NCBI GenBank assembly: GCA_963796955.1
Contig: CAWCNJ010000011.1
Location: forward strand, 32,001 to 96,000
Reading direction: 5' to 3'
Length of the DNA stretch: 64,000 nt
Source of the DNA: Endomicrobiales bacterium
GTDB lineage: Bacteria > Elusimicrobiota > Endomicrobiia > Endomicrobiales > JALOBY01
The position numbers and the translations under genes are program-made. Under the pieces are notes generated by a model. The model was not told the DNA's origin, ran no database searches, and saw nothing but the letters and a program-made list of their open reading frames with translations. Shown here piece after piece: positions 1 to 64,000 of the stretch (the first letter of the stretch is position 1; every line of letters begins with the position of its first letter).

Positions 1-347
1 GCGCCTATCTGGCTGAAGGGCGAGCTGGTGCGATATGCGCCAAGGACCAGAAAAACATCCGCAAGGGTAAGTGCGAAGATCACCAGCAGCAGATCTCCGC
101 CGGTAAAGAACAAGCAGCCGGTGAATACTATGAACAACAGGAAGAAGAACACGTAAAAGTTCTGCGAGCGGCGGACCACAATGCTCTCTTTCTCAAAAAG
201 CTTGAACACATCGTAAAAAGGCTGCAGCAGGGGAGGGCCGACGCGCCCCTGCACGCGGGCTGTCAGGATACGGTCCAACCCCGATATGATACCGCCGATA
301 ATAGGAGCAAGCACGATAAAGCCGATAATGCCGAGAAAGGTTTTCAC
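1..347 (-). CDS. echB: Ech hydrogenase membrane subunit B (NuoH-like), runs off the window edge
   Basis: Hand translation from GTG at 347 (AAAGGA RBS upstream): MKTFLGIIGFIVLAPIIGGIISGLDRILTARVQGRVGPPLLQPFYDVFKLFEKE, the NuoH/EchB DR..AR.QGR.GPP..QPF.D..KL signature; directly follows echA. Confidence 0.85.
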   Translation of the reverse strand, partial: MKTFLGIIGFIVLAPIIGGIISGLDRILTARVQGRVGPPLLQPFYDVFKLFEKESIVVRRSQNFYVFFFLLFIVFTGCLFFTGGDLLLVIFALTLADVFLVLGAYRTSSPFSQIG

Positions 348-361
348 GAATTGATCCTTTT

Positions 362-2245
362 TTATTTAGTAACTAAGAATAGAGCCAATATAACAAGCGA
401 AACGATAACGGCGCTGACGTTAAACAGCTTGCCTTCGCTGAAAAAGTTTTCCATGTAATAATTTTTCACGTTATAGGCGCGTTTGTTACCGAACGAATCG
501 GTGAAATTATAATTATCGCCCGCGTTGGCTCCGCCCATATAGGCGCCCACCCGTTTTGTATCTTTGTTGTAAAACACAAAGGAGAGCGGGAACAGCATGA
601 CGAGTCCCATCATGCAGGACATTATGACCATGTTGCCGCGGCCGATAGAGGTTACATAGCCGAAGACCTCATCAACATACGGTGTAATGAACGTAGACGA
701 CATAAGCGGGAAGAAGGCGCAGACAAGCACGGTGGCGCTGGCAAGCAAGTACAGCGGGAACCATTCATCGCGGCTCACATTGTTCTCCAGTTTTTCGTCC
801 GAAGGATCGCTCAGCACCGTCAGTATCTTTCCCATCCACTTTACCCAGAAGAACAGGGTTGCGGCGCTGCCGAAGGCTATCAAAACGCTGAGCAGCGGAT
901 TGGTATCAACCAGGGCGCGCAAGACAGCGTATTTGGATATCAGCATACCGAACGGCGCTAGGAACATACCGGCCATACCTATAAGCATTATCACGCCAAG
1001 GCGTGGCATTCTGGCCGCCAGCGTTCCCATATCCTCTATGTTGCGGCTGCCGATCTTATGTTCGGCAACACCGACGGAAAGGAACAGGAGCCCTTTGGAT
1101 ATAGCGTGAAAAACGATAAGCATGATAGCCGCCCAGACCGCCTCGCCGGTACCGATGCCGCCGCACATAACTATCAAGCCGAGGTTGGCGATAGTTGAGT
1201 AGGCAAGAACTTTTTTAGCGTCGGACTGCGAAACCGCGATCAGAGAAGTGCTTAAGAAAGTGAGGCCGCCAACTAAAGCAATTATCAGGCCGGCAGTGGT
1301 TCCCTGCAGGACCGGGGCGAGTTTTATGATTATGAAGACACCGGCTTTGACCATCGTAGAAGAATGCAGCAACGCCGAAACGGGTGTCGGCGCTACCATG
1401 GCGCCCAGCAGCCATTTTGAGAACGGCATCTGCGCGGCCTTGGTAAGACCCGCGAAAGCTATCAACACCGCGGGCACCAGCATGCCGGCCTTACCGGCGA
1501 TTATCAGCTTATCCAGCTCAATAATGCCCAGGTGATTACGGGAATAAATAATGGCAAGGGTAAAAGCGATACCGCCCAGCAGGTTGAACGTCAGGGCGAG
1601 GAATGAATTGTTTATAGATTCGTTATTTTCTTTGTAGCCGATAAGCAGGAAGGAGGCGACCGTCGTAATTTCCCAGAAGAACAGCAGCCAGCCAAGGTGG
1701 TTGGCAAAGACAATGCCGAACATGGCCGAAAGGAAGGCGAAGAACACGAAGAAGAAAAAGTTACGTTTATCCTTCAGTTCCTCGTGGTAGTGATGATGGA
1801 ATTCCTTCATGTAGCCGACGCCGAATACGCAGATCAGTGTGCCGATAATGCCTATGATAAGCGCCATGATTATGCTGAATTTATCTACGTAGAGATTAAA
1901 ATCGGTTAAGAGATGTCCGCCGGAGAATTCCAGATAGACAACCAGGGCGGTTTGTACCGCAACAAGAGCTGTTACCAGGCTTTTCTTATGTTTTATGCTC
2001 AGCCACAGAAGGTACACGCTCAGCAGCATCTCAAGCGCGAACATAACCGTTGCCACCCATTCGAACTGCGCCGGAAAAAAGACCGCGTTATGGTTGAAGT
2101 ATTGGAAAGCCAGAATTACCGAGACGAGCGCGATAACCGCGGAAGAACCCTTAACTATCACGCCGCGCAGACCGTCGGAGTTCACGAACAGCAGGATCAC
2201 CGCCACCAGCAATGGGAACAAGATGAGGAACGAAAGTAATTCCAT
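362..2245 (-). CDS. echA: Ech hydrogenase membrane subunit A (NuoL/MrpA-like antiporter subunit)
   Basis: Polytopic 627 aa with FFWE, TKAAQMPFSKWLLGAMVAPTPVSALLHSSTMVKAG and KKVLAYST motifs; upstream of echB-like gene. Confidence 0.85.
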   Translation of the reverse strand: MELLSFLILFPLLVAVILLFVNSDGLRGVIVKGSSAVIALVSVILAFQYFNHNAVFFPAQFEWVATVMFALEMLLSVYLLWLSIKHKKSLVTALVAVQTALVVYLEFSGGHLLTDFNLYVDKFSIIMALIIGIIGTLICVFGVGYMKEFHHHYHEELKDKRNFFFFVFFAFLSAMFGIVFANHLGWLLFFWEITTVASFLLIGYKENNESINNSFLALTFNLLGGIAFTLAIIYSRNHLGIIELDKLIIAGKAGMLVPAVLIAFAGLTKAAQMPFSKWLLGAMVAPTPVSALLHSSTMVKAGVFIIIKLAPVLQGTTAGLIIALVGGLTFLSTSLIAVSQSDAKKVLAYSTIANLGLIVMCGGIGTGEAVWAAIMLIVFHAISKGLLFLSVGVAEHKIGSRNIEDMGTLAARMPRLGVIMLIGMAGMFLAPFGMLISKYAVLRALVDTNPLLSVLIAFGSAATLFFWVKWMGKILTVLSDPSDEKLENNVSRDEWFPLYLLASATVLVCAFFPLMSSTFITPYVDEVFGYVTSIGRGNMVIMSCMMGLVMLFPLSFVFYNKDTKRVGAYMGGANAGDNYNFTDSFGNKRAYNVKNYYMENFFSEGKLFNVSAVIVSLVILALFLVTK

Positions 2246-2319
2246 GGTTTTTCCTTGTAAGTTATTCTATTTATCTTCAACAAAACGCTCTTCCGTTTGC
2301 CGGTAAGCGTTTAATTGAA

Positions 2320-2351
2320 GAGCCCCCCAGACCGTTCGGCCTGAGGGGCTC
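2320..2351 (-). terminator. Putative intrinsic terminator hairpin after hppA
   Basis: Minus strand GAGCCCCTCAGGCCG-AA-CGGTCTGGGGGGCTC followed by TTCAATT, 7 nt after the hppA stop; U-tract is weak. Confidence 0.6.
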
Positions 2352-2358
2352 AGAGAAT

Positions 2359-4737
2359 CTATTTTACTCTTAACGCCGTAAAGGAACGTATTACATAAAA
2401 TACTGATACCGCGAAGAAAACGACCGACAGCGTTAAGCTTACCTGACGGGTAAGGCCGATGGCCAGTTCCAGCGCCAGAAGGCCGAACAGCGTGGTGAAC
2501 TTAATGATCGGGTTAAGGGCAACAGAAGACGTATCTTTGAAAGGATCGCCAACGGTGTCGCCGACCACGGTCGCTTTGTGCAGTTCGGTGCCTTTTTCTT
2601 TCAGATCAACTTCAACGATCTTCTTGGCATTGTCCCATGCGCCGCCGGCGTTGGCCATGAATATGGCCTGATACAAGCCGAACACCGCGATAGAAACAAG
2701 GTAGCCGATGAAGAAGAAGGATTCAAGGCAGGCGAAAGACAGGGTCGTGAAGAAGATCACCATGAACAGATTGATCATGCCTTTCTGGGCATACACGGTG
2801 CAGATCTCAACGACTTTCTTGCTGTCTTCGGTGCTGGCTTTGTTAGTGCCGTCCAGCTTCATGTTCGCTTTAATGAACTCAACAGCTTTGTAGGCTCCGC
2901 AGGTAACGGCATGCATGGAAGCACCCGTGAACCAGTAAATAATGGAGCCGCCGGCGATAAGGCCCAGCAGGAACGGCGGATGCAGTATAGAGAGCTTATC
3001 GATGTTGACGGTAAGGTTCTGGGTAAGCATCACTATGATCGAGAAGATCATGGTGGTGGCGCCGACTACGGCCGTACCGATAAGAACGGGTTTAGCCGTC
3101 GCTTTAAAGGTGTTGCCGGCTCCGTCGTTAGCTTCCAGGTTATGTTTGCCCATTTCGAAGTTCGGTTCGAAACCGAAATCTTTCTTGATCTCGGCTTTGA
3201 TGTTCGGGAGGGTTTCTATAAGCGAAAGCTCATAAACTGACTGAGCGTTGTCGGTAACGGGGCCATATGAGTCAACTGCGATAGTTACAGGACCCATGCC
3301 GAGGAAGCCGAAGGCCACAAGGCCGAAGGCGAACACAGCAGGCGCGGTCATGATATCACCAAGGCCAAAGCCGCTGACGAAATATGCCATCGCCATAAGG
3401 CCGGTGATCGTAAGGCCCATCCAGTAGGCGCTGTAGTTACCGGCGGTAAGGCCGGCAAGGATGTTCAGGGATGCTCCGCCATTGCGCGAAGAAGAAACAA
3501 CGTTCTTAACAAAAGCGCTTTCAGTAGAGGTGAAGAGTTTGACCAGTTCCGGTATGACCGCGCCGGCAATGGTGCCGCAGGAAATGATGGTAGAAAGCTT
3601 CCACCACAGCGTGCCGTCGCCCAGGCTGCCGATAAGAGCAAAGCTCAAACCGTAGGTCACGGCTATCGAAACAAGGGAGGTTATCCAGACAAGGTTGGTA
3701 AGCGGCTGTTCAAAGTTGAACTTGGCGGCTTTGCCGTACAGAGCCTTTGAGATAACCGAGTTAATGCCGTAAGAAACCGCACTGGCTATAAGCATGGCAA
3801 GGCGCATTACGAATATCCAGACCAGCAGCTGCACCTGAATGACCGGTTCTTTTACCGCAAGGATGATGAAAGAAATAAGGGCAACGCCGGTTACGCCGTA
3901 GGTTTCAAAACCGTCGGCCGTAGGGCCTACCGAGTCGCCGGCATTGTCGCCGGTGCAGTCTGCTATAACGCCGGGGTTGCGGGCGTCGTCTTCTTTAATA
4001 TTGAATACTATCTTCATTAAGTCCGAGCCGATGTCGGCTATCTTGGTAAAAATACCGCCGGCGATACGCAGCACGGAGGCGCCAAGGGATTCGCCGATGG
4101 CAAAGCCGATGAAGCAGGGGCCGGCGTAGCTTGCGTCAACGAACAACAGAATGCAAAGCATGACCAGCAGCTCAACGCTGATAAGCAGCATGCCGATGCT
4201 GATACCGGAACGGCAGGGAATTTCGTAGGTCGGGTAGGGAAGGCCGCCGAGTGAGGCGAAGGCCGAGCGGGAGTTGGCATACGTATTGATGCGCATACCG
4301 AACCAGGCGACCAGGTAGCTGCCGCCTATACCAATTAAAGAACATACCACTATTAAAGCGACCTTAAAGGCTTCGAAGTGGCGAAGGTAGCCGAAATAAA
4401 CCACTATGATAGCGCCAAGCAGAAGTTCCAGCATAAGAATGAACTTGCCCTGGGTTATCAGGTAGGTTTTGCAGGTTTCATAGATGAGCTCTGAAACTTC
4501 TCTCATTGATTTGTGCACGGGAAGGTTCTTGATGCGCAGGAACTGCATAAGGCCGAAGAACAAACCGAATACGCAGATAAGCAATCCCCAGGTCAACAGG
4601 GAACGGCCGCTGATACCGCCAAAGAAAACAGAGCCGAGGTCCGGGAGCACCAGGTCGGATTCGCTGGCGAACGCGGTGGCGGCGCCGGCTAAAAGCATAA
4701 GGCTTGCAACAGAAACTTTCTTCAATAGATTCTTCAT
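2359..4737 (-). CDS. hppA: Membrane-bound cation-translocating pyrophosphatase (divergent, K+-independent type)
   Basis: GGIFTKIADIGSDL, EDDARNPGVIADCTGDNAGD, DSYGPVTDNA, GNTFKA, NAGGAWDNAKK, VVGDTVGDPFKDTS motifs. Confidence 0.95.
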   Translation of the reverse strand: MKNLLKKVSVASLMLLAGAATAFASESDLVLPDLGSVFFGGISGRSLLTWGLLICVFGLFFGLMQFLRIKNLPVHKSMREVSELIYETCKTYLITQGKFILMLELLLGAIIVVYFGYLRHFEAFKVALIVVCSLIGIGGSYLVAWFGMRINTYANSRSAFASLGGLPYPTYEIPCRSGISIGMLLISVELLVMLCILLFVDASYAGPCFIGFAIGESLGASVLRIAGGIFTKIADIGSDLMKIVFNIKEDDARNPGVIADCTGDNAGDSVGPTADGFETYGVTGVALISFIILAVKEPVIQVQLLVWIFVMRLAMLIASAVSYGINSVISKALYGKAAKFNFEQPLTNLVWITSLVSIAVTYGLSFALIGSLGDGTLWWKLSTIISCGTIAGAVIPELVKLFTSTESAFVKNVVSSSRNGGASLNILAGLTAGNYSAYWMGLTITGLMAMAYFVSGFGLGDIMTAPAVFAFGLVAFGFLGMGPVTIAVDSYGPVTDNAQSVYELSLIETLPNIKAEIKKDFGFEPNFEMGKHNLEANDGAGNTFKATAKPVLIGTAVVGATTMIFSIIVMLTQNLTVNIDKLSILHPPFLLGLIAGGSIIYWFTGASMHAVTCGAYKAVEFIKANMKLDGTNKASTEDSKKVVEICTVYAQKGMINLFMVIFFTTLSFACLESFFFIGYLVSIAVFGLYQAIFMANAGGAWDNAKKIVEVDLKEKGTELHKATVVGDTVGDPFKDTSSVALNPIIKFTTLFGLLALELAIGLTRQVSLTLSVVFFAVSVFYVIRSFTALRVK

Positions 4738-4929
4738 GGCTACCTTTACCTTTGATTAATTTGTTGCGGCATTTGTCCGGCACAGACACGACAAGCAAAT
4801 AACAAACCGGGCTAAACACAACTTTGTGTTCAGGATCAGTTACTTCCACTCCGTTTTTTGGGAAAACCGGGGGTTGAAGGCGTGTGGGATGTACCTGAAA
4901 AAGACCTATGCATCGCAACTATTCCGTAG

Positions 4930-4958
4930 ATTATACAAATTTGCCCCGGTTTTGTAAA
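4930..4958 (-). promoter_or_regulatory. sigma70-type promoter for hppA
   Basis: Minus strand TTTACA-17nt-TATAAT (4958-4953; 4935-4930), implying a ~185 nt 5' UTR. Confidence 0.7.
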
Positions 4959-4994
4959 GAGGAGCGGTTGTCAATAGGCTACCTATTACTTTCG

Positions 4995-5023
4995 TTGACA
5001 AAGAGGGGTTCTTCTATTATAAT
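4995..5023 (+). promoter_or_regulatory. Consensus sigma70 promoter for the FecR-domain gene
   Basis: TTGACA (4995-5000)-17nt-TATAAT (5018-5023), 14 nt upstream of ATG 5038. Confidence 0.8.
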
Positions 5024-5037
5024 GAGAGCGGGAATTT

Positions 5038-6639
5038 ATGAGGAAACTACTGCTTGCATTATCCATACTTTCGCTGCTGGGCGGCTATTGCCTTGCAGAG
5101 GTTAAGATCGGCTCAGTTTACGGCCAGGTAATGGTTTTCCACAACTCCCAATGGCTGGCCGCCGCCGCAGAAATGGAGCTGGGCGAGAAAGATATCGTAA
5201 AAACCCTTCCCGACAGCCGGGCCTCCCTGCTGGTCAACAACGCGACCCTGATATGGATCTCCCGCAATTCTCAGGTGGAAGTCTCCTCTCTTGATAATGG
5301 CAGTGTTTTCAGCGTGCTTATGGGCAAGCTGCGCGCGAAGGTGCGCAACCTGCAGGGCAGCAAATTCCAGATAAAAACCCCCATTTCAGTCGCATCGGTG
5401 CGCGGCACGGATTTCGCGGTGGATGCCGCCGGCATATTGAATGTTTTTGAAGGCCATGTTGATTTCAGCGCCCTGGACCTGACCCATATTGTTGAAGTCG
5501 TGGCCGGCCAGATAAATGAAATGAACGCGGGCCAGCCCGGAACCACGCGCGCCATGACGCCGGAAGAGCAGGCGGCTGCCAATGTGGAATGGTCCGGCTT
5601 TAGCGGCGACCCGACAAAGCAGGGCGCGGAGGGCGGCAATAAAAATAACGGTAAAAAAGATGATAAGACGAGTATGGAACGCATGCGGGAAGACCTGCAC
5701 AGCATCGTCAACGGGATCAAAACAGATGTCGTGGTCGCGCGGGAAACAACAAACGAGGTAAAGGACGCCGACCTTGCCTCCGGCCGTACCCTGCGCGATG
5801 TGAACGGCAATGTGGTACGCGTTGAACAACAGCTGCTGCGGCCCGATGCCAGCTCTATTGAACTGATAAATCTTACGAAACGTTCAAATTATACCTATGC
5901 CGACCGTCAGGGCTGGGTGCGCAGCTGGAATGAAACGATACCGAACGCCTCACGCCTGGATGTGGCGACGGTGCAGGTAAGCATGAACATGCCGCTGCCC
6001 TCGCAGTTAACCGATTGGCCCGCGTTCATACAGGCAAAGGGCGACGCCCTGCACCCGCAAACCGTTTCAATGGTCATGACCAATCAATCCGATATTATTC
6101 AAAATACCGGGGTCTGGAAGCTGAAAGGCCAGCCTGATTCAAAAGGTAATCCGCTGCAGGATGACGGGATAGTATTTGACTCTTACATCAACGGCTGGAA
6201 GGTGGACCAGAATTATAACGGCACGGGAGGCGTCGACAGGAACGGCTCGGCCAACAACGAACTCTGGGCCTGGGCGATATCACCGGACGTAAAGGTGGAC
6301 AAGGACGGCCAGACCAAATACCTGCGCCTTTACACTGAAGGCTATGTTATAAACAATAGCGGGAATATTATGAACCTGGCCGACATCACGAATTCTTCGG
6401 AAAACCCGTTCAGCTTCTTTAAAACGCTTGCCGCCGAAGACATTATCTTCGCGCGGGAGATCGCGAACCGGGCTACCGGCAGCACCGTCAGGTTTTTCAC
6501 CGGCAGCAACATAGATCTTGTCATTACCCCGGACATCGTGATATCCGTCGCCGAGAAGCTGGTATCCCAGACCAGCAACCTTCAGACAGACAGCAACAAT
6601 AATAACAACAACTCATCTAACAACACCCACAACCCCTGA
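5038..6639 (+). CDS. Secreted FecR-domain protein with uncharacterised C-terminal region
   Basis: Signal peptide; FecR-type motifs LGEKDIVKTLPDSRASL and FQIKTPISVASVRGTDF; Asn-rich tail. Confidence 0.75.
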   Translation: MRKLLLALSILSLLGGYCLAEVKIGSVYGQVMVFHNSQWLAAAAEMELGEKDIVKTLPDSRASLLVNNATLIWISRNSQVEVSSLDNGSVFSVLMGKLRAKVRNLQGSKFQIKTPISVASVRGTDFAVDAAGILNVFEGHVDFSALDLTHIVEVVAGQINEMNAGQPGTTRAMTPEEQAAANVEWSGFSGDPTKQGAEGGNKNNGKKDDKTSMERMREDLHSIVNGIKTDVVVARETTNEVKDADLASGRTLRDVNGNVVRVEQQLLRPDASSIELINLTKRSNYTYADRQGWVRSWNETIPNASRLDVATVQVSMNMPLPSQLTDWPAFIQAKGDALHPQTVSMVMTNQSDIIQNTGVWKLKGQPDSKGNPLQDDGIVFDSYINGWKVDQNYNGTGGVDRNGSANNELWAWAISPDVKVDKDGQTKYLRLYTEGYVINNSGNIMNLADITNSSENPFSFFKTLAAEDIIFAREIANRATGSTVRFFTGSNIDLVITPDIVISVAEKLVSQTSNLQTDSNNNNNNSSNNTHNP

Positions 6640-6651
6640 ACGCTTCTTTCC

Positions 6652-7482
6652 CTACTTTCTGGCCGTCAACTTTATACTGGCGATAGACTCTGTTATGCTC
6701 TTAAGATCATTCTTACGCAAGCCTATGTTGCCCATTATGGCGTTCGCTGTTGAGTCATACGACATGTGCTCCATCGGAAAAACCGTCTCGCTTACTATTT
6801 TTTCATCTTTAAAACCGGCGCCGCGCACCGCGGCCCGATAATCATTTTTGAGGATAGCTCCGGCCAGGCAGCCCACATAGTGCTGCAGTGATCCCTGAAT
6901 ATCTTCCGGCAGACCGTTGCGCAGCACGATATCGGCGCACACCAGGCGGCCGCCGGGTCTGAGAACGCGAAAGAGCTCCGCGAAGGCGGCCGGTTTATCT
7001 TTTGAAAGATTTATTGCGCAATTAGAGACCACCACATCAAATGAATTTTCTTTAAGCGGCAGGCTTTCTATCACCCCGGCCTTAAATTCCACATTACCGT
7101 GGCCGCCCTTAACGGCGTTCACCCGCGCCTTCTCCAGTAATACCAGATCGCTTTCTATACCGGTAACGCGGCCCGAATTACCAACGGCCATAGCGGCTAA
7201 AAAACAATCGAGACCGTTGCCGGAACCAAGCACCAGCGCCTGTTCACCCGCTTTTAATTCCGCCAGCACTATCGGATTACCCGCCCCGAAACCGACTCCC
7301 GTTCCCTGCGGCGCCTGTTCAAGACCGGTTTTAGTAAAACTCAGCTTTCTGCTGATGTGGTTCTCAATATCGTTGTCAGCGGAGCAAACATCCGGTGAAT
7401 CACATCCTGCGCAGGAGATATCGGTCTTTCCAAGGTCACCGTATCTTTGTGAAGCCATTTCACCGTTCAATTTTTTTTCCAT
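6652..7482 (-). CDS. arsM: ArsM-like SAM-dependent methyltransferase (arsenite methyltransferase family, atypical)
   Basis: G.GNP, LGSG.G.DCFLAA..VG..GRV.G, FDVVVSNCAINL..DK, FRVLRPGGRL, GCLAGA; start moved to ATG 7482 (AGAGGGG RBS). The Cys of the GCGNP motif is replaced by Ala. Confidence 0.8.
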   Translation of the reverse strand: MEKKLNGEMASQRYGDLGKTDISCAGCDSPDVCSADNDIENHISRKLSFTKTGLEQAPQGTGVGFGAGNPIVLAELKAGEQALVLGSGNGLDCFLAAMAVGNSGRVTGIESDLVLLEKARVNAVKGGHGNVEFKAGVIESLPLKENSFDVVVSNCAINLSKDKPAAFAELFRVLRPGGRLVCADIVLRNGLPEDIQGSLQHYVGCLAGAILKNDYRAAVRGAGFKDEKIVSETVFPMEHMSYDSTANAIMGNIGLRKNDLKSITESIASIKLTARK

Positions 7483-7496
7483 AGTTTCCCCTCTCT

Positions 7497-7799
7497 TTAT
7501 CCGCAGCAATTGCCGCCGCCTTTGTCTTCACCGCCGCAACAGGGCGCCTTGCCGGTGCCGAACGAACCAATGATCGCCGCCGCGCAGCCAACGCCTGTGC
7601 GCACACTGATAGCATCATAAGCGCAGTTCTTTTTACAGGCGCCGCATTCCATGCAGGCGTCCTTGTCCGTTATGCGGGCCTTATTATTTTCAATAGCGAA
7701 TACTTCATGCGGACACACCTGTACGCATTGTCCGCAGCCGACACATTTTTCATTGTCCAGCGCCAGCGTCGCGACATTTGAAAAATAGCGTAATTTCAT
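7497..7799 (-). CDS. hgcB: Mercury methylation ferredoxin HgcB
   Basis: Two CxxCxxCxxxC clusters including diagnostic CMECGAC, GVGCAAA, C-terminal CC; ATGA overlap with hgcA. Confidence 0.95.
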   Translation of the reverse strand: MKLRYFSNVATLALDNEKCVGCGQCVQVCPHEVFAIENNKARITDKDACMECGACKKNCAYDAISVRTGVGCAAAIIGSFGTGKAPCCGGEDKGGGNCCG

Positions 7800-8779
7800 A
7801 TGAGCCTCCCCAAAAATGAGATCAATTGCAGCAGCGCAGACAATGCCAGTACCCCTATGATGACCGGCAGAGCGAACTTTATCTCCCGGTTCACTCCCGA
7901 GAGAGATGTATAGGTAGAATTACCGGTATAGTTCAACGCGACATAGGCTGATACAGACGCCGAAAATAGTACAGCCGAAACCAGCACCGCTGTGTGCCAT
8001 ATATGGCCGTTCACCGCCACTATGCAGGCCGCCGTTATCGCCCCGGCGATCGCTCCTTTAATGGAAAAGGCACGCCCCGGCAGCCAGGGCAGCAGCGCCG
8101 CGGTAAACACCGAACCGGCAAGGATGCCGGACCACAAAACCGTAATAAGCATACCGGCGGGCGTAAATCCAAACAAGCCTGCGGCGATAAGAACAGCCGT
8201 TATCAACAGACCAGGTTTCAGAGTATGAACCATCTCCATCCATGACACCTCAAGCCGCTCATACAGATCAAATGTCACCTTTCTCATTTCCGGCGTCGCC
8301 TTCATGCCGGCAGCAAGATACGCCTTTATATCACGCGCCCGCACAGGGCCGAACTTTACATTAAAACCGCTGAAAGCCTTCACCATGTGGCCGGCGACGC
8401 CCGGCGCACCCAGCTGCGGCACTATCAGCGTGCGCGTTTCAATTAATTTTTCCAGTTCAGTAAGGCCAAGCCTTCGTACTATCTCCATCGTGCCGAACGT
8501 ACCCTTACCGGCGGCACACCAGACGTTCACGCCCTTGGTGTCTATCACCAGTATCCACACATTCAGCCCTTCCAGTTCTCTGCGCAATACGTCGAAGGAA
8601 AGTTTGTAGTTCGCCGAAACCAGCACCGGCGATTTAACATCAGGAGAACCGACAGCGTACAGCCCCGGTTCCACTTTATATTTCATGCGCCCTATATCCA
8701 GCCGCATTTTCCAGGCGCCGATATAGTCTGCCGCCTTCCATTTAGTTGAAACAACAGGCACATCCTCTAATTTATTCAC
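7796..8779 (-). CDS. hgcA: Mercury methylation corrinoid protein HgcA
   Basis: Cap-helix motif NVWCAAGK (8504-8527), ANYKLSFD, PQLGAPGV, GPVRARD, C-terminal TM helices and NYTGNSTYTSLSGV; start placed at GTG 8779 after GGAGG, overlapping the arsR end. Confidence 0.97.
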   Translation of the reverse strand: MNKLEDVPVVSTKWKAADYIGAWKMRLDIGRMKYKVEPGLYAVGSPDVKSPVLVSANYKLSFDVLRRELEGLNVWILVIDTKGVNVWCAAGKGTFGTMEIVRRLGLTELEKLIETRTLIVPQLGAPGVAGHMVKAFSGFNVKFGPVRARDIKAYLAAGMKATPEMRKVTFDLYERLEVSWMEMVHTLKPGLLITAVLIAAGLFGFTPAGMLITVLWSGILAGSVFTAALLPWLPGRAFSIKGAIAGAITAACIVAVNGHIWHTAVLVSAVLFSASVSAYVALNYTGNSTYTSLSGVNREIKFALPVIIGVLALSALLQLISFLGRLI

Positions 8780-9143
8780 AGCAGCCTCCACTTGAAACGG
8801 CACATAATGACTTTTTCCTCTGTGCAAGCCGCATTTTCAGTCTTCTACGATCTTCAGCCAGCGCGGCATTTCCCATTGCGGCAAGAGAAGCCTCTACCAC
8901 TTTGGCCATCGCGTTGTTTTCAGCCGTAAGGGTATAGAACACAAAACGCCCAAGGCGCTGTTCCCGCACAAGTCCCGCGTGGCGCAGTTCCTTCATATTT
9001 CGCGAAACAGCGTATTGCGGGATTTTCAGCGCATCCACGATCTCGCAAATACAAAGCGATGAACCCGCACGGCGCAACACAGCCAAAATACGCAGCCGCG
9101 TTTTATCCGACAAAGATTTAAGAACAGTTACAATACCGTCCAT
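8772..9143 (-). CDS. arsR: ArsR/SmtB-family transcriptional repressor
   Basis: LKSLSDKTRLRIL...LCICEI...QYAVSRNMKELRHAGLV...R.GRFVFY; C-terminal C..SSGGCC; ATG 9143 with GGAGG RBS. Confidence 0.9.
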   Translation of the reverse strand: MDGIVTVLKSLSDKTRLRILAVLRRAGSSLCICEIVDALKIPQYAVSRNMKELRHAGLVREQRLGRFVFYTLTAENNAMAKVVEASLAAMGNAALAEDRRRLKMRLAQRKKSLCAVSSGGCCE

Positions 9144-9161
9144 CTTGAAGCCTCCATGCAA

Positions 9162-9208
9162 ATATGTGCCTATGTGCATATGTTATCAAATACACATGCA
9201 CATGTCAA
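9162..9208 (-). promoter_or_regulatory. arsR-hgcAB-arsM promoter with overlapping inverted-repeat operator
   Basis: Minus strand TTGACA (9208-9203)-17nt-TAACAT (9185-9180); inverted repeat ATGTGCATATG (9172-9182)/CACATGCACAT (9193-9203); ATATG-N10-CATAT at 9162-9181. Confidence 0.65.
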
Positions 9209-9255
9209 TTTGCACCAGTGTGTTCACTCAATTTTTGTCGGCAAGAAAGGTACTT

Positions 9256-9675
9256 TCAGAATGGAAAGTTTGCGGCTTTTAACACGCTCAATATTGTGGA
9301 TCTAACTTTTGAGGCGATCTCGATCGCGTTCGTAGCTTCTGACAAATTAACATCTTCATCTTCACCGGGATAACGCGTTGACACCGCAAATGGCGTGAGT
9401 TCTTCCGCAGATTCCAGGGTTTCTGACCAACTTCCCAGAGGAGCGCAAAGTTCCAAAAGAAAGCCAATATTATGGGTGTAAGGAAATTCAATACCTTTAT
9501 AAACAAGATAGGCTTTTAAGTATTTTTCCGCACACTGTTGCGCGTGGTAGGCAACAAGCCTGTGAGGACAATTTTCGAGCAACTTCAGTCCACATTCAGC
9601 AAGGCGCATATCTTCGTCGCCATAAACCAACCACTGTTTGACCTTCCTGATTATATCCTTTTCAGTGCCGCTCAT
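9256..9675 (-). CDS. HEPN domain protein (toxin-like partner of MNT)
   Basis: YHAQQCAEKYLKA, YTHNI, TRYP motifs typical of MNT-associated HEPN proteins; ATG 9675 overlaps the MNT gene end. Confidence 0.85.
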   Translation of the reverse strand: MSGTEKDIIRKVKQWLVYGDEDMRLAECGLKLLENCPHRLVAYHAQQCAEKYLKAYLVYKGIEFPYTHNIGFLLELCAPLGSWSETLESAEELTPFAVSTRYPGEDEDVNLSEATNAIEIASKVRSTILSVLKAANFPF

Positions 9676-9979
9676 ATAATATCTTCCCTTCTTTAAATGC
9701 CGGCTGGGCGATAGTGCCGGGTATATCTCGATCCCGCTCAAACTCCTCCGGCCTTAATACTATAATATCACGTGCAAAACCCAGACCTTTCAGCGCTCTG
9801 TCCATTGACACAGTTAAAGTCCTGCGCTTTCCGGTAAAATTACATATTACCAGTAAATCGACATCACTACGTGAATCGGCAGTCCCCCTTGCCTGAGAGC
9901 CGAACAAAACGATCCTCTGAGGGTGAAAATTCGAAACAAGCCTTTCAGTTGCTTCTTTAAGCATCTCTTTGTTTACCAT
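9662..9979 (-). CDS. Minimal nucleotidyltransferase (MNT) antitoxin
   Basis: IVLFGSQARGTADSRSDVDLLVI (GSx10DxD); extended -10 TGCTATAAT upstream at about 10010-10018. Confidence 0.9.
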   Translation of the reverse strand: MVNKEMLKEATERLVSNFHPQRIVLFGSQARGTADSRSDVDLLVICNFTGKRRTLTVSMDRALKGLGFARDIIVLRPEEFERDRDIPGTIAQPAFKEGKILYERH

Positions 9980-10023
9980 AACGATTCCTTTCCCTTGCTT
10001 ACTAACTCAATTATAGCAAATAA

Positions 10024-10629
10024 TTACCCTATGCGGGCGCCGTAGGAGTGGATTATGGTGATGGCCTGCGAGACGTCCAGGCGGACTTCGTTCAGGTCTA
10101 TGCCGCGGAAATCTACACCGTCTACACGGGCGCCCCTCAGGTCGGCTTTGTGGAGGCGGGCTTTTGAGAGGATCGCGCGGGTAAGGTCAGCGCCGCTCAG
10201 GTCGGCTTTTTGCAGGTCGGCGCCGTAAAGGTCGGCTTCGCGCAGCAAAACGTTACGCAGGTCAAAACCTTCAAGTTTTGCGTGGCGCAGGTTCACGTAA
10301 GACCAGTCGCCTTCAATAATGCTGATACCGCTCAGATCGGCATCCGTGAACTGCGAACCCGTCATTTTACAGAGTTTGAATTTCGCGGAGAACAGGCTTG
10401 CTTTGGCGAATTTACAGTTGGTGAAGGCGCTATGGTCGTGCTCGGAAGCGTTGAGAAAGGCGTTTGAAAGGTTGCAGTCGGAGAATACGCAACCGCGTGT
10501 GCGGGTTTCTTTAAGGTTTACGCGGCGCATATCGCAAGAGATAAAGCGGCAGTTAACGATATTTGTGCCGGACAGGTCGTTGTCCGCGAGTGTTTGCCGA
10601 TCAAAAACCTGCCCTTCCTGAAATTCCAT
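10024..10629 (-). CDS. Pentapeptide repeat protein
   Basis: Continuous A(D/N)Lxx-type pentapeptide repeats. Confidence 0.9.
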   Translation of the reverse strand: MEFQEGQVFDRQTLADNDLSGTNIVNCRFISCDMRRVNLKETRTRGCVFSDCNLSNAFLNASEHDHSAFTNCKFAKASLFSAKFKLCKMTGSQFTDADLSGISIIEGDWSYVNLRHAKLEGFDLRNVLLREADLYGADLQKADLSGADLTRAILSKARLHKADLRGARVDGVDFRGIDLNEVRLDVSQAITIIHSYGARIG

Positions 10630-10632
10630 TCT

Positions 10633-13600
10633 TTAGATGTAAATTTCTACCACATTGTCCGGGCGGTTCAACAGGGCGTCAAAAGCCTTGCCGCTTATCA
10701 GCGCGCCACCGGAACGGTAGGGGTTCGCGGCGTAACGAAGATCTTTTATCTCTTTGCCGTTAACAACGATACGGTTCGGTGAGTAGGTGTTCTTGGCAAT
10801 GTGATATTTATACGTTACTTTTTTACCGTTCTCTTTTATAGCGAACGTCAGGCCGTCAAGCTTCTTCGGCAGCACCGGGTCTATAAGGATATCATTGAAC
10901 ATCCGCCGTATACCCAGGAAGTTCGTCATAAGCTGATTGATGTAAATGCCGGGGCCGCTGGAATACACACGCCACCCGCCCTTTATGCCCACCTTCAATT
11001 TTTTTATGTCGTCAAAATGCTTCACCGCCTGATAACGGTCGGCGAAATTAGCGTCAGAGCTGGAAAAATATGAGTTGTTCTGCCGCGGCATGGAGGTCTT
11101 GAAGACTTCTTTAAGCGCTATCGGGCATATGGTCAAAAGACCCTTATAGGCGTCCTCGGCCTGGCCGATCATGCACATTGCTTCAATGTAGCGGATATGG
11201 GCGTGCACATACTGCATGCCTATTTCCCTGCCAAAATTCGAAGCGCTTTCGGCGCGTTTAAAGTAAACTTCGACACCACCCTTGTAGGGTATCGGGCGGT
11301 TAACCAGGCGCACGCCGTCCGGGAATAAAAGTTGATCTTTTACGATCTTGTAATGTTCCTCGGCCTGCTGCGGCGTGAACATGGAGCTCGTCATGCCTCT
11401 GGTCATGGGCAGCAGGCGGTACTTAACGCCTGTTTTGCTGTCCCTGGGGTGCAGCATATACTGCGGCGTGGAACCTTTAAAGAAAACAAGACCTGCCACA
11501 ACTTTATCTTTAATAAGTAATTTGTTGAAATCAGCTTTCATGTTCTCACAGAAAGTTTTTATGCCGTCGGCGGCCTTGGCATCGCCGTTAAGCCGGGTAA
11601 CTTTCTCAAAACGCGTCAGCGTCTGGAAGGCCAGTTCCACCGTCCAGGAACTTACCATATGCTCGCGCATTTCGGGGTCTGCCGGCTGCAGGGTGTCTTC
11701 CCAATCGCCGTGCCCGTAATGGTACAGGGATGTTCCCTGCACGCAGCCGGCTTTTATGGCGGCTATCTCTCTGGCCACATGCTGTGCTATGGTCTCTTTC
11801 TTTTCCAGCGGGGCGCAGGTGGTATCGTCAATATAACCGACCTCTTCCTTAAGGATAGAAAAATCGTTGGTAGACTCTATGTATTCGCACAGGGCTTTCA
11901 ACGGCCATACAATAATGTCGCCGTGGCTGTCGGTGGAGCGGATCTTGCCGTAACGGTCGAACATGAACCACTGCGGCCAGTCTCCGGACTTCAGGAACTG
12001 GTTGGCGAAGACCATTTTTACGGTCTCGCGCTGCTGCTTGTAATTGCGCGTAGCGCACAAAAATTCAGTGGGTCCCTGGCAAACGTCACGCAGGCCCCAT
12101 GCGGCGCCGCTGTATTGCTCCAGCCCGTGGGGGCTGGTAAAATGTATCATGGCGTTGTGAATGTACCAGGGCAGGATATCGTTGAGCTTAGAGATGCCTT
12201 CTTCTTTATGTTTAAGCTCGGCGCCGTTGCTTAACGACGTCCAGAAAGCGGCGGCCTCTTTTTTCGCGTCATCGTATTTTTCTATCGAGCGGTTGAATTT
12301 ATCGGCCAGGGCCGCGGCAGCCGAACCCTTAAGCACATTACCGGTTATCGCAAGAGAGAATTTAGCGACGGGGTTCGTGCGTATAACGGCAAACGGCCCT
12401 TTGCGGAACTTGCTGTCGGAATACAACAGTTCATCCCCGCCGATCTCGGCGATGTCCTTTTTATCTTTCGTGACAATGAAGAAGCGGGCTTCGGGATAAT
12501 ACTCGTTCAGCAGGCCGCCGTTCGTGGGCACCAGCTCTATTCTGCCCTGTTCAGCGTCGGCTACCACGCGGCCGGCATGGTCCAGGTCGTTATTGCCCAG
12601 CACCAGGCTGTTCGTGATCAAAAATTCGTGCGCCCCGGAGGCTTCTATCTCTAAGAAGCAGGCGGGATCGTTTATTGAAGCCCAGGCTTTCACGACGATA
12701 TTCTCGCCGTTCTCGCCCTGATATATCCAGCGCGCGTTGTTTACGCCCATTTCAAAAAGCGAAGGTACGCCGAGCAATTCCCAGCCGCGGGCCGTTTTTA
12801 TAAAAATACGCTGACCGCTGGAACGGTGCAGGTTCAGATTACTGCGCGAAAAGGAAAGCGCCTTATTGAAATTGGTATTGCCGATAACGACATGGGAATT
12901 GAAAGCGCCGTACATCCAGGCGGTGGTGGCAAGCGTATCGTCGCTGGGCATAATACTTTTGCCGGAACGCATAATGTGGCCGTGCGGCCGTTCCGATACC
13001 AGCTCTTTGGCGCGCAGCACCACATGCGTATCGCGGCCGCAGAAGAACGAAAGGCCTTTTTCCTCGTGACGGCGCTCGGAACCCACATATTTTGTGACTT
13101 CCGCAGGGGTAAGATCCCTGCTGTTGAAAAGGCGTGATGTGTCAAAAAGAGAGGCCGAGCCGAAGGCCGCGGGCGGCATTATCGACAGCCGGTCGCTTAA
13201 GTTCGCCCAGGCATCATGGGTCCTGGTAAGGTTTTCCAGATCTTTCGGGCCGTTAGCCGCGGCGTGGTCGTCGCTATAGGAAGCGAAAAACACCTGGCGC
13301 AGCGATTTACCGGGCGCTAAACTTACTTTTGGTGCTTGCAGGGTGGGCATGGCGAATTCATACTGCATGCGCTCATTTGGCAGGTCCGGACGGGTAAGGG
13401 CTGCCGGTATACCGGTGGCTTTATGTTCTAAACCGTAGAACTGAAAGCCGTCGGTCAAATAACCGACCGCCTTTTCAAGACAGCCGTGCATTATCCAGGG
13501 AAATCCCCTATCCTGCTTCTGGCCCTGGCGGCTGTAGATAATATAGCCGTGTTTCGGGTGCTTAAGGGGTTCGTGGTCAATATATTGGCTGGCATACGCT

Positions 13601-14049
13601 TCATTGCTGCGGACCATGCCGAAAGAGCCCAGGCCCAGGTCCTGCGAAAATATAATATCCACACTCTCCGGCGTAGTGCCGATGTTCTTTACATCGACGC
13701 ACCAGAACCATTTGTCTTCGGTCTCGGAAAGGGTAAGCGCGCAGCTATATGAAAGGTTCTTATTTTTCCCCTTCCATAGGGCGAGTTTTTTATTGCAGCA
13801 GAAAGTTGAATGGGAGCGGGGGCCCATGACCGGGAAAGAACAGATAGTTTTACCGTGCACGCGCACGTAGATATTGCTTAAGGCGCTCTCAACGGGGCTG
13901 GCCATCAGCTGGTTGATAAGCACGTTGCCTTTAACTATTGAAAAAACCGAACCGTTCTCCAGAAAGCTGATCTTGAGGTCATTCTTGTTAGACAATACCG
14001 CGGCTGCGATACTGTTTTTATCCACAAAATCAAATGACGCGGTGCCCAT
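10633..14049 (-). CDS. GH94 glycoside phosphorylase, most like 1,2-beta-oligoglucan phosphorylase
   Basis: ~1140 aa; NEAYASQYIDH, PHGLEQYSGAAWGLRDVCQGP, WPQWFMFDRY, GDWEDTLQP, GREIGMQYVHAHIRY, GGWRVYSSGPG; start at ATG 14049 (GGAGG upstream). Confidence 0.8.
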   Translation of the reverse strand: MGTASFDFVDKNSIAAAVLSNKNDLKISFLENGSVFSIVKGNVLINQLMASPVESALSNIYVRVHGKTICSFPVMGPRSHSTFCCNKKLALWKGKNKNLSYSCALTLSETEDKWFWCVDVKNIGTTPESVDIIFSQDLGLGSFGMVRSNEAYASQYIDHEPLKHPKHGYIIYSRQGQKQDRGFPWIMHGCLEKAVGYLTDGFQFYGLEHKATGIPAALTRPDLPNERMQYEFAMPTLQAPKVSLAPGKSLRQVFFASYSDDHAAANGPKDLENLTRTHDAWANLSDRLSIMPPAAFGSASLFDTSRLFNSRDLTPAEVTKYVGSERRHEEKGLSFFCGRDTHVVLRAKELVSERPHGHIMRSGKSIMPSDDTLATTAWMYGAFNSHVVIGNTNFNKALSFSRSNLNLHRSSGQRIFIKTARGWELLGVPSLFEMGVNNARWIYQGENGENIVVKAWASINDPACFLEIEASGAHEFLITNSLVLGNNDLDHAGRVVADAEQGRIELVPTNGGLLNEYYPEARFFIVTKDKKDIAEIGGDELLYSDSKFRKGPFAVIRTNPVAKFSLAITGNVLKGSAAAALADKFNRSIEKYDDAKKEAAAFWTSLSNGAELKHKEEGISKLNDILPWYIHNAMIHFTSPHGLEQYSGAAWGLRDVCQGPTEFLCATRNYKQQRETVKMVFANQFLKSGDWPQWFMFDRYGKIRSTDSHGDIIVWPLKALCEYIESTNDFSILKEEVGYIDDTTCAPLEKKETIAQHVAREIAAIKAGCVQGTSLYHYGHGDWEDTLQPADPEMREHMVSSWTVELAFQTLTRFEKVTRLNGDAKAADGIKTFCENMKADFNKLLIKDKVVAGLVFFKGSTPQYMLHPRDSKTGVKYRLLPMTRGMTSSMFTPQQAEEHYKIVKDQLLFPDGVRLVNRPIPYKGGVEVYFKRAESASNFGREIGMQYVHAHIRYIEAMCMIGQAEDAYKGLLTICPIALKEVFKTSMPRQNNSYFSSSDANFADRYQAVKHFDDIKKLKVGIKGGWRVYSSGPGIYINQLMTNFLGIRRMFNDILIDPVLPKKLDGLTFAIKENGKKVTYKYHIAKNTYSPNRIVVNGKEIKDLRYAANPYRSGGALISGKAFDALLNRPDNVVEIYI

Positions 14050-14102
14050 AGGAAAACTGCCTCCTGAACTCAAAAATTCGGATTATCGGATTTATCCCGC
14101 TT

Positions 14103-14131
14103 ATTGTACTATGTATTGCCTTTGTAGTCAA
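14103..14131 (-). promoter_or_regulatory. sigma70-type promoter for the GH94 gene
   Basis: Minus strand TTGACT-17nt-TACAAT. Confidence 0.6.
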
Positions 14132-14132
14132 A

Positions 14133-15116
14133 TCAGGAGGGGTTGGGGTTGGTGAAATGTTTAAGAAGGCACATGGCGCGTGCTACGCCATATACAAGAT
14201 AGAGTACGCTCAGGCCGAAGGCGTATTGGTAGCCGGAGCCGTTCAGGCTGCGCAGGGCAACGGCTGCCGGCAGGCAGGCCATGGCGAGTAAAGAAACCCA
14301 CAGAGGTACATATAAGCCGTAAAGCACGGCAATTATCAGGCCGGCGGCGAGAGCCGCGAAAGCGCCAACGAAAAAAAACGCGAAAAGCACGACCTTCAGG
14401 TTTTTAAGCGCCCGACCGGACTTAAGGAACAGCCTGAAAACATCGCGCCCGTGCCAGAGCTCTTTTTTAAAAAATGATATCAGCGTCTGCGGCGTTCCCA
14501 GATGGACAACCTCTATCCCGGGATCGGAAAATATGGTGTAGCCGAGCGCCCGGATCCTGAAACAGAGGTCGCTATCTTCATCCGAGGTTATATTTTCGTC
14601 GAAGCCGCCGACTTCGTTGAAGGCCGCGTGCGTAACGAACATATTGCCCGAGGGCAGCCAGGCAACCTCGCCCAATACCGGTTTGTTGGTCACGGAATTG
14701 TTCCAGGCGCGACCCACCCAGGTGGAATCTTCCGGAATGCGGTAGGCGCACCCGGTAACCACACGCCGTAAACCGTCGAAAGCGGCCACACCGCGGTTCA
14801 GCCACTGCGCGGCGACGATGCAATCTGAGTCAAGAAAAGCCAGTATCCTGCCGGCCGCCAGACGCGCGGCCGCGTTCCGTACGGCGCATATCCCCTCGCC
14901 GGGCAAAGAAAATATCTTCAGGGTGAATGCTTCCGCAAAATTCGCGGCAAGCTGAAGGGTGTTGTCCGTTGAGCCGTTATCCATCAAAATAACTTCGAAA
15001 TCTTCCCGCGCACATTCAAGCCGCGCCAGGGCGGCAAAGCATTTTTCTATATATTTTTCGCCGTTCAATACGGGAATTATGATGGAGACTTCAGGTGTTT
15101 TGGCCGGCATATTCAC
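14133..15116 (-). CDS. Glycosyltransferase family 2 with C-terminal TM helices
   Basis: VSIIIPVLN, DNGSTD, FLDSDC, GGFDE...EDSDL. Confidence 0.9.
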   Translation of the reverse strand: MNMPAKTPEVSIIIPVLNGEKYIEKCFAALARLECAREDFEVILMDNGSTDNTLQLAANFAEAFTLKIFSLPGEGICAVRNAAARLAAGRILAFLDSDCIVAAQWLNRGVAAFDGLRRVVTGCAYRIPEDSTWVGRAWNNSVTNKPVLGEVAWLPSGNMFVTHAAFNEVGGFDENITSDEDSDLCFRIRALGYTIFSDPGIEVVHLGTPQTLISFFKKELWHGRDVFRLFLKSGRALKNLKVVLFAFFFVGAFAALAAGLIIAVLYGLYVPLWVSLLAMACLPAAVALRSLNGSGYQYAFGLSVLYLVYGVARAMCLLKHFTNPNPS

Positions 15117-15922
15117 CGTATACCGAAAATGACGCGGTAAATGCTCATGTAAAGATTTTCGCCCATCAGCGAACGCACAAAGCTGCGCACCATCTGCTTG
15201 AACTCCAGCAGCAGAACAAAAAAACCTTCATTCAAAACGATCTGTCTGAATTCCCGGATAGTATAATGGCTGGAGACCAATATCCGCTGCATAAGGAAAC
15301 CGTCGGTCGCCGCGGTATTATAGCCGATATGCGAACTGCAGCCCCCGGTATAGCCCGCCTCTATAGCCAATTTCTTATAATTTTCTCCGTAGCTTCCATT
15401 CGGCAGAGAGACAAAACGGACCTGCGTGGAAAGGTGTTGTTCTATAGCCAGTTTGGAATCTTGTAATTCGCAGGCAACCTGCTCGTCGGAAAGTTGTTTC
15501 AGGAAGGGGTGGGTCTTGGTGTGCGACTGAATGGACATGCCTTCGCGCGCCATCTGCGCGAGCATCTGCCAGGTCATCATGCCCGGCTGGCCTATCCAGT
15601 TAGTGGTTACAAAGAATACCGCGTGAAACCCGTATTGCTTCAACAGAGGGAAAGCGTGGGTAAAGTTGCCTTCATAACCGTCGTCGAAAGAGATGATAAT
15701 GCTCTTTTCGTTGACCCGCCACCGGTCGTGCTCTTTAATGCGCCGTGCCAGGTTGTCCAGCGCTATTGTTTTAAAACCCCGGTCGCTTAAAAATTTCAGC
15801 TGAGCCTCAAAAGCGTCGCTTTTTACGTAATACGTCTCCGCCATAGGGCGAACTCTGCCTTTAAGGGCCGCCTCTTCTTTTGCATCTATGACCTCATGGT
15901 ACATCAAGATCGGAATATTCAT
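15113..15922 (-). CDS. Polysaccharide deacetylase (CE4/NodB)
   Basis: PILMYH, ISFDDGY, QSHTKTHP, LPNG. Confidence 0.9.
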   Translation of the reverse strand: MNIPILMYHEVIDAKEEAALKGRVRPMAETYYVKSDAFEAQLKFLSDRGFKTIALDNLARRIKEHDRWRVNEKSIIISFDDGYEGNFTHAFPLLKQYGFHAVFFVTTNWIGQPGMMTWQMLAQMAREGMSIQSHTKTHPFLKQLSDEQVACELQDSKLAIEQHLSTQVRFVSLPNGSYGENYKKLAIEAGYTGGCSSHIGYNTAATDGFLMQRILVSSHYTIREFRQIVLNEGFFVLLLEFKQMVRSFVRSLMGENLYMSIYRVIFGIR

Positions 15923-16020
15923 TACGCCCTCCGCTTGCTCTTTCCTTCGAGCAATTGTAACTTAATGGAGGGCCGGCCCCAATCGCCGGTTTCAATATTT
16001 AACTAACGTTTTCCCACAAA

Positions 16021-16641
16021 CTAAAAAGCCAATCTGCCTCTGGCGAGGTATACCAGAAATTTTACATATTCGCTCGCGGTTAGCATCAAGCCGTCGCCGC
16101 TGTACCACCAGGAGTCAATGGTGTACCAGCTGTTCTGAACCGGATAAAGGACTATACGGATGCCGGAATCTTTAAAAACTTTCGCGAAAACGTGGTGGGC
16201 ACGCATGGTGTGATACGGTTCGCTTACCACGATCAGGGAATGACAGCCGTGCGCCAGGCAATACGTTTTCGCGAGGGTCGCATCATCAAAGGTACTGCGC
16301 GAACCGAATAGAGGCACCACGTTGTTTTCAGGAACACCGTCGCCAACCGCTATTTTCTTGGCTTCAACAGCCCAGTGGGTAACCGGTTTGCGCCAACCGT
16401 GCTCCATAAGCATACCTGTAAACAGGATGGTGCCTGCATAATTTCCCTTGTACAAGGCAATCGCCTGATCCACTCGTTCCCGTGTACCGCCGCCCAACGC
16501 CAGAATGGCGTCGGCAGGTGCGAGCTTATCTTGATGAATGAGCAACGATGCCGTGGAGTTAAGCCAGAAGGTATGGAACAGCGCAAACTGCAGAATTATT
16601 GCGGCTATTACAATATTCGCTATCAGACCGGATCTTTTCAT
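16021..16641 (-). CDS. YdcF/DUF218 (ElyC/SanA-like) protein
   Basis: ADAILALGGG...R, SRSTFDDA, VVSEPYHTMRA, EYVK. Confidence 0.85.
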   Translation of the reverse strand: MKRSGLIANIVIAAIILQFALFHTFWLNSTASLLIHQDKLAPADAILALGGGTRERVDQAIALYKGNYAGTILFTGMLMEHGWRKPVTHWAVEAKKIAVGDGVPENNVVPLFGSRSTFDDATLAKTYCLAHGCHSLIVVSEPYHTMRAHHVFAKVFKDSGIRIVLYPVQNSWYTIDSWWYSGDGLMLTASEYVKFLVYLARGRLAF

Positions 16642-16653
16642 AGTGCCGCAGGT

Positions 16654-17808
16654 TTACCTTTCTACCCGGGCCCAGGTTACTTTCTGGGTGCCACGCAGGT
16701 ACCTGAAGAAGCCGGCCAGCAGGCAGTAATTCATGGAGACAAAATAATAGACAGCGGCCGGCAGTTTTACTTTACTGCCATTTTTGACCGAAACGTAGCC
16801 GGCGAAGGAAACCATATAAAAAGCGCACTGCGATAGAAATATCAGACGATACGGGCTTTCAGAAATAAGCAGCGTGTTGGAAAGCGCGAGTGTTACCATC
16901 AGAAATGGGGCCGCCCAGCGCAGCACCTTATGCGACCAGTACGCGAAGGAAGAAAAACCTCTGAAGATGTTCAGCATAGGCAGCGTCATGAACAGGGCCT
17001 GATACGAGCCTGCGGAGATCCGCACCCGGCGCACCTGCTCATCCGCCATGCTCAGAGACGTGCACTCCGAGGCCACGGCATTCGTTTCGAATATTACTTT
17101 GTAGCCCCGCTGCAATATACGCATGGGGACAATGAAATCTTCAACGATCGTATTTGAAGGGACTGGCGTGAACAAAGATTTCCTGAAAGCATAGATACCG
17201 CCGTTAGCACCCAGCAGCGAACCCATCCGCCCTTCCATAAGTTTCAAATAACTCTCGTAACGCCAGTACACGCTTTCCAGCTCCGCGCCTTTCACCGAAT
17301 CCGGCGTTAAAAGCACCAGACGTCCGCAGACACAGCCGACTTTGTCGTCAGAAAAGCCTTTCACAAGATTTATCAATGCGTCCGGCTCGTACATGGTGTT
17401 CGCATCCGAAAGCACTATTATTTCGCCAGTTGCCTGCGGTATCACGCGGTTAAGCACGTTCACCTTGCCCGCCCTGTCGGAATAACTTATCAATTTAATA
17501 CCGGTGCCTGTGTGCGCGCGTATGATCTCTTCAGTCCGGTCGCTGGAGCCGTCGGAAGCGATAATTATCTCCAGTTTGCTCCGATCGTATTGCATAGCCC
17601 TAAGGTTGGCTATCTTTTCTTCGATTACTTTTTCTTCGTTATAAGCGCTGACAACGAAGGATACCGCAGGAAGCTCCTTAACCGACAGCTCTGCCTGACG
17701 CCGCCACCCTGCTATAAGCAACAATATAACGGGGTAAAGCAGATACGTATAGACGAGCAACAACATGGATGACCAGAATATTATTTTAAGTATTTCCACA
17801 GACATCAT
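16654..17808 (-). CDS. Glycosyltransferase family 2 (membrane, CESA-like)
   Basis: SAYNEE, SDGSSD, LSDAN, GANGGIYAFR, ED, R.RI..G..Q, SHKVLRW. Confidence 0.9.
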   Translation of the reverse strand: MMSVEILKIIFWSSMLLLVYTYLLYPVILLLIAGWRRQAELSVKELPAVSFVVSAYNEEKVIEEKIANLRAMQYDRSKLEIIIASDGSSDRTEEIIRAHTGTGIKLISYSDRAGKVNVLNRVIPQATGEIIVLSDANTMYEPDALINLVKGFSDDKVGCVCGRLVLLTPDSVKGAELESVYWRYESYLKLMEGRMGSLLGANGGIYAFRKSLFTPVPSNTIVEDFIVPMRILQRGYKVIFETNAVASECTSLSMADEQVRRVRISAGSYQALFMTLPMLNIFRGFSSFAYWSHKVLRWAAPFLMVTLALSNTLLISESPYRLIFLSQCAFYMVSFAGYVSVKNGSKVKLPAAVYYFVSMNYCLLAGFFRYLRGTQKVTWARVER

Positions 17809-17829
17809 CTCCCGATCGCAAATCGCTGC

Positions 17830-19008
17830 TTATTTGTTCACTGCAGACATATATAGTTTGATTATGAATTCAGCGTTGTATTTCCATAAGTGCCTGGAAA
17901 GAATGGTCGTTCTGGCGTTTGAACCTATCTTTTCGCGCAACGGCAGAGAGTTATAAAAGGATAAAATATGTTGTTTAAGCTGCACGGCATCGCCGGTTTC
18001 AAACAGCAGACCGTTTTCGTTGTTGGTAAGCACTTCAAGGATCGGGCCAAGACGCGGCGCTATAACCGGTTTCCCCATCGCCATGTACTCAAACATGACT
18101 ACCGGTGATCCGAAGGGATTTGAGTGCGGTATTACAGCGATATCTAACGCGGCTATATAGTGCGGTACCTGGGAATGGGGTATTCTGCCGGCGAACAAGA
18201 TCTTGTCATCATATCCTCGCTGGCGAACATTATCTTCCAGCTGCTTTCTATTAAAACCATCGCCAATAAGCACCAGGGTAAGATCAGGGACATCGGCAGC
18301 GATTTCAGCGAAAACATCGATCAGGAAATCCAGTCTGTCCCATTCAGAAAAGGATCCCATAAAACCAAGCGTTGTTTTTCCCTGTAATTTAAGCAGCTCC
18401 CGTACCGTATCACCGCTGAGACCAGGGTCGAATTCCGCTATATTCACCGAGTTGGGCACAACATGTATCTTTGATACCCTGATATCCATGCTTTGCAGGC
18501 GCGTTTTCAGGAATGTGGAAACAGTTATGATAGCATCAGCCCTTTCAAATATATAATGCTCTATCCGTTTTGCCAGCTTCTCAAATATCAGACCTCTATT
18601 GCGCTTTATCCCGCTCACCTCATTAACTTCAAGTATCAGAGGCAACTTATTCTTTTTTGCCGTCATTGCACCGGCCAGGCTGAAAAATGCGAACCGCTCA
18701 TACATGAGATCTATTCTATTTTTTGCAATTACGGCCTTCATTGTCCTGTAGGCTACCAGATTGTACGCCAGTTCCATCAATTCAAAACCAAATTGCGGCA
18801 TACGCTTGCTGAGCCAGCCAAGGACCATCGAAAGAAATGATTTTTTTGCAGCGGTATTTTGAGCGCCTGAGTTGGCGAAGGGATCAACGCCGGGAGGAGA
18901 TACAACTATCACATTGTGTCCCAACGCCCTTAAAGCCTTAACAACTTCACGTATATGAACGCCTTCAACTGTTTTTCCCTGGGTGCGATGATGGTATAAG
19001 ATATTCAT
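17830..19008 (-). CDS. Glycosyltransferase family 4
   Basis: GT-B motifs LEVNE, VVPNSV, GSPVVMFEYMAMGKPVIA. Confidence 0.9.
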   Translation of the reverse strand: MNILYHHRTQGKTVEGVHIREVVKALRALGHNVIVVSPPGVDPFANSGAQNTAAKKSFLSMVLGWLSKRMPQFGFELMELAYNLVAYRTMKAVIAKNRIDLMYERFAFFSLAGAMTAKKNKLPLILEVNEVSGIKRNRGLIFEKLAKRIEHYIFERADAIITVSTFLKTRLQSMDIRVSKIHVVPNSVNIAEFDPGLSGDTVRELLKLQGKTTLGFMGSFSEWDRLDFLIDVFAEIAADVPDLTLVLIGDGFNRKQLEDNVRQRGYDDKILFAGRIPHSQVPHYIAALDIAVIPHSNPFGSPVVMFEYMAMGKPVIAPRLGPILEVLTNNENGLLFETGDAVQLKQHILSFYNSLPLREKIGSNARTTILSRHLWKYNAEFIIKLYMSAVNK

Positions 19009-19011
19009 ACG

Positions 19012-22000
19012 TTAACGGATCACCATGAGCTTTTGTTTAGCGCTTATGCCGGGGCCTTTAATGTAAACAATATAGGTGCCGCTCGCCATATCTTTGGGCA
19101 GCCATTCGAAAATGCCTTCGCTTACCCCTTCCATGGTATCCTCATGGACTTGTTTGCCGCCGATAGTGAAAATACGCATTTCAAAGCGGCCTACTGAGTC
19201 GCCCTTAAAATAGATCTTAGCGACATCCCCTGAATCAGGGTTAACCGTCCCTCTTCCGGCGGCTGAACCGAGTATCTTTATAGAACCGACACCGGTCATA
19301 TCCATAACTGCCGCAGCACGGAAATTTAGTATCGTCCTTTGCTGAGTTATCAATACGGACACCGATCTCTGGGGTGAAAACTCGTACCCGGCTTTCGATA
19401 GTTGAAGAACACACCTTGCGTTCAGGCTTAATCCCGTGAGCTGAAAATTACCATTCGCATCCGTAATCGTGTTTTTTGAAACATCTCCCGATAAAACTAC
19501 CGCTACGCCGGGGACGCCAATTTCTTTTCCATCCAGCACTTGACCGGTGATGGTATATTGCACCGCAGCAGGAGCCGGCAAGGCGCCTGTAAAGTTCCAA
19601 TTTCCAATGATACCGTTCAAAGATGCCGTGCTATAGCTTACGGGCGCGAAGGTGTAACTGCCAAACGTCGCCGGTGTTACCGTATATGGATAATTCACGT
19701 AAAGATTGCTTGTAAATTGGTACGAGCCGTCGGTACCGGTTAACAGACTCACATTATCGGGAGATAGCACAACTGAGACGCCTGATAGTCCGTTAGAAGA
19801 AGCATCCCGCACATAACCACCTATGGCAAGCACTATCGGTGTCGCGTTAAAATCCCACTCCACATCGTTGGTCAGGCTTGTTGTGCTGTATTGGACAGGA
19901 GCGAACCAAAATCCGGTGTCGGCTGGTGCAACGCTAAATGACGCATTTTTCGGCAGGTTTAAAAAACTGTAGTAACCACTGCTATCCGTGCTGACCGAGC
20001 CACCGCTGCCGCCGGTAATATTAACAGTGATATTACTGACTCCTGCAGCGCCGTTCCTGACATAGCCGGTAATATTTCTTGTCTGACGCGTTCCCATAAA
20101 ATTAGGATTAATAAGGTCGCTTGTCAGAGAATTAGTGGATATGGAAACAGGGGCGAACGTATATCCGCTCAGGGTTGGTGTAACAGTGTATGCGCTGTTC
20201 TGCGAAAGACCGCTGAACTGATATGAGCCGCCCGAATCCGTGGTATCCGAGCCCTGGGCGCCGCCGGTAAGTGTCACTAGAACATCAAGTAGTGCAACTG
20301 CGGTTACGCTGTCCCTTGCATAACCGCTGATTGAAGCCGTTGCAATACTTACCGTGCCGGCAAAATTCCAGTTGCTTATGGTGCTTAACAATGCCGGCGA
20401 AGTACTTAGTTTTACCGGCGAGAACGCAAAACCCGCGCTGGAAGGCGTCACCGTGTAATTAGCCGTTGAAGAAAGAGCGTTAAAGCTGTAATTGCCGCTG
20501 CCGTCAGTTACGGTACTTTTAGATGCTCCGCCGGCAAGCGTCATTTTTACACCGGGAAATGGGCTGGCGTCAGAAGCATGCGTAACAGCGCCGCTAATGG
20601 CCGCCGTAAGTACTGTGCCGGTGAAATTCCAATTTGAAAGAGCGCCCAGGAACGTTGCCGTGCTGAAACTGACCGGACTGAAAGAGTAACCGGGCATTTG
20701 TACGGTTACAGTATAATTGCTCCCTTCCGGCAAATTGCTGAACGAATATGAACCGCCGTTAGAAGTAGTCGATCGCGACGCACCGCCTGAAAGCTGTACT
20801 GTTGCGCCGTTAAGCTGTGCGCCGCCTCCCGTTTTTACCGTACCGCTTATATTTGCCGTCTTTACGGTACCTGCAAAATTTTGACCTGTCCAGTTTCCCG
20901 TTAAAGAAGCAGTGGTAACAGAAACCGGCGCGAACGTATAGCCCGCGCTTGAGGGTGTGACAGTATACGCAAGGGATTTCGCAAGGCTGGTAAATTGATA
21001 ATTTCCTGAAGCATCGCTGATAGTAACAGCAGAAGCGCCTCCGGTAAGCTTCACGGACACTCCGCCAAGGGCCGAACCGCCGGAGGCTACCGAGCCGCTG
21101 ATAGAATAGGTTGAATTTGCCGTTACTGTTACCGATACAATGGCTGAACCTGAGTCCCCATTGCTGTCAGTTGCGAGCAGAGTAGCCGTATAGCTTCCAG
21201 CCGAACTGTACACATGCGAGGGGCTCTGGCTCGCACTTGTTCCACCATCCCCAAAAGTCCAGGAATAGCCGGTTATAGTCCCGTTCGTCGTAGCAGCGCT
21301 CCCAGTAAAGTTTACGCTCAGAGGCGCATTTCCGTTCGTAGGCGTGCCGTTTGCTGAAGCAGTAACAACTGAGACAGGATTATAAACACTGGAAGGTATC
21401 TGGTTGCCAAGGTACTCCCAGATATATTTTGTTAAGGTTTGTGCAGAGCCGTCAATTGAAGTTCCCGAGCAAAAACCTCTTGCACCGTTAATTGCCGGTT
21501 TACCCCAGTTCTGATATGAGTATGCGCTCATATATGACTGAATAATATTCTCATATGGAAACGGCCACAAAGGATTGCTCGAAACAGTATTCCAGCCAGG
21601 ATCCCCAAATAGAGAACCATCGATACCCACTTTATACAATATGTTTGGACCGATGTCTCCAGTATTATCTCCTTTGCCAGATAAATTAGACGCTAACTCT
21701 TCCCTCGGTATATATTTAATTCCACCTGTACTGTTAGACGGGCTATATATCGGGTTGAATGCATTCCCGTTGACGCTTACATAATCATTAGAACCAGCAG
21801 AAAATTGATTATATGTTGTTCCAAAAATATTATAAAGAACGTTATAATCAGATTGAACATTCCTGAAACCATTAGCACAGTTTTCGACAACACAATTTGA
21901 CGCAAATGTTATCTTATAACCCCAGTTAGCGCCTTTTGAGCAATCTATTGCATAACCACTGCTGCAATTCTTAAACAAACAATTCCTCATTATAATTGTT

Positions 22001-23064
22001 TGTAAATATGTAGGGGTACCACCGGTATACCCCTGATTATCAAAACCACCTGCTGTTCCAATTGATGCGCAGTCAATTAATGAATTGTTATAAGTCCCAC
22101 CATCCTCATGGGCATCCATTTGGGTTCCCTGCATACCCACATTGAAAGCCGGCATATTAACTTCAATACAGCCTCTATACGTTGACGTTGAACAACTATA
22201 ACTATCAGAAGTGTTAGATCCGAACCACCATCCATATCCTGTTCCTAAAGTTGATGGTGATCCATTAAATATATATTGCGTCTGATCTCCATCAACCGCA
22301 ATACAATTTTGATATTCACTATAATTTGTGCCATATAATCTAAAGGGGCTAGTTAACTGACTACCGGTATTTGATATGGATCTATCGGGTCTGCACACCA
22401 ACCTTCGACCAATGCAATAATCCGAATCCAAGAATAAAAAGAAGTAATTTGCACTTCCACAAGCGAAACAATCCTGTAACAACACATAGGACATTCCCGT
22501 TATACAAAATGCATATGAACGTCCAACATTCATATCTGCTGGTAAAAAGTTAGCCGAATCTATTGAGCCACACCTTGTAACTTTAACATGGCCGTATTCC
22601 ATAGGTGTTGGTCTCCATCCCTGAAACCCTATTCCCATGCAGGAACCACAAGCATTTACTACCGCATCCGGAGAAGAATGTTCAACCACAAAGCCATCAA
22701 TAGCCAGATAATTTGAGTTGTGAAAATCCATCGGATCATACATGTATTGCCCATCAATAACTACCATAAATGGATTAGATGACTTGATAGTTGTATAGTT
22801 GCCACCAGTACCGTTCGGAGGGCAGTTTCCATTATGATAGCTGATCATATTGTTTACCCCGGTATAAGTACCATCAGCTACTATCAGCGTATCATTCGGC
22901 GAAAGTTTCTTACATGATAACCCTATTGAACGCCATGGGGTCCCTAAACTCCCGCTTCCAGAATCTGAACCGGTCGGTGAAACATAATAGGTAGATGAAA
23001 ACCCAATTCCTATATTTAAAACGATTATAAGAAAAGAACTGGAAAAAAGCTTTGATAACCTCAT
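19012..23064 (-). CDS. Large secreted protein: beta-helix-like N-terminal domain, PKD domain, seven carboxypeptidase-regulatory/CnaB-like repeats, T9SS-like C-terminal domain
   Basis: Signal peptide; YYVSPTGSD..GS...PW..I and L.V.DGTY (beta-helix protein start); WTFGDG...PSHVY..AGSYT (PKD); seven (I)SG.V...GV.V.L.G...TD.SG.Y.F..L....YTVTP repeats; CTD ending SGTYIVYIKGPGISAKQKLMVIR. Confidence 0.8.
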   Translation of the reverse strand: MRLSKLFSSSFLIIVLNIGIGFSSTYYVSPTGSDSGSGSLGTPWRSIGLSCKKLSPNDTLIVADGTYTGVNNMISYHNGNCPPNGTGGNYTTIKSSNPFMVVIDGQYMYDPMDFHNSNYLAIDGFVVEHSSPDAVVNACGSCMGIGFQGWRPTPMEYGHVKVTRCGSIDSANFLPADMNVGRSYAFCITGMSYVLLQDCFACGSANYFFLFLDSDYCIGRRLVCRPDRSISNTGSQLTSPFRLYGTNYSEYQNCIAVDGDQTQYIFNGSPSTLGTGYGWWFGSNTSDSYSCSTSTYRGCIEVNMPAFNVGMQGTQMDAHEDGGTYNNSLIDCASIGTAGGFDNQGYTGGTPTYLQTIIMRNCLFKNCSSGYAIDCSKGANWGYKITFASNCVVENCANGFRNVQSDYNVLYNIFGTTYNQFSAGSNDYVSVNGNAFNPIYSPSNSTGGIKYIPREELASNLSGKGDNTGDIGPNILYKVGIDGSLFGDPGWNTVSSNPLWPFPYENIIQSYMSAYSYQNWGKPAINGARGFCSGTSIDGSAQTLTKYIWEYLGNQIPSSVYNPVSVVTASANGTPTNGNAPLSVNFTGSAATTNGTITGYSWTFGDGGTSASQSPSHVYSSAGSYTATLLATDSNGDSGSAIVSVTVTANSTYSISGSVASGGSALGGVSVKLTGGASAVTISDASGNYQFTSLAKSLAYTVTPSSAGYTFAPVSVTTASLTGNWTGQNFAGTVKTANISGTVKTGGGAQLNGATVQLSGGASRSTTSNGGSYSFSNLPEGSNYTVTVQMPGYSFSPVSFSTATFLGALSNWNFTGTVLTAAISGAVTHASDASPFPGVKMTLAGGASKSTVTDGSGNYSFNALSSTANYTVTPSSAGFAFSPVKLSTSPALLSTISNWNFAGTVSIATASISGYARDSVTAVALLDVLVTLTGGAQGSDTTDSGGSYQFSGLSQNSAYTVTPTLSGYTFAPVSISTNSLTSDLINPNFMGTRQTRNITGYVRNGAAGVSNITVNITGGSGGSVSTDSSGYYSFLNLPKNASFSVAPADTGFWFAPVQYSTTSLTNDVEWDFNATPIVLAIGGYVRDASSNGLSGVSVVLSPDNVSLLTGTDGSYQFTSNLYVNYPYTVTPATFGSYTFAPVSYSTASLNGIIGNWNFTGALPAPAAVQYTITGQVLDGKEIGVPGVAVVLSGDVSKNTITDANGNFQLTGLSLNARCVLQLSKAGYEFSPQRSVSVLITQQRTILNFRAAAVMDMTGVGSIKILGSAAGRGTVNPDSGDVAKIYFKGDSVGRFEMRIFTIGGKQVHEDTMEGVSEGIFEWLPKDMASGTYIVYIKGPGISAKQKLMVIR
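19320..21110 (-). repeat. Seven degenerate ~85-aa tandem protein repeats (stalk)
   Basis: Repeat starts YSISGSV, ANISGTV, AAISGAV, ASISGYA, RNITGYV, LAIGGYV, YTITGQV; boundaries approximate. Confidence 0.75.
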
Positions 23065-24086
23065 TTCTGCCCTCTGACAAAGCGATGTTTTTTAATAAAA
23101 CTAAGAACGTTTTTTGATGAATGTTTTGTAAAATTGTTATACATAAAATAATCGAATGAAAGGTTATTAAACAAAGGCATCCTATTATACAGCAATTTCA
23201 ACAAGTACATAGGCGGGGCATCAACAAGTAGTACTGGATTTTTTTGCATCAGCCACAACACTTCGGAAAAACCTGATGGCATCATTATTAGGAGATCGCA
23301 CTTTGACATGATTTCTGCTTCAGCGGCAAAACCTAAACCTTTCAGATATGTACATTTATCATTGGGTATGTCTAACCTAGCCTCAGTATATTTGTCACGG
23401 TAACTTCCTGCTTCGAAACCATTTTTTTCAAGTGTTTTGAGCGTATCCCCATCATGCCGTTCTCGATTCATGCCGGCAATTATTATGTGGGCATTATACT
23501 CTTGGATCAGCCTATTAAATAAATCACTTTTGCTTTTTAAGATCGCTTGTGCTGAACTCTGGAAATATGGCCTAATGGCATCCTGGCTACTATTTCTGTA
23601 CCTCCAGAGGTATCCTATGGTTATATTCTTTTTAAACAAATCGTCACTGATATTATTAAGCATCATACACTCTGGGTAAAACTCTTTACCAAGGTCACTG
23701 AGCTCTAAAGCATAATTTTTCTCTCTAAAATCGTATTCCCTAATGGACTGCCATGGCTTAATATTGGTCTTAAAATTGAACTTTATCTTAATACTTTCTG
23801 GAAAATCGTGTATAAACCTGAGCTCATTATCTTTAATTTGAAACTGGAAAAATTCATCCACGCTTCTTGAAAGTATTTCATCGATTCCACAAACTTCATC
23901 AAGCATATTTAGATTATAGTGACTCATTATCAGCTTCTGCCGGTTATCTTTAAAGAATCCAATCCACTTTGTATCACCTCGCGTATTTCTTATCTGTTTT
24001 ATTGCAGACAACTGTTCATAACAGTCCCCAAGAGCCCCATGTAATATTGTACCTATCGTTCTAGTCATGTGTAGTTTCTCCTTCAA
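23061..24086 (-). CDS. Hypothetical protein, possibly GT-B (GT9-like) glycosyltransferase
   Basis: N-terminal HGALGD and C-terminal IMSKCDLLI..PSG resemble GT9 motifs; EPS context. Confidence 0.5.
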   Translation of the reverse strand: MKEKLHMTRTIGTILHGALGDCYEQLSAIKQIRNTRGDTKWIGFFKDNRQKLIMSHYNLNMLDEVCGIDEILSRSVDEFFQFQIKDNELRFIHDFPESIKIKFNFKTNIKPWQSIREYDFREKNYALELSDLGKEFYPECMMLNNISDDLFKKNITIGYLWRYRNSSQDAIRPYFQSSAQAILKSKSDLFNRLIQEYNAHIIIAGMNRERHDGDTLKTLEKNGFEAGSYRDKYTEARLDIPNDKCTYLKGLGFAAEAEIMSKCDLLIMMPSGFSEVLWLMQKNPVLLVDAPPMYLLKLLYNRMPLFNNLSFDYFMYNNFTKHSSKNVLSFIKKHRFVRGQK

Positions 24087-24094
24087 TATTACAA

Positions 24095-24727
24095 TTAGCC
24101 GTCTAATCCTGTGAACATTAGCCCTTTATCTCTCAAAGTGTCTATGATTACACCTAGCGCATCAACTACGTATTGATTATCATCATGAAACAGTATAATA
24201 TCGCCTGGATTTACATTATCAATGACTCTATTTATTATATTTTGCGAACCAGTTTTCTCAAAATCTCCGCTTGAAAGGGTCCACAGAACTGTACAAATGC
24301 CATTCATCACACAAATTGCAAATTCAAGAAATGATATTTGGCCATAAACAGGCCTGTAAATATCTGTCTTTATATTAAATTTCTTAAATATTTGCATTGA
24401 ACGATACACTTCATTCATTTGTTCCCGATTGCTATATGTATTCTTCCTATTATGCGAATATGAATGCATTCCCACTGAATGCCCTTCATCGATTATTTGT
24501 TTTACAAGCCCTGGATTCGCTTCCATAGTTTGCCCGATCAAAAAAAATACAGCCTTTGCATTTTTTCTTCTCAAAACATCTAGTATGGGCAAAGTAAATA
24601 CAGGGTCTGGCCCATCATCAAATGTTAAAACCACTGCGTTATTTTTGCGTTTTACTGAAAAAAGGATAATGCTTCTTGTAAGAACCGCTTGCAGGACGTT
24701 TTTAATCAATCTTTTCATCTTACTCAT
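24095..24727 (-). CDS. Polysaccharide deacetylase (CE4/NodB)
   Basis: LTFDDGP, GMHSYSH, YRPVYG, IILFHD; start set at ATG 24727 (ATGA overlap with upstream GT). Confidence 0.9.
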   Translation of the reverse strand: MSKMKRLIKNVLQAVLTRSIILFSVKRKNNAVVLTFDDGPDPVFTLPILDVLRRKNAKAVFFLIGQTMEANPGLVKQIIDEGHSVGMHSYSHNRKNTYSNREQMNEVYRSMQIFKKFNIKTDIYRPVYGQISFLEFAICVMNGICTVLWTLSSGDFEKTGSQNIINRVIDNVNPGDIILFHDDNQYVVDALGVIIDTLRDKGLMFTGLDG

Positions 24728-25875
24728 AGCACAGTTCGGTTTGTATATTGTGATAATATTCCATAAAGTCGATCCGCATTTTCTTTCCAAGACAGTATCT
24801 CAGGCAGAATCGAAATTTCATTACTGTTCCACTTTTTGCTAATACAATATCGCAATCCATTTGACAATGCCTCGATGTCACCAGGCATTACTAAAAGACC
24901 TGAATTTTCACTTTTTAAAAGCTCAGGGATACCTCCTACTTTCGTCGCTAATACTGGTATACCGCATGAAAGAGCCTCGATCACAACATTCGGGCACCCT
25001 TCAAACAAGCTCGGAAGACAAAAAAGATCTGAAGCATTCATCCAGTCTGATATTTGATCTTGTTTGATCCTACCTTTAAAAAATACTTTATCATTAACTG
25101 CTAATTGATCGGTTAACTCTTCCAATTCCTGCCTCAACTCACCATCGCCTATCAAATACAATTGAAGATCTTCTTGTGCTCCGACCACTTCTTTGAATGC
25201 CTTAATTAGAAATGGAAGGCCTTTTGAGTAAGTGAGATTTCCTACAAACAATAGTATTTTACCCGTACCCAAACCCAATTTGTTACGGCATCCATTTTTA
25301 TCCTTAACTCTAAAAACAGTTTTATCAACTCCATTCAACAAAACAGTGACATTACTCTCAGAAACTCCGCATTCAACCATTCTATGCTTCAGTGCCGCGC
25401 TTACCGAAATCACATGATCCGCTTTAGAGAGGCAAAAAAAGATAAGTTTTCTACGTAGCAACCTTTTAGCGTACACATTAATGTCAGATCCTAACGCGCC
25501 AATTACTATAGGTTTCTTTAAGAATCTAGCTATCAGCCAGCTACCAAAACCATCTGGGTAAACCCATGGTGCATATATAATGTCAAATTCAAAGTCCTTA
25601 TATATTTTTGCAACAAACATCACAAGTGATAAGAAAAAGAAAAACCCATATAATGATCTACCGATCTTAGGGAACATAAAATATCTCGGGTGATACACCT
25701 CTATGCCATCGATTAGTTCTTTTCTAGGCAAGCCTTTCAGCCTGTACCAAGGCAGGGGCGAAATAACTCTTACATCGCTAATCCTTGATAGTTCGAAACA
25801 CTGGTTCCTATTGTATACACCCCTTGTAGGCTCTAGGGAGTTCGGATAAAGGTTAGTAATAACAAGTATTCTCAT
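24724..25875 (-). CDS. Glycosyltransferase family 4 (TuaC-like)
   Basis: ITNLYP, YPDG, GSDIN, LPSLFEGCPNVVIEALSCG. Confidence 0.9.
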   Translation of the reverse strand: MRILVITNLYPNSLEPTRGVYNRNQCFELSRISDVRVISPLPWYRLKGLPRKELIDGIEVYHPRYFMFPKIGRSLYGFFFFLSLVMFVAKIYKDFEFDIIYAPWVYPDGFGSWLIARFLKKPIVIGALGSDINVYAKRLLRRKLIFFCLSKADHVISVSAALKHRMVECGVSESNVTVLLNGVDKTVFRVKDKNGCRNKLGLGTGKILLFVGNLTYSKGLPFLIKAFKEVVGAQEDLQLYLIGDGELRQELEELTDQLAVNDKVFFKGRIKQDQISDWMNASDLFCLPSLFEGCPNVVIEALSCGIPVLATKVGGIPELLKSENSGLLVMPGDIEALSNGLRYCISKKWNSNEISILPEILSWKENADRLYGILSQYTNRTVL

Positions 25876-26441
25876 AACTTAATGAAGTCAGCACTCCCCT
25901 GGTAATTTATAACTTTAGCAGGTATTCCGGCTACGACTGCGTTATCTGGGACATCCTTAGTAACTACTGAATTCGCCCCTATTGCTACATTATTTCCAAT
26001 TGTAATTTTGCCAATTACTACAGCCGAAACTCCAATGAAAACGTTATTTCCTATAACTGGGCAGCCTTTTCTTTCTCCTCTTCCACCCTGTCCTATTATC
26101 ACCCCAACACTAACATTACAATTAGAGCCTATTACGGTTTTGCCATTTATTACCAGCATGCCTGCATGTCCGATATAAAAACCTTCACCGATAGAAACTT
26201 CAAATGGTATGTAAATACCGGTAATCAATGAAAAAATCAAATGTGTTAATCTTGTTATTAATTTAAGCATTTGCGCAAGCACTGGCACTTTAAAATTATT
26301 TCTAATCCATTTACCAAATCTGTAACTCATTACAATCCACAATGAGGGGTTGAAAATAACCAAGTCACAAAGCCCGCTTATACCAGTTGCTTGCTCTATG
26401 AGCATATATCTTTTTATGTCCTGTTTTACATATTTAAACAT
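25872..26441 (-). CDS. Serine O-acetyltransferase-like (CysE/WcaB-type) hexapeptide acetyltransferase
   Basis: IGEGFYIGH, PVIGNNVFIG, GANSVVTKDVP...VAGIPAK. Confidence 0.85.
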   Translation of the reverse strand: MFKYVKQDIKRYMLIEQATGISGLCDLVIFNPSLWIVMSYRFGKWIRNNFKVPVLAQMLKLITRLTHLIFSLITGIYIPFEVSIGEGFYIGHAGMLVINGKTVIGSNCNVSVGVIIGQGGRGERKGCPVIGNNVFIGVSAVVIGKITIGNNVAIGANSVVTKDVPDNAVVAGIPAKVINYQGSADFIKL

Positions 26442-27561
26442 GTTTTGATTTTCCCTTATATATATTACTTATCATGTTCTCATAATTTTTAACCATTATA
26501 TCCAAGCTCCGGTGCTGTAAAACATAGAGTCTTCCGTTTTCACCTAACATTTTAGCTTTATCCTTGTTGCTGAGCAATTCGTTAATTTTTTCAGCGAATG
26601 TCTCAGGATCTCCGGCCTTGGCAAAGATCCCATTTACATTTTCTGTAACTAGCTCTGTATTACCCTCAATTCTTGAAACTACTACAGGCTTAGCAGTTGA
26701 CATAGCTTCTAATATTGTGTTAGAAATTCCTTCCAATGTAGAGGGAAGTGCAAAAACATCAATAGCGTTTATCACTCTATCAACATCCACCCTTGGTCCC
26801 GCGAAGATGGCTATATCTTCCAAGTGAAGCCTGAGCACTAAATCCTTTAAGTTTTGCTCTTCTGGCCCAGAACCAACAATCAGCAACTTAATATTTTTTA
26901 TTCTGTTCTTTAATATCCCTACAGCTTTTACTAATGTTGCTACATCTTTAGACAGTGTCAAACGACACAGACATCCTATCACTTGCCCGTTAACAGGAAA
27001 CCCAAACTCTTTTCGTATATCTGCTCTTGAAACCAAATCTGGTTTGAATTTAACTGTGTCGACACCATTTAAAATAGGCTGAATTTTTTTTGGATCTACG
27101 CCAAGTCTTTTAACCAATTCTGTTTTTAAATCACTTGAGACTGGCACTGTCAAATCAATCATTTTGTACAACGTTCTCTGAGCCAACGTCCTTTTTTTTG
27201 TTTCTGTATAAATAACACCATGTTCTCCATTGATTATAACGGGCACTCCAGCAAGTTTACCACCGATAGTCCCTGAGAACAAACCACAAGCCCATCCATG
27301 AGTATAGACAACATCTATTTTGTTGTCCCTACATAACCTAGCAATCTTGAATGAAGTAGACAGGTTAAACCCAGGTTTTTCATTTATATTTATTACCTTT
27401 ACATTGTCCTTGATTCTTGAACGAAATGGTCCATCACCCCTTAAGCAGCAAATATAAAAATCAAATGATTCAGGGTTCATATTATTAACAAGATTAACAA
27501 CCCCATTTTCTAGGCCGCCAATACCCATTGTCTGCAACACCTGCATTACACGTATCTTCAT
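26434..27561 (-). CDS. Glycosyltransferase family 4
   Basis: GGLENGVVNLVN, GEHG, NGVD, LPSTLEGISNTILEAMS; start set at ATG 27561. Confidence 0.9.
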   Translation of the reverse strand: MKIRVMQVLQTMGIGGLENGVVNLVNNMNPESFDFYICCLRGDGPFRSRIKDNVKVININEKPGFNLSTSFKIARLCRDNKIDVVYTHGWACGLFSGTIGGKLAGVPVIINGEHGVIYTETKKRTLAQRTLYKMIDLTVPVSSDLKTELVKRLGVDPKKIQPILNGVDTVKFKPDLVSRADIRKEFGFPVNGQVIGCLCRLTLSKDVATLVKAVGILKNRIKNIKLLIVGSGPEEQNLKDLVLRLHLEDIAIFAGPRVDVDRVINAIDVFALPSTLEGISNTILEAMSTAKPVVVSRIEGNTELVTENVNGIFAKAGDPETFAEKINELLSNKDKAKMLGENGRLYVLQHRSLDIMVKNYENMISNIYKGKSKHV

Positions 27562-29006
27562 ACTCGATTCTCCGTATTTCTTTTCGATACCATTGACCAC
27601 AATTTTAATATCTCTTGATTTGACACAAGTCCTAGCATATAAACCATTACAGCATATACTATTACACCTGTTAGTATAGGAATAACTAAAAATTTACTTT
27701 TCGTGAAATACACAGCCATTGCCATCGTAACATTTGCGGCAACACATTTGAAAACACCAATTTTTATAGAAGATGTTATGTTAAGCTTTTTCTTTAAATG
27801 GTGTGAAAGTAATACGTATGTTAAAAAGCCTGAGATTACATAAGCGACTGCAATCCCTACTTCTTTAAAATGCGAGATCAACAACACACCTACTAGTATG
27901 TATGAAGCAATCGAAATGTATGTCACAATTGCCGACTTCTTTTCTTCATGGATTGCAGAAAGAGCAGAGGAAAGCAACATATTAAGGAACATAAAAAAAA
28001 GCCACCAAATCAAAATCTGCAATACATGCACAGATGCCAAGTACATTTGCCCGAATATCAACAAAATTATTGGTTTTGCTAGTAATGTTGTACCAATACA
28101 AATTGGCAACGCTAATAAAAACAAATATGTATAAAAGTTTTTATAAAGAATAACAGCATCATCCCGTGATTGTTGAAATGCCACAGCCATTGCAGGAAAT
28201 ATCGCAGTAGTAATTCCATCAGGAATTACAACAAGTTTTTCGACTAATGTATTGGCAGCTCCAAAAATACCTGCAGATTTATCGCCAGCCATTGCAGATA
28301 TCATCACAATACCAATCTTTGCGCCAATCATTGAAACAATGGATGGTACTACAAAATGTTTACCTTTGCGTAAATAACTTTTCCACAAATCTTTATCTTG
28401 AAGAAGCTTCAATTTTCCGAATTCTTTTTTATAATAGAACATTATCATCAGCAACCATACCAATTGACCAAAGCATGATACCAAAACAAGCATCCTTAAC
28501 CCATAACCATAGAACAAAACTACCACCGACAGCACAGTGATCATTATTCCTGAAATAAATTGAGCCATTGCAACGTAATGCATTTTTTCAAAACCCTGAA
28601 GTGCGCTGGTCAAAGTTGATGTCATTCCAGACAAGAATAGTGTAGTCCCAACAATGTAAACAATTATTTTTGTACTAGGTGAATAATGAAGTAAGTTGAT
28701 TACAATGATCAATGTGATAAAAGCTACGGAAGCAAGCAATATCTTTAAGGTGAATATTTTTCCTACAATATTAACAACGTCAGACTTGTTCTGAGCGATA
28801 GCTCTTGTCATTACTGAACCCAACCCCATGTTTACCATCGGAACAAACATTGCAGTAAATGAAAACACAAACATGAATATCCCATAATTGTTCTGTCCAA
28901 GTTTTCTGGCTATATATCCAATTACAGTAATTGAAATAACATTCAAAAGGAGTTGTTGCGAAATAAGCCATATCGAGTTTGAAATAACCTTTTTAGTACT
29001 ACTCAT
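27558..29006 (-). CDS. wzx: Wzx polysaccharide flippase
   Basis: Polytopic ~480 aa, IARKLG...YG.F, G..SAGIF.AA MATE/PST-type pattern. Confidence 0.85.
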   Translation of the reverse strand: MSSTKKVISNSIWLISQQLLLNVISITVIGYIARKLGQNNYGIFMFVFSFTAMFVPMVNMGLGSVMTRAIAQNKSDVVNIVGKIFTLKILLASVAFITLIIVINLLHYSPSTKIIVYIVGTTLFLSGMTSTLTSALQGFEKMHYVAMAQFISGIMITVLSVVVLFYGYGLRMLVLVSCFGQLVWLLMIMFYYKKEFGKLKLLQDKDLWKSYLRKGKHFVVPSIVSMIGAKIGIVMISAMAGDKSAGIFGAANTLVEKLVVIPDGITTAIFPAMAVAFQQSRDDAVILYKNFYTYLFLLALPICIGTTLLAKPIILLIFGQMYLASVHVLQILIWWLFFMFLNMLLSSALSAIHEEKKSAIVTYISIASYILVGVLLISHFKEVGIAVAYVISGFLTYVLLSHHLKKKLNITSSIKIGVFKCVAANVTMAMAVYFTKSKFLVIPILTGVIVYAVMVYMLGLVSNQEILKLWSMVSKRNTENRV

Positions 29007-29901
29007 GTTTAGCCAACTTCTTTTTCCTCAAAAATGATTTAATAAATATTTTATACTTGTCGTCATCCTTTGACAACTTAAAAGGGAAACATATTATTGA
29101 AAACAAAGCATTTATTATTGATTTAATATATTCATCCGCACTATTAAATTCACGTGCTGCATCAAGGTATAAATACCCGTAAGCCTTCAATTTGTCAAAG
29201 CTAATTTTTTTTGTATAGTGTTTATTGATAAAATTCTTTTGAGCCAACTTCATCACATCAACATTTTTATGTAAATTACCGGTATGTGTTCTATAACGGA
29301 TTAACCCAATATTTAAGGCGCTTACTTTGTATGTCCCTGCTATACGATACCACATATCCCTATCTTCTGTCCCTTTAATATTTTCATCGAACAATCCGAT
29401 CGTTTCAAGACATTCCCTTCTAATCATCACGGTTGAAGGTGTTCCTATAGTGTTTTTTTTCTTTAACATCTTACACATCATTTCTTTGTCACCTGTAAAT
29501 ACCGGTTTCCATTCACCAACAATTTCTGAATTTTCATTTATGAAGACACAATTACATCCTACCAGGCCAAGTCCAGGTGATCGGAGCATTTCTGCCAATT
29601 GAAGTTCCAGTTTAGTGGAAATCCATATATCGTCTGCATCTAAAAATGCGATAAATGTTCCATTAGCACACTTTAATCCAATGTTTCTAGCTGCGGCAGG
29701 CCCGGCATTTATTTGCCGTATATATCTTACCTTGTTAAGCCTTTCACCAAGTATCGCTTTAATGTCTGATATTGATCCATCATCAACAACTATTATTTCA
29801 AAATCTCTATAACTTTGATTTAATATTGAATCAATTGCCTGCTCAAGATATCCTTGGACAGGGTTGTAAACAGGAACAATTACACTTATAAGGCTATCCA
29901 T
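28999..29901 (-). CDS. Glycosyltransferase family 2
   Basis: ISVIVPVYN, VVDDGS, GPAAARN, FLDADD, ED.DMW. Confidence 0.92.
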   Translation of the reverse strand: MDSLISVIVPVYNPVQGYLEQAIDSILNQSYRDFEIIVVDDGSISDIKAILGERLNKVRYIRQINAGPAAARNIGLKCANGTFIAFLDADDIWISTKLELQLAEMLRSPGLGLVGCNCVFINENSEIVGEWKPVFTGDKEMMCKMLKKKNTIGTPSTVMIRRECLETIGLFDENIKGTEDRDMWYRIAGTYKVSALNIGLIRYRTHTGNLHKNVDVMKLAQKNFINKHYTKKISFDKLKAYGYLYLDAAREFNSADEYIKSIINALFSIICFPFKLSKDDDKYKIFIKSFLRKKKLAKHE

Positions 29902-31087
29902 TTAGGCCCTTTTTATCTGGTTCATTTATAATATTAGATTTTATAGCCTGAGACATCGCTATTACGACATACAAAATATAGAATTGATATCTATTCGTGA
30001 AAAATGCACATACCCAAAAACCTACTAATGACGCTGAAACAATTTGATACAACATAAATTTTCTCGTAAGCTCATTATTTTCTGGTGTCCTTTTGTTCAA
30101 AACGTAAGTGAAGTATAGCGGATAAAATGAAAACAATGTAAAGGCTATCCCACCCAATATCCCAGCCTCAGCGAACACTTGAAAAAGAGTATTGTGTGGC
30201 TCTAAGCTTCTTATACCTCCATAATCGGCTGCGCGGTCATCAAAATTGCCTGGACCAATTCCAAAAAATGGTTTATCCATAACCATTCGACCACAAGCGC
30301 GCCATTGCAGAATCCTATCCTCCGAAGAACTATCCCCATGTAAACCGGAAAGATCATTCCTGCTTAGCACATTTTTCAACCCTACAGTGAACACGCCGGC
30401 CACCATTATCAGCAAAAGCACAATTCGAAGTGCCTTTGATAGGTTCTTGGAAAACAAGAGACTTACACCACCAACTGCCATCAGCCCAAGCAACCCATTT
30501 CTGGAGCCTGTAAAAAGTATGTTGAAACCAAAAATACCGGCGACTATAAGATAATAAAAATATTTTGAAACAAAAATTTCGGACAAATTTGCCAACAAAA
30601 TAACAATTGGAATTGCAGCAACAAGTATAATCGCCAGATCATTGGCATTCTCATACCAACCAAATCCCCCTGCTCTCATGCCTGGTTGATAGGTCATTAC
30701 AAATTGCGAGATTGAAAAATAAGATAAATACAAGAGTCCTGATATAACCGAGAAGCTAATCCATTTCAAACGCTTTTCTGTATTAACAATCTGAGTGATT
30801 AGATAATATACAATACCCATCTTTAACCATAAATTAAATGTATCTAGCGCTCCTCCAGCCCATTGCATTCCTGAACTTACGATCTGCGTGATTACAAAAA
30901 ATATAAAAAATACGTTCGTTTTTGATCTAAAGAAACCATGTTTCCCTTTTTCCTTTGAAAACGCATACGACACTAATGCAAGAATTGCGCAGTTGCGTAA
31001 TGGCTGAAATTGCTCAACACCCGGAAAGATCTTCCCTGGTTGAAAAAACATAATGAAGATTGTTAAACACAAAAAGAAAAATGCCAT
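29894..31087 (-). CDS. O-antigen ligase/Wzy polymerase family membrane protein
   Basis: ENANDLA, TGSRNG, R...W, PFFGIGPGNF, PHNT. Confidence 0.85.
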   Translation of the reverse strand: MAFFFLCLTIFIMFFQPGKIFPGVEQFQPLRNCAILALVSYAFSKEKGKHGFFRSKTNVFFIFFVITQIVSSGMQWAGGALDTFNLWLKMGIVYYLITQIVNTEKRLKWISFSVISGLLYLSYFSISQFVMTYQPGMRAGGFGWYENANDLAIILVAAIPIVILLANLSEIFVSKYFYYLIVAGIFGFNILFTGSRNGLLGLMAVGGVSLLFSKNLSKALRIVLLLIMVAGVFTVGLKNVLSRNDLSGLHGDSSSEDRILQWRACGRMVMDKPFFGIGPGNFDDRAADYGGIRSLEPHNTLFQVFAEAGILGGIAFTLFSFYPLYFTYVLNKRTPENNELTRKFMLYQIVSASLVGFWVCAFFTNRYQFYILYVVIAMSQAIKSNIINEPDKKGLNG

Positions 31088-31114
31088 TACTTATGTCCCT
31101 AAGAGGAATTTGAC

Positions 31115-32209
31115 CTATCTTTTCATTGCGTATGAATCTGATAATTCGATACGATTGCAATCATTATTGTACGCCTCTCGTTCATAATCTGTTAGTACAT
31201 ATCGTTCAAATGGATTAATAAGACCAGCATCTACCAAATAAAAGTTCCCTTCAGACATATCATCAAATCCAAGCCGTGTGATCATATATGGCGATTCGCT
31301 CCAGTGTCGTCCCGCAGTACAAAATCCAATAGCATAAGATTCTTTTACAATATCTATTGTCGTTTTATTAATATCGAACAAACGTCCATTCGGGTATGCT
31401 ACAGTCCTAACAGAAACAGCAAGTCGTGCTTCTATCTCAGCTTTTGACAACAGCAACTCATCCTTGGCATCTGCTTCATTCAATCGTGAAAGTATTGGAT
31501 GTGTTACTGTGTGAGCACCGACACTTAACAAACCGGAATCAATCATTTCTTTTAGCTGATCCCAGGTTATCATCTCGTTTGCAGGAAAATCATTTACTGA
31601 GATTTTTAATTGTTTAATTATAGAATCTAAAACGCACAGTTTCATACTGTTATTAACCGCCTTCAATTGTCTTGAAAGCTTTCTGTAGGTATTAATTACA
31701 TCAATTTCTGAGTTGAGATAAAATTCACCAAATCCGAACTCATCAAGACTCAATTTACTTCCCTTTGCATTTGCCAGCGAGTATAACAATTGATCATGAA
31801 ATGGGACAGTCTGGTTAGTGATAGATCCTGTAGTCAAAAACACAGCAGCCGGCAAAGAATATTTCTTGAGTATTGGAAATACAACTGAGTACAATGACCT
31901 GTAACCATCATCAAAAGTTAATAATATTCGGTTTGCTGTGAGTTTACGACCTTGTAGCACATACTGTTCATATTCGTCTAGGCCAATGAAAGAATTGTGT
32001 TTTTGTAAATAAGTTATTCGCTTTTCGAAGTCTTCAACAGAAATGTGCTCCAGCTTTTTATGATAACTGTAGTACATATCATTTGGAGTTATTACTCTAT
32101 GCAAGAAATATGATTTCAATTTGGGATGAGTAAATTTATTTACAACAAACGCGAACAACTTTGCAAGCTTAGCATTTGATCGGATATTCATATTTTGCTT
32201 TGGCCTCAA
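31115..32209 (-). CDS. Polysaccharide deacetylase (CE4)
   Basis: LHRV, LTFDDGY, GAHTVTHP, AYPNG. Confidence 0.88.
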   Translation of the reverse strand: MRPKQNMNIRSNAKLAKLFAFVVNKFTHPKLKSYFLHRVITPNDMYYSYHKKLEHISVEDFEKRITYLQKHNSFIGLDEYEQYVLQGRKLTANRILLTFDDGYRSLYSVVFPILKKYSLPAAVFLTTGSITNQTVPFHDQLLYSLANAKGSKLSLDEFGFGEFYLNSEIDVINTYRKLSRQLKAVNNSMKLCVLDSIIKQLKISVNDFPANEMITWDQLKEMIDSGLLSVGAHTVTHPILSRLNEADAKDELLLSKAEIEARLAVSVRTVAYPNGRLFDINKTTIDIVKESYAIGFCTAGRHWSESPYMITRLGFDDMSEGNFYLVDAGLINPFERYVLTDYEREAYNNDCNRIELSDSYAMKR

Positions 32210-32224
32210 ATTGTATTTTGTAAT

Positions 32225-34399
32225 CTATTTATACACATATTTTGGGATCTCAAAGTCCCTATATTGATTTGGATTTCCTAACATCCCAGCTTCCGCTGCT
32301 TTTATTATATTGTACATTTCCCTTGCAGTTACATAATGATAATGGTAATTTTTGACATTCTTGAAGTTTTTCTCCATATAATCACACATCAGCTCAGTTG
32401 AATATCCAATTACAGAATCAAAATCGCTATTCTTTGCACCATGAGTATGCAACTTTATAAACAACCAGTTCGTCATTCCTTTGATCCTGACAGCATTCTT
32501 TATCAAAAAGTCCATTCGTTCAGCTGATAATTTATCCTTTTCGTCTATATTTGAATATTCGATAGCAACTCTATATTTTTTAAATTTTTTCCTTAGACCA
32601 ATAACTCCCTGTACCATCAGAAATTCATCCTCAGATTTTCCTCCAACTTTTACTTCTCTGCCATGATTATATGATTTTGCCCTGTTCAATCCATTTTTTA
32701 TGTAGTACATCTTATTCAGCACAGAAGGCTGTGCCGCACCAAGCGAAGGAAAAGTGAAATCAGCAAAACATCCACAACTACCCAGTATATCAGTCTCATT
32801 ATTGATCCCGCAGTATTCCGGACCTCTGGAATTATTTAAAGACCAGTCTCCATGAACAAATGCGAACTTCTTAGTTCCGTCCGGTAAACAAAATATTCCA
32901 TATTTTGAATAATCTTCGACACATTTCATTATCTTAGTACGTAAAGTTTCAGCCGTATCTGGAAAAGGATCCATCTGGTTATGATGAAGGTGCATTTCAA
33001 CATCTCCATAACCGCGCTTACAAAGCTCTACAATATCTTTTAAGAAGCATGAATCATGATGAGGTGGATAAAACCAAGTGTGTTGTGGTTTAACTCCATC
33101 AGAGTCTGAATATCTATCAGCGATCATCGGGTATTTTTCTGACCATATTTTTATCTTTTCGGCCGCTTCCATAACATTATCCGCTCCATGGAACGGTTCA
33201 AAATGGTCGGCTACACATATCATGATGTGAACAGGTGCATTATCATCATATTTTACCTTTGTTTTCATTTTTCCCATAAGATGTTGCGGAAGCCAGTGTC
33301 TCAAACCCCGGTCAATCGATATTTTGCGTTTAATTGTTTCAAGTTTTTCAACTTGCTCATTTGCACGATTTAGAACATCAAAAAAGCCAGACATCCTTAG
33401 ACCAAACATGAAAAATGGCTTTGATTCCAGACCATATCTAGGAATTTCAAAAGAATCATATGTATCGGCAGTGAACTGTGATGTTGTAAATGCCAAGGAA
33501 TAGCCAGCATCTTTTAACTGGTTCTTTATTTGCTCGTTAATATCTTCCGGCTTGCCATTAGGATAAGCGAAATATTTGAGCTCGACACCTCCAAGCTCAG
33601 ACTCGATCTTTTTCTTTGAATCCATTATCTCGTTTTGAGCTTGCTGAGAACCGACCCTTGTTAATATAGGGTGTGTTACCGTATGCCCACCAAATGTTAC
33701 CAGGCTCGACGCAGACATCTCCATTATCTGTTGCCATGTCATCATCCGGTAGGCATCACCTATATCGTCAAGTGGAACCTGTAGAAACGCTGACAACAGG
33801 TTTGTTTGGTTTGTCCTTTCAGCTTCCGAAAGATATTTCAAACCGGGTTTAATGCGGTTGTACGTATTAGCACGTTCCTGCAAAGTGTTTAATGAATATT
33901 TACCGCCGGAACCCACCGGGAACTCAAATGATCTTACAGGGCTTTTTGCAATTATATGCATAAGGCGATCGTGCCATAATACCGTTTTATCCTCAATACT
34001 TCCGGTTGTTAAAAAGAAAGTTGCGGGTATGTTATATGTCTTAAGTAAAGGAAAAACGTTTGTATACATGCTCCGATAACCGTCATCAAAAGTAAGTACT
34101 AGCGCCAACGAGCGCGGTTTTTTCCCGGTACGCATATAATCCGCAAACTCATCTATTGAAATGATGGAATACCGTTTGTGAATATACTTTATCCTTTTCT
34201 CAAAATCATCGACTGTTAAATTACCAAGTTCGCGAAGAATATCAAAACTTGGATTTGTAGTATCAATTATCCTGTGCGAGAAAAGAATTTTAACAGGCAA
34301 GCCATATATCTCTTTAAATATCCGTGCGGAAACAGCAGTAATGCCCGCACCATAGGCACAACGGTATAAAATGTTCTTTGTAACACTACGAAAATTCAT
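32225..34399 (-). CDS. Polysaccharide deacetylase fused to an uncharacterised His-rich C-terminal domain
   Basis: N-half TFDDGY/GHTVTHP/AYPNG; C-half DHFEP, HTWFYP, EMHLHH, FVHGDWSL, ADFTFPS, IKLHTHG, HYVTAREMYN. Confidence 0.8.
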   Translation of the reverse strand: MNFRSVTKNILYRCAYGAGITAVSARIFKEIYGLPVKILFSHRIIDTTNPSFDILRELGNLTVDDFEKRIKYIHKRYSIISIDEFADYMRTGKKPRSLALVLTFDDGYRSMYTNVFPLLKTYNIPATFFLTTGSIEDKTVLWHDRLMHIIAKSPVRSFEFPVGSGGKYSLNTLQERANTYNRIKPGLKYLSEAERTNQTNLLSAFLQVPLDDIGDAYRMMTWQQIMEMSASSLVTFGGHTVTHPILTRVGSQQAQNEIMDSKKKIESELGGVELKYFAYPNGKPEDINEQIKNQLKDAGYSLAFTTSQFTADTYDSFEIPRYGLESKPFFMFGLRMSGFFDVLNRANEQVEKLETIKRKISIDRGLRHWLPQHLMGKMKTKVKYDDNAPVHIMICVADHFEPFHGADNVMEAAEKIKIWSEKYPMIADRYSDSDGVKPQHTWFYPPHHDSCFLKDIVELCKRGYGDVEMHLHHNQMDPFPDTAETLRTKIMKCVEDYSKYGIFCLPDGTKKFAFVHGDWSLNNSRGPEYCGINNETDILGSCGCFADFTFPSLGAAQPSVLNKMYYIKNGLNRAKSYNHGREVKVGGKSEDEFLMVQGVIGLRKKFKKYRVAIEYSNIDEKDKLSAERMDFLIKNAVRIKGMTNWLFIKLHTHGAKNSDFDSVIGYSTELMCDYMEKNFKNVKNYHYHYVTAREMYNIIKAAEAGMLGNPNQYRDFEIPKYVYK

Positions 34400-34415
34400 G
34401 GTTCAGTCCTATTCC

Positions 34416-35591
34416 TCAAGAATCTTCCCTTGTTATCATTTTGCCGTAAAACCAGTTAGCAACGTTTTTAAATAAACTAACCTTTCCAGGGAGACTTCGC
34501 AGACCTTTCTCTATTGACATCGCACGATATATCGCATGGCTTCTCCACACCGCGAGGTCAGAGCTTTTTATTACATGTTTTGTCCAATGATATTTATATT
34601 CATCAGTGCCCCTGAGAAAGTCATAGCAACGAATATGAGTGGTATATAATTGTTCTATCAGCTTGTACATTAACACTTTACCTGGGCTATATTGGGCAAA
34701 GTCGGGATTAAGACCGATTGCATATGAACTCATTTTATTATGGTACAAAAAGTTATAGTATGCGGCTACGTTAGTTTTCCCCTGCTTTAGAAATACAAAA
34801 TACAGCCACCCTAACGGCTCAATCAAATCGACAATTCTCTTATGAAAAGTGTTGTATGCCTTCCTTGTAACTCTGAAGCTTCCCTCCTTACCCAGGACGC
34901 TTTGCCTCTTTTGGTGTATTTGCACAAAATCATCAAACACAGACTGAATGTCGGCGTTATGCTGCACAACTTCAAGTTTAATATCGGAAAGTTTTTCGAA
35001 TTTCCGCACGGAGTATTTTACGCCATTGCGGGTATTCTTTGACATAGCGCCGACATAGTTTTCGAACGTATCGGGCAGCTGTACTATAAGGCTTTCACGG
35101 GTATTCACTGCACTATTGTGAATCCGCTTCTCCTTTAATAACGATTGAAACAGCGGCATTACAACAGAGGTCTCCCTTATTGCAGAAAGAAATATAATAT
35201 CCCATTTTGGAAAATCTTTGGAAAATAAAAAAGAGATAATTTCTCTTAAAACCATCTCCTCGCAGCCGCGTTCAACAATAAAATCAAGGTTTTCAAAGAA
35301 TGCACCATGCCCGCCTATTATTTCCACCTGCTTCTTTTTAGTAATGCTAAGAACGCGGCCATATGCAGCATAAAGCGGAGCAATGCCGATTATTTTGCCG
35401 TCTTGTTCTACGAGAATTATTGTTAATTCCTTATCAGTTTTATATGACTGCCACCATGTGTACTGAAATTCCCAAGTAAGAAAAATTGCATCTGATGTGG
35501 ATTTGGCAAGTAGAGCATTCCACTGTTCTCTTATATTAAGGAAATCATCCTCATTGGTTATCAGTCTTACGTTCAATAATTCCGGCATCAT
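34416..35591 (-). CDS. GNAT acetyltransferase, CelD/BcsL-like
   Basis: WNALL...FLTWE...WW, GIAPL, YSPGKVL, YDFLRGTDEYKYHW. Confidence 0.85.
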   Translation of the reverse strand: MMPELLNVRLITNEDDFLNIREQWNALLAKSTSDAIFLTWEFQYTWWQSYKTDKELTIILVEQDGKIIGIAPLYAAYGRVLSITKKKQVEIIGGHGAFFENLDFIVERGCEEMVLREIISFLFSKDFPKWDIIFLSAIRETSVVMPLFQSLLKEKRIHNSAVNTRESLIVQLPDTFENYVGAMSKNTRNGVKYSVRKFEKLSDIKLEVVQHNADIQSVFDDFVQIHQKRQSVLGKEGSFRVTRKAYNTFHKRIVDLIEPLGWLYFVFLKQGKTNVAAYYNFLYHNKMSSYAIGLNPDFAQYSPGKVLMYKLIEQLYTTHIRCYDFLRGTDEYKYHWTKHVIKSSDLAVWRSHAIYRAMSIEKGLRSLPGKVSLFKNVANWFYGKMITREDS

Positions 35592-36704
35592 TCAATCCTT
35601 ATTTTCCATGACGCGCTTAATGAAATCATAAAGTTCGTTCACATGTGAACCATCAATATACTTGCGATTATTTTCTCTGGCTGTTCGCTTAAGTTCGTCA
35701 ATATTCTTTCTGTCGTTTAACTGCTCTTTCAAATCATGAACTGTATCAAACTCCAGCACGGCTTTGTATTCTTTTAAGTAATCTTTGCAGGCTTCATATC
35801 CTTCCCGGGGAATTGCAACGGGGATACCTGCAGCTACGCTTGAAATAAGACGATCTGGGATAGTAATCCTATATCGGTCATCCCTTTTGCAGGCATCAAG
35901 GTTATACATCATCAGGGAGACGTCAAACTGCGTCGCAAAATTTTTAAGCACCGGCATTTTCATGGGAGGGAAAAGATGACGGTACTCGGAAGGCTGGAAT
36001 TTTTCACCCTGGTCGCAATGGTAAAGATGGATTTTGGATTGTAAGATAGAATTAAAAATATCCCTCATGTTATCGCTCGGCTGAGCATCCCACCAGTCGG
36101 TACGGCCGAGAAACACAATATTGGGCTGATTTGGGCATGGATCATGCATTTTATCTGAAAAATCATCGACAGAAATAAGCGGGCTCAAGACGATTCCCGG
36201 CATTGTATCGCCGGTTAAAATATTTTTGTCGAAATATTTTTTCATTGCATCGCTTGAATAGATTACACCATCAAGGTATTTGGTTAGATATTTGAAATAG
36301 GTATTTTGGAATGTAATTTTTGCGCTTGTCAGCCCCATCGGATGGCATAAGATATTAAGGATCACCCTTGTTTGCGGTCTTGCCTTTTTCAAAGCGATTA
36401 TATCTTTGGCAGGAATCAAGCCCCAGTACGATAAGACGCAATTGATACCGCCTTTGTCAACAAAATCTAATATTTTGCTTCTATATTGCTCATCGCTAAC
36501 ACCGAACATCTTGTTGGATATTCTATACCATGCCTGCCACAATTTAAAGGGGTGAGCTTTAAATGCTTTTTCATAGTACTCTTTGTTCGAATACTCTTCA
36601 AACCGGTGTATCTCTTTACCGATGGAGGCGAAGTGTTGTTTCAGGGCGGCATAATGGTTGTCGGAAACGCCGCCCAGATAACCTAAATTTATATCAGATC
36701 GCAT
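35592..36704 (-). CDS. Hypothetical protein, probable GT-B glycosyltransferase
   Basis: IVFLGR, FDVSL, PDRLISSVAAGIPVA; EPS context. Confidence 0.6.
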   Translation of the reverse strand: MRSDINLGYLGGVSDNHYAALKQHFASIGKEIHRFEEYSNKEYYEKAFKAHPFKLWQAWYRISNKMFGVSDEQYRSKILDFVDKGGINCVLSYWGLIPAKDIIALKKARPQTRVILNILCHPMGLTSAKITFQNTYFKYLTKYLDGVIYSSDAMKKYFDKNILTGDTMPGIVLSPLISVDDFSDKMHDPCPNQPNIVFLGRTDWWDAQPSDNMRDIFNSILQSKIHLYHCDQGEKFQPSEYRHLFPPMKMPVLKNFATQFDVSLMMYNLDACKRDDRYRITIPDRLISSVAAGIPVAIPREGYEACKDYLKEYKAVLEFDTVHDLKEQLNDRKNIDELKRTARENNRKYIDGSHVNELYDFIKRVMENKD

Positions 36705-36825
36705 ACATTCCTTTTCGATTCAATCATCGGTCTTCAATCATAATTCTTTGTTTCAACAGGCAGAAGCCCAAAGGCCCTCAACCACCCGCCCCAGCTTTAC
36801 GGTTCGTTTTCAGAATTGTTAGGTG

Positions 36826-37836
36826 TTAAACTTTATAATACTCCCTGTACCATTTTACGAATCTGGCTATACCGTCTTCTATTGAGGTGGCGGGTTTGAA
36901 ACCAGCGTCGGTCATAAGGTCGTCAACGTTGGCGTAGGTCGCAGGGACGTCGCCGGGCTGCAAGGGCATGAAGTTTTTCATTGCCTTTTTGCCGAGATTG
37001 GCTTCTATAACAGAGATAAAGTGATTTAATTCTACCGGATTGTTGTTGCCGATGTTGTAAACCTTGTACGGGGCGAAGCTGGTGCCGGGATCTGGTTTCT
37101 TGCCTGTCCAGGCAGGGTTGGGGGCAGGGCTCAGCCTGCTTACGCGGGTTATGCCTTCAACTATGTCGTCTATGAACGTAAAGTCGCGCTGCATGTTGCC
37201 GTTGTTATACACATCTATGGTTTTGCCTTCGAGGATTGAGCGCGTGAATTTGAACAGAGCCATGTCCGGACGGCCCCAGGGTCCATATACCGTAAAGAAC
37301 CGAAGGCCGGTAGTTGGCAAGTTATACAGGTTTGAGTAGGTGTGAGCCATAAGTTCGTTGGCTTTTTTTGTAGCTGCATAAAGAGAAAGAGGATGGTCAA
37401 CATTGTCGTGAACTGAAAAAGGCATTGTTGTGTTGGCGCCATAAACCGAGCTGGAGGATGCGTACACCAGGTGTTTTACCCCGTTGTGGCGGCACGCCTC
37501 AAGAATGTTGATGAAGCCCACTATGTTGCTGTCTATATAGGAGTAAGGGTTCTCCATGGAATAACGAACTCCAGCCTGGGCAGCCAGGTTGACTACGGTA
37601 TGGAACTGTTCTTTTTTGAACAGTTCCATTATCGCTGATCGGTCTTCGAGGCCGGCCTTTACGAAAGTAAAGTTTGGGTTGCCCTCAATTTGTTTCAGAC
37701 GGTTATATTTCAAGTTAACGTCGTAATAATCGTTCAAATTGTCCAACCCGACAACCTGCTCGCCGTCCTTCAGCAGTCTTTTAGACAGATGAGAGCCAAT
37801 AAAACCGGCAGCGCCGGTAACTAATATTTTTTTCAT
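36826..37836 (-). CDS. UDP-glucuronate 4-epimerase (NAD-dependent epimerase)
   Basis: [43 protein letters not shown]. Confidence 0.92.
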
Positions 37837-37875
37837 GGATTCCCCTTGATCATGAGGTTAGCAACAATTTCAACA

Positions 37876-37904
37876 ATTATCAAAAACTAAAACATTGCTG
37901 TCAA
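37876..37904 (-). promoter_or_regulatory. sigma70-type promoter for the epimerase and downstream genes
   Basis: Minus strand TTGACA-17nt-GATAAT. Confidence 0.6.
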
Positions 37905-37927
37905 TCGGTCAACGCCCAAAAACAACA

Positions 37928-39073
37928 TTAATAATCCGAAAGTGTTTTGGGCTGCTTTTGCGGTTTGGCATCTTCGCTGTCGTCTTTTACCTTATTTACT
38001 TTCGTCTTCTTAACGGCAGGTTTTGTTGTCTGTTTTTTACCCGTCTGTCTTGCCTTTGATGCTATTTGCTTTGAGACCGGTTGGTTCAGGGTCGGTTTGA
38101 TAACAGGCTTTTCTACTTCAACTACTTTAACAGGGACCGGCTTTACCACAGGCGCCGGCGCGGGTTTAAAACGATAATTTACACTCAACCTCTGCACAGG
38201 GTCCAGGTTCGCTCCCGGAAGAAAGGCGTAGCCGAAGGTAATATCGCCGCAGGATATCTGTATGCCAATGTGAATGGTAGACTCGCCGGTATAGCTTCTG
38301 TAGCCTACATTCAAAGAAAGCATGTTGCCACCGATCTCTAAACCGGCCTCCGGCACAGATTCGCGGTCATTCGCCAGATACGTTACCCCGACGGCAGGCA
38401 TGAAATACAATGAGCGAGTTTGCAATATATAGCCGCAGCCGGCATAATAACCGGTCGGCAACGGGTCCGCCTTGTTCATGAACGCGGTCGCCGAGCCCAG
38501 ATCCTGCGCTACCAGAGACATGGCAAAATTATCTGCCGGCGAATACATAAGCCCGGCATCGGCTGCGTAGGCATTGGCAGAGTAGCGTTGCGCAAGCACG
38601 CTGCTGGCGCCCTTCAGCGTTACGCCCACAGACCAGCTGTCGCCCAGCATCCGCTGTAGGGAAATAAAGCCCAGTGTATCTTTCTGGGCGCTAACGGTAT
38701 CGCTGTTAAGCACACCGTTATCTATCCAGTTAAGCTCTACCTGGCCGGCGTCATAATACGCGCCGCCAGCGGCGATCATGCATTTTTTATTCAGCGGCTG
38801 AGCGTATATGGCGCTGCCGAACTTGTCGCCCGCAACGCCCTGACCTGAAATGAAGGATATCTCGCGGGAGCCCGTCATGCCCAATATGGCCGGATTGTAC
38901 AATACGCCGGTTATGTCACCGTTATCCGGGGCGGTAATGGATATACCGCCGAACTGGGCGGAATCAACCATTCTGAATATTCCCCAGCCGGAAACGCCAA
39001 AATCGGCATAACAACAATTGGCAAGGATCGGTAAAAATGTTAAGAAAACGACGATTCTTTGAAACATATTCAT
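37928..39073 (-). CDS. PorV/PorQ-like outer-membrane beta-barrel with Pro/Lys-rich C-terminal tail
   Basis: Signal peptide; GVLYNPAILG, AYAADAG, QDLG, DPLP, alternating beta-strands ending VNYRF. Confidence 0.7.
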   Translation of the reverse strand: MNMFQRIVVFLTFLPILANCCYADFGVSGWGIFRMVDSAQFGGISITAPDNGDITGVLYNPAILGMTGSREISFISGQGVAGDKFGSAIYAQPLNKKCMIAAGGAYYDAGQVELNWIDNGVLNSDTVSAQKDTLGFISLQRMLGDSWSVGVTLKGASSVLAQRYSANAYAADAGLMYSPADNFAMSLVAQDLGSATAFMNKADPLPTGYYAGCGYILQTRSLYFMPAVGVTYLANDRESVPEAGLEIGGNMLSLNVGYRSYTGESTIHIGIQISCGDITFGYAFLPGANLDPVQRLSVNYRFKPAPAPVVKPVPVKVVEVEKPVIKPTLNQPVSKQIASKARQTGKKQTTKPAVKKTKVNKVKDDSEDAKPQKQPKTLSDY

Positions 39074-39110
39074 GGATTTGATATACCTTTTATAGAAAAC
39101 ACCCCCCTAA

Positions 39111-39139
39111 AAGGTAACAGAATCCATACTTAATGTCAA
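39111..39139 (-). promoter_or_regulatory. Possible promoter for the PorV-like gene
   Basis: Minus strand TTGACA-17nt-TACCTT with TG extension. Confidence 0.4.
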
Positions 39140-39184
39140 TGGTTTGTGAAAAAAAATTTAATCAACTTCTCATTGATTTTTGAA

Positions 39185-40482
39185 TTACAATTTAACAATG
39201 TTCTTAGCTTGAATACCCTTAGTGGCATTCCTGGTGTCAATAACAAGTTTAGATTTTTTAACCAATGCCGCATAATCAATGGAGGAGTGATTGGTTATTA
39301 TGACTACCGCATCGTACTTGGCTGCATTGCTCAGGTTCTTTTCCGATTTTATAACGCTTTTTTCCACCGGAAAGACGGGATGTGCGGGTCGTAATAGCGC
39401 ACATCGGCTCTGCGATCCATAAGGAGCTGGAAGATATCCAGCGCCGGTGATTCGCGCACATCGTTTACATCTTTCTTGTAAGCCATGCCGACCAGTAGTA
39501 TCTTAGCCTTTAATATTGATGTGCCGCGTGCGTTGACTTCATCAACGATAAGCTGAACCACATGTTCCGGCATGCGTGAGTTCATTTCGCCGGCCAGTTC
39601 AATAAAGCGGGAATAAAAGTTCAGTGTTTTAAGCTTCCAGGACAAATAGTGCGGGTCCAGCGGGATGCAATGGCCGCCTATGCCGGGGCCCGGGTAAAAC
39701 GGCATGAAACCGAAGGGCTTTGAGGCTGCGGCATCAATGATCTCCCACACATCCAGCTTAAGCTTGTCGCACATAAGCGCTACTTCATTGACCAGCGCTA
39801 TATTAACGGCGCGGAACGTATTTTCAAGCAGTTTAACCATTTCCGCGGCTTCGGTGCTGGAGACCCTTTTAATGATCTCCGTAATATTCGCGTAAGTCAG
39901 CTCGGCCAGGTCACCGCATTTAGCTGTTATACCGCCGACAACCTTCGGGGTATTGCTTACGGTGTGTTTAGGGTTACTGGGGTCCACACGTTCGGGGCTG
40001 AAGGCGAGAAAAAAGTCGGTGCCGCATTTAAGGCCGCCGGCGGTAAGCATGGGCATTACCAATTCGCTGGTCGTGCCGGGGTACGTAGTGGATTCCAGTA
40101 TCACCAGCTGGCCTTTACGCAGAGTTTTGGCAATGTTATCGGTAGCAGATACAATATAAGACACATCCGGATCTTTTGATTTGCGCAGCGGCGTCGGCAC
40201 ACAAACTATCACCACATCCTGCCCCTTTAGTTTTCCAAAGTCAGTGGTCGCGCTGAGCAGCTTCGCATCCACCAGCGGCGCTAATACCGAAGAAGCAACA
40301 TCGCCGATATACGACTTCTTCGCCTGGATATTTTTTACTTTGGTCGCATCAACTTCAAAACCCATAACTGCAAAGCCCGCCTTGGCGAACTCCGTAGCCA
40401 GCGGAAGCCCGACGTACCCAAGGCCTATTATGCCTATTTTTGCCTTCTTATTCTGGATCGCCTTCTTTAGCACTTCGTACAT
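39185..40482 (-). pseudogene. UDP-N-acetylhexosamine 6-dehydrogenase (WbpA/WecC-like), frameshifted near the 3' end
   Basis: GLGYVG, CVPTP, LESTTYPGTT, GGHCIP; ORF 39349-40482 and ORF 39185-39367 together align with the intact paralog 49072-50370; one base missing at about 39358-39369. Confidence 0.85.
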
Positions 40483-40512
40483 TTTGTTCCTCCCGGTTTC
40501 AAGTATATTAGT

Positions 40513-41499
40513 TCAGTCCGCGCCAAGCTTGATATTGATGCTTACATACTGTACATCGCCGGCAGTAATAAAGGAAGTATAGGCGTAATCCACGCAGATC
40601 TCCCGCGCGTAGAGAAAGAACAGATCCACGTTCTTAAGGCATATGCCGGCGCCGCCGGTAAAGTTATTTACGTTTGCACTATTAGACCGGTAACCGGCAC
40701 GCAGCAGTATGGGCCCGACCACATTGTATTCGGCACCGCAGGCATAGCGCGCATCATCGTTGATCGCTTTTATAAAGTCGGTGCTCAAGGTAAGGCGTTT
40801 ATTGAAGAAACCATAGCCCAAACCCAGCCTGCCGGTCTGGGGCACCTCTGTTTTAATATTCGGGTTATTGGTATCCTTGCTTATATTGCCGACGGAAGCG
40901 CCTACCGACAAGGGGCAGTGCGCTTCGTTCCAGAGCAAGCCGGCATCATACGACTGCCAGTTGTAGTCGGTACCGAGCACCTGTTCCTTGTACAGCTTGA
41001 GAGTGGCGCCGATCATAAATTTACCGGCGGTTTCACCGTCAAAGACCGTCGTGCCGTAGGAACCGCTCATCAGTTCACCGGTCGCCTTTGGGTCGCTGAG
41101 GAAGTTACCGTTTTCATCCCCGCGCGGGAGACTGGACTGGTCGTATGTATCATAAAACACGGCGATAGTGCCGGTATTTGCCAGATTATCGGTGCGCAGG
41201 TCGTGAAGGCTGTACACGAAACCCGCCGAATACTGATTAACTTTACCGAATAGAACGTTCTGCTGCGCGGGCACTTCTATATTATCTATCAACGCGAGCC
41301 CCGCAGGATTGTAATACAAACAGCCTGAATCGTCGCTGACAGCCGTATACGCGCCGCCCATTGCGGAAGAACGTGCATCTTTTACCAGATCGAAAATACG
41401 GACGCTGGTCGGTGTAAGATTGTTATCGGCGGCAAAAGAAGGGAAAGAACCTCCAACGCACACCATCGCGGCGATCGCCGCTAAACGAATATTGTTCAC
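40513..41499 (-). CDS. PorV/PorQ family outer-membrane beta-barrel
   Basis: Signal peptide; DARSSAMGGAYTAVSDD..LYYNPAGLA, YDAG, G.EY, LRAGY, VDYAY; GTGA overlap with the tyrosine kinase gene. Confidence 0.75.
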   Translation of the reverse strand: MNNIRLAAIAAMVCVGGSFPSFAADNNLTPTSVRIFDLVKDARSSAMGGAYTAVSDDSGCLYYNPAGLALIDNIEVPAQQNVLFGKVNQYSAGFVYSLHDLRTDNLANTGTIAVFYDTYDQSSLPRGDENGNFLSDPKATGELMSGSYGTTVFDGETAGKFMIGATLKLYKEQVLGTDYNWQSYDAGLLWNEAHCPLSVGASVGNISKDTNNPNIKTEVPQTGRLGLGYGFFNKRLTLSTDFIKAINDDARYACGAEYNVVGPILLRAGYRSNSANVNNFTGGAGICLKNVDLFFLYAREICVDYAYTSFITAGDVQYVSINIKLGAD

Positions 41500-42263
41500 A
41501 GTGTCTCTCCCTTTACAGGTATGGAATCCGAATAAATATCATCTCCGTAGTACGAATCGTACAGATATTTTGGCATGTAGTTATGAACCTTCGTTAGAAC
41601 AAAGCCGGATATAGCCACTTTACATTTGTGCAGGGTATGGTAAGCGTTTAAAATATCCGTTCTCTGGGTATGCTCCATCTGCACTATCATAAAAGACCGG
41701 TCCACATACTTGCCGATAATGCAGGAGTCGGGAAGGTTCAACACCGGCGGCGCATCGAATATGACAACATCAAAACGCTCTTTAAGCGTCGCGAGCAACG
41801 CGGAGAATTCTTTTGAGTCAAGCAGTTCTGAAGGATTGGAAACCGCATGACCGCGCGGTATAATGCTCAGGCCTTCAACAGCCGAGCTTGCAAGCACGGA
41901 ATCCACATCGATCTTGCCCTTCAAGAGTTCCGAAAGGCCCGGTGCGCGCGCGATATTGAACAGGGTGTGCACCGACCCGCGCCGCAGGTCGCAGTCCACC
42001 AACACGGTTTTCAAGGAATTATTTGCCAAAGAGATCGCCAGGTTCGAGGAAGCAAGGCTTTTACCCTCGCCTTTAAGAGTGCTGGTCATCATGACCGCTT
42101 TTTGTTTATTTTCCGACAACAGGTTGCTGACGTTAGTCCTTAAAACCCTGAACTCTTCCGAGACTTTACTGAGCGGGTCGTTGTGGGTTATTAAATACGC
42201 CGACAGTTCACCATGCGCTTTTTTTATCGGCCATGAGGGCACTATCTCAAGGAAAGAGAACAC
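41496..42263 (-). CDS. CpsD/CapB bacterial tyrosine kinase (Wzc C-terminal part)
   Basis: SEEFRVLRTN, Walker A GEGKS, LVDCDLRR, IFDAPP, C-terminal Tyr cluster YLYDSYYGDDIY. Confidence 0.92.
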   Translation of the reverse strand: MFSFLEIVPSWPIKKAHGELSAYLITHNDPLSKVSEEFRVLRTNVSNLLSENKQKAVMMTSTLKGEGKSLASSNLAISLANNSLKTVLVDCDLRRGSVHTLFNIARAPGLSELLKGKIDVDSVLASSAVEGLSIIPRGHAVSNPSELLDSKEFSALLATLKERFDVVIFDAPPVLNLPDSCIIGKYVDRSFMIVQMEHTQRTDILNAYHTLHKCKVAISGFVLTKVHNYMPKYLYDSYYGDDIYSDSIPVKGETL

Positions 42264-43656
42264 TTTTCAACGCGAGGATTTTTTCCTTCAATTTCCTTAG
42301 TTTTGATCTTTTGCGGGTGACGTTCAGTATCATATTGGAAATGGCGCCGATGACCGGCTGCGGCAGGCCTTTACCGGCATCATCGACGGTGAGAAAGGAA
42401 GTATCAAACCGGTCTACGATAAGCACCAGGCCGGCGCCTATCGCGATACCGATCATAAGACCGGCGAATACGACGACAGGTTTTTTAGGTTTTATCGGCG
42501 ACAGGGGGACCCTGGGGCTTTCTATGACCCTGAATTTTTCGTCTCTGTCGGAATCCTGCAGGTGCTGGGAAACATACGCTGATTCCATCTGTTTCAGCAG
42601 CAGCTGATAAATATCCTCGTCCACCTGCTTGTTGCGCTCCATGGTCACCAGCTCATCTTCCCGCACAGGTTTAACGGCGGTCGTGCCGTTTATCTCCAGC
42701 TCGGCTTTGCGCTTGTTCAAATACTCTATTTCCATATCGACCTGTTTAAGGTCCTGCTCAGTTTGCATATACAGCGGGTTCATCAGGGAAATACTTTCTT
42801 TTACCGTATCTCTGCTCTCTTCTTCATTGATCTTTTTTGCCAGATCGTTACTCTTTTTCTTCAGCTCCAGGATCCAGGGGTTATCTTCCTTGCCGTCCAC
42901 CATCAGGCGGGCCAGCTGGTCCTGGGTATCTGCCAGCTGCTGGCGCAGCCGCACCAGCAAGGGGCTTTGTTCCTTGGTTATCTGGGACGGCACCATCTGG
43001 GAAACTTTCTTCATCTTTGATTCCAGCAATTCTTTACGGTTGCGCGCCAGGCGCAGTTCCGTCTCAACCTTGCTGGCGGTAAAATTCCATTCAGAACCCT
43101 CAAGTTTTTGTTTATAGATCTTAAGCTGTTCCGTGAAAAAGGCTATGGCATCCTGCGCGTTCAGCTTCTTTTTTTCTTCCCTTTCATTGATAAGGTCGTC
43201 AACCATTATATTGACGGCTTTATAGGCCACCTGAGGGTCACCGTCGCGAAAACTGATCCTGAAAAGATCTTTTGAAGCATGCTCAACGATAATGCGCTTT
43301 TTCATGCCTTCTACAAGCAGGTTCAGTTTCAAGGGTGATTTTATGTCGTCCCCTAAATGCAGGTCTTGAGCAAGCTTCATCAAACGTGGATAGGAATACA
43401 ATTGTTTTGATAATATGCCGAGTTCGTCTTCCAGCGCGGGGGAGTTGGAACCATTTTCTTTTGTTGCGAGCGGGTCGTTTATCTTCTGCTTATCCAGTAG
43501 TATCATGGCGTAAGATTCATACTGCTTCGGTATCGTGTATGCCGCGATCACCGAAAGCACCAGGGACAACGCGACCGGGATGGTGAGCAGATATTTTTGC
43601 CCAACTATCCTGCCGAGGATGTACTGCCAGTTGATGTCGTTGTTCGTCGTTTCCAT
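42247..43656 (-). CDS. Polysaccharide co-polymerase (Wzz/GumC, Wzc N-terminal part)
   Basis: Two TMs flanking a coiled coil; PKQYES, FRVIESPRVPLSPIKPKK, G..IG...G.GL. Confidence 0.88.
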   Translation of the reverse strand: METTNNDINWQYILGRIVGQKYLLTIPVALSLVLSVIAAYTIPKQYESYAMILLDKQKINDPLATKENGSNSPALEDELGILSKQLYSYPRLMKLAQDLHLGDDIKSPLKLNLLVEGMKKRIIVEHASKDLFRISFRDGDPQVAYKAVNIMVDDLINEREEKKKLNAQDAIAFFTEQLKIYKQKLEGSEWNFTASKVETELRLARNRKELLESKMKKVSQMVPSQITKEQSPLLVRLRQQLADTQDQLARLMVDGKEDNPWILELKKKSNDLAKKINEEESRDTVKESISLMNPLYMQTEQDLKQVDMEIEYLNKRKAELEINGTTAVKPVREDELVTMERNKQVDEDIYQLLLKQMESAYVSQHLQDSDRDEKFRVIESPRVPLSPIKPKKPVVVFAGLMIGIAIGAGLVLIVDRFDTSFLTVDDAGKGLPQPVIGAISNMILNVTRKRSKLRKLKEKILALKSVLFP

Positions 43657-44381
43657 TAATAGGTTCCTGTTGCGATCCTGGCCGAGCCTGCCGAGGATAA
43701 CGGGCTTAATAAGGAGCTGATAAAATCACCTATCATGCCGAGAATGGTTTGCGGCACGTAGACAACATCCCCTGGTTTCACCTCTATGTTCATTTTCAAT
43801 TCGCCGTGGTTAAGTACGCGGTCCATGTTCACCACGCGTTTTTTTGGTTTCCCGCGCGATGCGGTGATAATGAAGGTACGGCTGAGCGCCGCGGTCTTGG
43901 TGGGCAGGCCGGCGTTTATCAGCACGTCGCGCACCGTAAGCCGTTTGCCGTCTGTTGCGTATTTTCCGGGCCGCGCCACTTCTCCAAAAACGTACACTAC
44001 CTCGCTGGAATATTTTGTGATGCCGATGGTTACCTGAGGATTGTTTATGTACTGGCTCAATCTATCGGTCAATACCTTCACCAATTGCCCTTTAACCAGG
44101 CCGTCCGCGGTAAATTCACCGAGTGATTGGATGGTTATCTTCCCCGCCGGGTCTATCAGATAGTCACCGCTCCATTCCGGATGATTTAGTGTAGTGATCT
44201 TTAGAATGTCGTCGGGACCGAGAATATAATCATCGGTGACCGAGCCCGCGGCATCCGCCGCCGCATCCGTCTGGGGCTTCTGCGGGATGTTCTTTGCCGG
44301 TACATGTGCGCATGCGGCAACCAGCAGAGCCACGCACATTCCCATAGCGGCTGAAACCAACAAACCTGATCGTTCTTTCAT
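43656..44381 (-). CDS. wza: Wza/OPX polysaccharide export lipoprotein
   Basis: Lipobox VAAC, YILGPDD, G.I.....G..A.G, VYVFGEVARPG, PGDVVYVP, C-terminal amphipathic helix; start at ATG 44381. Confidence 0.9.
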   Translation of the reverse strand: MKERSGLLVSAAMGMCVALLVAACAHVPAKNIPQKPQTDAAADAAGSVTDDYILGPDDILKITTLNHPEWSGDYLIDPAGKITIQSLGEFTADGLVKGQLVKVLTDRLSQYINNPQVTIGITKYSSEVVYVFGEVARPGKYATDGKRLTVRDVLINAGLPTKTAALSRTFIITASRGKPKKRVVNMDRVLNHGELKMNIEVKPGDVVYVPQTILGMIGDFISSLLSPLSSAGSARIATGTY

Positions 44382-44382
44382 G

Positions 44383-45225
44383 TTAGAGCCTGCCTTTGTT
44401 TTTGTTCTTTTGCATGGCACAACCGATATCCCTGAAGTCGCAGGCCGTTGAAACTACAAATGTATCCCTGCCGGACGCGGCTTTATTATAAACATCAACA
44501 GCCCCGTCAAGCGATGCCTCAGCCATCGCCGGTTGCCCGGTACCGGAGTAATGCACCGCTTCTATCAGATAAGACTCCATGGCTTCGACGGAATCCGGGT
44601 AAATGCTTTTTATGGTATTGAACAACTGAAGGGCGTTTTCCCACTGTCCGGCCTTTTCGAAGCTGAGACCAACGGCAAAGATCGCCTCGCTGTTAAGCTC
44701 CCGATTTTCCGGGTTGGATTTGATAAGCATGATCGATCCCTGTGCCGCCTCGTTAAGGTTACCCTGCGAAAGGCTTCTACTGACGGCCATGTACGGTTCC
44801 GCCGCCAATTCCGGATCGTCGTTGACCGCTTTTGCGGCGATCTTCGCCGGGCGCTGCGCCTTGCGCAGATTGCCCATGTATATCACCGCGTTGCGCCAGA
44901 TATCCGGCCGGTCGAACCTGCCTACAATGTTAAGCAGTTCTTCCCTGGCTCGCGCGAGATCGCCAACCTGCATATACATCTGGACCAGCGTGAACAACGC
45001 ATTTCCGGACCTTTCGCAGCCGGGATTACTGTAAGCCGCCAGCCGCAGGGCTTTTACCGTTTCACTGAACTCTGCTGCGTCGGCAGAACGCGGATCGCGG
45101 ATCGTTTTCGCATGGTCAAAATTTACCTTCCACAACGCCTTCTCAGCCGTGTATTTGTCAAGGCAGCCTGAAAAAAACAGTAACCCTGTAAGTATAGCTG
45201 ATATTTTAAGATATGTCTTGCACAT
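44383..45225 (-). CDS. TPR-repeat lipoprotein
   Basis: Lipobox FSGC after ATG 45225; helical TPR-like segments (AIFAVGLSFEKAGQWENALQLF...YPDS). Confidence 0.65.
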   Translation of the reverse strand: MCKTYLKISAILTGLLFFSGCLDKYTAEKALWKVNFDHAKTIRDPRSADAAEFSETVKALRLAAYSNPGCERSGNALFTLVQMYMQVGDLARAREELLNIVGRFDRPDIWRNAVIYMGNLRKAQRPAKIAAKAVNDDPELAAEPYMAVSRSLSQGNLNEAAQGSIMLIKSNPENRELNSEAIFAVGLSFEKAGQWENALQLFNTIKSIYPDSVEAMESYLIEAVHYSGTGQPAMAEASLDGAVDVYNKAASGRDTFVVSTACDFRDIGCAMQKNKNKGRL

Positions 45226-46081
45226 CTGTGGCTCCCGGGCCTGTCTCTGTTTTGCGGACGGCAAGAAATAATAGAGTGGCGGATGTTATAAGCAATACGT
45301 CCCGTATACCCGCCAGCAGGATGCGCGCGGCGACAACATACAACGTGGATTCAGGGCATGCAGACATCGAGAAAGCGGGTATTTTGTTGTAAAGGTAATA
45401 GACAGGTGTAAAGATGAGACCTGAAAACAGGACAATGAGGATAGCGGTAACATGGTTTTTCAAAAAAATCCTGAACGAGCGAGCGATAGAATCCGGCAGT
45501 TTTCTGTTTTCTACGACGATCGCAGGAATCGCGAAAATGAACGGGGCCTGAACCAGAAGCAGCAGAATATATTCCGCGCAAAAAACCACGTTACCGGATG
45601 CCACATAATCAGTCAAAGCGCCTGCGGCCCGTACAGCGCCGGAAGCCAGCAGTATCATTATGCCCCATACGATCGCGATCCTGAAAAATTTTCTGTACGC
45701 CTTGGTCAGGGAAAACACGAATCCGGCCGGGTTGCCGGCGTTCGTCTGATTGATCACCGATATCGCCACACCGACGAAGAGGGCGCCCAGCGTAAAATTT
45801 TCGATGTTCTTAATGTGATTGAACAATTCAGGCAGCAGCGAGTATATGGCGGGATAATGCAGGTACGGCTCGCCCCAGAGCGCAGCTATCAAAGAAGCGA
45901 GCGCGTTCAACTGCGGAACGAACGGCGCCAGCACTATCGCCGCAACGAGCACAAGGTCTATCAAAAACACCAGAATGAACGGCACAAGGATAACGGGACG
46001 GGTGTACAACGATCTTATGGTTAAGAGCATCAATCGCCAAAATCCCATCGGAACTTCTTCTTTTCGCAAAATATTCCCCAT
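45206..46081 (-). CDS. Uncharacterised polytopic membrane protein
   Basis: Several hydrophobic helices, PAIVVE...SIARSF motif; operonic overlap with TPR gene. Confidence 0.65.
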   Translation of the reverse strand: MGNILRKEEVPMGFWRLMLLTIRSLYTRPVILVPFILVFLIDLVLVAAIVLAPFVPQLNALASLIAALWGEPYLHYPAIYSLLPELFNHIKNIENFTLGALFVGVAISVINQTNAGNPAGFVFSLTKAYRKFFRIAIVWGIMILLASGAVRAAGALTDYVASGNVVFCAEYILLLLVQAPFIFAIPAIVVENRKLPDSIARSFRIFLKNHVTAILIVLFSGLIFTPVYYLYNKIPAFSMSACPESTLYVVAARILLAGIRDVLLITSATLLFLAVRKTETGPGATDVQDIS

Positions 46082-46110
46082 TAAGACGAGATGAGCAGAT
46101 GCCGGCTTTT

Positions 46111-47113
46111 CTAACGGGCCCCGCGGGCGAACAACACAGTTTTAAAGGTACTGAAAAATATTTTCATGTCCAGAAGCAGACACCGCTTCTCAAGATATAT
46201 AAGATCATATTTTACCTTCTTTTTAGTATCGTCTATGCTGGAGGCGTAACTATATCTTACCTGTGCCAGGCCCGTGAGGCCGGGTTTTACGTTGCAGCGT
46301 TTTCCGAAGGAGTTGATACTTTCATTAAGGCGCTGGACAAATTCCGGGCGTTCCGGCCGCGGCCCGATAACGCTCATGTCACCCATGAGAATGTTGTAGA
46401 ATTGCGGCAATTCATCCAGGCGGGTCTTTCTGAGAAATTTACCGAGGCGCGTTACCCGATTGTCGGAAACTGAGGCCCAGACGGCTCCCTTTGCTTCGGC
46501 GTCATTGCGCATGGTGCGGAACTTATAGATGCGAAACAACGAACCGAGCTTATTATCGTCCCTTCGGTCATCCGAACGACGCCCCTTTTCGCTGCGTCTG
46601 CAGCCGGCGATACCCCTGCGGTTAAGGCCGACCCTGATCTGGCTGTAGAGCACCGGACCCGGAGAATCAAGTTTAACGAGAATGGCGACAATCAGCATTA
46701 CCGGCATGGTCACAATAAGAGCCAGGGAAGACAAGACAATGTCCAGTACCCTTCTTAATTTGGCGTACGAGGTAACGGATATCTGGAAGAAAAGCGCGGC
46801 AAGACCGATAAGCAGCAGTATAGCTTCGGCGGAACGAAATGATTGTTTTTTTCGCGGGACGAATTTTGGCCGGAGATCGACGCTCCCCGAACCGGGTATT
46901 TATGTCTTTTTGCAGACTGGCGACCACAGGATCAGCGGCACATTTTGAACGGGCGTTAAGGTCTGCGGAATTTTCGCTGGCACAGCCGAAATAAGTATCA
47001 ACCAGTGAAAGATTGGCCGGCCGCGCATTGTCAGATGCGAAAGCGCAAATATAAAAACCGCAAAAACCGTATATCAGACCCAATAGAACCTTGCTTAAAA
47101 GCACCGGTTTCAT
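46111..47113 (-). pseudogene. Priming (undecaprenyl-phosphate) sugar transferase, apparently frameshifted
   Basis: C-part: RRVLDI, DSPGPVLY.Q.RVG, KFRTM, DELPQ, GPRPERP, KPGLTGLAQV. This frame is open from about 46899 with no start codon until inside the TM; it joins the ATG-47113 ORF (GGAGAGG RBS) if one A is removed from the A7 tract at 46846-46852. Confidence 0.75.
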
Positions 47114-47160
47114 ATTTTTCCTCTCCCCAAGCGCAACCAATTCAACAGTGTTTTGCGTGT

Positions 47161-47188
47161 ATTATATACTTTAACGGCTGAATGCCAA
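47161..47188 (-). promoter_or_regulatory. Possible promoter of the EPS export operon
   Basis: Minus strand TTGGCA-16nt-TATAAT. Confidence 0.4.
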
Positions 47189-47329
47189 TCATATCAAATG
47201 TACCGGCATATTTCCATTCTAATTTCTGGCACTGCATTAGAAACAGGTACCGGCCCAAAATTTTAAGACGGTAAATTGCATGTTTTGTAACCGTTTACAA
47301 ATTTTCTAATAACATGAATAATTAGGCTT

Positions 47330-47638
47330 TTACTGCCCATCCTGCTGATTGATCTCACCCTGGGCAGCGCTATTGGGAGGACTTATTTTTTTTCCGTATT
47401 TCCCCCGGTTTATTACCACATAGATGCTTTTGATGGACAATTTAAATTTCTTTGCCAGCTGCTTGACGGTCATCCCCTGTTTACGAAAGCATATTATCGA
47501 TCTGTTCCGTATACCAAAATACTCCCTGTCGTGGGTGCCGTTGCTGCCGTATTTCGGCACCCAGACCCTTTGGCCCCCGCATTCCATAACAAGTTTTTTG
47601 AAGTTCTTTTTGTCCAGTATTTCAGAAAGAAGTTTCAT
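47330..47638 (-). CDS. Mor/C-family (phage Mu-type) transcription activator-like protein
   Basis: KLV..CGG..VWVPK, RN..I, and C-terminal HTH GMTVKQLAKKFKLSIKSIY. Confidence 0.7.
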   Translation of the reverse strand: MKLLSEILDKKNFKKLVMECGGQRVWVPKYGSNGTHDREYFGIRNRSIICFRKQGMTVKQLAKKFKLSIKSIYVVINRGKYGKKISPPNSAAQGEINQQDGQ

Positions 47639-47902
47639 GGTTTCCCGGTCTGCCTCAATAGATAAATTCTAACTTTGTCATTATTATACTACTTTCGCGT
47701 TGTGTACTATTTATAGAATAGTTGTGAAAATAATGTGAAATGTGTTTTTATATACTACTTGATGTTGCATCAAAACATTTTGATTAATCATATTTTTTTG
47801 TAATGTACATATTTAAAGACATGACAACCAACAATTCTAACTTATGCCATAAACAATATATAGATATATTCTAATGTATGACATAGCTCTAAAAATAACA
47901 TA

Positions 47903-47936
47903 AGCCCGGAACGATATGGATCTATCGTCCCGGGCT
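47903..47936 (-). terminator. Intrinsic terminator after the PorV-like gene
   Basis: Minus strand AGCCCGGGACGATA-GATCCA-TATCGTTCCGGGCT then TATGTTATTTTT. Confidence 0.75.
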
Positions 47937-47953
47937 ATAGCCTGCTTATGCTA

Positions 47954-48898
47954 TTACTTTGAAGTTTGTTTGGGAGAACCGAACCGTACCCCAAGAGTGA
48001 GCCTCTGTATATTGTCTATATACGAGGTTTGGGTGAAGGACAGTCCGAACATATAGTTGCCGAAATTCACACTGCCGCCGTACGTCAGGGACTGTTGTGA
48101 ATCCTGCACCGAGCAATCCGCGTTCACACTTACCGCACCGTATCTGAGCGATGCCCCGGTGGTGTAGGTGCTTTTGCCGTTAACCAGGCTGTTGGCTGCG
48201 CCGGCGCCCATGGCGAGCGACATATGCTGGCCCAGACTGGTGTTATACAACACCGCCAGTGAACCGGTCTGCGGCAGGGGATCGCTCTCATCTATGAACT
48301 TTGTCGCCGTTCCGCTGTTAAGCAGTGCCGCCGACAACATAACATGCGGGCTCAGCTCCAGCATGGCGCCGATATCCGCCGCGTACGCTTTCGCTGTCTG
48401 CGCCTCCGCTATCTGGGAAGAGGCGGCTTTGATATTTATACCTCCGTATAAATTGTTGCATAGCTTCCTTCCGTAGGCGAACATCGCCATGCTGTCTTTT
48501 TCCAGAGAGACGGTCTGGGTCTGCATGGTGTTATTGTCGACCCAGTTGAGGTCCACGGAGCCGGCGTCATAATACGCCGCGCCAGCCATTACCTCGCCGC
48601 CCAACATAGGGCGGCCGTACATTATTCTGGTAAGTCTGTCATCGGCAAAGCCGGATTCTGAAGCCAATTCAAGTTCATGAAGTTTGTTAACCCCAAGATA
48701 GGCAGGGTTGTATAGAACCCCGCTCAAACTTCCGCAGGTCTTAGACTGTGAAAGCATTCCTTCGGTGTTAAGCTCCCTCACCTTTTCAAGCAGCACCCAT
48801 CCTGGATTCGCGCTGGCAAATACCGAGCCGCAAACCGCTACCGTTAAACCGAATACCACTACCGCTACCATCCAACCAGATCTTTGCTTTTTGAACAT
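47954..48898 (-). CDS. PorV/PorQ-like outer-membrane beta-barrel (paralog of 37928-39073)
   Basis: Signal peptide; GVLYNPAYLG, YYDAGSVDLNWVDN, AYAADIG, DPLP, ends LGVRF plus short tail. Confidence 0.7.
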   Translation of the reverse strand: MFKKQRSGWMVAVVVFGLTVAVCGSVFASANPGWVLLEKVRELNTEGMLSQSKTCGSLSGVLYNPAYLGVNKLHELELASESGFADDRLTRIMYGRPMLGGEVMAGAAYYDAGSVDLNWVDNNTMQTQTVSLEKDSMAMFAYGRKLCNNLYGGINIKAASSQIAEAQTAKAYAADIGAMLELSPHVMLSAALLNSGTATKFIDESDPLPQTGSLAVLYNTSLGQHMSLAMGAGAANSLVNGKSTYTTGASLRYGAVSVNADCSVQDSQQSLTYGGSVNFGNYMFGLSFTQTSYIDNIQRLTLGVRFGSPKQTSK

Positions 48899-49071
48899 TT
48901 CGACACAGCATTCAACATCTAACTCCTCGCCTCATTGTGTTGCTCCTTGCTGTAACAGAAGGTTACCGCATTTCACCCACTATTGGCAAGGGAAAGTTCA
49001 AGGGCGCACTTAAAGAAGTACTTGATAATTCTATCAGTTTTATAGTGCAAATTAAGCAAAATCGAGGTATT

Positions 49072-50370
49072 TTAAAGCCGGTGAATATTTTTATTTACAA
49101 TGCCTTTTGTCGCATTCCTGCTGTCTAAAATCAACCTGGCTTCCTTTGAGATCTTTACATAATCCAGATCCGAGTGATCGGTGATTATTATCACGATGTC
49201 ATAGGTATTGATCGCGCCCAGATCCTTCTGGGACCGGTAGGTAGTATTTTCCAGCTTGAATTGGGAAATATGCGGATCGTAGTAATCCACATCTCCTTTC
49301 CGCTCCAGCAACAGCTGCAGCACGTCGAGGGCCGGCGACTCCCGTATGTCGCTGACATCTTTTTTGTAGGCGACCCCCAGCAACAGTATCTTCGAGCGGC
49401 TTATGCATTTGCCCTGCTCGTTCAGCACAATACTGAGCTTATCCACCAGATGGTCGGGCATGCGGGAGTTCATCTCGCCTGCCAGCTCTATGAACCGGGA
49501 ATAGAAATTCAATGTTTTCAGCTTCCACGACAGGTATTGCGGGTCCAGGGGGATGCAGTGACCGCCGATACCGGGCCCCGGATAGAACGGCATAAAACCG
49601 AAGGGCTTAGAGGCCGCCGAATCTATGATCTCCCACACATTCAGGTTTAATTTATCGCACATCAGCGCGACCTCGTTTACCAGCGCGATATTTACCGCCC
49701 TGAACGTATTTTCCAGCAGCTTGACCATTTCGGCGGCTTCCGTCGAAGAAACGGGGATCACACGGACGGCTATTTTTGAATATACCGCCGCGGCCAGGGT
49801 GCAGCACAGTTCCGTTATACCGCCGACCACCTTCGGCGTGTTGCTGATGTTATATTTTTTGTTGCTGGGGTCCACCCGCTCGGGGCTGAAGGCAAGGTAG
49901 AAATCACTGCCGCAGGACAAACCGTTCTTTTCCAGCATGGGCATTACCAGGTCTCTCGTCGTGCCGGGGTAGGTCGTTGACTCCAGCACTATCAACTGGC
50001 CGGCCCTGAGGCCCGCGGCGATCTTTTCGGCGGCGGACACTATGTAGGAGACATCCGGGTCTTTAGATTTACGCAGCGGTGTGGGCACGCAGACTATGAT
50101 GACATCACGGCCGCTCAACAAACCGAAATCCGCCGTTGCAGAAAGCAGTTTTTTATCTACCAGACCGGCAAGCACGGCGACGGGGACGTCTTCAATGTAG
50201 GATTCTTTTTTATTGATACGCTCCACCTTGCTTTTATCAACTTCGAAACCCATGACCTCAAATCCCGCCCTCGCGAACTCAACGGCAAGCGGCAGCCCCA
50301 CATACCCAAGCCCTATAACACCTATTTTCGCGACTCGTTCCTCGATCCGTTTTTGCAATTCTGTTGACAT
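49072..50370 (-). CDS. UDP-N-acetylhexosamine 6-dehydrogenase (WbpA/WecC-like), intact copy
   Basis: GLGYVG, CVPTP, FSPER, KLLEN, GGHCIP, YKKD..D.RESP, D.RN. Confidence 0.92.
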   Translation of the reverse strand: MSTELQKRIEERVAKIGVIGLGYVGLPLAVEFARAGFEVMGFEVDKSKVERINKKESYIEDVPVAVLAGLVDKKLLSATADFGLLSGRDVIIVCVPTPLRKSKDPDVSYIVSAAEKIAAGLRAGQLIVLESTTYPGTTRDLVMPMLEKNGLSCGSDFYLAFSPERVDPSNKKYNISNTPKVVGGITELCCTLAAAVYSKIAVRVIPVSSTEAAEMVKLLENTFRAVNIALVNEVALMCDKLNLNVWEIIDSAASKPFGFMPFYPGPGIGGHCIPLDPQYLSWKLKTLNFYSRFIELAGEMNSRMPDHLVDKLSIVLNEQGKCISRSKILLLGVAYKKDVSDIRESPALDVLQLLLERKGDVDYYDPHISQFKLENTTYRSQKDLGAINTYDIVIIITDHSDLDYVKISKEARLILDSRNATKGIVNKNIHRL

Positions 50371-50388
50371 GCCCGGTTCTCCTTTGCT

Positions 50389-53300
50389 CTATTTTATTAT
50401 AGCTATTTTTTTCTTCGCGTTGATGCCGGGGCCCTGCACATAGACCACATAGCCGCCGGAGGCCGCGTCGGCGGGCACCCACTCGAACATACCCTCGCTG
50501 ACATCATCCATACTGGTGCCCCACACCTGCCGGCCGCTCAAGGTAAAGACCCTGCATTCGAAACTCCCGACGTCAGAGCCCTTGAAATAGATGCGCGCCG
50601 TGTCCCCCTTCGACGGGTTAAGGATTCCCTTGCTTTCCGGCGGGCCGACCACCTTCATGTCGCCCTCCGCAACATTCGCCGAACGCTATCTCTCCTTCTT
50701 CCGGCGATCTCCAACGGCTGTAGCGGGTTTCGGCAGCCGCCTCGTTGGAATAGCCGGATGCGGCAATAGAGTTGTACGCCTTAAGCCGGTACGTGTAGCG
50801 GGTGCCGGGATAGAGGCCGCTGTCGGTAAAGGCGATGGTATTCGGCTGCAGCACCGCCCGCTGGACATAGCCTGTCTGGGTATTTTGCATCCGCTCCAGC
50901 ACAAATCCCGTTTCATCGGTCGCATTATCCTTCCAGGAAAGCTGAATGGACGTTCTGGAAATAGCCGTCGCCGATAGATTTGTGGGGGCGCCCAGAACGT
51001 AGGGCAGGGTTGCCGCTATCGCGCTGTTCGAATAGCTGGAATCCGCAAGGCTGTTGTACGCCTTGACGCGGTAATAATACGTGGTCCCGTAGTTAAGGCC
51101 GGTGTCGGTAAAACTGATACTATTGGCGGCCGGGCCGGCTATCTGGGTAAAACTGTTTTGATCGAACCCGCGCTCTATCCTAAAGCCGTCTTCATTGGCG
51201 GCGTTATCAACCCAATTAAGCACGATAGATCCGGAAGTCTGGGCAACAGCCACCAGGTTCGTCGGGGCGTTAACCGGCGATATTCTGGTGGTCCCGACGG
51301 CAAAGTTCGAATAAGGGGAATCGGTAAGGCTGTTATAAGCCTTTACCCTGTAATAATACGTTGTCCCATAACTCAGGCTGCCGTCCATAAAAGTTGTCGC
51401 ATTGGGACCGGTAAGGCCTATTTGCGTGAAATCGCTCAAGTTAACGCTGCGCTCTAGCTTAAAGCCGCTCTCATTATTTGAGTTATCCGTCCAGGACAAT
51501 GCTATCGAACCGGTCGAAAGCACCGTAAGGGCAAGGCTTGATGGCGCGTTGATGGTGACCGGTTGTGTTACCGCGAAGGCCGAGTTAGAATACACCGAAT
51601 CCCCTGCGGCGTTCGTCGCTCTGACCCGGTAATAGTAGGTGGCGCCGTTACTGAGGGAACCGTCGCTGTACGTGAACGCGTTCGTGCCCACACTCGCGAT
51701 CTGCGTAAAGCTTCCGGTATTCGGCCCCCGTTCTATTTTGTAGCCGGTTTCGTTAATCGCATTATCTATCCAGCTCAGACGTATGGAGCCGGTGGACAAT
51801 GCAACGGCCACAAGGCCGGTAGGCGCGGCTGGCACCGTCGGCGGCGGAAGCGGCGCGGCGGCGATAGTGAAGTTGTAGGAGTCCTGCGGCATACTGTTAG
51901 CCGGGGTGGCGATATCCTGCGAATTGATACTTACGCTTACGGTGGAGCTATAGGCGTACGGTGAGGTTGTGTACTTTATAAGATAATCCGAAGGCGAACC
52001 GGTAACAACGGTATTGCCATAGGCAGATGGATTAGCGCCGTTATAGACGGTAATCCCGTTCCACTTTCAGGATCGTATAGGCCAGGTTCACGCCCGACTG
52101 GGTATCGCTCAAGTGAAAGCTGATGCTGGTCGTGGAAGAGACATTTACCGCGCCCTTCGCCGGGCTGTAGCCGGAGGCCGAGGGAGGTGTCGTGTCTCCT
52201 GAAGTGGTGCCTCCAAGGTCGGTAGGCCAGTTCGCGGGCAGCGTGCACAGGTACACTTCGCTCCTGCCGCTTGAATTACGCCAGTTGCCGCCCCACCAGA
52301 TCTTGGTGCCGGCATAATCCATCTGCGCGTTCGGCTGCTGGTAATAATAGATCCCGCCGCTGATGTTGGCGGTATTCTGCGTATACGACACGCGCCATAT
52401 CCTCGGCTTTACGCTGCCCGTCGACGGTGTGCCTGTCCAGGAGGCGTAATGCCGCAGATAATATTCGTCTCATCCAGCTCATGCGCCCAGATCTGGTTAT
52501 ACGACCAGGCGCTGTTATCCTGCGCGTACGTGGAAACGAACTGCCAGCCGTGCTTGTCCGTGTATGAGAACAAACAGTTGCCGTTCCATCCCAGGCTGCC
52601 CTGATCGTAAATATCGAAACGTTCGCCGGTGTCGCATCTGGTGTATGCGATGTTATCGCCGTCCAGGCAGGTGAAGACTTCGTGGCCTTGCGTCGTCCAA
52701 CCGAAATTTCCGTGCGGGATAGCCTGCGCGCACCGGTGCCAGGTTGAGAAATTCCTGGTATAAATATCGGAGGCGGCACGTTCCGAGCTGTCCAAAGCGT
52801 ACCAGTTGATCAACACATAATTGCCGCTGGGCGAGATCATGGTCCCTTTTATCGCCGCGACCGAACCGAGACTTTTCGATGAGACGACGGTATTGCTCAC
52901 CATGTCGTAAACGAAGACGTAGTCCTGCACATCCTGCGAGCCGTTAGAATGCTGGATATAGAAAGCCCAGTACCTGCCGTCCGTCGAAGAGCCGCCGTAT
53001 TCGTGCGAAAGGATATAGTGCATGTTCGTGCCGTTCGAGTTGCTGTCGGTGGCGGGCGTCATGGTCGGAAAATCGGTATAGAAATCATGCTGCAATCCTT
53101 CTTCCTTGGTCACCACGTCAAAATATCTCATCTGCATGTGCTTGCGGTAGTACAGGCGCGTGTTGTGATTACCGGTACGGTCCCATCTCGGCTCAGGGTC
53201 CTGGCTGTTCCACCAGGACAAGGGGGAACTATTTTTCCCTGCATGGAGATCGGCGATAAATACGCCGTTAATGTCGTAGAGCTGGTAACCGTAAGCGGCG

Positions 53301-53614
53301 ATACCGGGCACGCTGTTAATACCGTAGAGCATGATGCGCGTTCCATCATTTGACACCGGGTTGTACGTGTTGTAGCCGCAGCCCACGCCGCCGTTTGACG
53401 GTATGGAAGGATTATCCACCGCGATGTTGGTGAACCTGGTTATGGTGGTGTTGTAGGTACTGTCTATGAAAGAAGCGCCTTTGGCCGGTTGGGATTGCGA
53501 GGAATACGTATAGAGGGTATCGCCCAGTGTGTATGAGAATGAAAATGCCATGCCCGGCAGTAACATCAGCCAGGCGGCCGCCAGGGCCGCCTTTCGTAAA
53601 AAATATATATTCAT
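50389..53614 (-). pseudogene. Large secreted protein (unknown N-terminal domain + Ig-like domain + four FN3 + T9SS-like CTD) broken by at least three frameshifts
   Basis: ORFs 52409-53614, 52041-52391, 50618-51892 and 50389-50658 join into one ~1070-aa protein when indels near 52463, 52061 and 50682 are corrected; N-part collinear with paralog 53726-55540. Confidence 0.8.
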
Positions 53615-53654
53615 AACTACTCCTTTTTCCCGATATCAATGCCGGAATGCACCT

Positions 53655-53683
53655 ATTATATCCTGAGCTATTTTCAGCCGCAA
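53655..53683 (-). promoter_or_regulatory. Possible promoter for the 50389-53614 gene
   Basis: Minus strand TTGCGG-17nt-TATAAT. Confidence 0.45.
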
Positions 53684-53725
53684 TGCTCCCTGTACACGGA
53701 AAACTATCCTGTATATGCCTGAAGC

Positions 53726-55540
53726 TTATTTTAGTATCGCCAGCTTCTTTTTCGCCTTCAAACCTGGGCCGTTCACATACACCACATACCCGCCTGAGGG
53801 CATATTTTTGGCCGTCCATTCGAACATGCCTTCGCTGACATTATTCATGACGTCGGTCCAGACTTCCACGCCTGACAGGGTAACGATCGTGCATTCAAAT
53901 TTGCCCGTGCCCGAACCTTTGAAATATATCCTGGCCGTATCGCCTCGGGAAGGGTCTATTATTCCCCTGTTGCCCTTTGGCCCTACCACTATCGCCTGGC
54001 CTTCGCGTACGAAGGAATCGGAAGGAGTGGTATTATCATTCGCGTTGATGCCCGTACCCGTACCGGTATCGGTGGCCGTGCCGGTGCCGGAACCCGTACC
54101 ACCCACGGTACTGGTACCCGTACTTACCTGCACAACACCGCCAAGGTCGGTGTACCAGTTTACCGGCAGGGTGCACATATACACTTCGCTCCTGCCGCCT
54201 GAATTGCGCCAGTTGCCGCCCCACCAGATCCTGGTGCCTGCATAATCCATCTGCGCGTTCGGCTGCTGATAATAATAGATCCCGCCGCTCACATTCGCGG
54301 CGTTCTGTGTGTACGTTACGCGCCATATCCGCGGCTTTGTGCTGCCGGTCGAGGGACTTCCCGTCCATGAAAGGTAATGCCTTAAATATTTCGTCTCGTC
54401 CAGCTCATGCGCCCAGATCTGGTTATACGACCAGGCGCTGTTATCCTGCGCGTACGTGGAGACGAACTGCCAGCCGTGCTTGTCCGTATACGAGAACAAA
54501 CAGTTGCCGTTCCACCCCAGGCTTCCCTGATCGTAAATATCAAAGCGTTCGCCCGTATCGCAGCGGGTAAATGCGATGTTATCGCCGTCCAGGCAGGTGA
54601 AGACCTCGTGGCCCTGCGTCGTCCAGCCGAAATTCCCATGCGGGATAGCCTGCGCGCACCGGTGCCATACCGAAAAATCGCGCGTGTATATGTCGGAGGC
54701 CGCCCGTTCCGAGCTGTCCAGAACGTACCAGTTGATCAACACATAATTGCCGCTGGGCGAGATCATGGTCCCTTTTATCGCCACGAGCGAGCCAAGGCTT
54801 TTAGTTGAGACCACGGTATTATTGACCATGTCGTAGACGAAGACGTAGTCCTGCACATCCTGCGAGCCGTTAGAATGCTGGATATAGAAGGCCCAGTACC
54901 TGCCGTCCGTTGAAGAGCCGCCGTATTCATGCGAAAGGATATAGTGCATGTTCGTACCGTTCTGGTTGCCGTCAGTCGCCGGCGTCAGGGACGGAAAATC
55001 ATTGGTAAAATCGTGCTGGAGCCCTTCTTCGTGCGTTATGACGTCAAAATATCTCATCTGCATATGTTTGCGGTAATACATACGCGTATTGTGATTGCCA
55101 GTGCGGTCCCATCTCGGTTCCGGGTCCTGGCTGTTCCACCAGGCGAACGGAGAACTATTCTTCCCACCGGCGAGGTCGGCGATGAAATTGCCGTTGATAT
55201 CGTAGAGCTGATAGCCGTAAGAAGTGATCCCCGGGACGCTGCTGATGCCGTAGAGCATGATGTGCGTTCCGTCATTTGAGACGGGGTTGTACGTATTGTA
55301 GCCGCAGCCTACGCCGCCGTTCGACGGTATCGACGGGTTGTCCGCCGCGATGTTGGTGAACCTGGTTATCGTAGTGTTATACGTGCTGTCGACATACGAA
55401 CCGCCTTTGGCCGGCTGGCTCTGAGAAGAATAGGGATACAGCGTATCGCCCAGTATATATTGGAACGCATATACGCCTGGATCTATAAAAACGAGAAATG
55501 CCGAGACCGCGAAGAACCAGCGTGTACTATTTTTTAGCAT
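53726..55540 (-). CDS. Secreted protein: uncharacterised (beta-propeller-like) domain, Gly/Thr linker, T9SS-like CTD
   Basis: Signal peptide; S.DG/SP.G blade-like motifs (SNDGTH, STDGRY, ISPSGNY); GTGSGTGTATDTGTGTG linker; CTD ending SGGYVVYVNGPGLKAKKKLAILK. Confidence 0.75.
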   Translation of the reverse strand: MLKNSTRWFFAVSAFLVFIDPGVYAFQYILGDTLYPYSSQSQPAKGGSYVDSTYNTTITRFTNIAADNPSIPSNGGVGCGYNTYNPVSNDGTHIMLYGISSVPGITSYGYQLYDINGNFIADLAGGKNSSPFAWWNSQDPEPRWDRTGNHNTRMYYRKHMQMRYFDVITHEEGLQHDFTNDFPSLTPATDGNQNGTNMHYILSHEYGGSSTDGRYWAFYIQHSNGSQDVQDYVFVYDMVNNTVVSTKSLGSLVAIKGTMISPSGNYVLINWYVLDSSERAASDIYTRDFSVWHRCAQAIPHGNFGWTTQGHEVFTCLDGDNIAFTRCDTGERFDIYDQGSLGWNGNCLFSYTDKHGWQFVSTYAQDNSAWSYNQIWAHELDETKYLRHYLSWTGSPSTGSTKPRIWRVTYTQNAANVSGGIYYYQQPNAQMDYAGTRIWWGGNWRNSGGRSEVYMCTLPVNWYTDLGGVVQVSTGTSTVGGTGSGTGTATDTGTGTGINANDNTTPSDSFVREGQAIVVGPKGNRGIIDPSRGDTARIYFKGSGTGKFECTIVTLSGVEVWTDVMNNVSEGMFEWTAKNMPSGGYVVYVNGPGLKAKKKLAILK

Positions 55541-56510
55541 AGATCACCTCTGAAATGTTATTTTTAAGATGCCGTCTCAATTTTTCAGAGAAGTCGACGG
55601 AAAAGATCGCGGCTCCCCTGCTGTTAAGATGCTGTGAATTATAGAAATAATCCGTGCTTTTCGTCAGTCGCGAGCCCGAATAATCGTAGAACGGTATTTT
55701 ATATCTGCCGGCGATCCCCGTGACGACGTTCATGATATCCTTTTTGTTCCGGGTAAGTTCGGAAACCCGGTAATATTCCGGCGCGAAAACCAGCACGATC
55801 TCTATGCCGCGCGCGCGCGACAACTGCACGATATTCTCAAGCTTTTGTACCGCCTCCGGTTTTATCTTATACGTTATGCCGCCGGGATTGTTCTTAACGA
55901 AATTATCGAAGTCCGAGTTCCACGACCGGTATTGCGGGTGATACCCCCGGTAGCGGACCTCTTCGGGATCATTATAATTTTTCAGAACCCCGCGGAAGGC
56001 CGGCCCCATCAGGCTCACACCGTACTGCGCGAAGCTGTACAGCGGCAAATACCGGTTGCGCCAGATGGAACTGTCGCTCTCATAGATGGTCCGGTATATC
56101 TCTTCTTCCTTCAGATGCGGCGTATACATCATGGTCTCGAACCGGTACGCATTGTCGCTGAAGGAATCTATATCTATCACCTGCACCAGCACCAACGGCT
56201 TTTTGTTATGCTTCAAATAGGTCTTCAACAGCGCGTACTGCATGGCAAGGCCCGTCCCGTTCAAGCCCAGGTTATAGCAGCTTAAGCACGTGTGGGAGCT
56301 GACCAGCGCGCAGTCAAAATGCACCATGGCCCGGGAAGAGCCTGAGACGATGATGTCGCTGTTTATCCTGCCGTTCATAACATCGTTCAACATGCCCCAA
56401 TAACCGTTGTTGATAGAGCGCAGCCCGCCCAGCAGCAGGCTGCTGATCAGGAGCATCAACAGCAAGAGGGATGAGATGAACAACATGATCCTGCCGAGTT
56501 CTTTTTTCAT
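55527..56510 (-). CDS. SGNH-like periplasmic partner of MBOAT O-acyltransferase (AlgJ/DltD-like)
   Basis: N-terminal TM, IIVSGSSRA, YNLGLNG, FYNSQHLN; directly after the MBOAT gene; start at ATG 56510. Confidence 0.65.
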   Translation of the reverse strand: MKKELGRIMLFISSLLLLMLLISSLLLGGLRSINNGYWGMLNDVMNGRINSDIIVSGSSRAMVHFDCALVSSHTCLSCYNLGLNGTGLAMQYALLKTYLKHNKKPLVLVQVIDIDSFSDNAYRFETMMYTPHLKEEEIYRTIYESDSSIWRNRYLPLYSFAQYGVSLMGPAFRGVLKNYNDPEEVRYRGYHPQYRSWNSDFDNFVKNNPGGITYKIKPEAVQKLENIVQLSRARGIEIVLVFAPEYYRVSELTRNKKDIMNVVTGIAGRYKIPFYDYSGSRLTKSTDYFYNSQHLNSRGAAIFSVDFSEKLRRHLKNNISEVIYAKK

Positions 56511-56512
56511 AA

Positions 56513-57970
56513 TTAAAATTGGAAATATATGAACGACGACACGTTCCGGTAATAACCGAACAGTATGTTGACCATGATCAAGGCGTACCAGACGGGCCAC
56601 CGCACCCACACCGGATGCGCGTTCAACCGGCTTCTGACACTGCCTTCACGCTGCAGGGTATGCACGAATATAAGCACGCAAATAGCGGCGCTCGCTATTG
56701 CCAGGTCATATTTATGCAGCCCGAGGCTGAATATCAGGCTGCTGAAAGATATCCCCCCCGCAATGCCGGTGAACATATGGGTTACCACGTACAGGGCGTC
56801 ATGCATATTCTTAGCGCGGAAAAAGACCCATGCGAACGTTATCAGCGAGAATGTCACGGCGACTTTTACGTACCTATGCAGCAGAGGGAAACGGTCCAGA
56901 CCCGTGATCTTTACCGCCTGAGCGCGAATACCTTCGGTCCACTGGGAAGAAATAAGATACAGACCGTTCAACCCGCCCCAGACCACGTAGGTCCAGCTGG
57001 CGCCGTGCCAGAGCCCGCTGATCAGAAATGTCAGGAATAAATTGAATTGCCAACGCCACTTTGCCACCCGGTTACCGCCGAGCGAGATATACAGATAATC
57101 CCGGAACCAGGTTGAAAGCGAGATATGCCACCGCTTCCAGAATTCCGCAATGGATTTTGAGAAGTACGGCCGGTTGAAATTCTTCATAAGCGTAAAGCCC
57201 ATGACCTGCGCCGCCCCGATGGCGATGTCCGAATAGCCGGAGAAATCACAATAGATCTGAAAGGCGAAGAAAACCGTCGCCATGATCAGCGGCAGGCCCG
57301 TGAAATCCGACGGGTTCCCGTACACGTGGTTCACCACGACGGCAAGGCGGTCCGCTATCACGACTTTTTTGAAGAAACCCCAGAGCATCAGCTGTAAGCC
57401 CGAAACGACCCTTTTATAATCCCAGGAATGTTTTTCGTAGAACTGATGTATCAGGTTCTGTGGCCGCTCTATGGGTCCGGCGACCAGCTGGGGATAAAAC
57501 ATGACATAGAGCGCGTAAATGCCGAAATGCCGTTCAGCCTTCTGGTGACCGCGGTACACCTCTATCGTATAACTCATCGCCTGAAAAGTGTGGAAGGAAA
57601 GCCCGATGGGCAGTATGATCCTGAGGTCGCTTATCGGGTAGTTCCAGTCCACCAGGCGGGCCAGGAAGGCGAAATTGCCGTTAAGAAAATTGAAGTATTT
57701 AAAGAAAGCCAGGAACCCCACGTTGGCGATAATACTGCAGACAAGGAACAACAGGCGGCTGCGGCCCGCATTGTTTTCTATGTAGATCCCGGCAAAATAA
57801 TCGACGATGATCGTCGCCGCAAGTATCAATATATAGACCGGGATGAAGGCCATGTAGAACGCGCAGCTGGCGCTCAGCAACATGAGCCACCGCACTTTAT
57901 GGGGCAGCACGAACCATAACACGGTCACGACGGGAAAGAACACCAGGAATTGCCATGAATTAAAAAGCAT
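56513..57970 (-). CDS. MBOAT family O-acyltransferase (AlgI/DltB-like)
   Basis: MLFNS, LPIGLSF.TFQ, PQLVAGPIER, QIYCDFSGYSD, FWKRWHISLS.WFRDY, SGLWHGA. Confidence 0.93.
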   Translation of the reverse strand: MLFNSWQFLVFFPVVTVLWFVLPHKVRWLMLLSASCAFYMAFIPVYILILAATIIVDYFAGIYIENNAGRSRLLFLVCSIIANVGFLAFFKYFNFLNGNFAFLARLVDWNYPISDLRIILPIGLSFHTFQAMSYTIEVYRGHQKAERHFGIYALYVMFYPQLVAGPIERPQNLIHQFYEKHSWDYKRVVSGLQLMLWGFFKKVVIADRLAVVVNHVYGNPSDFTGLPLIMATVFFAFQIYCDFSGYSDIAIGAAQVMGFTLMKNFNRPYFSKSIAEFWKRWHISLSTWFRDYLYISLGGNRVAKWRWQFNLFLTFLISGLWHGASWTYVVWGGLNGLYLISSQWTEGIRAQAVKITGLDRFPLLHRYVKVAVTFSLITFAWVFFRAKNMHDALYVVTHMFTGIAGGISFSSLIFSLGLHKYDLAIASAAICVLIFVHTLQREGSVRSRLNAHPVWVRWPVWYALIMVNILFGYYRNVSSFIYFQF

Positions 57971-58003
57971 ATCCCACCCCCCAAACGCACAACGTGAGAA
58001 TTA

Positions 58004-59131
58004 TCACTGCTGCGACCAGGTAACTTTCTGGGTACCGGCAAAATACGCGTACGTTCCGGCGATCGCGTCAATATTGAGCATGCAAAAGGCATAGGGCAGG
58101 GCCAGCAGGCCGACCCGCAATCTTGCGGCAAAGGGACCAAGGGCGGCCGCGATATAGAAAGCGGACTGGAGCAGGAATACCGCCATGAACAAAGGACTTT
58201 TCAATAAAAAAAGGTTCGAAACGAAAGCTAAAATTATGAAATACGGCAATAGCACCCTGAGTACCTTATGCGAGAAAAGCTGCACGGCGACGGGACTGCG
58301 AAAGGGGTTCAGCATACCGGCGAGACTGAGGAATATCTGCCAGTTGCCGGCAAGCGTCCTGCGCTTGCGGCGCGATTCATCGTGCCGGTCCGCCGAGGCC
58401 TCATCATACGCGATGGCACGCGGTTCCACGACGGCGCGGTAACCCTGTTCGATGATCTTTAAAGGCACATAGACATCATCCAGGATAATGTTTTCTTCTA
58501 TAGGAACGAATAATTTCCTTCGGATTGCGTAAATAGCCCCCGTGGCGCCGGTCACCGAATAGACACGGCTCTCAAGCCGCCTTAAAAAAGTCTCATAGTC
58601 CCAGTAGGCGCGCAGCCCTTTGGAGAACAAGGTCTTTTTGTGGCTTTCCAATACCAGTTCGCCGGTAACGCAGCCGATGCCTTCATCGGCAAAATTCGCG
58701 GCTAGTTCCAACAGCGCTTTTTTGTGGAAACGCTGGCGCGCATCGGCGAACACTATCAGTTCCCCTTTCGCTTTTGAGACCAGCAGGTTGAGCATGCTCG
58801 CCTTGCCGTTGTTCGGGGTCACGTAAAAGGCCTTGATACCGCGTTCGTTATACCGGTCCAGTATATCCCGTGTGGCGTCCGTAGAACCGTCCGACCCAAC
58901 GAGCACTTCGAGTTTCCCGGCAGGATAATCCAACGCAAGGCAATTGCGTATCTTTGCTTCTATAGAGCGCGCTTCGTTATGGGCCGAGATCACCATGCTG
59001 AGCGAAGGGTATATATTTTTTTTCCTTACCGGCCTTTTGTACACCTTACCCGTAAGCCACAGCAGTATGGGATAGCCAAAATAGACATACCATATACAGA
59101 CAACCGACAGCAGGAATAGCGTCATTATCAT
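58004..59131 (-). CDS. Glycosyltransferase family 2 (membrane, CESA-like; paralog of 16654-17808)
   Basis: SAHNE, SDGSTD, FADA, GATGAIYAIR, DD, RK.RT..GN.Q, SHKVLR. Confidence 0.9.
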   Translation of the reverse strand: MIMTLFLLSVVCIWYVYFGYPILLWLTGKVYKRPVRKKNIYPSLSMVISAHNEARSIEAKIRNCLALDYPAGKLEVLVGSDGSTDATRDILDRYNERGIKAFYVTPNNGKASMLNLLVSKAKGELIVFADARQRFHKKALLELAANFADEGIGCVTGELVLESHKKTLFSKGLRAYWDYETFLRRLESRVYSVTGATGAIYAIRRKLFVPIEENIILDDVYVPLKIIEQGYRAVVEPRAIAYDEASADRHDESRRKRRTLAGNWQIFLSLAGMLNPFRSPVAVQLFSHKVLRVLLPYFIILAFVSNLFLLKSPLFMAVFLLQSAFYIAAALGPFAARLRVGLLALPYAFCMLNIDAIAGTYAYFAGTQKVTWSQQ

Positions 59132-59147
59132 TTTTCCCCCGGAAATA

Positions 59148-60251
59148 TCAGTACGAATACATCCTGGCATACCGGCCGAACATAACGTTCGCCGAATAAC
59201 TCTTGACGACCTTATAATACGCGTCTTTTGCGATAGTTCTGGACAGCTCCGAATCGCGCAGGAGCATACATATTTTTTTCGTCAGCGCCGCTGCGTCGCC
59301 GGGCTCTACCAGCAGGCCGGCGGAGGGGTCCTGTAATATGGAAGGCACCGAGCCCACCCGTGTGGCGATCACGGGGGTGCGGGCCGCCATTGCTTCGAGC
59401 AGGGCCATGGGCATTCCCTCCGTCAAAGAAGGGAGCACAAAAACGTCCATCATCGACAAAAGCGCGTGCACATCCGTTCTGGAACCGGTAAAGATAAAAT
59501 TCGCGGAGCGGCCCGCGTTCTTTATCTCGGCCACATATTGTTCTTTCAGGGGGCCGTCGCCTACGAACAGGAAAATGGTCGAAGGGTACTCTTTTAATAC
59601 TTCCATCGCGGCCAGGATCAGGTACCGGTGACCCTTTTCACCCGAAAGCCTGCCGACCGTGCCGACTATCCTGGCCGCAGGGGCGATCCCAAGACTTTCC
59701 CTGAGCGCCGCCGTATCGGACCGGCGCCTTTCAATGCCGACGCCGTTGCCGATAAAGCTTACTTTGTCAGAACGTATGCCCAGGCGGGAAAGCTCCTCTA
59801 ACAGCTGTGCGGAAACGACGGCGATGCGGTCGAAGAATTTCAGCGTCAGCGTGTCAATGAGCTTGTACAACCTGCTTTTTGCGTCGGTCAATATCCAGTT
59901 GTGCACGGTAGTCACCCGTTTGACCTTCAGGAACAGCGTCGCGGCAAGGGCGAAGAGATTAGATTTATAGCCGTGGGAATGGACGATGCCGATGCCGTTA
60001 TCCCGGACGAATTTCCTGATCTTGCGCACGGTGGAAAGATCGAACCTGCCCGCGCAGTCAAACACTACGCATGTGACACCGGAGCCCGCAAGAGCGCCGC
60101 AGATCTCCGTATGAGGATTTGAGCTGTTGCGGATAATACCCGCGTAGGTGTGCGATATACCCGGCGCTGCTGATGCCGCCTTAGACAGCTCCACCAGAAC
60201 TTTTTCCGCCCCATAATACCCCGAACTGCTGATCAAATTTAGTATTTTCAT
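59148..60251 (-). CDS. Glycosyltransferase family 4
   Basis: YYGAE, HSHGYK, VGRLSGEKG, LPSLTEGMPMALLEAMAA. Confidence 0.92.
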   Translation of the reverse strand: MKILNLISSSGYYGAEKVLVELSKAASAAPGISHTYAGIIRNSSNPHTEICGALAGSGVTCVVFDCAGRFDLSTVRKIRKFVRDNGIGIVHSHGYKSNLFALAATLFLKVKRVTTVHNWILTDAKSRLYKLIDTLTLKFFDRIAVVSAQLLEELSRLGIRSDKVSFIGNGVGIERRRSDTAALRESLGIAPAARIVGTVGRLSGEKGHRYLILAAMEVLKEYPSTIFLFVGDGPLKEQYVAEIKNAGRSANFIFTGSRTDVHALLSMMDVFVLPSLTEGMPMALLEAMAARTPVIATRVGSVPSILQDPSAGLLVEPGDAAALTKKICMLLRDSELSRTIAKDAYYKVVKSYSANVMFGRYARMYSY

Positions 60252-60261
60252 GGCAAACCTC

Positions 60262-61596
60262 TTATTTTTTATCATCTATCGTTACATACGCAGGCCGGGC
60301 TCCGTGGGGGAACTGCTCTACTGTCTCAGTTTCCCTTTCCCCTATCTGGGACCGGTTTATCATATAGGACCGCGTCATGATACCCATGAAGGCCCAGAAA
60401 TACGAACCCATGCACAGATAGCTCCACCGGTCGCCGAAAAAGTTCGTTATCATAAGCGAGAACACGCTCAGCGCGAAACCAAACCCGATGCCTTTGAAAA
60501 ATTCGTCGTCGGCTTCCCGGTACAGCTTCCACGCCAGGCGCATCGCCGAAATGAGCAGGTACAGGAAGGCCGACAACCCCATCAGGCCCTGCTCCGCGAG
60601 CATTTTCAGGAAATAGTTATGGGTATCTATGAAACCGGCGTAGGCGAATGTGTTGAACCCCTTGCCGATCAGCGGTGATTCATGGAACATATCCAGCGCC
60701 CGCTGCCACAGCATCACCCTGTCGGCGGCGGACTCTTCCAGCTTACCGCGGTCGTCCCTGGTCATGGTCACGCGTTCTACGACCGAAACAGGCACCAGCG
60801 CCTTCCAGAACAGCAGAAAAAGGAAGGCCACAACCAATATTTTTCTTTCCTTAAGGATCCCGGCGATAATAAGCCCGCCCATGAGCGCCATATACGCCCC
60901 GCGGGAATAACTGTACATAATGCAGTAGACCAGCACACCCAGTAATGCCGTCAAAACAAGCTTCTGCCAGGCAGGTTTAACAAAGAGCGACAGGCCGAAC
61001 AATACGAAAAAGACGTGGACGAAAAACGCGCCGTAATGGTTGGGACCCAGATACAGGAACAGACCCTGGAAGGCATCCCTTACCCGGTAAGAAAAATGAG
61101 CCAGGTTCATCCACTTCAGGCTGCCGACATAATAATACGTTACACCGGCAACACCGGCCGTCAAAAGGAACGTGAACAGCTTAAGCCACCATTTATCCCT
61201 TAATGCCTGCACGACCAGCAGCCAGATGAGCGGCAGCAGCATATAATCTTTCCAGTCCACTAAATACGCCAGTGAGAATCCCTTAAAACTGAGACCGTTC
61301 ACGAAGGCGATGCAGGAGGTAAGTATCAGGACCGTCATAGGGGTCGTCAGCGGTTGTTCTTCGCCCGTATTTTCCCTGCCGAAGAGCCAGCCGAGGCATG
61401 TCATTACCAGGCAGACATTAATAATGTTCCTTCCGAACGGGAAGGGTTGCAGCTTTTCAAGAATGCTCATGAAAGGCAACACCGGTATTAGTATGATCAC
61501 GCCGACGGCAGGCCGGTATATAAGCGCGTACAGCGCGCTGAGCAGTAAGCCGATATACAATACGAGCGGTACATATTCATGCAATCCCAGCCCCAT
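60262..61596 (-). CDS. O-antigen ligase/Wzy polymerase family membrane protein
   Basis: GPNHYGAF, SYSRGA, R..LW, PLIGKG, DTHN; start at ATG 61596 (TAATG overlap). Confidence 0.85.
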   Translation of the reverse strand: MGLGLHEYVPLVLYIGLLLSALYALIYRPAVGVIILIPVLPFMSILEKLQPFPFGRNIINVCLVMTCLGWLFGRENTGEEQPLTTPMTVLILTSCIAFVNGLSFKGFSLAYLVDWKDYMLLPLIWLLVVQALRDKWWLKLFTFLLTAGVAGVTYYYVGSLKWMNLAHFSYRVRDAFQGLFLYLGPNHYGAFFVHVFFVLFGLSLFVKPAWQKLVLTALLGVLVYCIMYSYSRGAYMALMGGLIIAGILKERKILVVAFLFLLFWKALVPVSVVERVTMTRDDRGKLEESAADRVMLWQRALDMFHESPLIGKGFNTFAYAGFIDTHNYFLKMLAEQGLMGLSAFLYLLISAMRLAWKLYREADDEFFKGIGFGFALSVFSLMITNFFGDRWSYLCMGSYFWAFMGIMTRSYMINRSQIGERETETVEQFPHGARPAYVTIDDKK

Positions 61597-62156
61597 TATG
61601 TGTTCCCCCCGGGTTGCGCCCAAAAATGTTCCACCAGCTTTTTTTTCCATGTCGAACGGTCGCCGTTTATGCCGAGCTCCGCCCATTTCGCGATGCTTTT
61701 TTCTTTATATTCCTTTATACCGGAGACCACCCGCGCGGGCACACCGGCCACGATCACGTTGGGCGGCACGTCGCCGGTAACCACCGCGCCGGCGCCGACA
61801 ACGGAGTTGGGGCCGATCGTGACACCATAAAGTATGATAGCGCCAACCCCAATGAAACTGTTATCTTTTACCTCGATCTTTCCGAATACGTTAAGATCCG
61901 GTATTTCTTTTCTGAACAAGCCCATGGAACCATCGTGGGTAATGAACCTGACACCGGTGGTAATAGTGCAGTTGTTGCCGATCTTGATCAAATAAGGTTC
62001 CGTTCCAAAATCTTCCACGAAGATCCTGCAATGTGCCCCGATAACGACCCCTTGTTTCCTGAAATATTCGGCGACGGAATATTCATCATGGGCCATCAGC
62101 TCCAGTTTATTGAGCAGGGCGGGCAGCAGGTTCTTCAAGACCTTAAACAGTTTCAT
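61596..62156 (-). CDS. Hexapeptide-repeat acyltransferase
   Basis: EPYLIKIG, FITHD, VTIGPNSVVGAGAVVT.DVP, AGVPAR. Confidence 0.9.
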   Translation of the reverse strand: MKLFKVLKNLLPALLNKLELMAHDEYSVAEYFRKQGVVIGAHCRIFVEDFGTEPYLIKIGNNCTITTGVRFITHDGSMGLFRKEIPDLNVFGKIEVKDNSFIGVGAIILYGVTIGPNSVVGAGAVVTGDVPPNVIVAGVPARVVSGIKEYKEKSIAKWAELGINGDRSTWKKKLVEHFWAQPGGNT

Positions 62157-63627
62157 GCACTATCTCCTTACCTGAGAGCGATAGACTGATCCTTTCACGG
62201 ATCTCCCGGTCAAAGACCAGTACCAGCAGGGTATATACCAGGAAACCTGAACTTATTTTTGCCGGCAGGGAAATGATCGCTTTCCCGTAGTGCTGAACCC
62301 CTATCACCAGCGCCATAACGACGGAAAAAGCCAGATATTTTCCGATGTTGGCGTAATCGATCATGAACGGCAGATATTTGAAAGACTTCACGGCAAGCAC
62401 GGCGAATAACAGCACGTAGGCGACCAGCGTGGCCAGAGCGGAGCCGACAAACCCCATCCTCGGTATCAGCACGAAGTTCAGTGCGATATTGAACACGCCG
62501 GCGATAACCGTCCAGTAGGTTATGACCGCATTCTTTTTTTCTATGAATAATCCCGCATTGAATATACTGCTCAAGCCGAATGCCAGCACACCCCAGGAGA
62601 CATAGGGTATAACGGCATAGGCATGCTCGTATTTCTGCGAGGCTATCAACACGGTTATTTCCCGGCCCAGCATGTTCAGGCCGAACAGCGCCGGCAATGC
62701 CGCCATCATAAAATACCGCAGGCAATTCGAGAGAAATATTCCCGTGACCTCTTTGCCTTTCTGGGCGTGGATCTTCACATAGAGCGGCACGATCGCAAAA
62801 CTCAGGGGAAATATCAGACTTTCCATAACAGACATGGCCAGATCATAGCCCGCCGAATACATGCCGACGGCGGCCGTGCTCATATAGAACAGGATAACGT
62901 AACGATCCCCCGAGTTAAGAATGATACTGGTCATTTCCGAACCTACCAGCGGCAAACCGTAGGCGAGCGATCTTTTAAAGAACGGCAGGTCAAAATACTT
63001 CAGGGAGATCCGCTGTTGACGGCTCAGGCGCAGCATCAGGTATACAAAGATGATACATTCAGTGATCAGGAAGGCGAGGAATAATCCCATAAGCGACTTG
63101 AAAACGAAATACACCAATCCGACGCCCACGATCAGGGAGAAAAATTTGGCAATTACGTTGATGACATTGAAAAGGGCGGTATTTTGCTCGGCCCTGAGAA
63201 AGTTCTTAAGGATGGTGTTGGAGCACAAAAAGAAGACCCAGACGGCCGAAAGCAGGAAATATGACATAACCTCCGGCCTTTCTCTCATGGGATGGAGCGC
63301 GTATATGATCAACGCGTACAAGATACAGCCCAGGGCGACCGTGAAAACGGGGCCGAAGACCAGCGTGGAATAATATGAACGCAGGGAAACGCCCATCGTG
63401 TTCTGTTTAACTTCTTCATGGAACCTGATGATCGCGTTCTGCACACCCATCTTCGCCGCCGCCATCACAAAAAATACCGTGGTGGATATGACCCCCAGAA
63501 CGCCGTAGTCACTGACAGACAGCAGTCTTGTGTACACGGGAAATGATATAAAGGAGGCGGCCATAGTGAGAGCGTAGGCGATAAAATAATGGGAGGACTG
63601 CTTTACCATGGCGCGGAGTTCAGACAT
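62143..63627 (-). CDS. wzx: Wzx polysaccharide flippase
   Basis: PVYTRLL...YG, YGLPL, DRY, VG.YS.GY, LNF.LIP..G..G.A.AT. Confidence 0.88.
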   Translation of the reverse strand: MSELRAMVKQSSHYFIAYALTMAASFISFPVYTRLLSVSDYGVLGVISTTVFFVMAAAKMGVQNAIIRFHEEVKQNTMGVSLRSYYSTLVFGPVFTVALGCILYALIIYALHPMRERPEVMSYFLLSAVWVFFLCSNTILKNFLRAEQNTALFNVINVIAKFFSLIVGVGLVYFVFKSLMGLFLAFLITECIIFVYLMLRLSRQQRISLKYFDLPFFKRSLAYGLPLVGSEMTSIILNSGDRYVILFYMSTAAVGMYSAGYDLAMSVMESLIFPLSFAIVPLYVKIHAQKGKEVTGIFLSNCLRYFMMAALPALFGLNMLGREITVLIASQKYEHAYAVIPYVSWGVLAFGLSSIFNAGLFIEKKNAVITYWTVIAGVFNIALNFVLIPRMGFVGSALATLVAYVLLFAVLAVKSFKYLPFMIDYANIGKYLAFSVVMALVIGVQHYGKAIISLPAKISSGFLVYTLLVLVFDREIRERISLSLSGKEIVHETV

Positions 63628-64000
63628 GTTTCAACCTCCTGAGAGGCCGGAAGGACAAAAAGTATTTTATCCTTTCTTTTTCCAGTTCCAACTCGAGTTT
63701 GCTCTGGGAAAAACCGCCTAAAAAACTGGAGAGCATCCTATTAGTAACGCAGTATCTGTTAAGCGCGAAAAGTGAATCGCCGCTGTTGCCGTGCGCGATC
63801 AGGCTGCAGGCGGCCCGGTAGCCGCACTCTTTGACCAGCGCCATCATACTTTCGTTGAAATCCCCTTCATTACCGTTAGGGTAGGCGAAACAGGTCGGTT
63901 CCGCACCGGTATTTTCGTATATGAGTTTTCGTGACCCCGCCAGTTCGTACCTGGCTTCCTGCGGGGACAGGGTCGTGAGTATCGTATGGGTCAGACCGTG
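63620..64000 (-). CDS. Polysaccharide deacetylase (CE4), 5' part outside the window
   Basis: Hand translation from 64000: HGLTHTILTTLSPQEARYELAGSRKLI...FAYPNG...GYRAA. Confidence 0.85.
   Translation of the reverse strand, partial: HGLTHTILTTLSPQEARYELAGSRKLIYENTGAEPTCFAYPNGNEGDFNESMMALVKECGYRAACSLIAHGNSGDSLFALNRYCVTNRMLSSFLGGFSQSKLELELEKERIKYFLSFRPLRRLKHV

Follow-up and report, generated by a model that had tools for sequence, protein, structure and literature searches.

Matched tail-bearing proteins and PorV-family barrels in a polysaccharide cluster of an Endomicrobiales bacterium, with one barrel family tied to export genes

INTRODUCTION

The Bacteroidota type IX secretion system (T9SS; PDB 6H3I, 8GL6) includes a 2,403-residue SprA, GldK/L/M/N, PorU, and one shared PorV whose outer loops bind the Ig-like C-terminal domain (CTD) of the cargo. 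According to excerpts of a 2024 paper (PMC11285876), the β3–β4 loop and the C-terminal strand of the CTD are essential, and T9SS genes are stated to be absent outside the FCB phyla. Cargo can also be kept uncleaved and anchored at the cell surface by its own barrel, with PorZ-PorQ, SprB-SprF, and PG1035-PorP as precedents in passages of PMC9143113 and PMC10202324; in PorZ-PorQ and the type B CTD/PorP/SprF systems, the cargo gene is clustered with its own barrel gene. Among polysaccharide loci, those of the XrtA/EpsH type carry an exosortase and PEP motifs, and outer-membrane crossing of PEP-CTERM proteins is described as unknown in a portion of PMC7468200. In EpsY-EpsX and Wzi, an outer-membrane barrel gene is tied to a short OPX gene in a Wzx/Wzy locus; known OPX partner barrels are open and 18-stranded (PMC9601211).

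Here we analyzed a 64,000-nucleotide stretch of DNA (the window) from the genome of an uncultured Endomicrobiales bacterium (G000) of the phylum Elusimicrobiota, which lies outside the FCB group. The original prediction, which correctly placed the lineage outside Bacteroidota, proposed a locus-encoded CTD/PorV pathway that exports proteins into, or attaches them to, the exopolysaccharide. The window holds a Wzx/Wzy polysaccharide cluster in which matched pairs of tagged proteins and barrels are placed, and one of the barrel families is linked to the export genes. The reading that we favor, at a probability of about 0.68, is that cassettes of cargo and barrel, belonging to a reduced type IX-like route used throughout the genome, entered this cluster, and that the cargo is displayed uncleaved and held non-covalently.

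RESULTS AND DISCUSSION

Gene arrangement of the window

The features of the locus were as follows.

19012..23064, minus strand: cargo 1, 1,350 aa (Pfam, ESM Atlas, profile search)
19015..19281, minus strand: type-A-like T9SS CTD of cargo 1 (TIGR04183, alignment); the copy used in the co-fold
23061..37836, minus strand: low-GC block with epimerase, GNAT, deacetylases, Wzy-like protein, Wzx, and glycosyltransferases (composition and family matches)
27558-29006, minus strand: Wzx flippase, within the low-GC block
29894-31087, minus strand: Wzy-like polymerase/ligase, within the low-GC block
37928..39073, minus strand: PorV/PorQ-family 14-stranded barrel (NF033711, NF033709, model, tree, co-fold)
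39185..40482, minus strand: second nucleotide-sugar dehydrogenase copy, upstream of barrel 37928; frame change near 39365
40513..41499, minus strand: PorV-family barrel of a separate wzc/wza-linked clade (profiles, tree, alignment, model)
41496..42263, minus strand: Wzc-type tyrosine autokinase domain (family models)
42247..43656, minus strand: polysaccharide co-polymerase (chain length determinant); top match XrtA-system TIGR03007, below cut-off
43656..44420, minus strand: short Wza-type export lipoprotein, likely start 44381
44383..45264, minus strand: TPR lipoprotein (family model, G066 comparison)
46111..47140, minus strand: priming sugar transferase with N-terminal exported domain, split over two frames
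47954..48898, minus strand: second barrel of the 37928 clade (NF033709, tree)
49072..50370, minus strand: nucleotide-sugar dehydrogenase, between cargo 2 and barrel 47954
50389..53614, minus strand: cargo 2, three frame changes as deposited
53726..55540, minus strand: cargo 3, 604 aa
55527..63627, minus strand: upstream polysaccharide genes (MBOAT acyltransferase and partner, glycosyltransferases, second flippase)

The GC content was 34–39% across 22–36 kb of the window, and cargo 2 and several neighboring genes were frameshifted in the deposited sequence. In a resemblance to XrtA/EpsH loci, XrtA-system models gave the first or nearly the first match, below cut-off, to the Wza, the co-polymerase, the kinase, the ligase, and the sugar transferase. 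In the window the Wzc kinase domain has a gene to itself; G066, G122, and G248, the last being a relative from the same order, encode it as a fusion with the co-polymerase. The C-terminus of the TPR lipoprotein was about 90 residues shorter than that of its G066 orthologue.

Cargo proteins and their tails

The three predicted signal-peptide proteins with a common tail were borne out: their last 89 codons showed 47–53% pairwise identity and matched the proposed pattern, the signal peptides being assigned by eye from the translations. The tails lie at 19015-19281, 50392-50658, and 53729-53995 in cargos 1, 2, and 3, respectively. The type A CTD model TIGR04183, which had been suggested for scoring, did match them, but at 22.0, 15.9, and 15.4 bits, all below its cut-off of 23, which one relative of the window tail subtype passed. 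The Por_Secre_tail cut-off (PF18962) was passed by 4 of 64 scanned members of the subtype, and the best PDB match of the tail was the CTD in 8GLK (E 0.088). With the Ig-like C-terminal tail, β3–β4 glycine loop, and basic C-terminal strand of Bacteroidota cargo, the window tails are type-A-like T9SS CTDs.

Cargo 1 consists of a signal peptide, a right-handed β-helix, a PKD domain, seven carboxypeptidase-regulatory-like repeats, and the tail. ESM Atlas features of the helix scored 0.96 to Pel9A-like/NosD helices, and its profile matched 5OLQ, 3VST, and 1RU4 in an alignment confined to the first 50–114 positions; PF22842 was present in 9 of 15 homologues. The helix thus appears PL9/Pel9A-like in fold and is not assigned as an active lyase. 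In cargo 2, the signal peptide is followed by a propeller-like domain, an Ig-like domain, four FN3 repeats, and the tail. The view of 50389-53614 as a single coding frame did not survive: the frame changes near 52460, 52060, and 50700, and an unbroken orthologue (1,317 aa) is present in G248 (L046). Cargo 3 is composed of a signal peptide, a propeller-like domain with 85% DNA identity to that of cargo 2 over 1.3 kb, a Gly/Thr linker, and the tail. Its propeller scored 0.95 in the ESM Atlas to unnamed/WD40-like clusters and had no match in the PDB search; the nearest named clusters were oligogalacturonate-lyase-like (0.86–0.87), which serves as a lead only. Profile and PDB comparison established no catalytic motif in the β-helix or propeller heads. 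From fold and gene context, the heads on their Ig/FN3 stalks might bind or trim the polysaccharide of the locus without a covalent link.

Pairing of tails with barrels 37928 and 47954

Three PorV/PorQ-like barrels in the locus, as predicted, were recovered with NF033709 (PorV/PorQ family) at E 2.7e-12 (37928), 6e-22 (40513), and 2.7e-12 (47954), all below its 90-bit cut-off, which eight other G000 genes exceeded. Barrel 37928 also matched NF033711 (E 2e-17); it modeled as 14 strands at pLDDT 90 with a Pro/Lys-rich C-terminal extension, and its best fold match was PorV (8GL6). The three barrels fell into two clades, 37928/47954 (SH-aLRT 99) and 40513; 47954 is 34% identical to 37928 and the more diverged of the two.

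We considered whether the barrels are FadL/TodX-type small-molecule transporters unrelated to the tails. FadL was the second-best fold (Z 27.9, PorV scoring 30.7), and barrel 40513 weakly matched Toluene_X (E 2.5e-5). PorV, however, ranked first by fold for both modeled barrels and was the sole PDB sequence match of the 40513 profile (E 2e-10), while barrels adjoin tails genome-wide and a tail co-folds with 37928. The transporter explanation, already largely refuted, keeps a negligible probability, and the predicted PorV-family identity holds.

G000 encodes 22 tailed proteins and 22 barrels, as against the one PorV of the Bacteroidota system. Fourteen of the 22 tailed genes lay within 600 bp of a barrel (random mean 0.57, maximum 6 in 100,000 draws). 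Over 70 adjacent pairs, tail similarity followed barrel similarity (Mantel r 0.63, against at most 0.14 in 5,000 shuffles); such co-variation could reflect joint inheritance as a cassette. None of the window cargos directly adjoins its barrel (gaps of 1.5, 4.8, and 14.8 kb), and three cargo genes share two barrels; a fourth gene of the subtype has no barrel within 52 kb. Barrel 47954 lies one gene downstream of cargo 2, and the order cargo-ugd-barrel is repeated in G248.

In the co-fold, the tail at 19015 and barrel 37928 gave an ipSAE of 0.92, and the best of three controls, none of them a non-cognate barrel, gave 0.00. Runs shared at least 89% of their contacts, and the pLDDT of the partners did not fall below 88. 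The mark used was cleared by 116 solved complexes out of 157, against 2 of the 215 mismatched pairs. The barrel's outer loops contacted tail residues 38-45, 64-69, and 82-89, an interface that takes in the β3–β4 loop and the C-terminal strand and resembles the Bacteroidota arrangement. The model thus agrees with the predicted CTD-barrel binding. The co-fold pass could also stem from likeness to solved PorV-CTD complexes, 8GL6 being the barrel's top fold match. Under the favored reading, the outer loops of a same-clade barrel, 37928 or 47954, would bind the tail, and the cargo would then remain bound to that barrel on the cell surface, in the manner of PorZ with PorQ and SprB with SprF. The tail probably stays uncut, because no PorU was found. 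The grouping of cargo and barrel genes is shared with PorZ-PorQ and the type B systems, but here the tail is type-A-like, the barrels are PorV/PorQ-family, and retention is presumed. This tail subtype with its barrel clade offers a small, testable system for studying how a PorV-type barrel chooses its cargo.

SprA-like pore and genome-wide distribution

The sprA gene was absent from the window, as first noted, but a single SprA-like pore is encoded on another contig of the genome (G000:C8:81443-86905). Its only PDB profile match was SprA (E 1e-31), and it matched TIGR04189 at E 2.4e-46 and 157.7 bits, below the cut-off of 200; its length is about 1,800 aa. An SprA-like protein was detected in 217 of 251 Elusimicrobiota genomes, including 187 of 196 high-quality ones. 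A near-universal SprA homologue with many tail/barrel pairs stands against the FCB-only distribution of T9SS stated in the cited part of PMC11285876. In the proposed route, signal peptides would carry the three cargos over the inner membrane, and the folded tail would enter this pore, whose homology to SprA is clear.

GldK/L/M/N and PorU, which the original prediction had not seen in the window, were likewise not found in G000 as a whole, at a completeness of 81% that limits the weight of genome-wide absences. GldM was found in 0 of 251 genomes at E 1e-4, with positive controls silent, and a single 14.6-bit partial match occurred in G000; GldL and GldN were each found in 0 of 5 genomes, again with silent controls. 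GldK gave none in G000 (2/31 partial matches, far below cut-off). Matches of the PorU model in G000 were confined to its C-terminal tail region, and the C25 search, which gave matches over the cut-off in 2 of the 251 genomes, found no such domain there. The route thus poses the question of whether the GldLM motor is dispensable for an SprA pore to function.

A tailed M6-domain protein, above cut-off, is encoded three genes from sprA, and this metalloprotease could process cargo. The barrels might accordingly be mere shuttles, as PorV is in Bacteroidota (passages of PMC10202324), with cargo passing through the SprA-like pore, being cut by a non-PorU peptidase such as the M6-family protein, and being released into the matrix. 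The sharing of two barrels by three window cargos and the barrel-free fourth gene fit this. One barrel per cargo family genome-wide, however, suits retention better than a common shuttle, and the long Ig/FN3 stalks suit tethered display. We regard release as improbable, and uncleaved display on the barrels remains the favored reading.

Nineteen of the 22 tailed genes and 18 of the 22 barrels lie outside the region of the locus, a scatter that is much of what the original prediction had named as refuting it. The region (2.8% of the genome) holds the other 3 and 4, respectively (binomial P 0.022 and 0.003, for a region picked after the fact and paralogues that are not independent). All four G000 genes of the window tail subtype lie beside surface-polysaccharide genes, three in the locus and one after csaB. 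These observations favor a dedicated, locus-encoded pathway in which the tail is cleaved and the cargo becomes covalently attached to the polysaccharide, in place of PEP-CTERM/exosortase. Against it, the pore and most tails and barrels are elsewhere, and no PorU-type sortase for the predicted attachment was found. The suggested co-occurrence stood for the barrel: of the 8 other genomes with the subtype, 7 have a 37928-clade member as its direct neighbor. It did not stand for the polysaccharide context, which was seen in 3 of 9 genomes with none nearby in the other 6; elsewhere the subtype sits on subtilases and a C25 peptidase. The tail/barrel route is therefore genome-wide, neither locus-encoded nor polysaccharide-specific, and the link to polysaccharide extends no further than a few genomes from a single order. 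The dedicated pathway is very unlikely.

Barrel 40513 and the export genes

The predicted translational coupling was confirmed: the wzc stop overlaps the start codon of barrel 40513 at 41496-41499. Its clade comprises seven copies in 5 of 251 genomes (E ≤8e-91; next best 1e-51), each of which has wzc or wza no more than two genes upstream. In G134, the barrel follows wza by 4 bp on a 9.6-kb contig with no other polysaccharide gene recognized. All five close Wza orthologues have such a barrel within three genes, and it was absent from the 18 more distant wza loci examined. A tail-bearing neighbor was lost in four of the seven copies and the wza/wzc link in none; the usual cargo, a tiny signal-peptide-plus-tail protein, is missing in the window. 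All 8 clade members, but none of the 12 other aligned barrels, had three inserts and a GAD/GAE end; by strand counting on a model of pLDDT 61, the inserts lie on the side of the termini, the periplasmic side. The five genomes belong to one order and probably carry one inherited locus, so that the synteny counts as one event.

These features, together with a search for the 18-stranded BBP2 barrel (PF10082) that found it in G122 and G134 but in none of G000, G248, and G066, raise the tentative possibility that barrel 40513 acts together with the channel for polysaccharide export, its inserts docking on Wza or the Wzc co-polymerase. It could place the small tail-only protein at the polymer exit, in a Wzi-like retention, or assist export; either role is compatible with the cassette reading. 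The single inherited event counts against this, as does a Wza that may need no barrel, its C-terminal amphipathic segment aligning weakly with the Wza pore helix (i-E 0.11). Although the tie to a short OPX gene recalls EpsY-EpsX, the known 18-stranded partners differ from 40513, which models as a 14-stranded PorV fold, and the OPX protein here has that Wza-like segment. A stronger version, which we consider unlikely, makes the barrel a Wza-Wzc export subunit that, through its periplasmic inserts, couples motor-less type IX-like display to polysaccharide exit and allows loss of PEP-CTERM/exosortase. The wza-linked clade is a candidate link between protein display and polysaccharide export.

Comparison with exosortase loci

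The original prediction saw neither exosortase nor PEP-CTERM in the window, and neither was found across G000: exosortase (PF09721) was detected by the same search in G066 and G122, and PEP-CTERM (TIGR02595) gave 0 matches in G000, 3 in G066, and 4 in G122. In the orthologous locus of G066, exosortase and EpsI follow the TPR lipoprotein, and there are three PEP-CTERM motifs. G248, like G000, has no exosortase at the place where G066 carries one, as replacement by the tail/barrel system would predict. The G066 locus nevertheless holds both, and because they coexist there, the cassettes appear to be an addition and not a simple substitute. Relatives with and without exosortase offer a natural comparison. 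The orthologues of the priming sugar transferase in G066 and G122 carry a PEP-CTERM motif.

Tail-bearing genes and PorV-like barrels in the polysaccharide cluster

Beyond 14 kb, nearly all genes of the window (G000:C11:32001–96000) lay on the (-) strand and formed a Wzx/Wzy polysaccharide cluster; the genome (G000) comprised 2.1 Mb in 11 contigs and was 81% complete. As the original prediction had stated, three genes of the window carried the same 89-residue C-terminal domain (tail; mutual identity, 47–53%) and three encoded PorV/PorQ-family barrels, one of which overlapped wzc. The tails did match the T9SS C-terminal domain model TIGR04183, with 15–22 bits, but all remained below its cut-off of 23, and the model matches of the barrels were also below cut-off.

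19012–23064 (-), cargo 1, with its tail at 19015–19281 (tail 19015)
50389–53614 (-), cargo 2
53726–55540 (-), cargo 3
37928, barrel
40513, barrel; the stop codon of wzc overlaps its start
47954, barrel

Cargo 2, given as one protein in the original prediction, did not occupy a single frame as deposited: the frame switched near 52460, 52060, and 50700, and its orthologue in a relative, G248, occupied a single frame of 1,317 codons. A second ugd copy and the priming sugar transferase gene were also in two frames, and wzz and wzc, separate in the window, were fused in three relatives. Because a GAPDH-like gene elsewhere in the genome also changed frame, assembly error is a plausible cause. No sequencing run was listed for 46000–55900 of the window. 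A script for comparing frameshift rates flagged three genes among the 73 that lie outside the region, one of them GAPDH-like, and none among the 29 within it; the known breaks of the window escaped this script, which was too insensitive for comparing rates.

Among named loci, the one nearest to the tail, L013, was titled Endomicrobiales, and its coordinates were those of G248, which belongs to the same order as G000. The host therefore belongs to Elusimicrobiota and, as predicted, not to Bacteroidota.

Genome-wide distribution of a type IX-like pathway

Our own profile searches detected 22 tailed genes and 22 barrels in the genome, and 14 of the tailed genes had a barrel gene no more than 600 bp away (random mean, 0.57; 100,000 draws). 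The polysaccharide region of contig C11, with a 2.8% share of the genome, held only three tails and four barrels, an enrichment (P 0.022 and 0.003) that is inflated by duplicates and refers to a region picked post hoc. A search for SprA was successful: a homologue of 1,820 aa was encoded on contig C8 beside lptF/G-like genes, the profile of 21 orthologues matched SprA alone in the PDB (E 1e-31), and homologues were detected in 217 of 251 genomes of the phylum. The position of SprA on another contig and the small share of tails (3/22) and barrels (4/22) in the C11 region argue against the proposal that the locus itself encodes the pathway.

GldM was found in none of the 251 genomes searched, and GldL and GldN in none of five, the positive controls being silent in both cases; GldK was not found in G000 and gave two partial matches among 31 genomes. 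Matches of the PorU model in G000 were confined to tail regions, and the C25 domain, found in none of the G000 proteins, was above cut-off in 2 of 251 genomes in the same search. Since PorU was not found and neither the motor nor the ring was detected, the system probably lies outside the canonical T9SS.

A tailed protein with an M6-family metalloprotease domain was encoded at G000:C8:77455–79164 (L004:7456–9162), between a barrel gene and lptF/G-sprA, and tailed genes of similar size were present a few kilobases from sprA in several relatives; the M6-family protein is a candidate for a non-PorU processing enzyme. Proteins consisting of a signal peptide, the tail, and little else were encoded directly upstream of barrel genes at L095:3503–3844, L094:1053–1550, L159:1276–1647, and L013:6339–6722, as were two small signal-peptide/tail proteins in G000 (C4:168310–168882 and C4:174865–175272); cap, adaptor, and lectin are candidate roles. 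At G000:C6:114803–141340, an open frame of 8,846 codons with a terminal tail preceded a barrel gene whose product had a TPR-like extension.

Pairing of the tail subtype with the 37928 barrel clade

The tail subtype of the window occurred in 18 genes of 9 of 251 genomes (E 2e-20 or better); among approximately 90 representatives at 50% identity, the domain was at the extreme C-terminus in nearly all. In seven of the eight other genomes, the direct neighbour of a subtype gene was a barrel of the clade of 37928 and 47954, which reached an SH-aLRT support of 99 when 83 barrels were placed in a quick tree. Tail identity tracked barrel identity over 70 adjacent pairs (Mantel r 0.63; barrel profile scores against A4 were circular and were excluded), a co-variation that joint inheritance can explain as well as specificity does.

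The clade profile had no match among PDB sequences at E 10. The model of 37928 (pLDDT 90) was nearest to PorV (Foldseek, E 2e-13), with a VIA-align Z of 30.7 vs 27.9 for FadL, and PorV also ranked first by fold for 40513; the barrels are thus PorV-like and not FadL, as predicted. Co-folding of tail 19015 with 37928 gave a score of 0.92, the best of three controls scoring 0.00; the runs agreed in at least 89% of contacts, with a partner pLDDT of at least 88. Solved complexes reached the mark used in 116 of 157 cases, and mismatched pairs did so in 2 of 215. Because a similar complex has already been solved (8GL6), the modelled pass may show likeness only. The predicted interface consisted of barrel loops and tail residues 38–45, 64–69, and 82–89; the same tail loop and terminal strand are described as essential in Porphyromonas in PMC11285876.

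Proposed export and display of cargo

We propose that cargo would be exported by Sec and pass an SprA-like pore, a step for which homology was observed, after which a barrel of the matching clade, paired with the tail subtype by gene neighbourhood and binding in the model, would capture the tail and display the cargo with its tail uncleaved. We consider this route probable, at about two chances in three. The displayed heads might then bind or trim the polymer of the locus. Uncleaved display on a barrel has been demonstrated for PG1035-PorP and SprB-SprF (PMC9143113) and proposed for PorZ-PorQ (PMC10202324); here it is inferred. The mode of action would resemble that of a T9SS translocon, with dedicated carriers. 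The literature search, with most subscription journals and supplements outside its scope and 20 of 260 SprA matches listed, found no paper describing this Elusimicrobiota system; NCBI already automatically names Elusimicrobiota proteins 'PorV/PorQ family'. Both the matched tail/barrel pair and the barrel clade tied to wza are genuine and open to experiment.

Polysaccharide context of the tail subtype

Polysaccharide genes surrounded the subtype in G000, G066, and G248, which represent three families of one order. None were seen in the other six genomes by BLAST with the genes of the window, a search that unrelated polysaccharide genes may escape and in which three contigs (G134:C132, G180:C114, and G072:C18) ended near the gene. 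The same tail was present elsewhere on subtilases (3 of 64 scanned), one C25 peptidase, propellers, and beta-helices. With no such context seen in six of nine genomes and PorU not found, the notion of a dedicated polysaccharide-attachment system was not supported. The head of cargo 1, like those of the G066 and G248 orthologues, was a right-handed beta-helix with a PL9-like fold, and a propeller-like domain was common to cargo 2, cargo 3, and G248; the propeller profile matched nothing meaningful in the PDB. The feature tied to these polysaccharide loci is the cargo, whose beta-helix and propeller heads are putative binding or trimming domains.

The C25 peptidase domain (G011:C55; L051:9723–12617) was cargo of the tail subtype and adjoined a 37928-clade barrel. 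A fourth subtype gene of G000 (C3:143515–146344; L005), directly 3' of the polysaccharide pyruvyl transferase gene csaB, encoded a 583-aa protein, a propeller paralogue of cargo 3; no barrel gene lay within 52 kb of it.

A barrel clade linked to wza and wzc

The sole PDB sequence match of 40513 was PorV (E 2e-10), also its top fold match. Its clade comprised seven copies in 5 of 251 genomes, separated by a clear score gap (at most eight candidates scored per genome). A single-sequence search with 40513 at E 1e-30 found none beyond G000 among 121 genomes, and a metagenome scan with its profile found two short contigs without the upstream stretch, both with a GNAT gene 3' of the barrel. Every copy was downstream of wzc or wza (7/7): directly 3' of wzc twice in G000; after wzc and a signal-peptide-plus-tail protein of 113–123 residues in G248 (twice) and G122; in G066, beyond a gap of 530 bp; and in G134, 4 bp downstream of wza. 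A barrel of this clade was near all five close Wza orthologues and absent from 18 more distant wza loci chosen from approximately 150 listed matches; one of these 18 loci (L173) had an other-clade barrel 2.7 kb away, not counted as polysaccharide-linked.

Three inserts and a GAD/GAE end were common to eight clade members and missing from 12 other barrels. Strand counting on the model (pLDDT 61) placed the inserts on the same side as the termini, the periplasmic one in such barrels. This placement suggests a partner in the periplasm, with Wza and Wzc as plausible candidates. Alternatively, 40513 could form part of the polysaccharide export pore itself, but the OPX partners known so far are 18-stranded barrels (PMC9601211), and the Wza of the window retains a segment aligning weakly with the Wza pore helix.

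Past the right end of the window (G000:C11:94000–104650), a second wzz-wzc-barrel unit headed the cluster's upstream part. The barrel of this unit was a 40513 paralogue (62% identity), its wzz/wzc was in three frames, and the contig ended there. G000 also had a polysaccharide locus of another type with wza and wzc (G000:C8:348244–360700; L177); a tail/barrel pair lay 3.4 kb upstream of it, just outside the stretch examined, and was not counted as polysaccharide-linked.

History of the locus and other features of the window

The same locus in G066 contained two PEP-CTERM genes, a sugar transferase with a fused PEP-CTERM motif, and a full TPR lipoprotein, with exosortase and EpsI between these genes and wza; G122 shared the first part of this gene order until its contig end. 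Neither exosortase nor PEP motifs were found in G000 or G248, and the TPR gene of the window was shortened compared with that of G066. G066 has both systems. The locus is thus an exosortase-type polysaccharide locus in which that system was lost in some lineages, with tail/barrel cassettes already beside it. According to PMC7468200, the path of PEP-CTERM proteins across the outer membrane is unknown. The priming sugar transferase (window 46111–47140; L092:17823–19301; L182:4790–5623) had an exported N-terminal domain, separated from the transferase domain in G066 and G122 by the PEP-CTERM motif; exosortase might cut off the enzyme's own N-terminal part there.

The GC content of 22001–36000 was 34–39%, vs approximately 51% for the genome, across the glycosyltransferase/flippase block, suggesting an exchanged repeat-unit cassette. 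An Rfam scan of the window gave no match. A small Mor-family regulator-like gene (47330–47638) was upstream of the sugar transferase gene, with an orthologue in the same place in G066, and a 724-aa protein (32225–34399) combined a polysaccharide deacetylase domain with a second domain matching no Pfam family. The 1,146-aa protein at 10633–14073 had motifs suggestive of a GH94-type glycoside phosphorylase, and 362–4737, judging also from neighbouring translations, presumably encodes first a proton-translocating pyrophosphatase-like protein and then a membrane-bound hydrogenase/complex I-like subunit. An exported FecR-domain protein of 533 aa was encoded on the (+) strand at 5038–6639.
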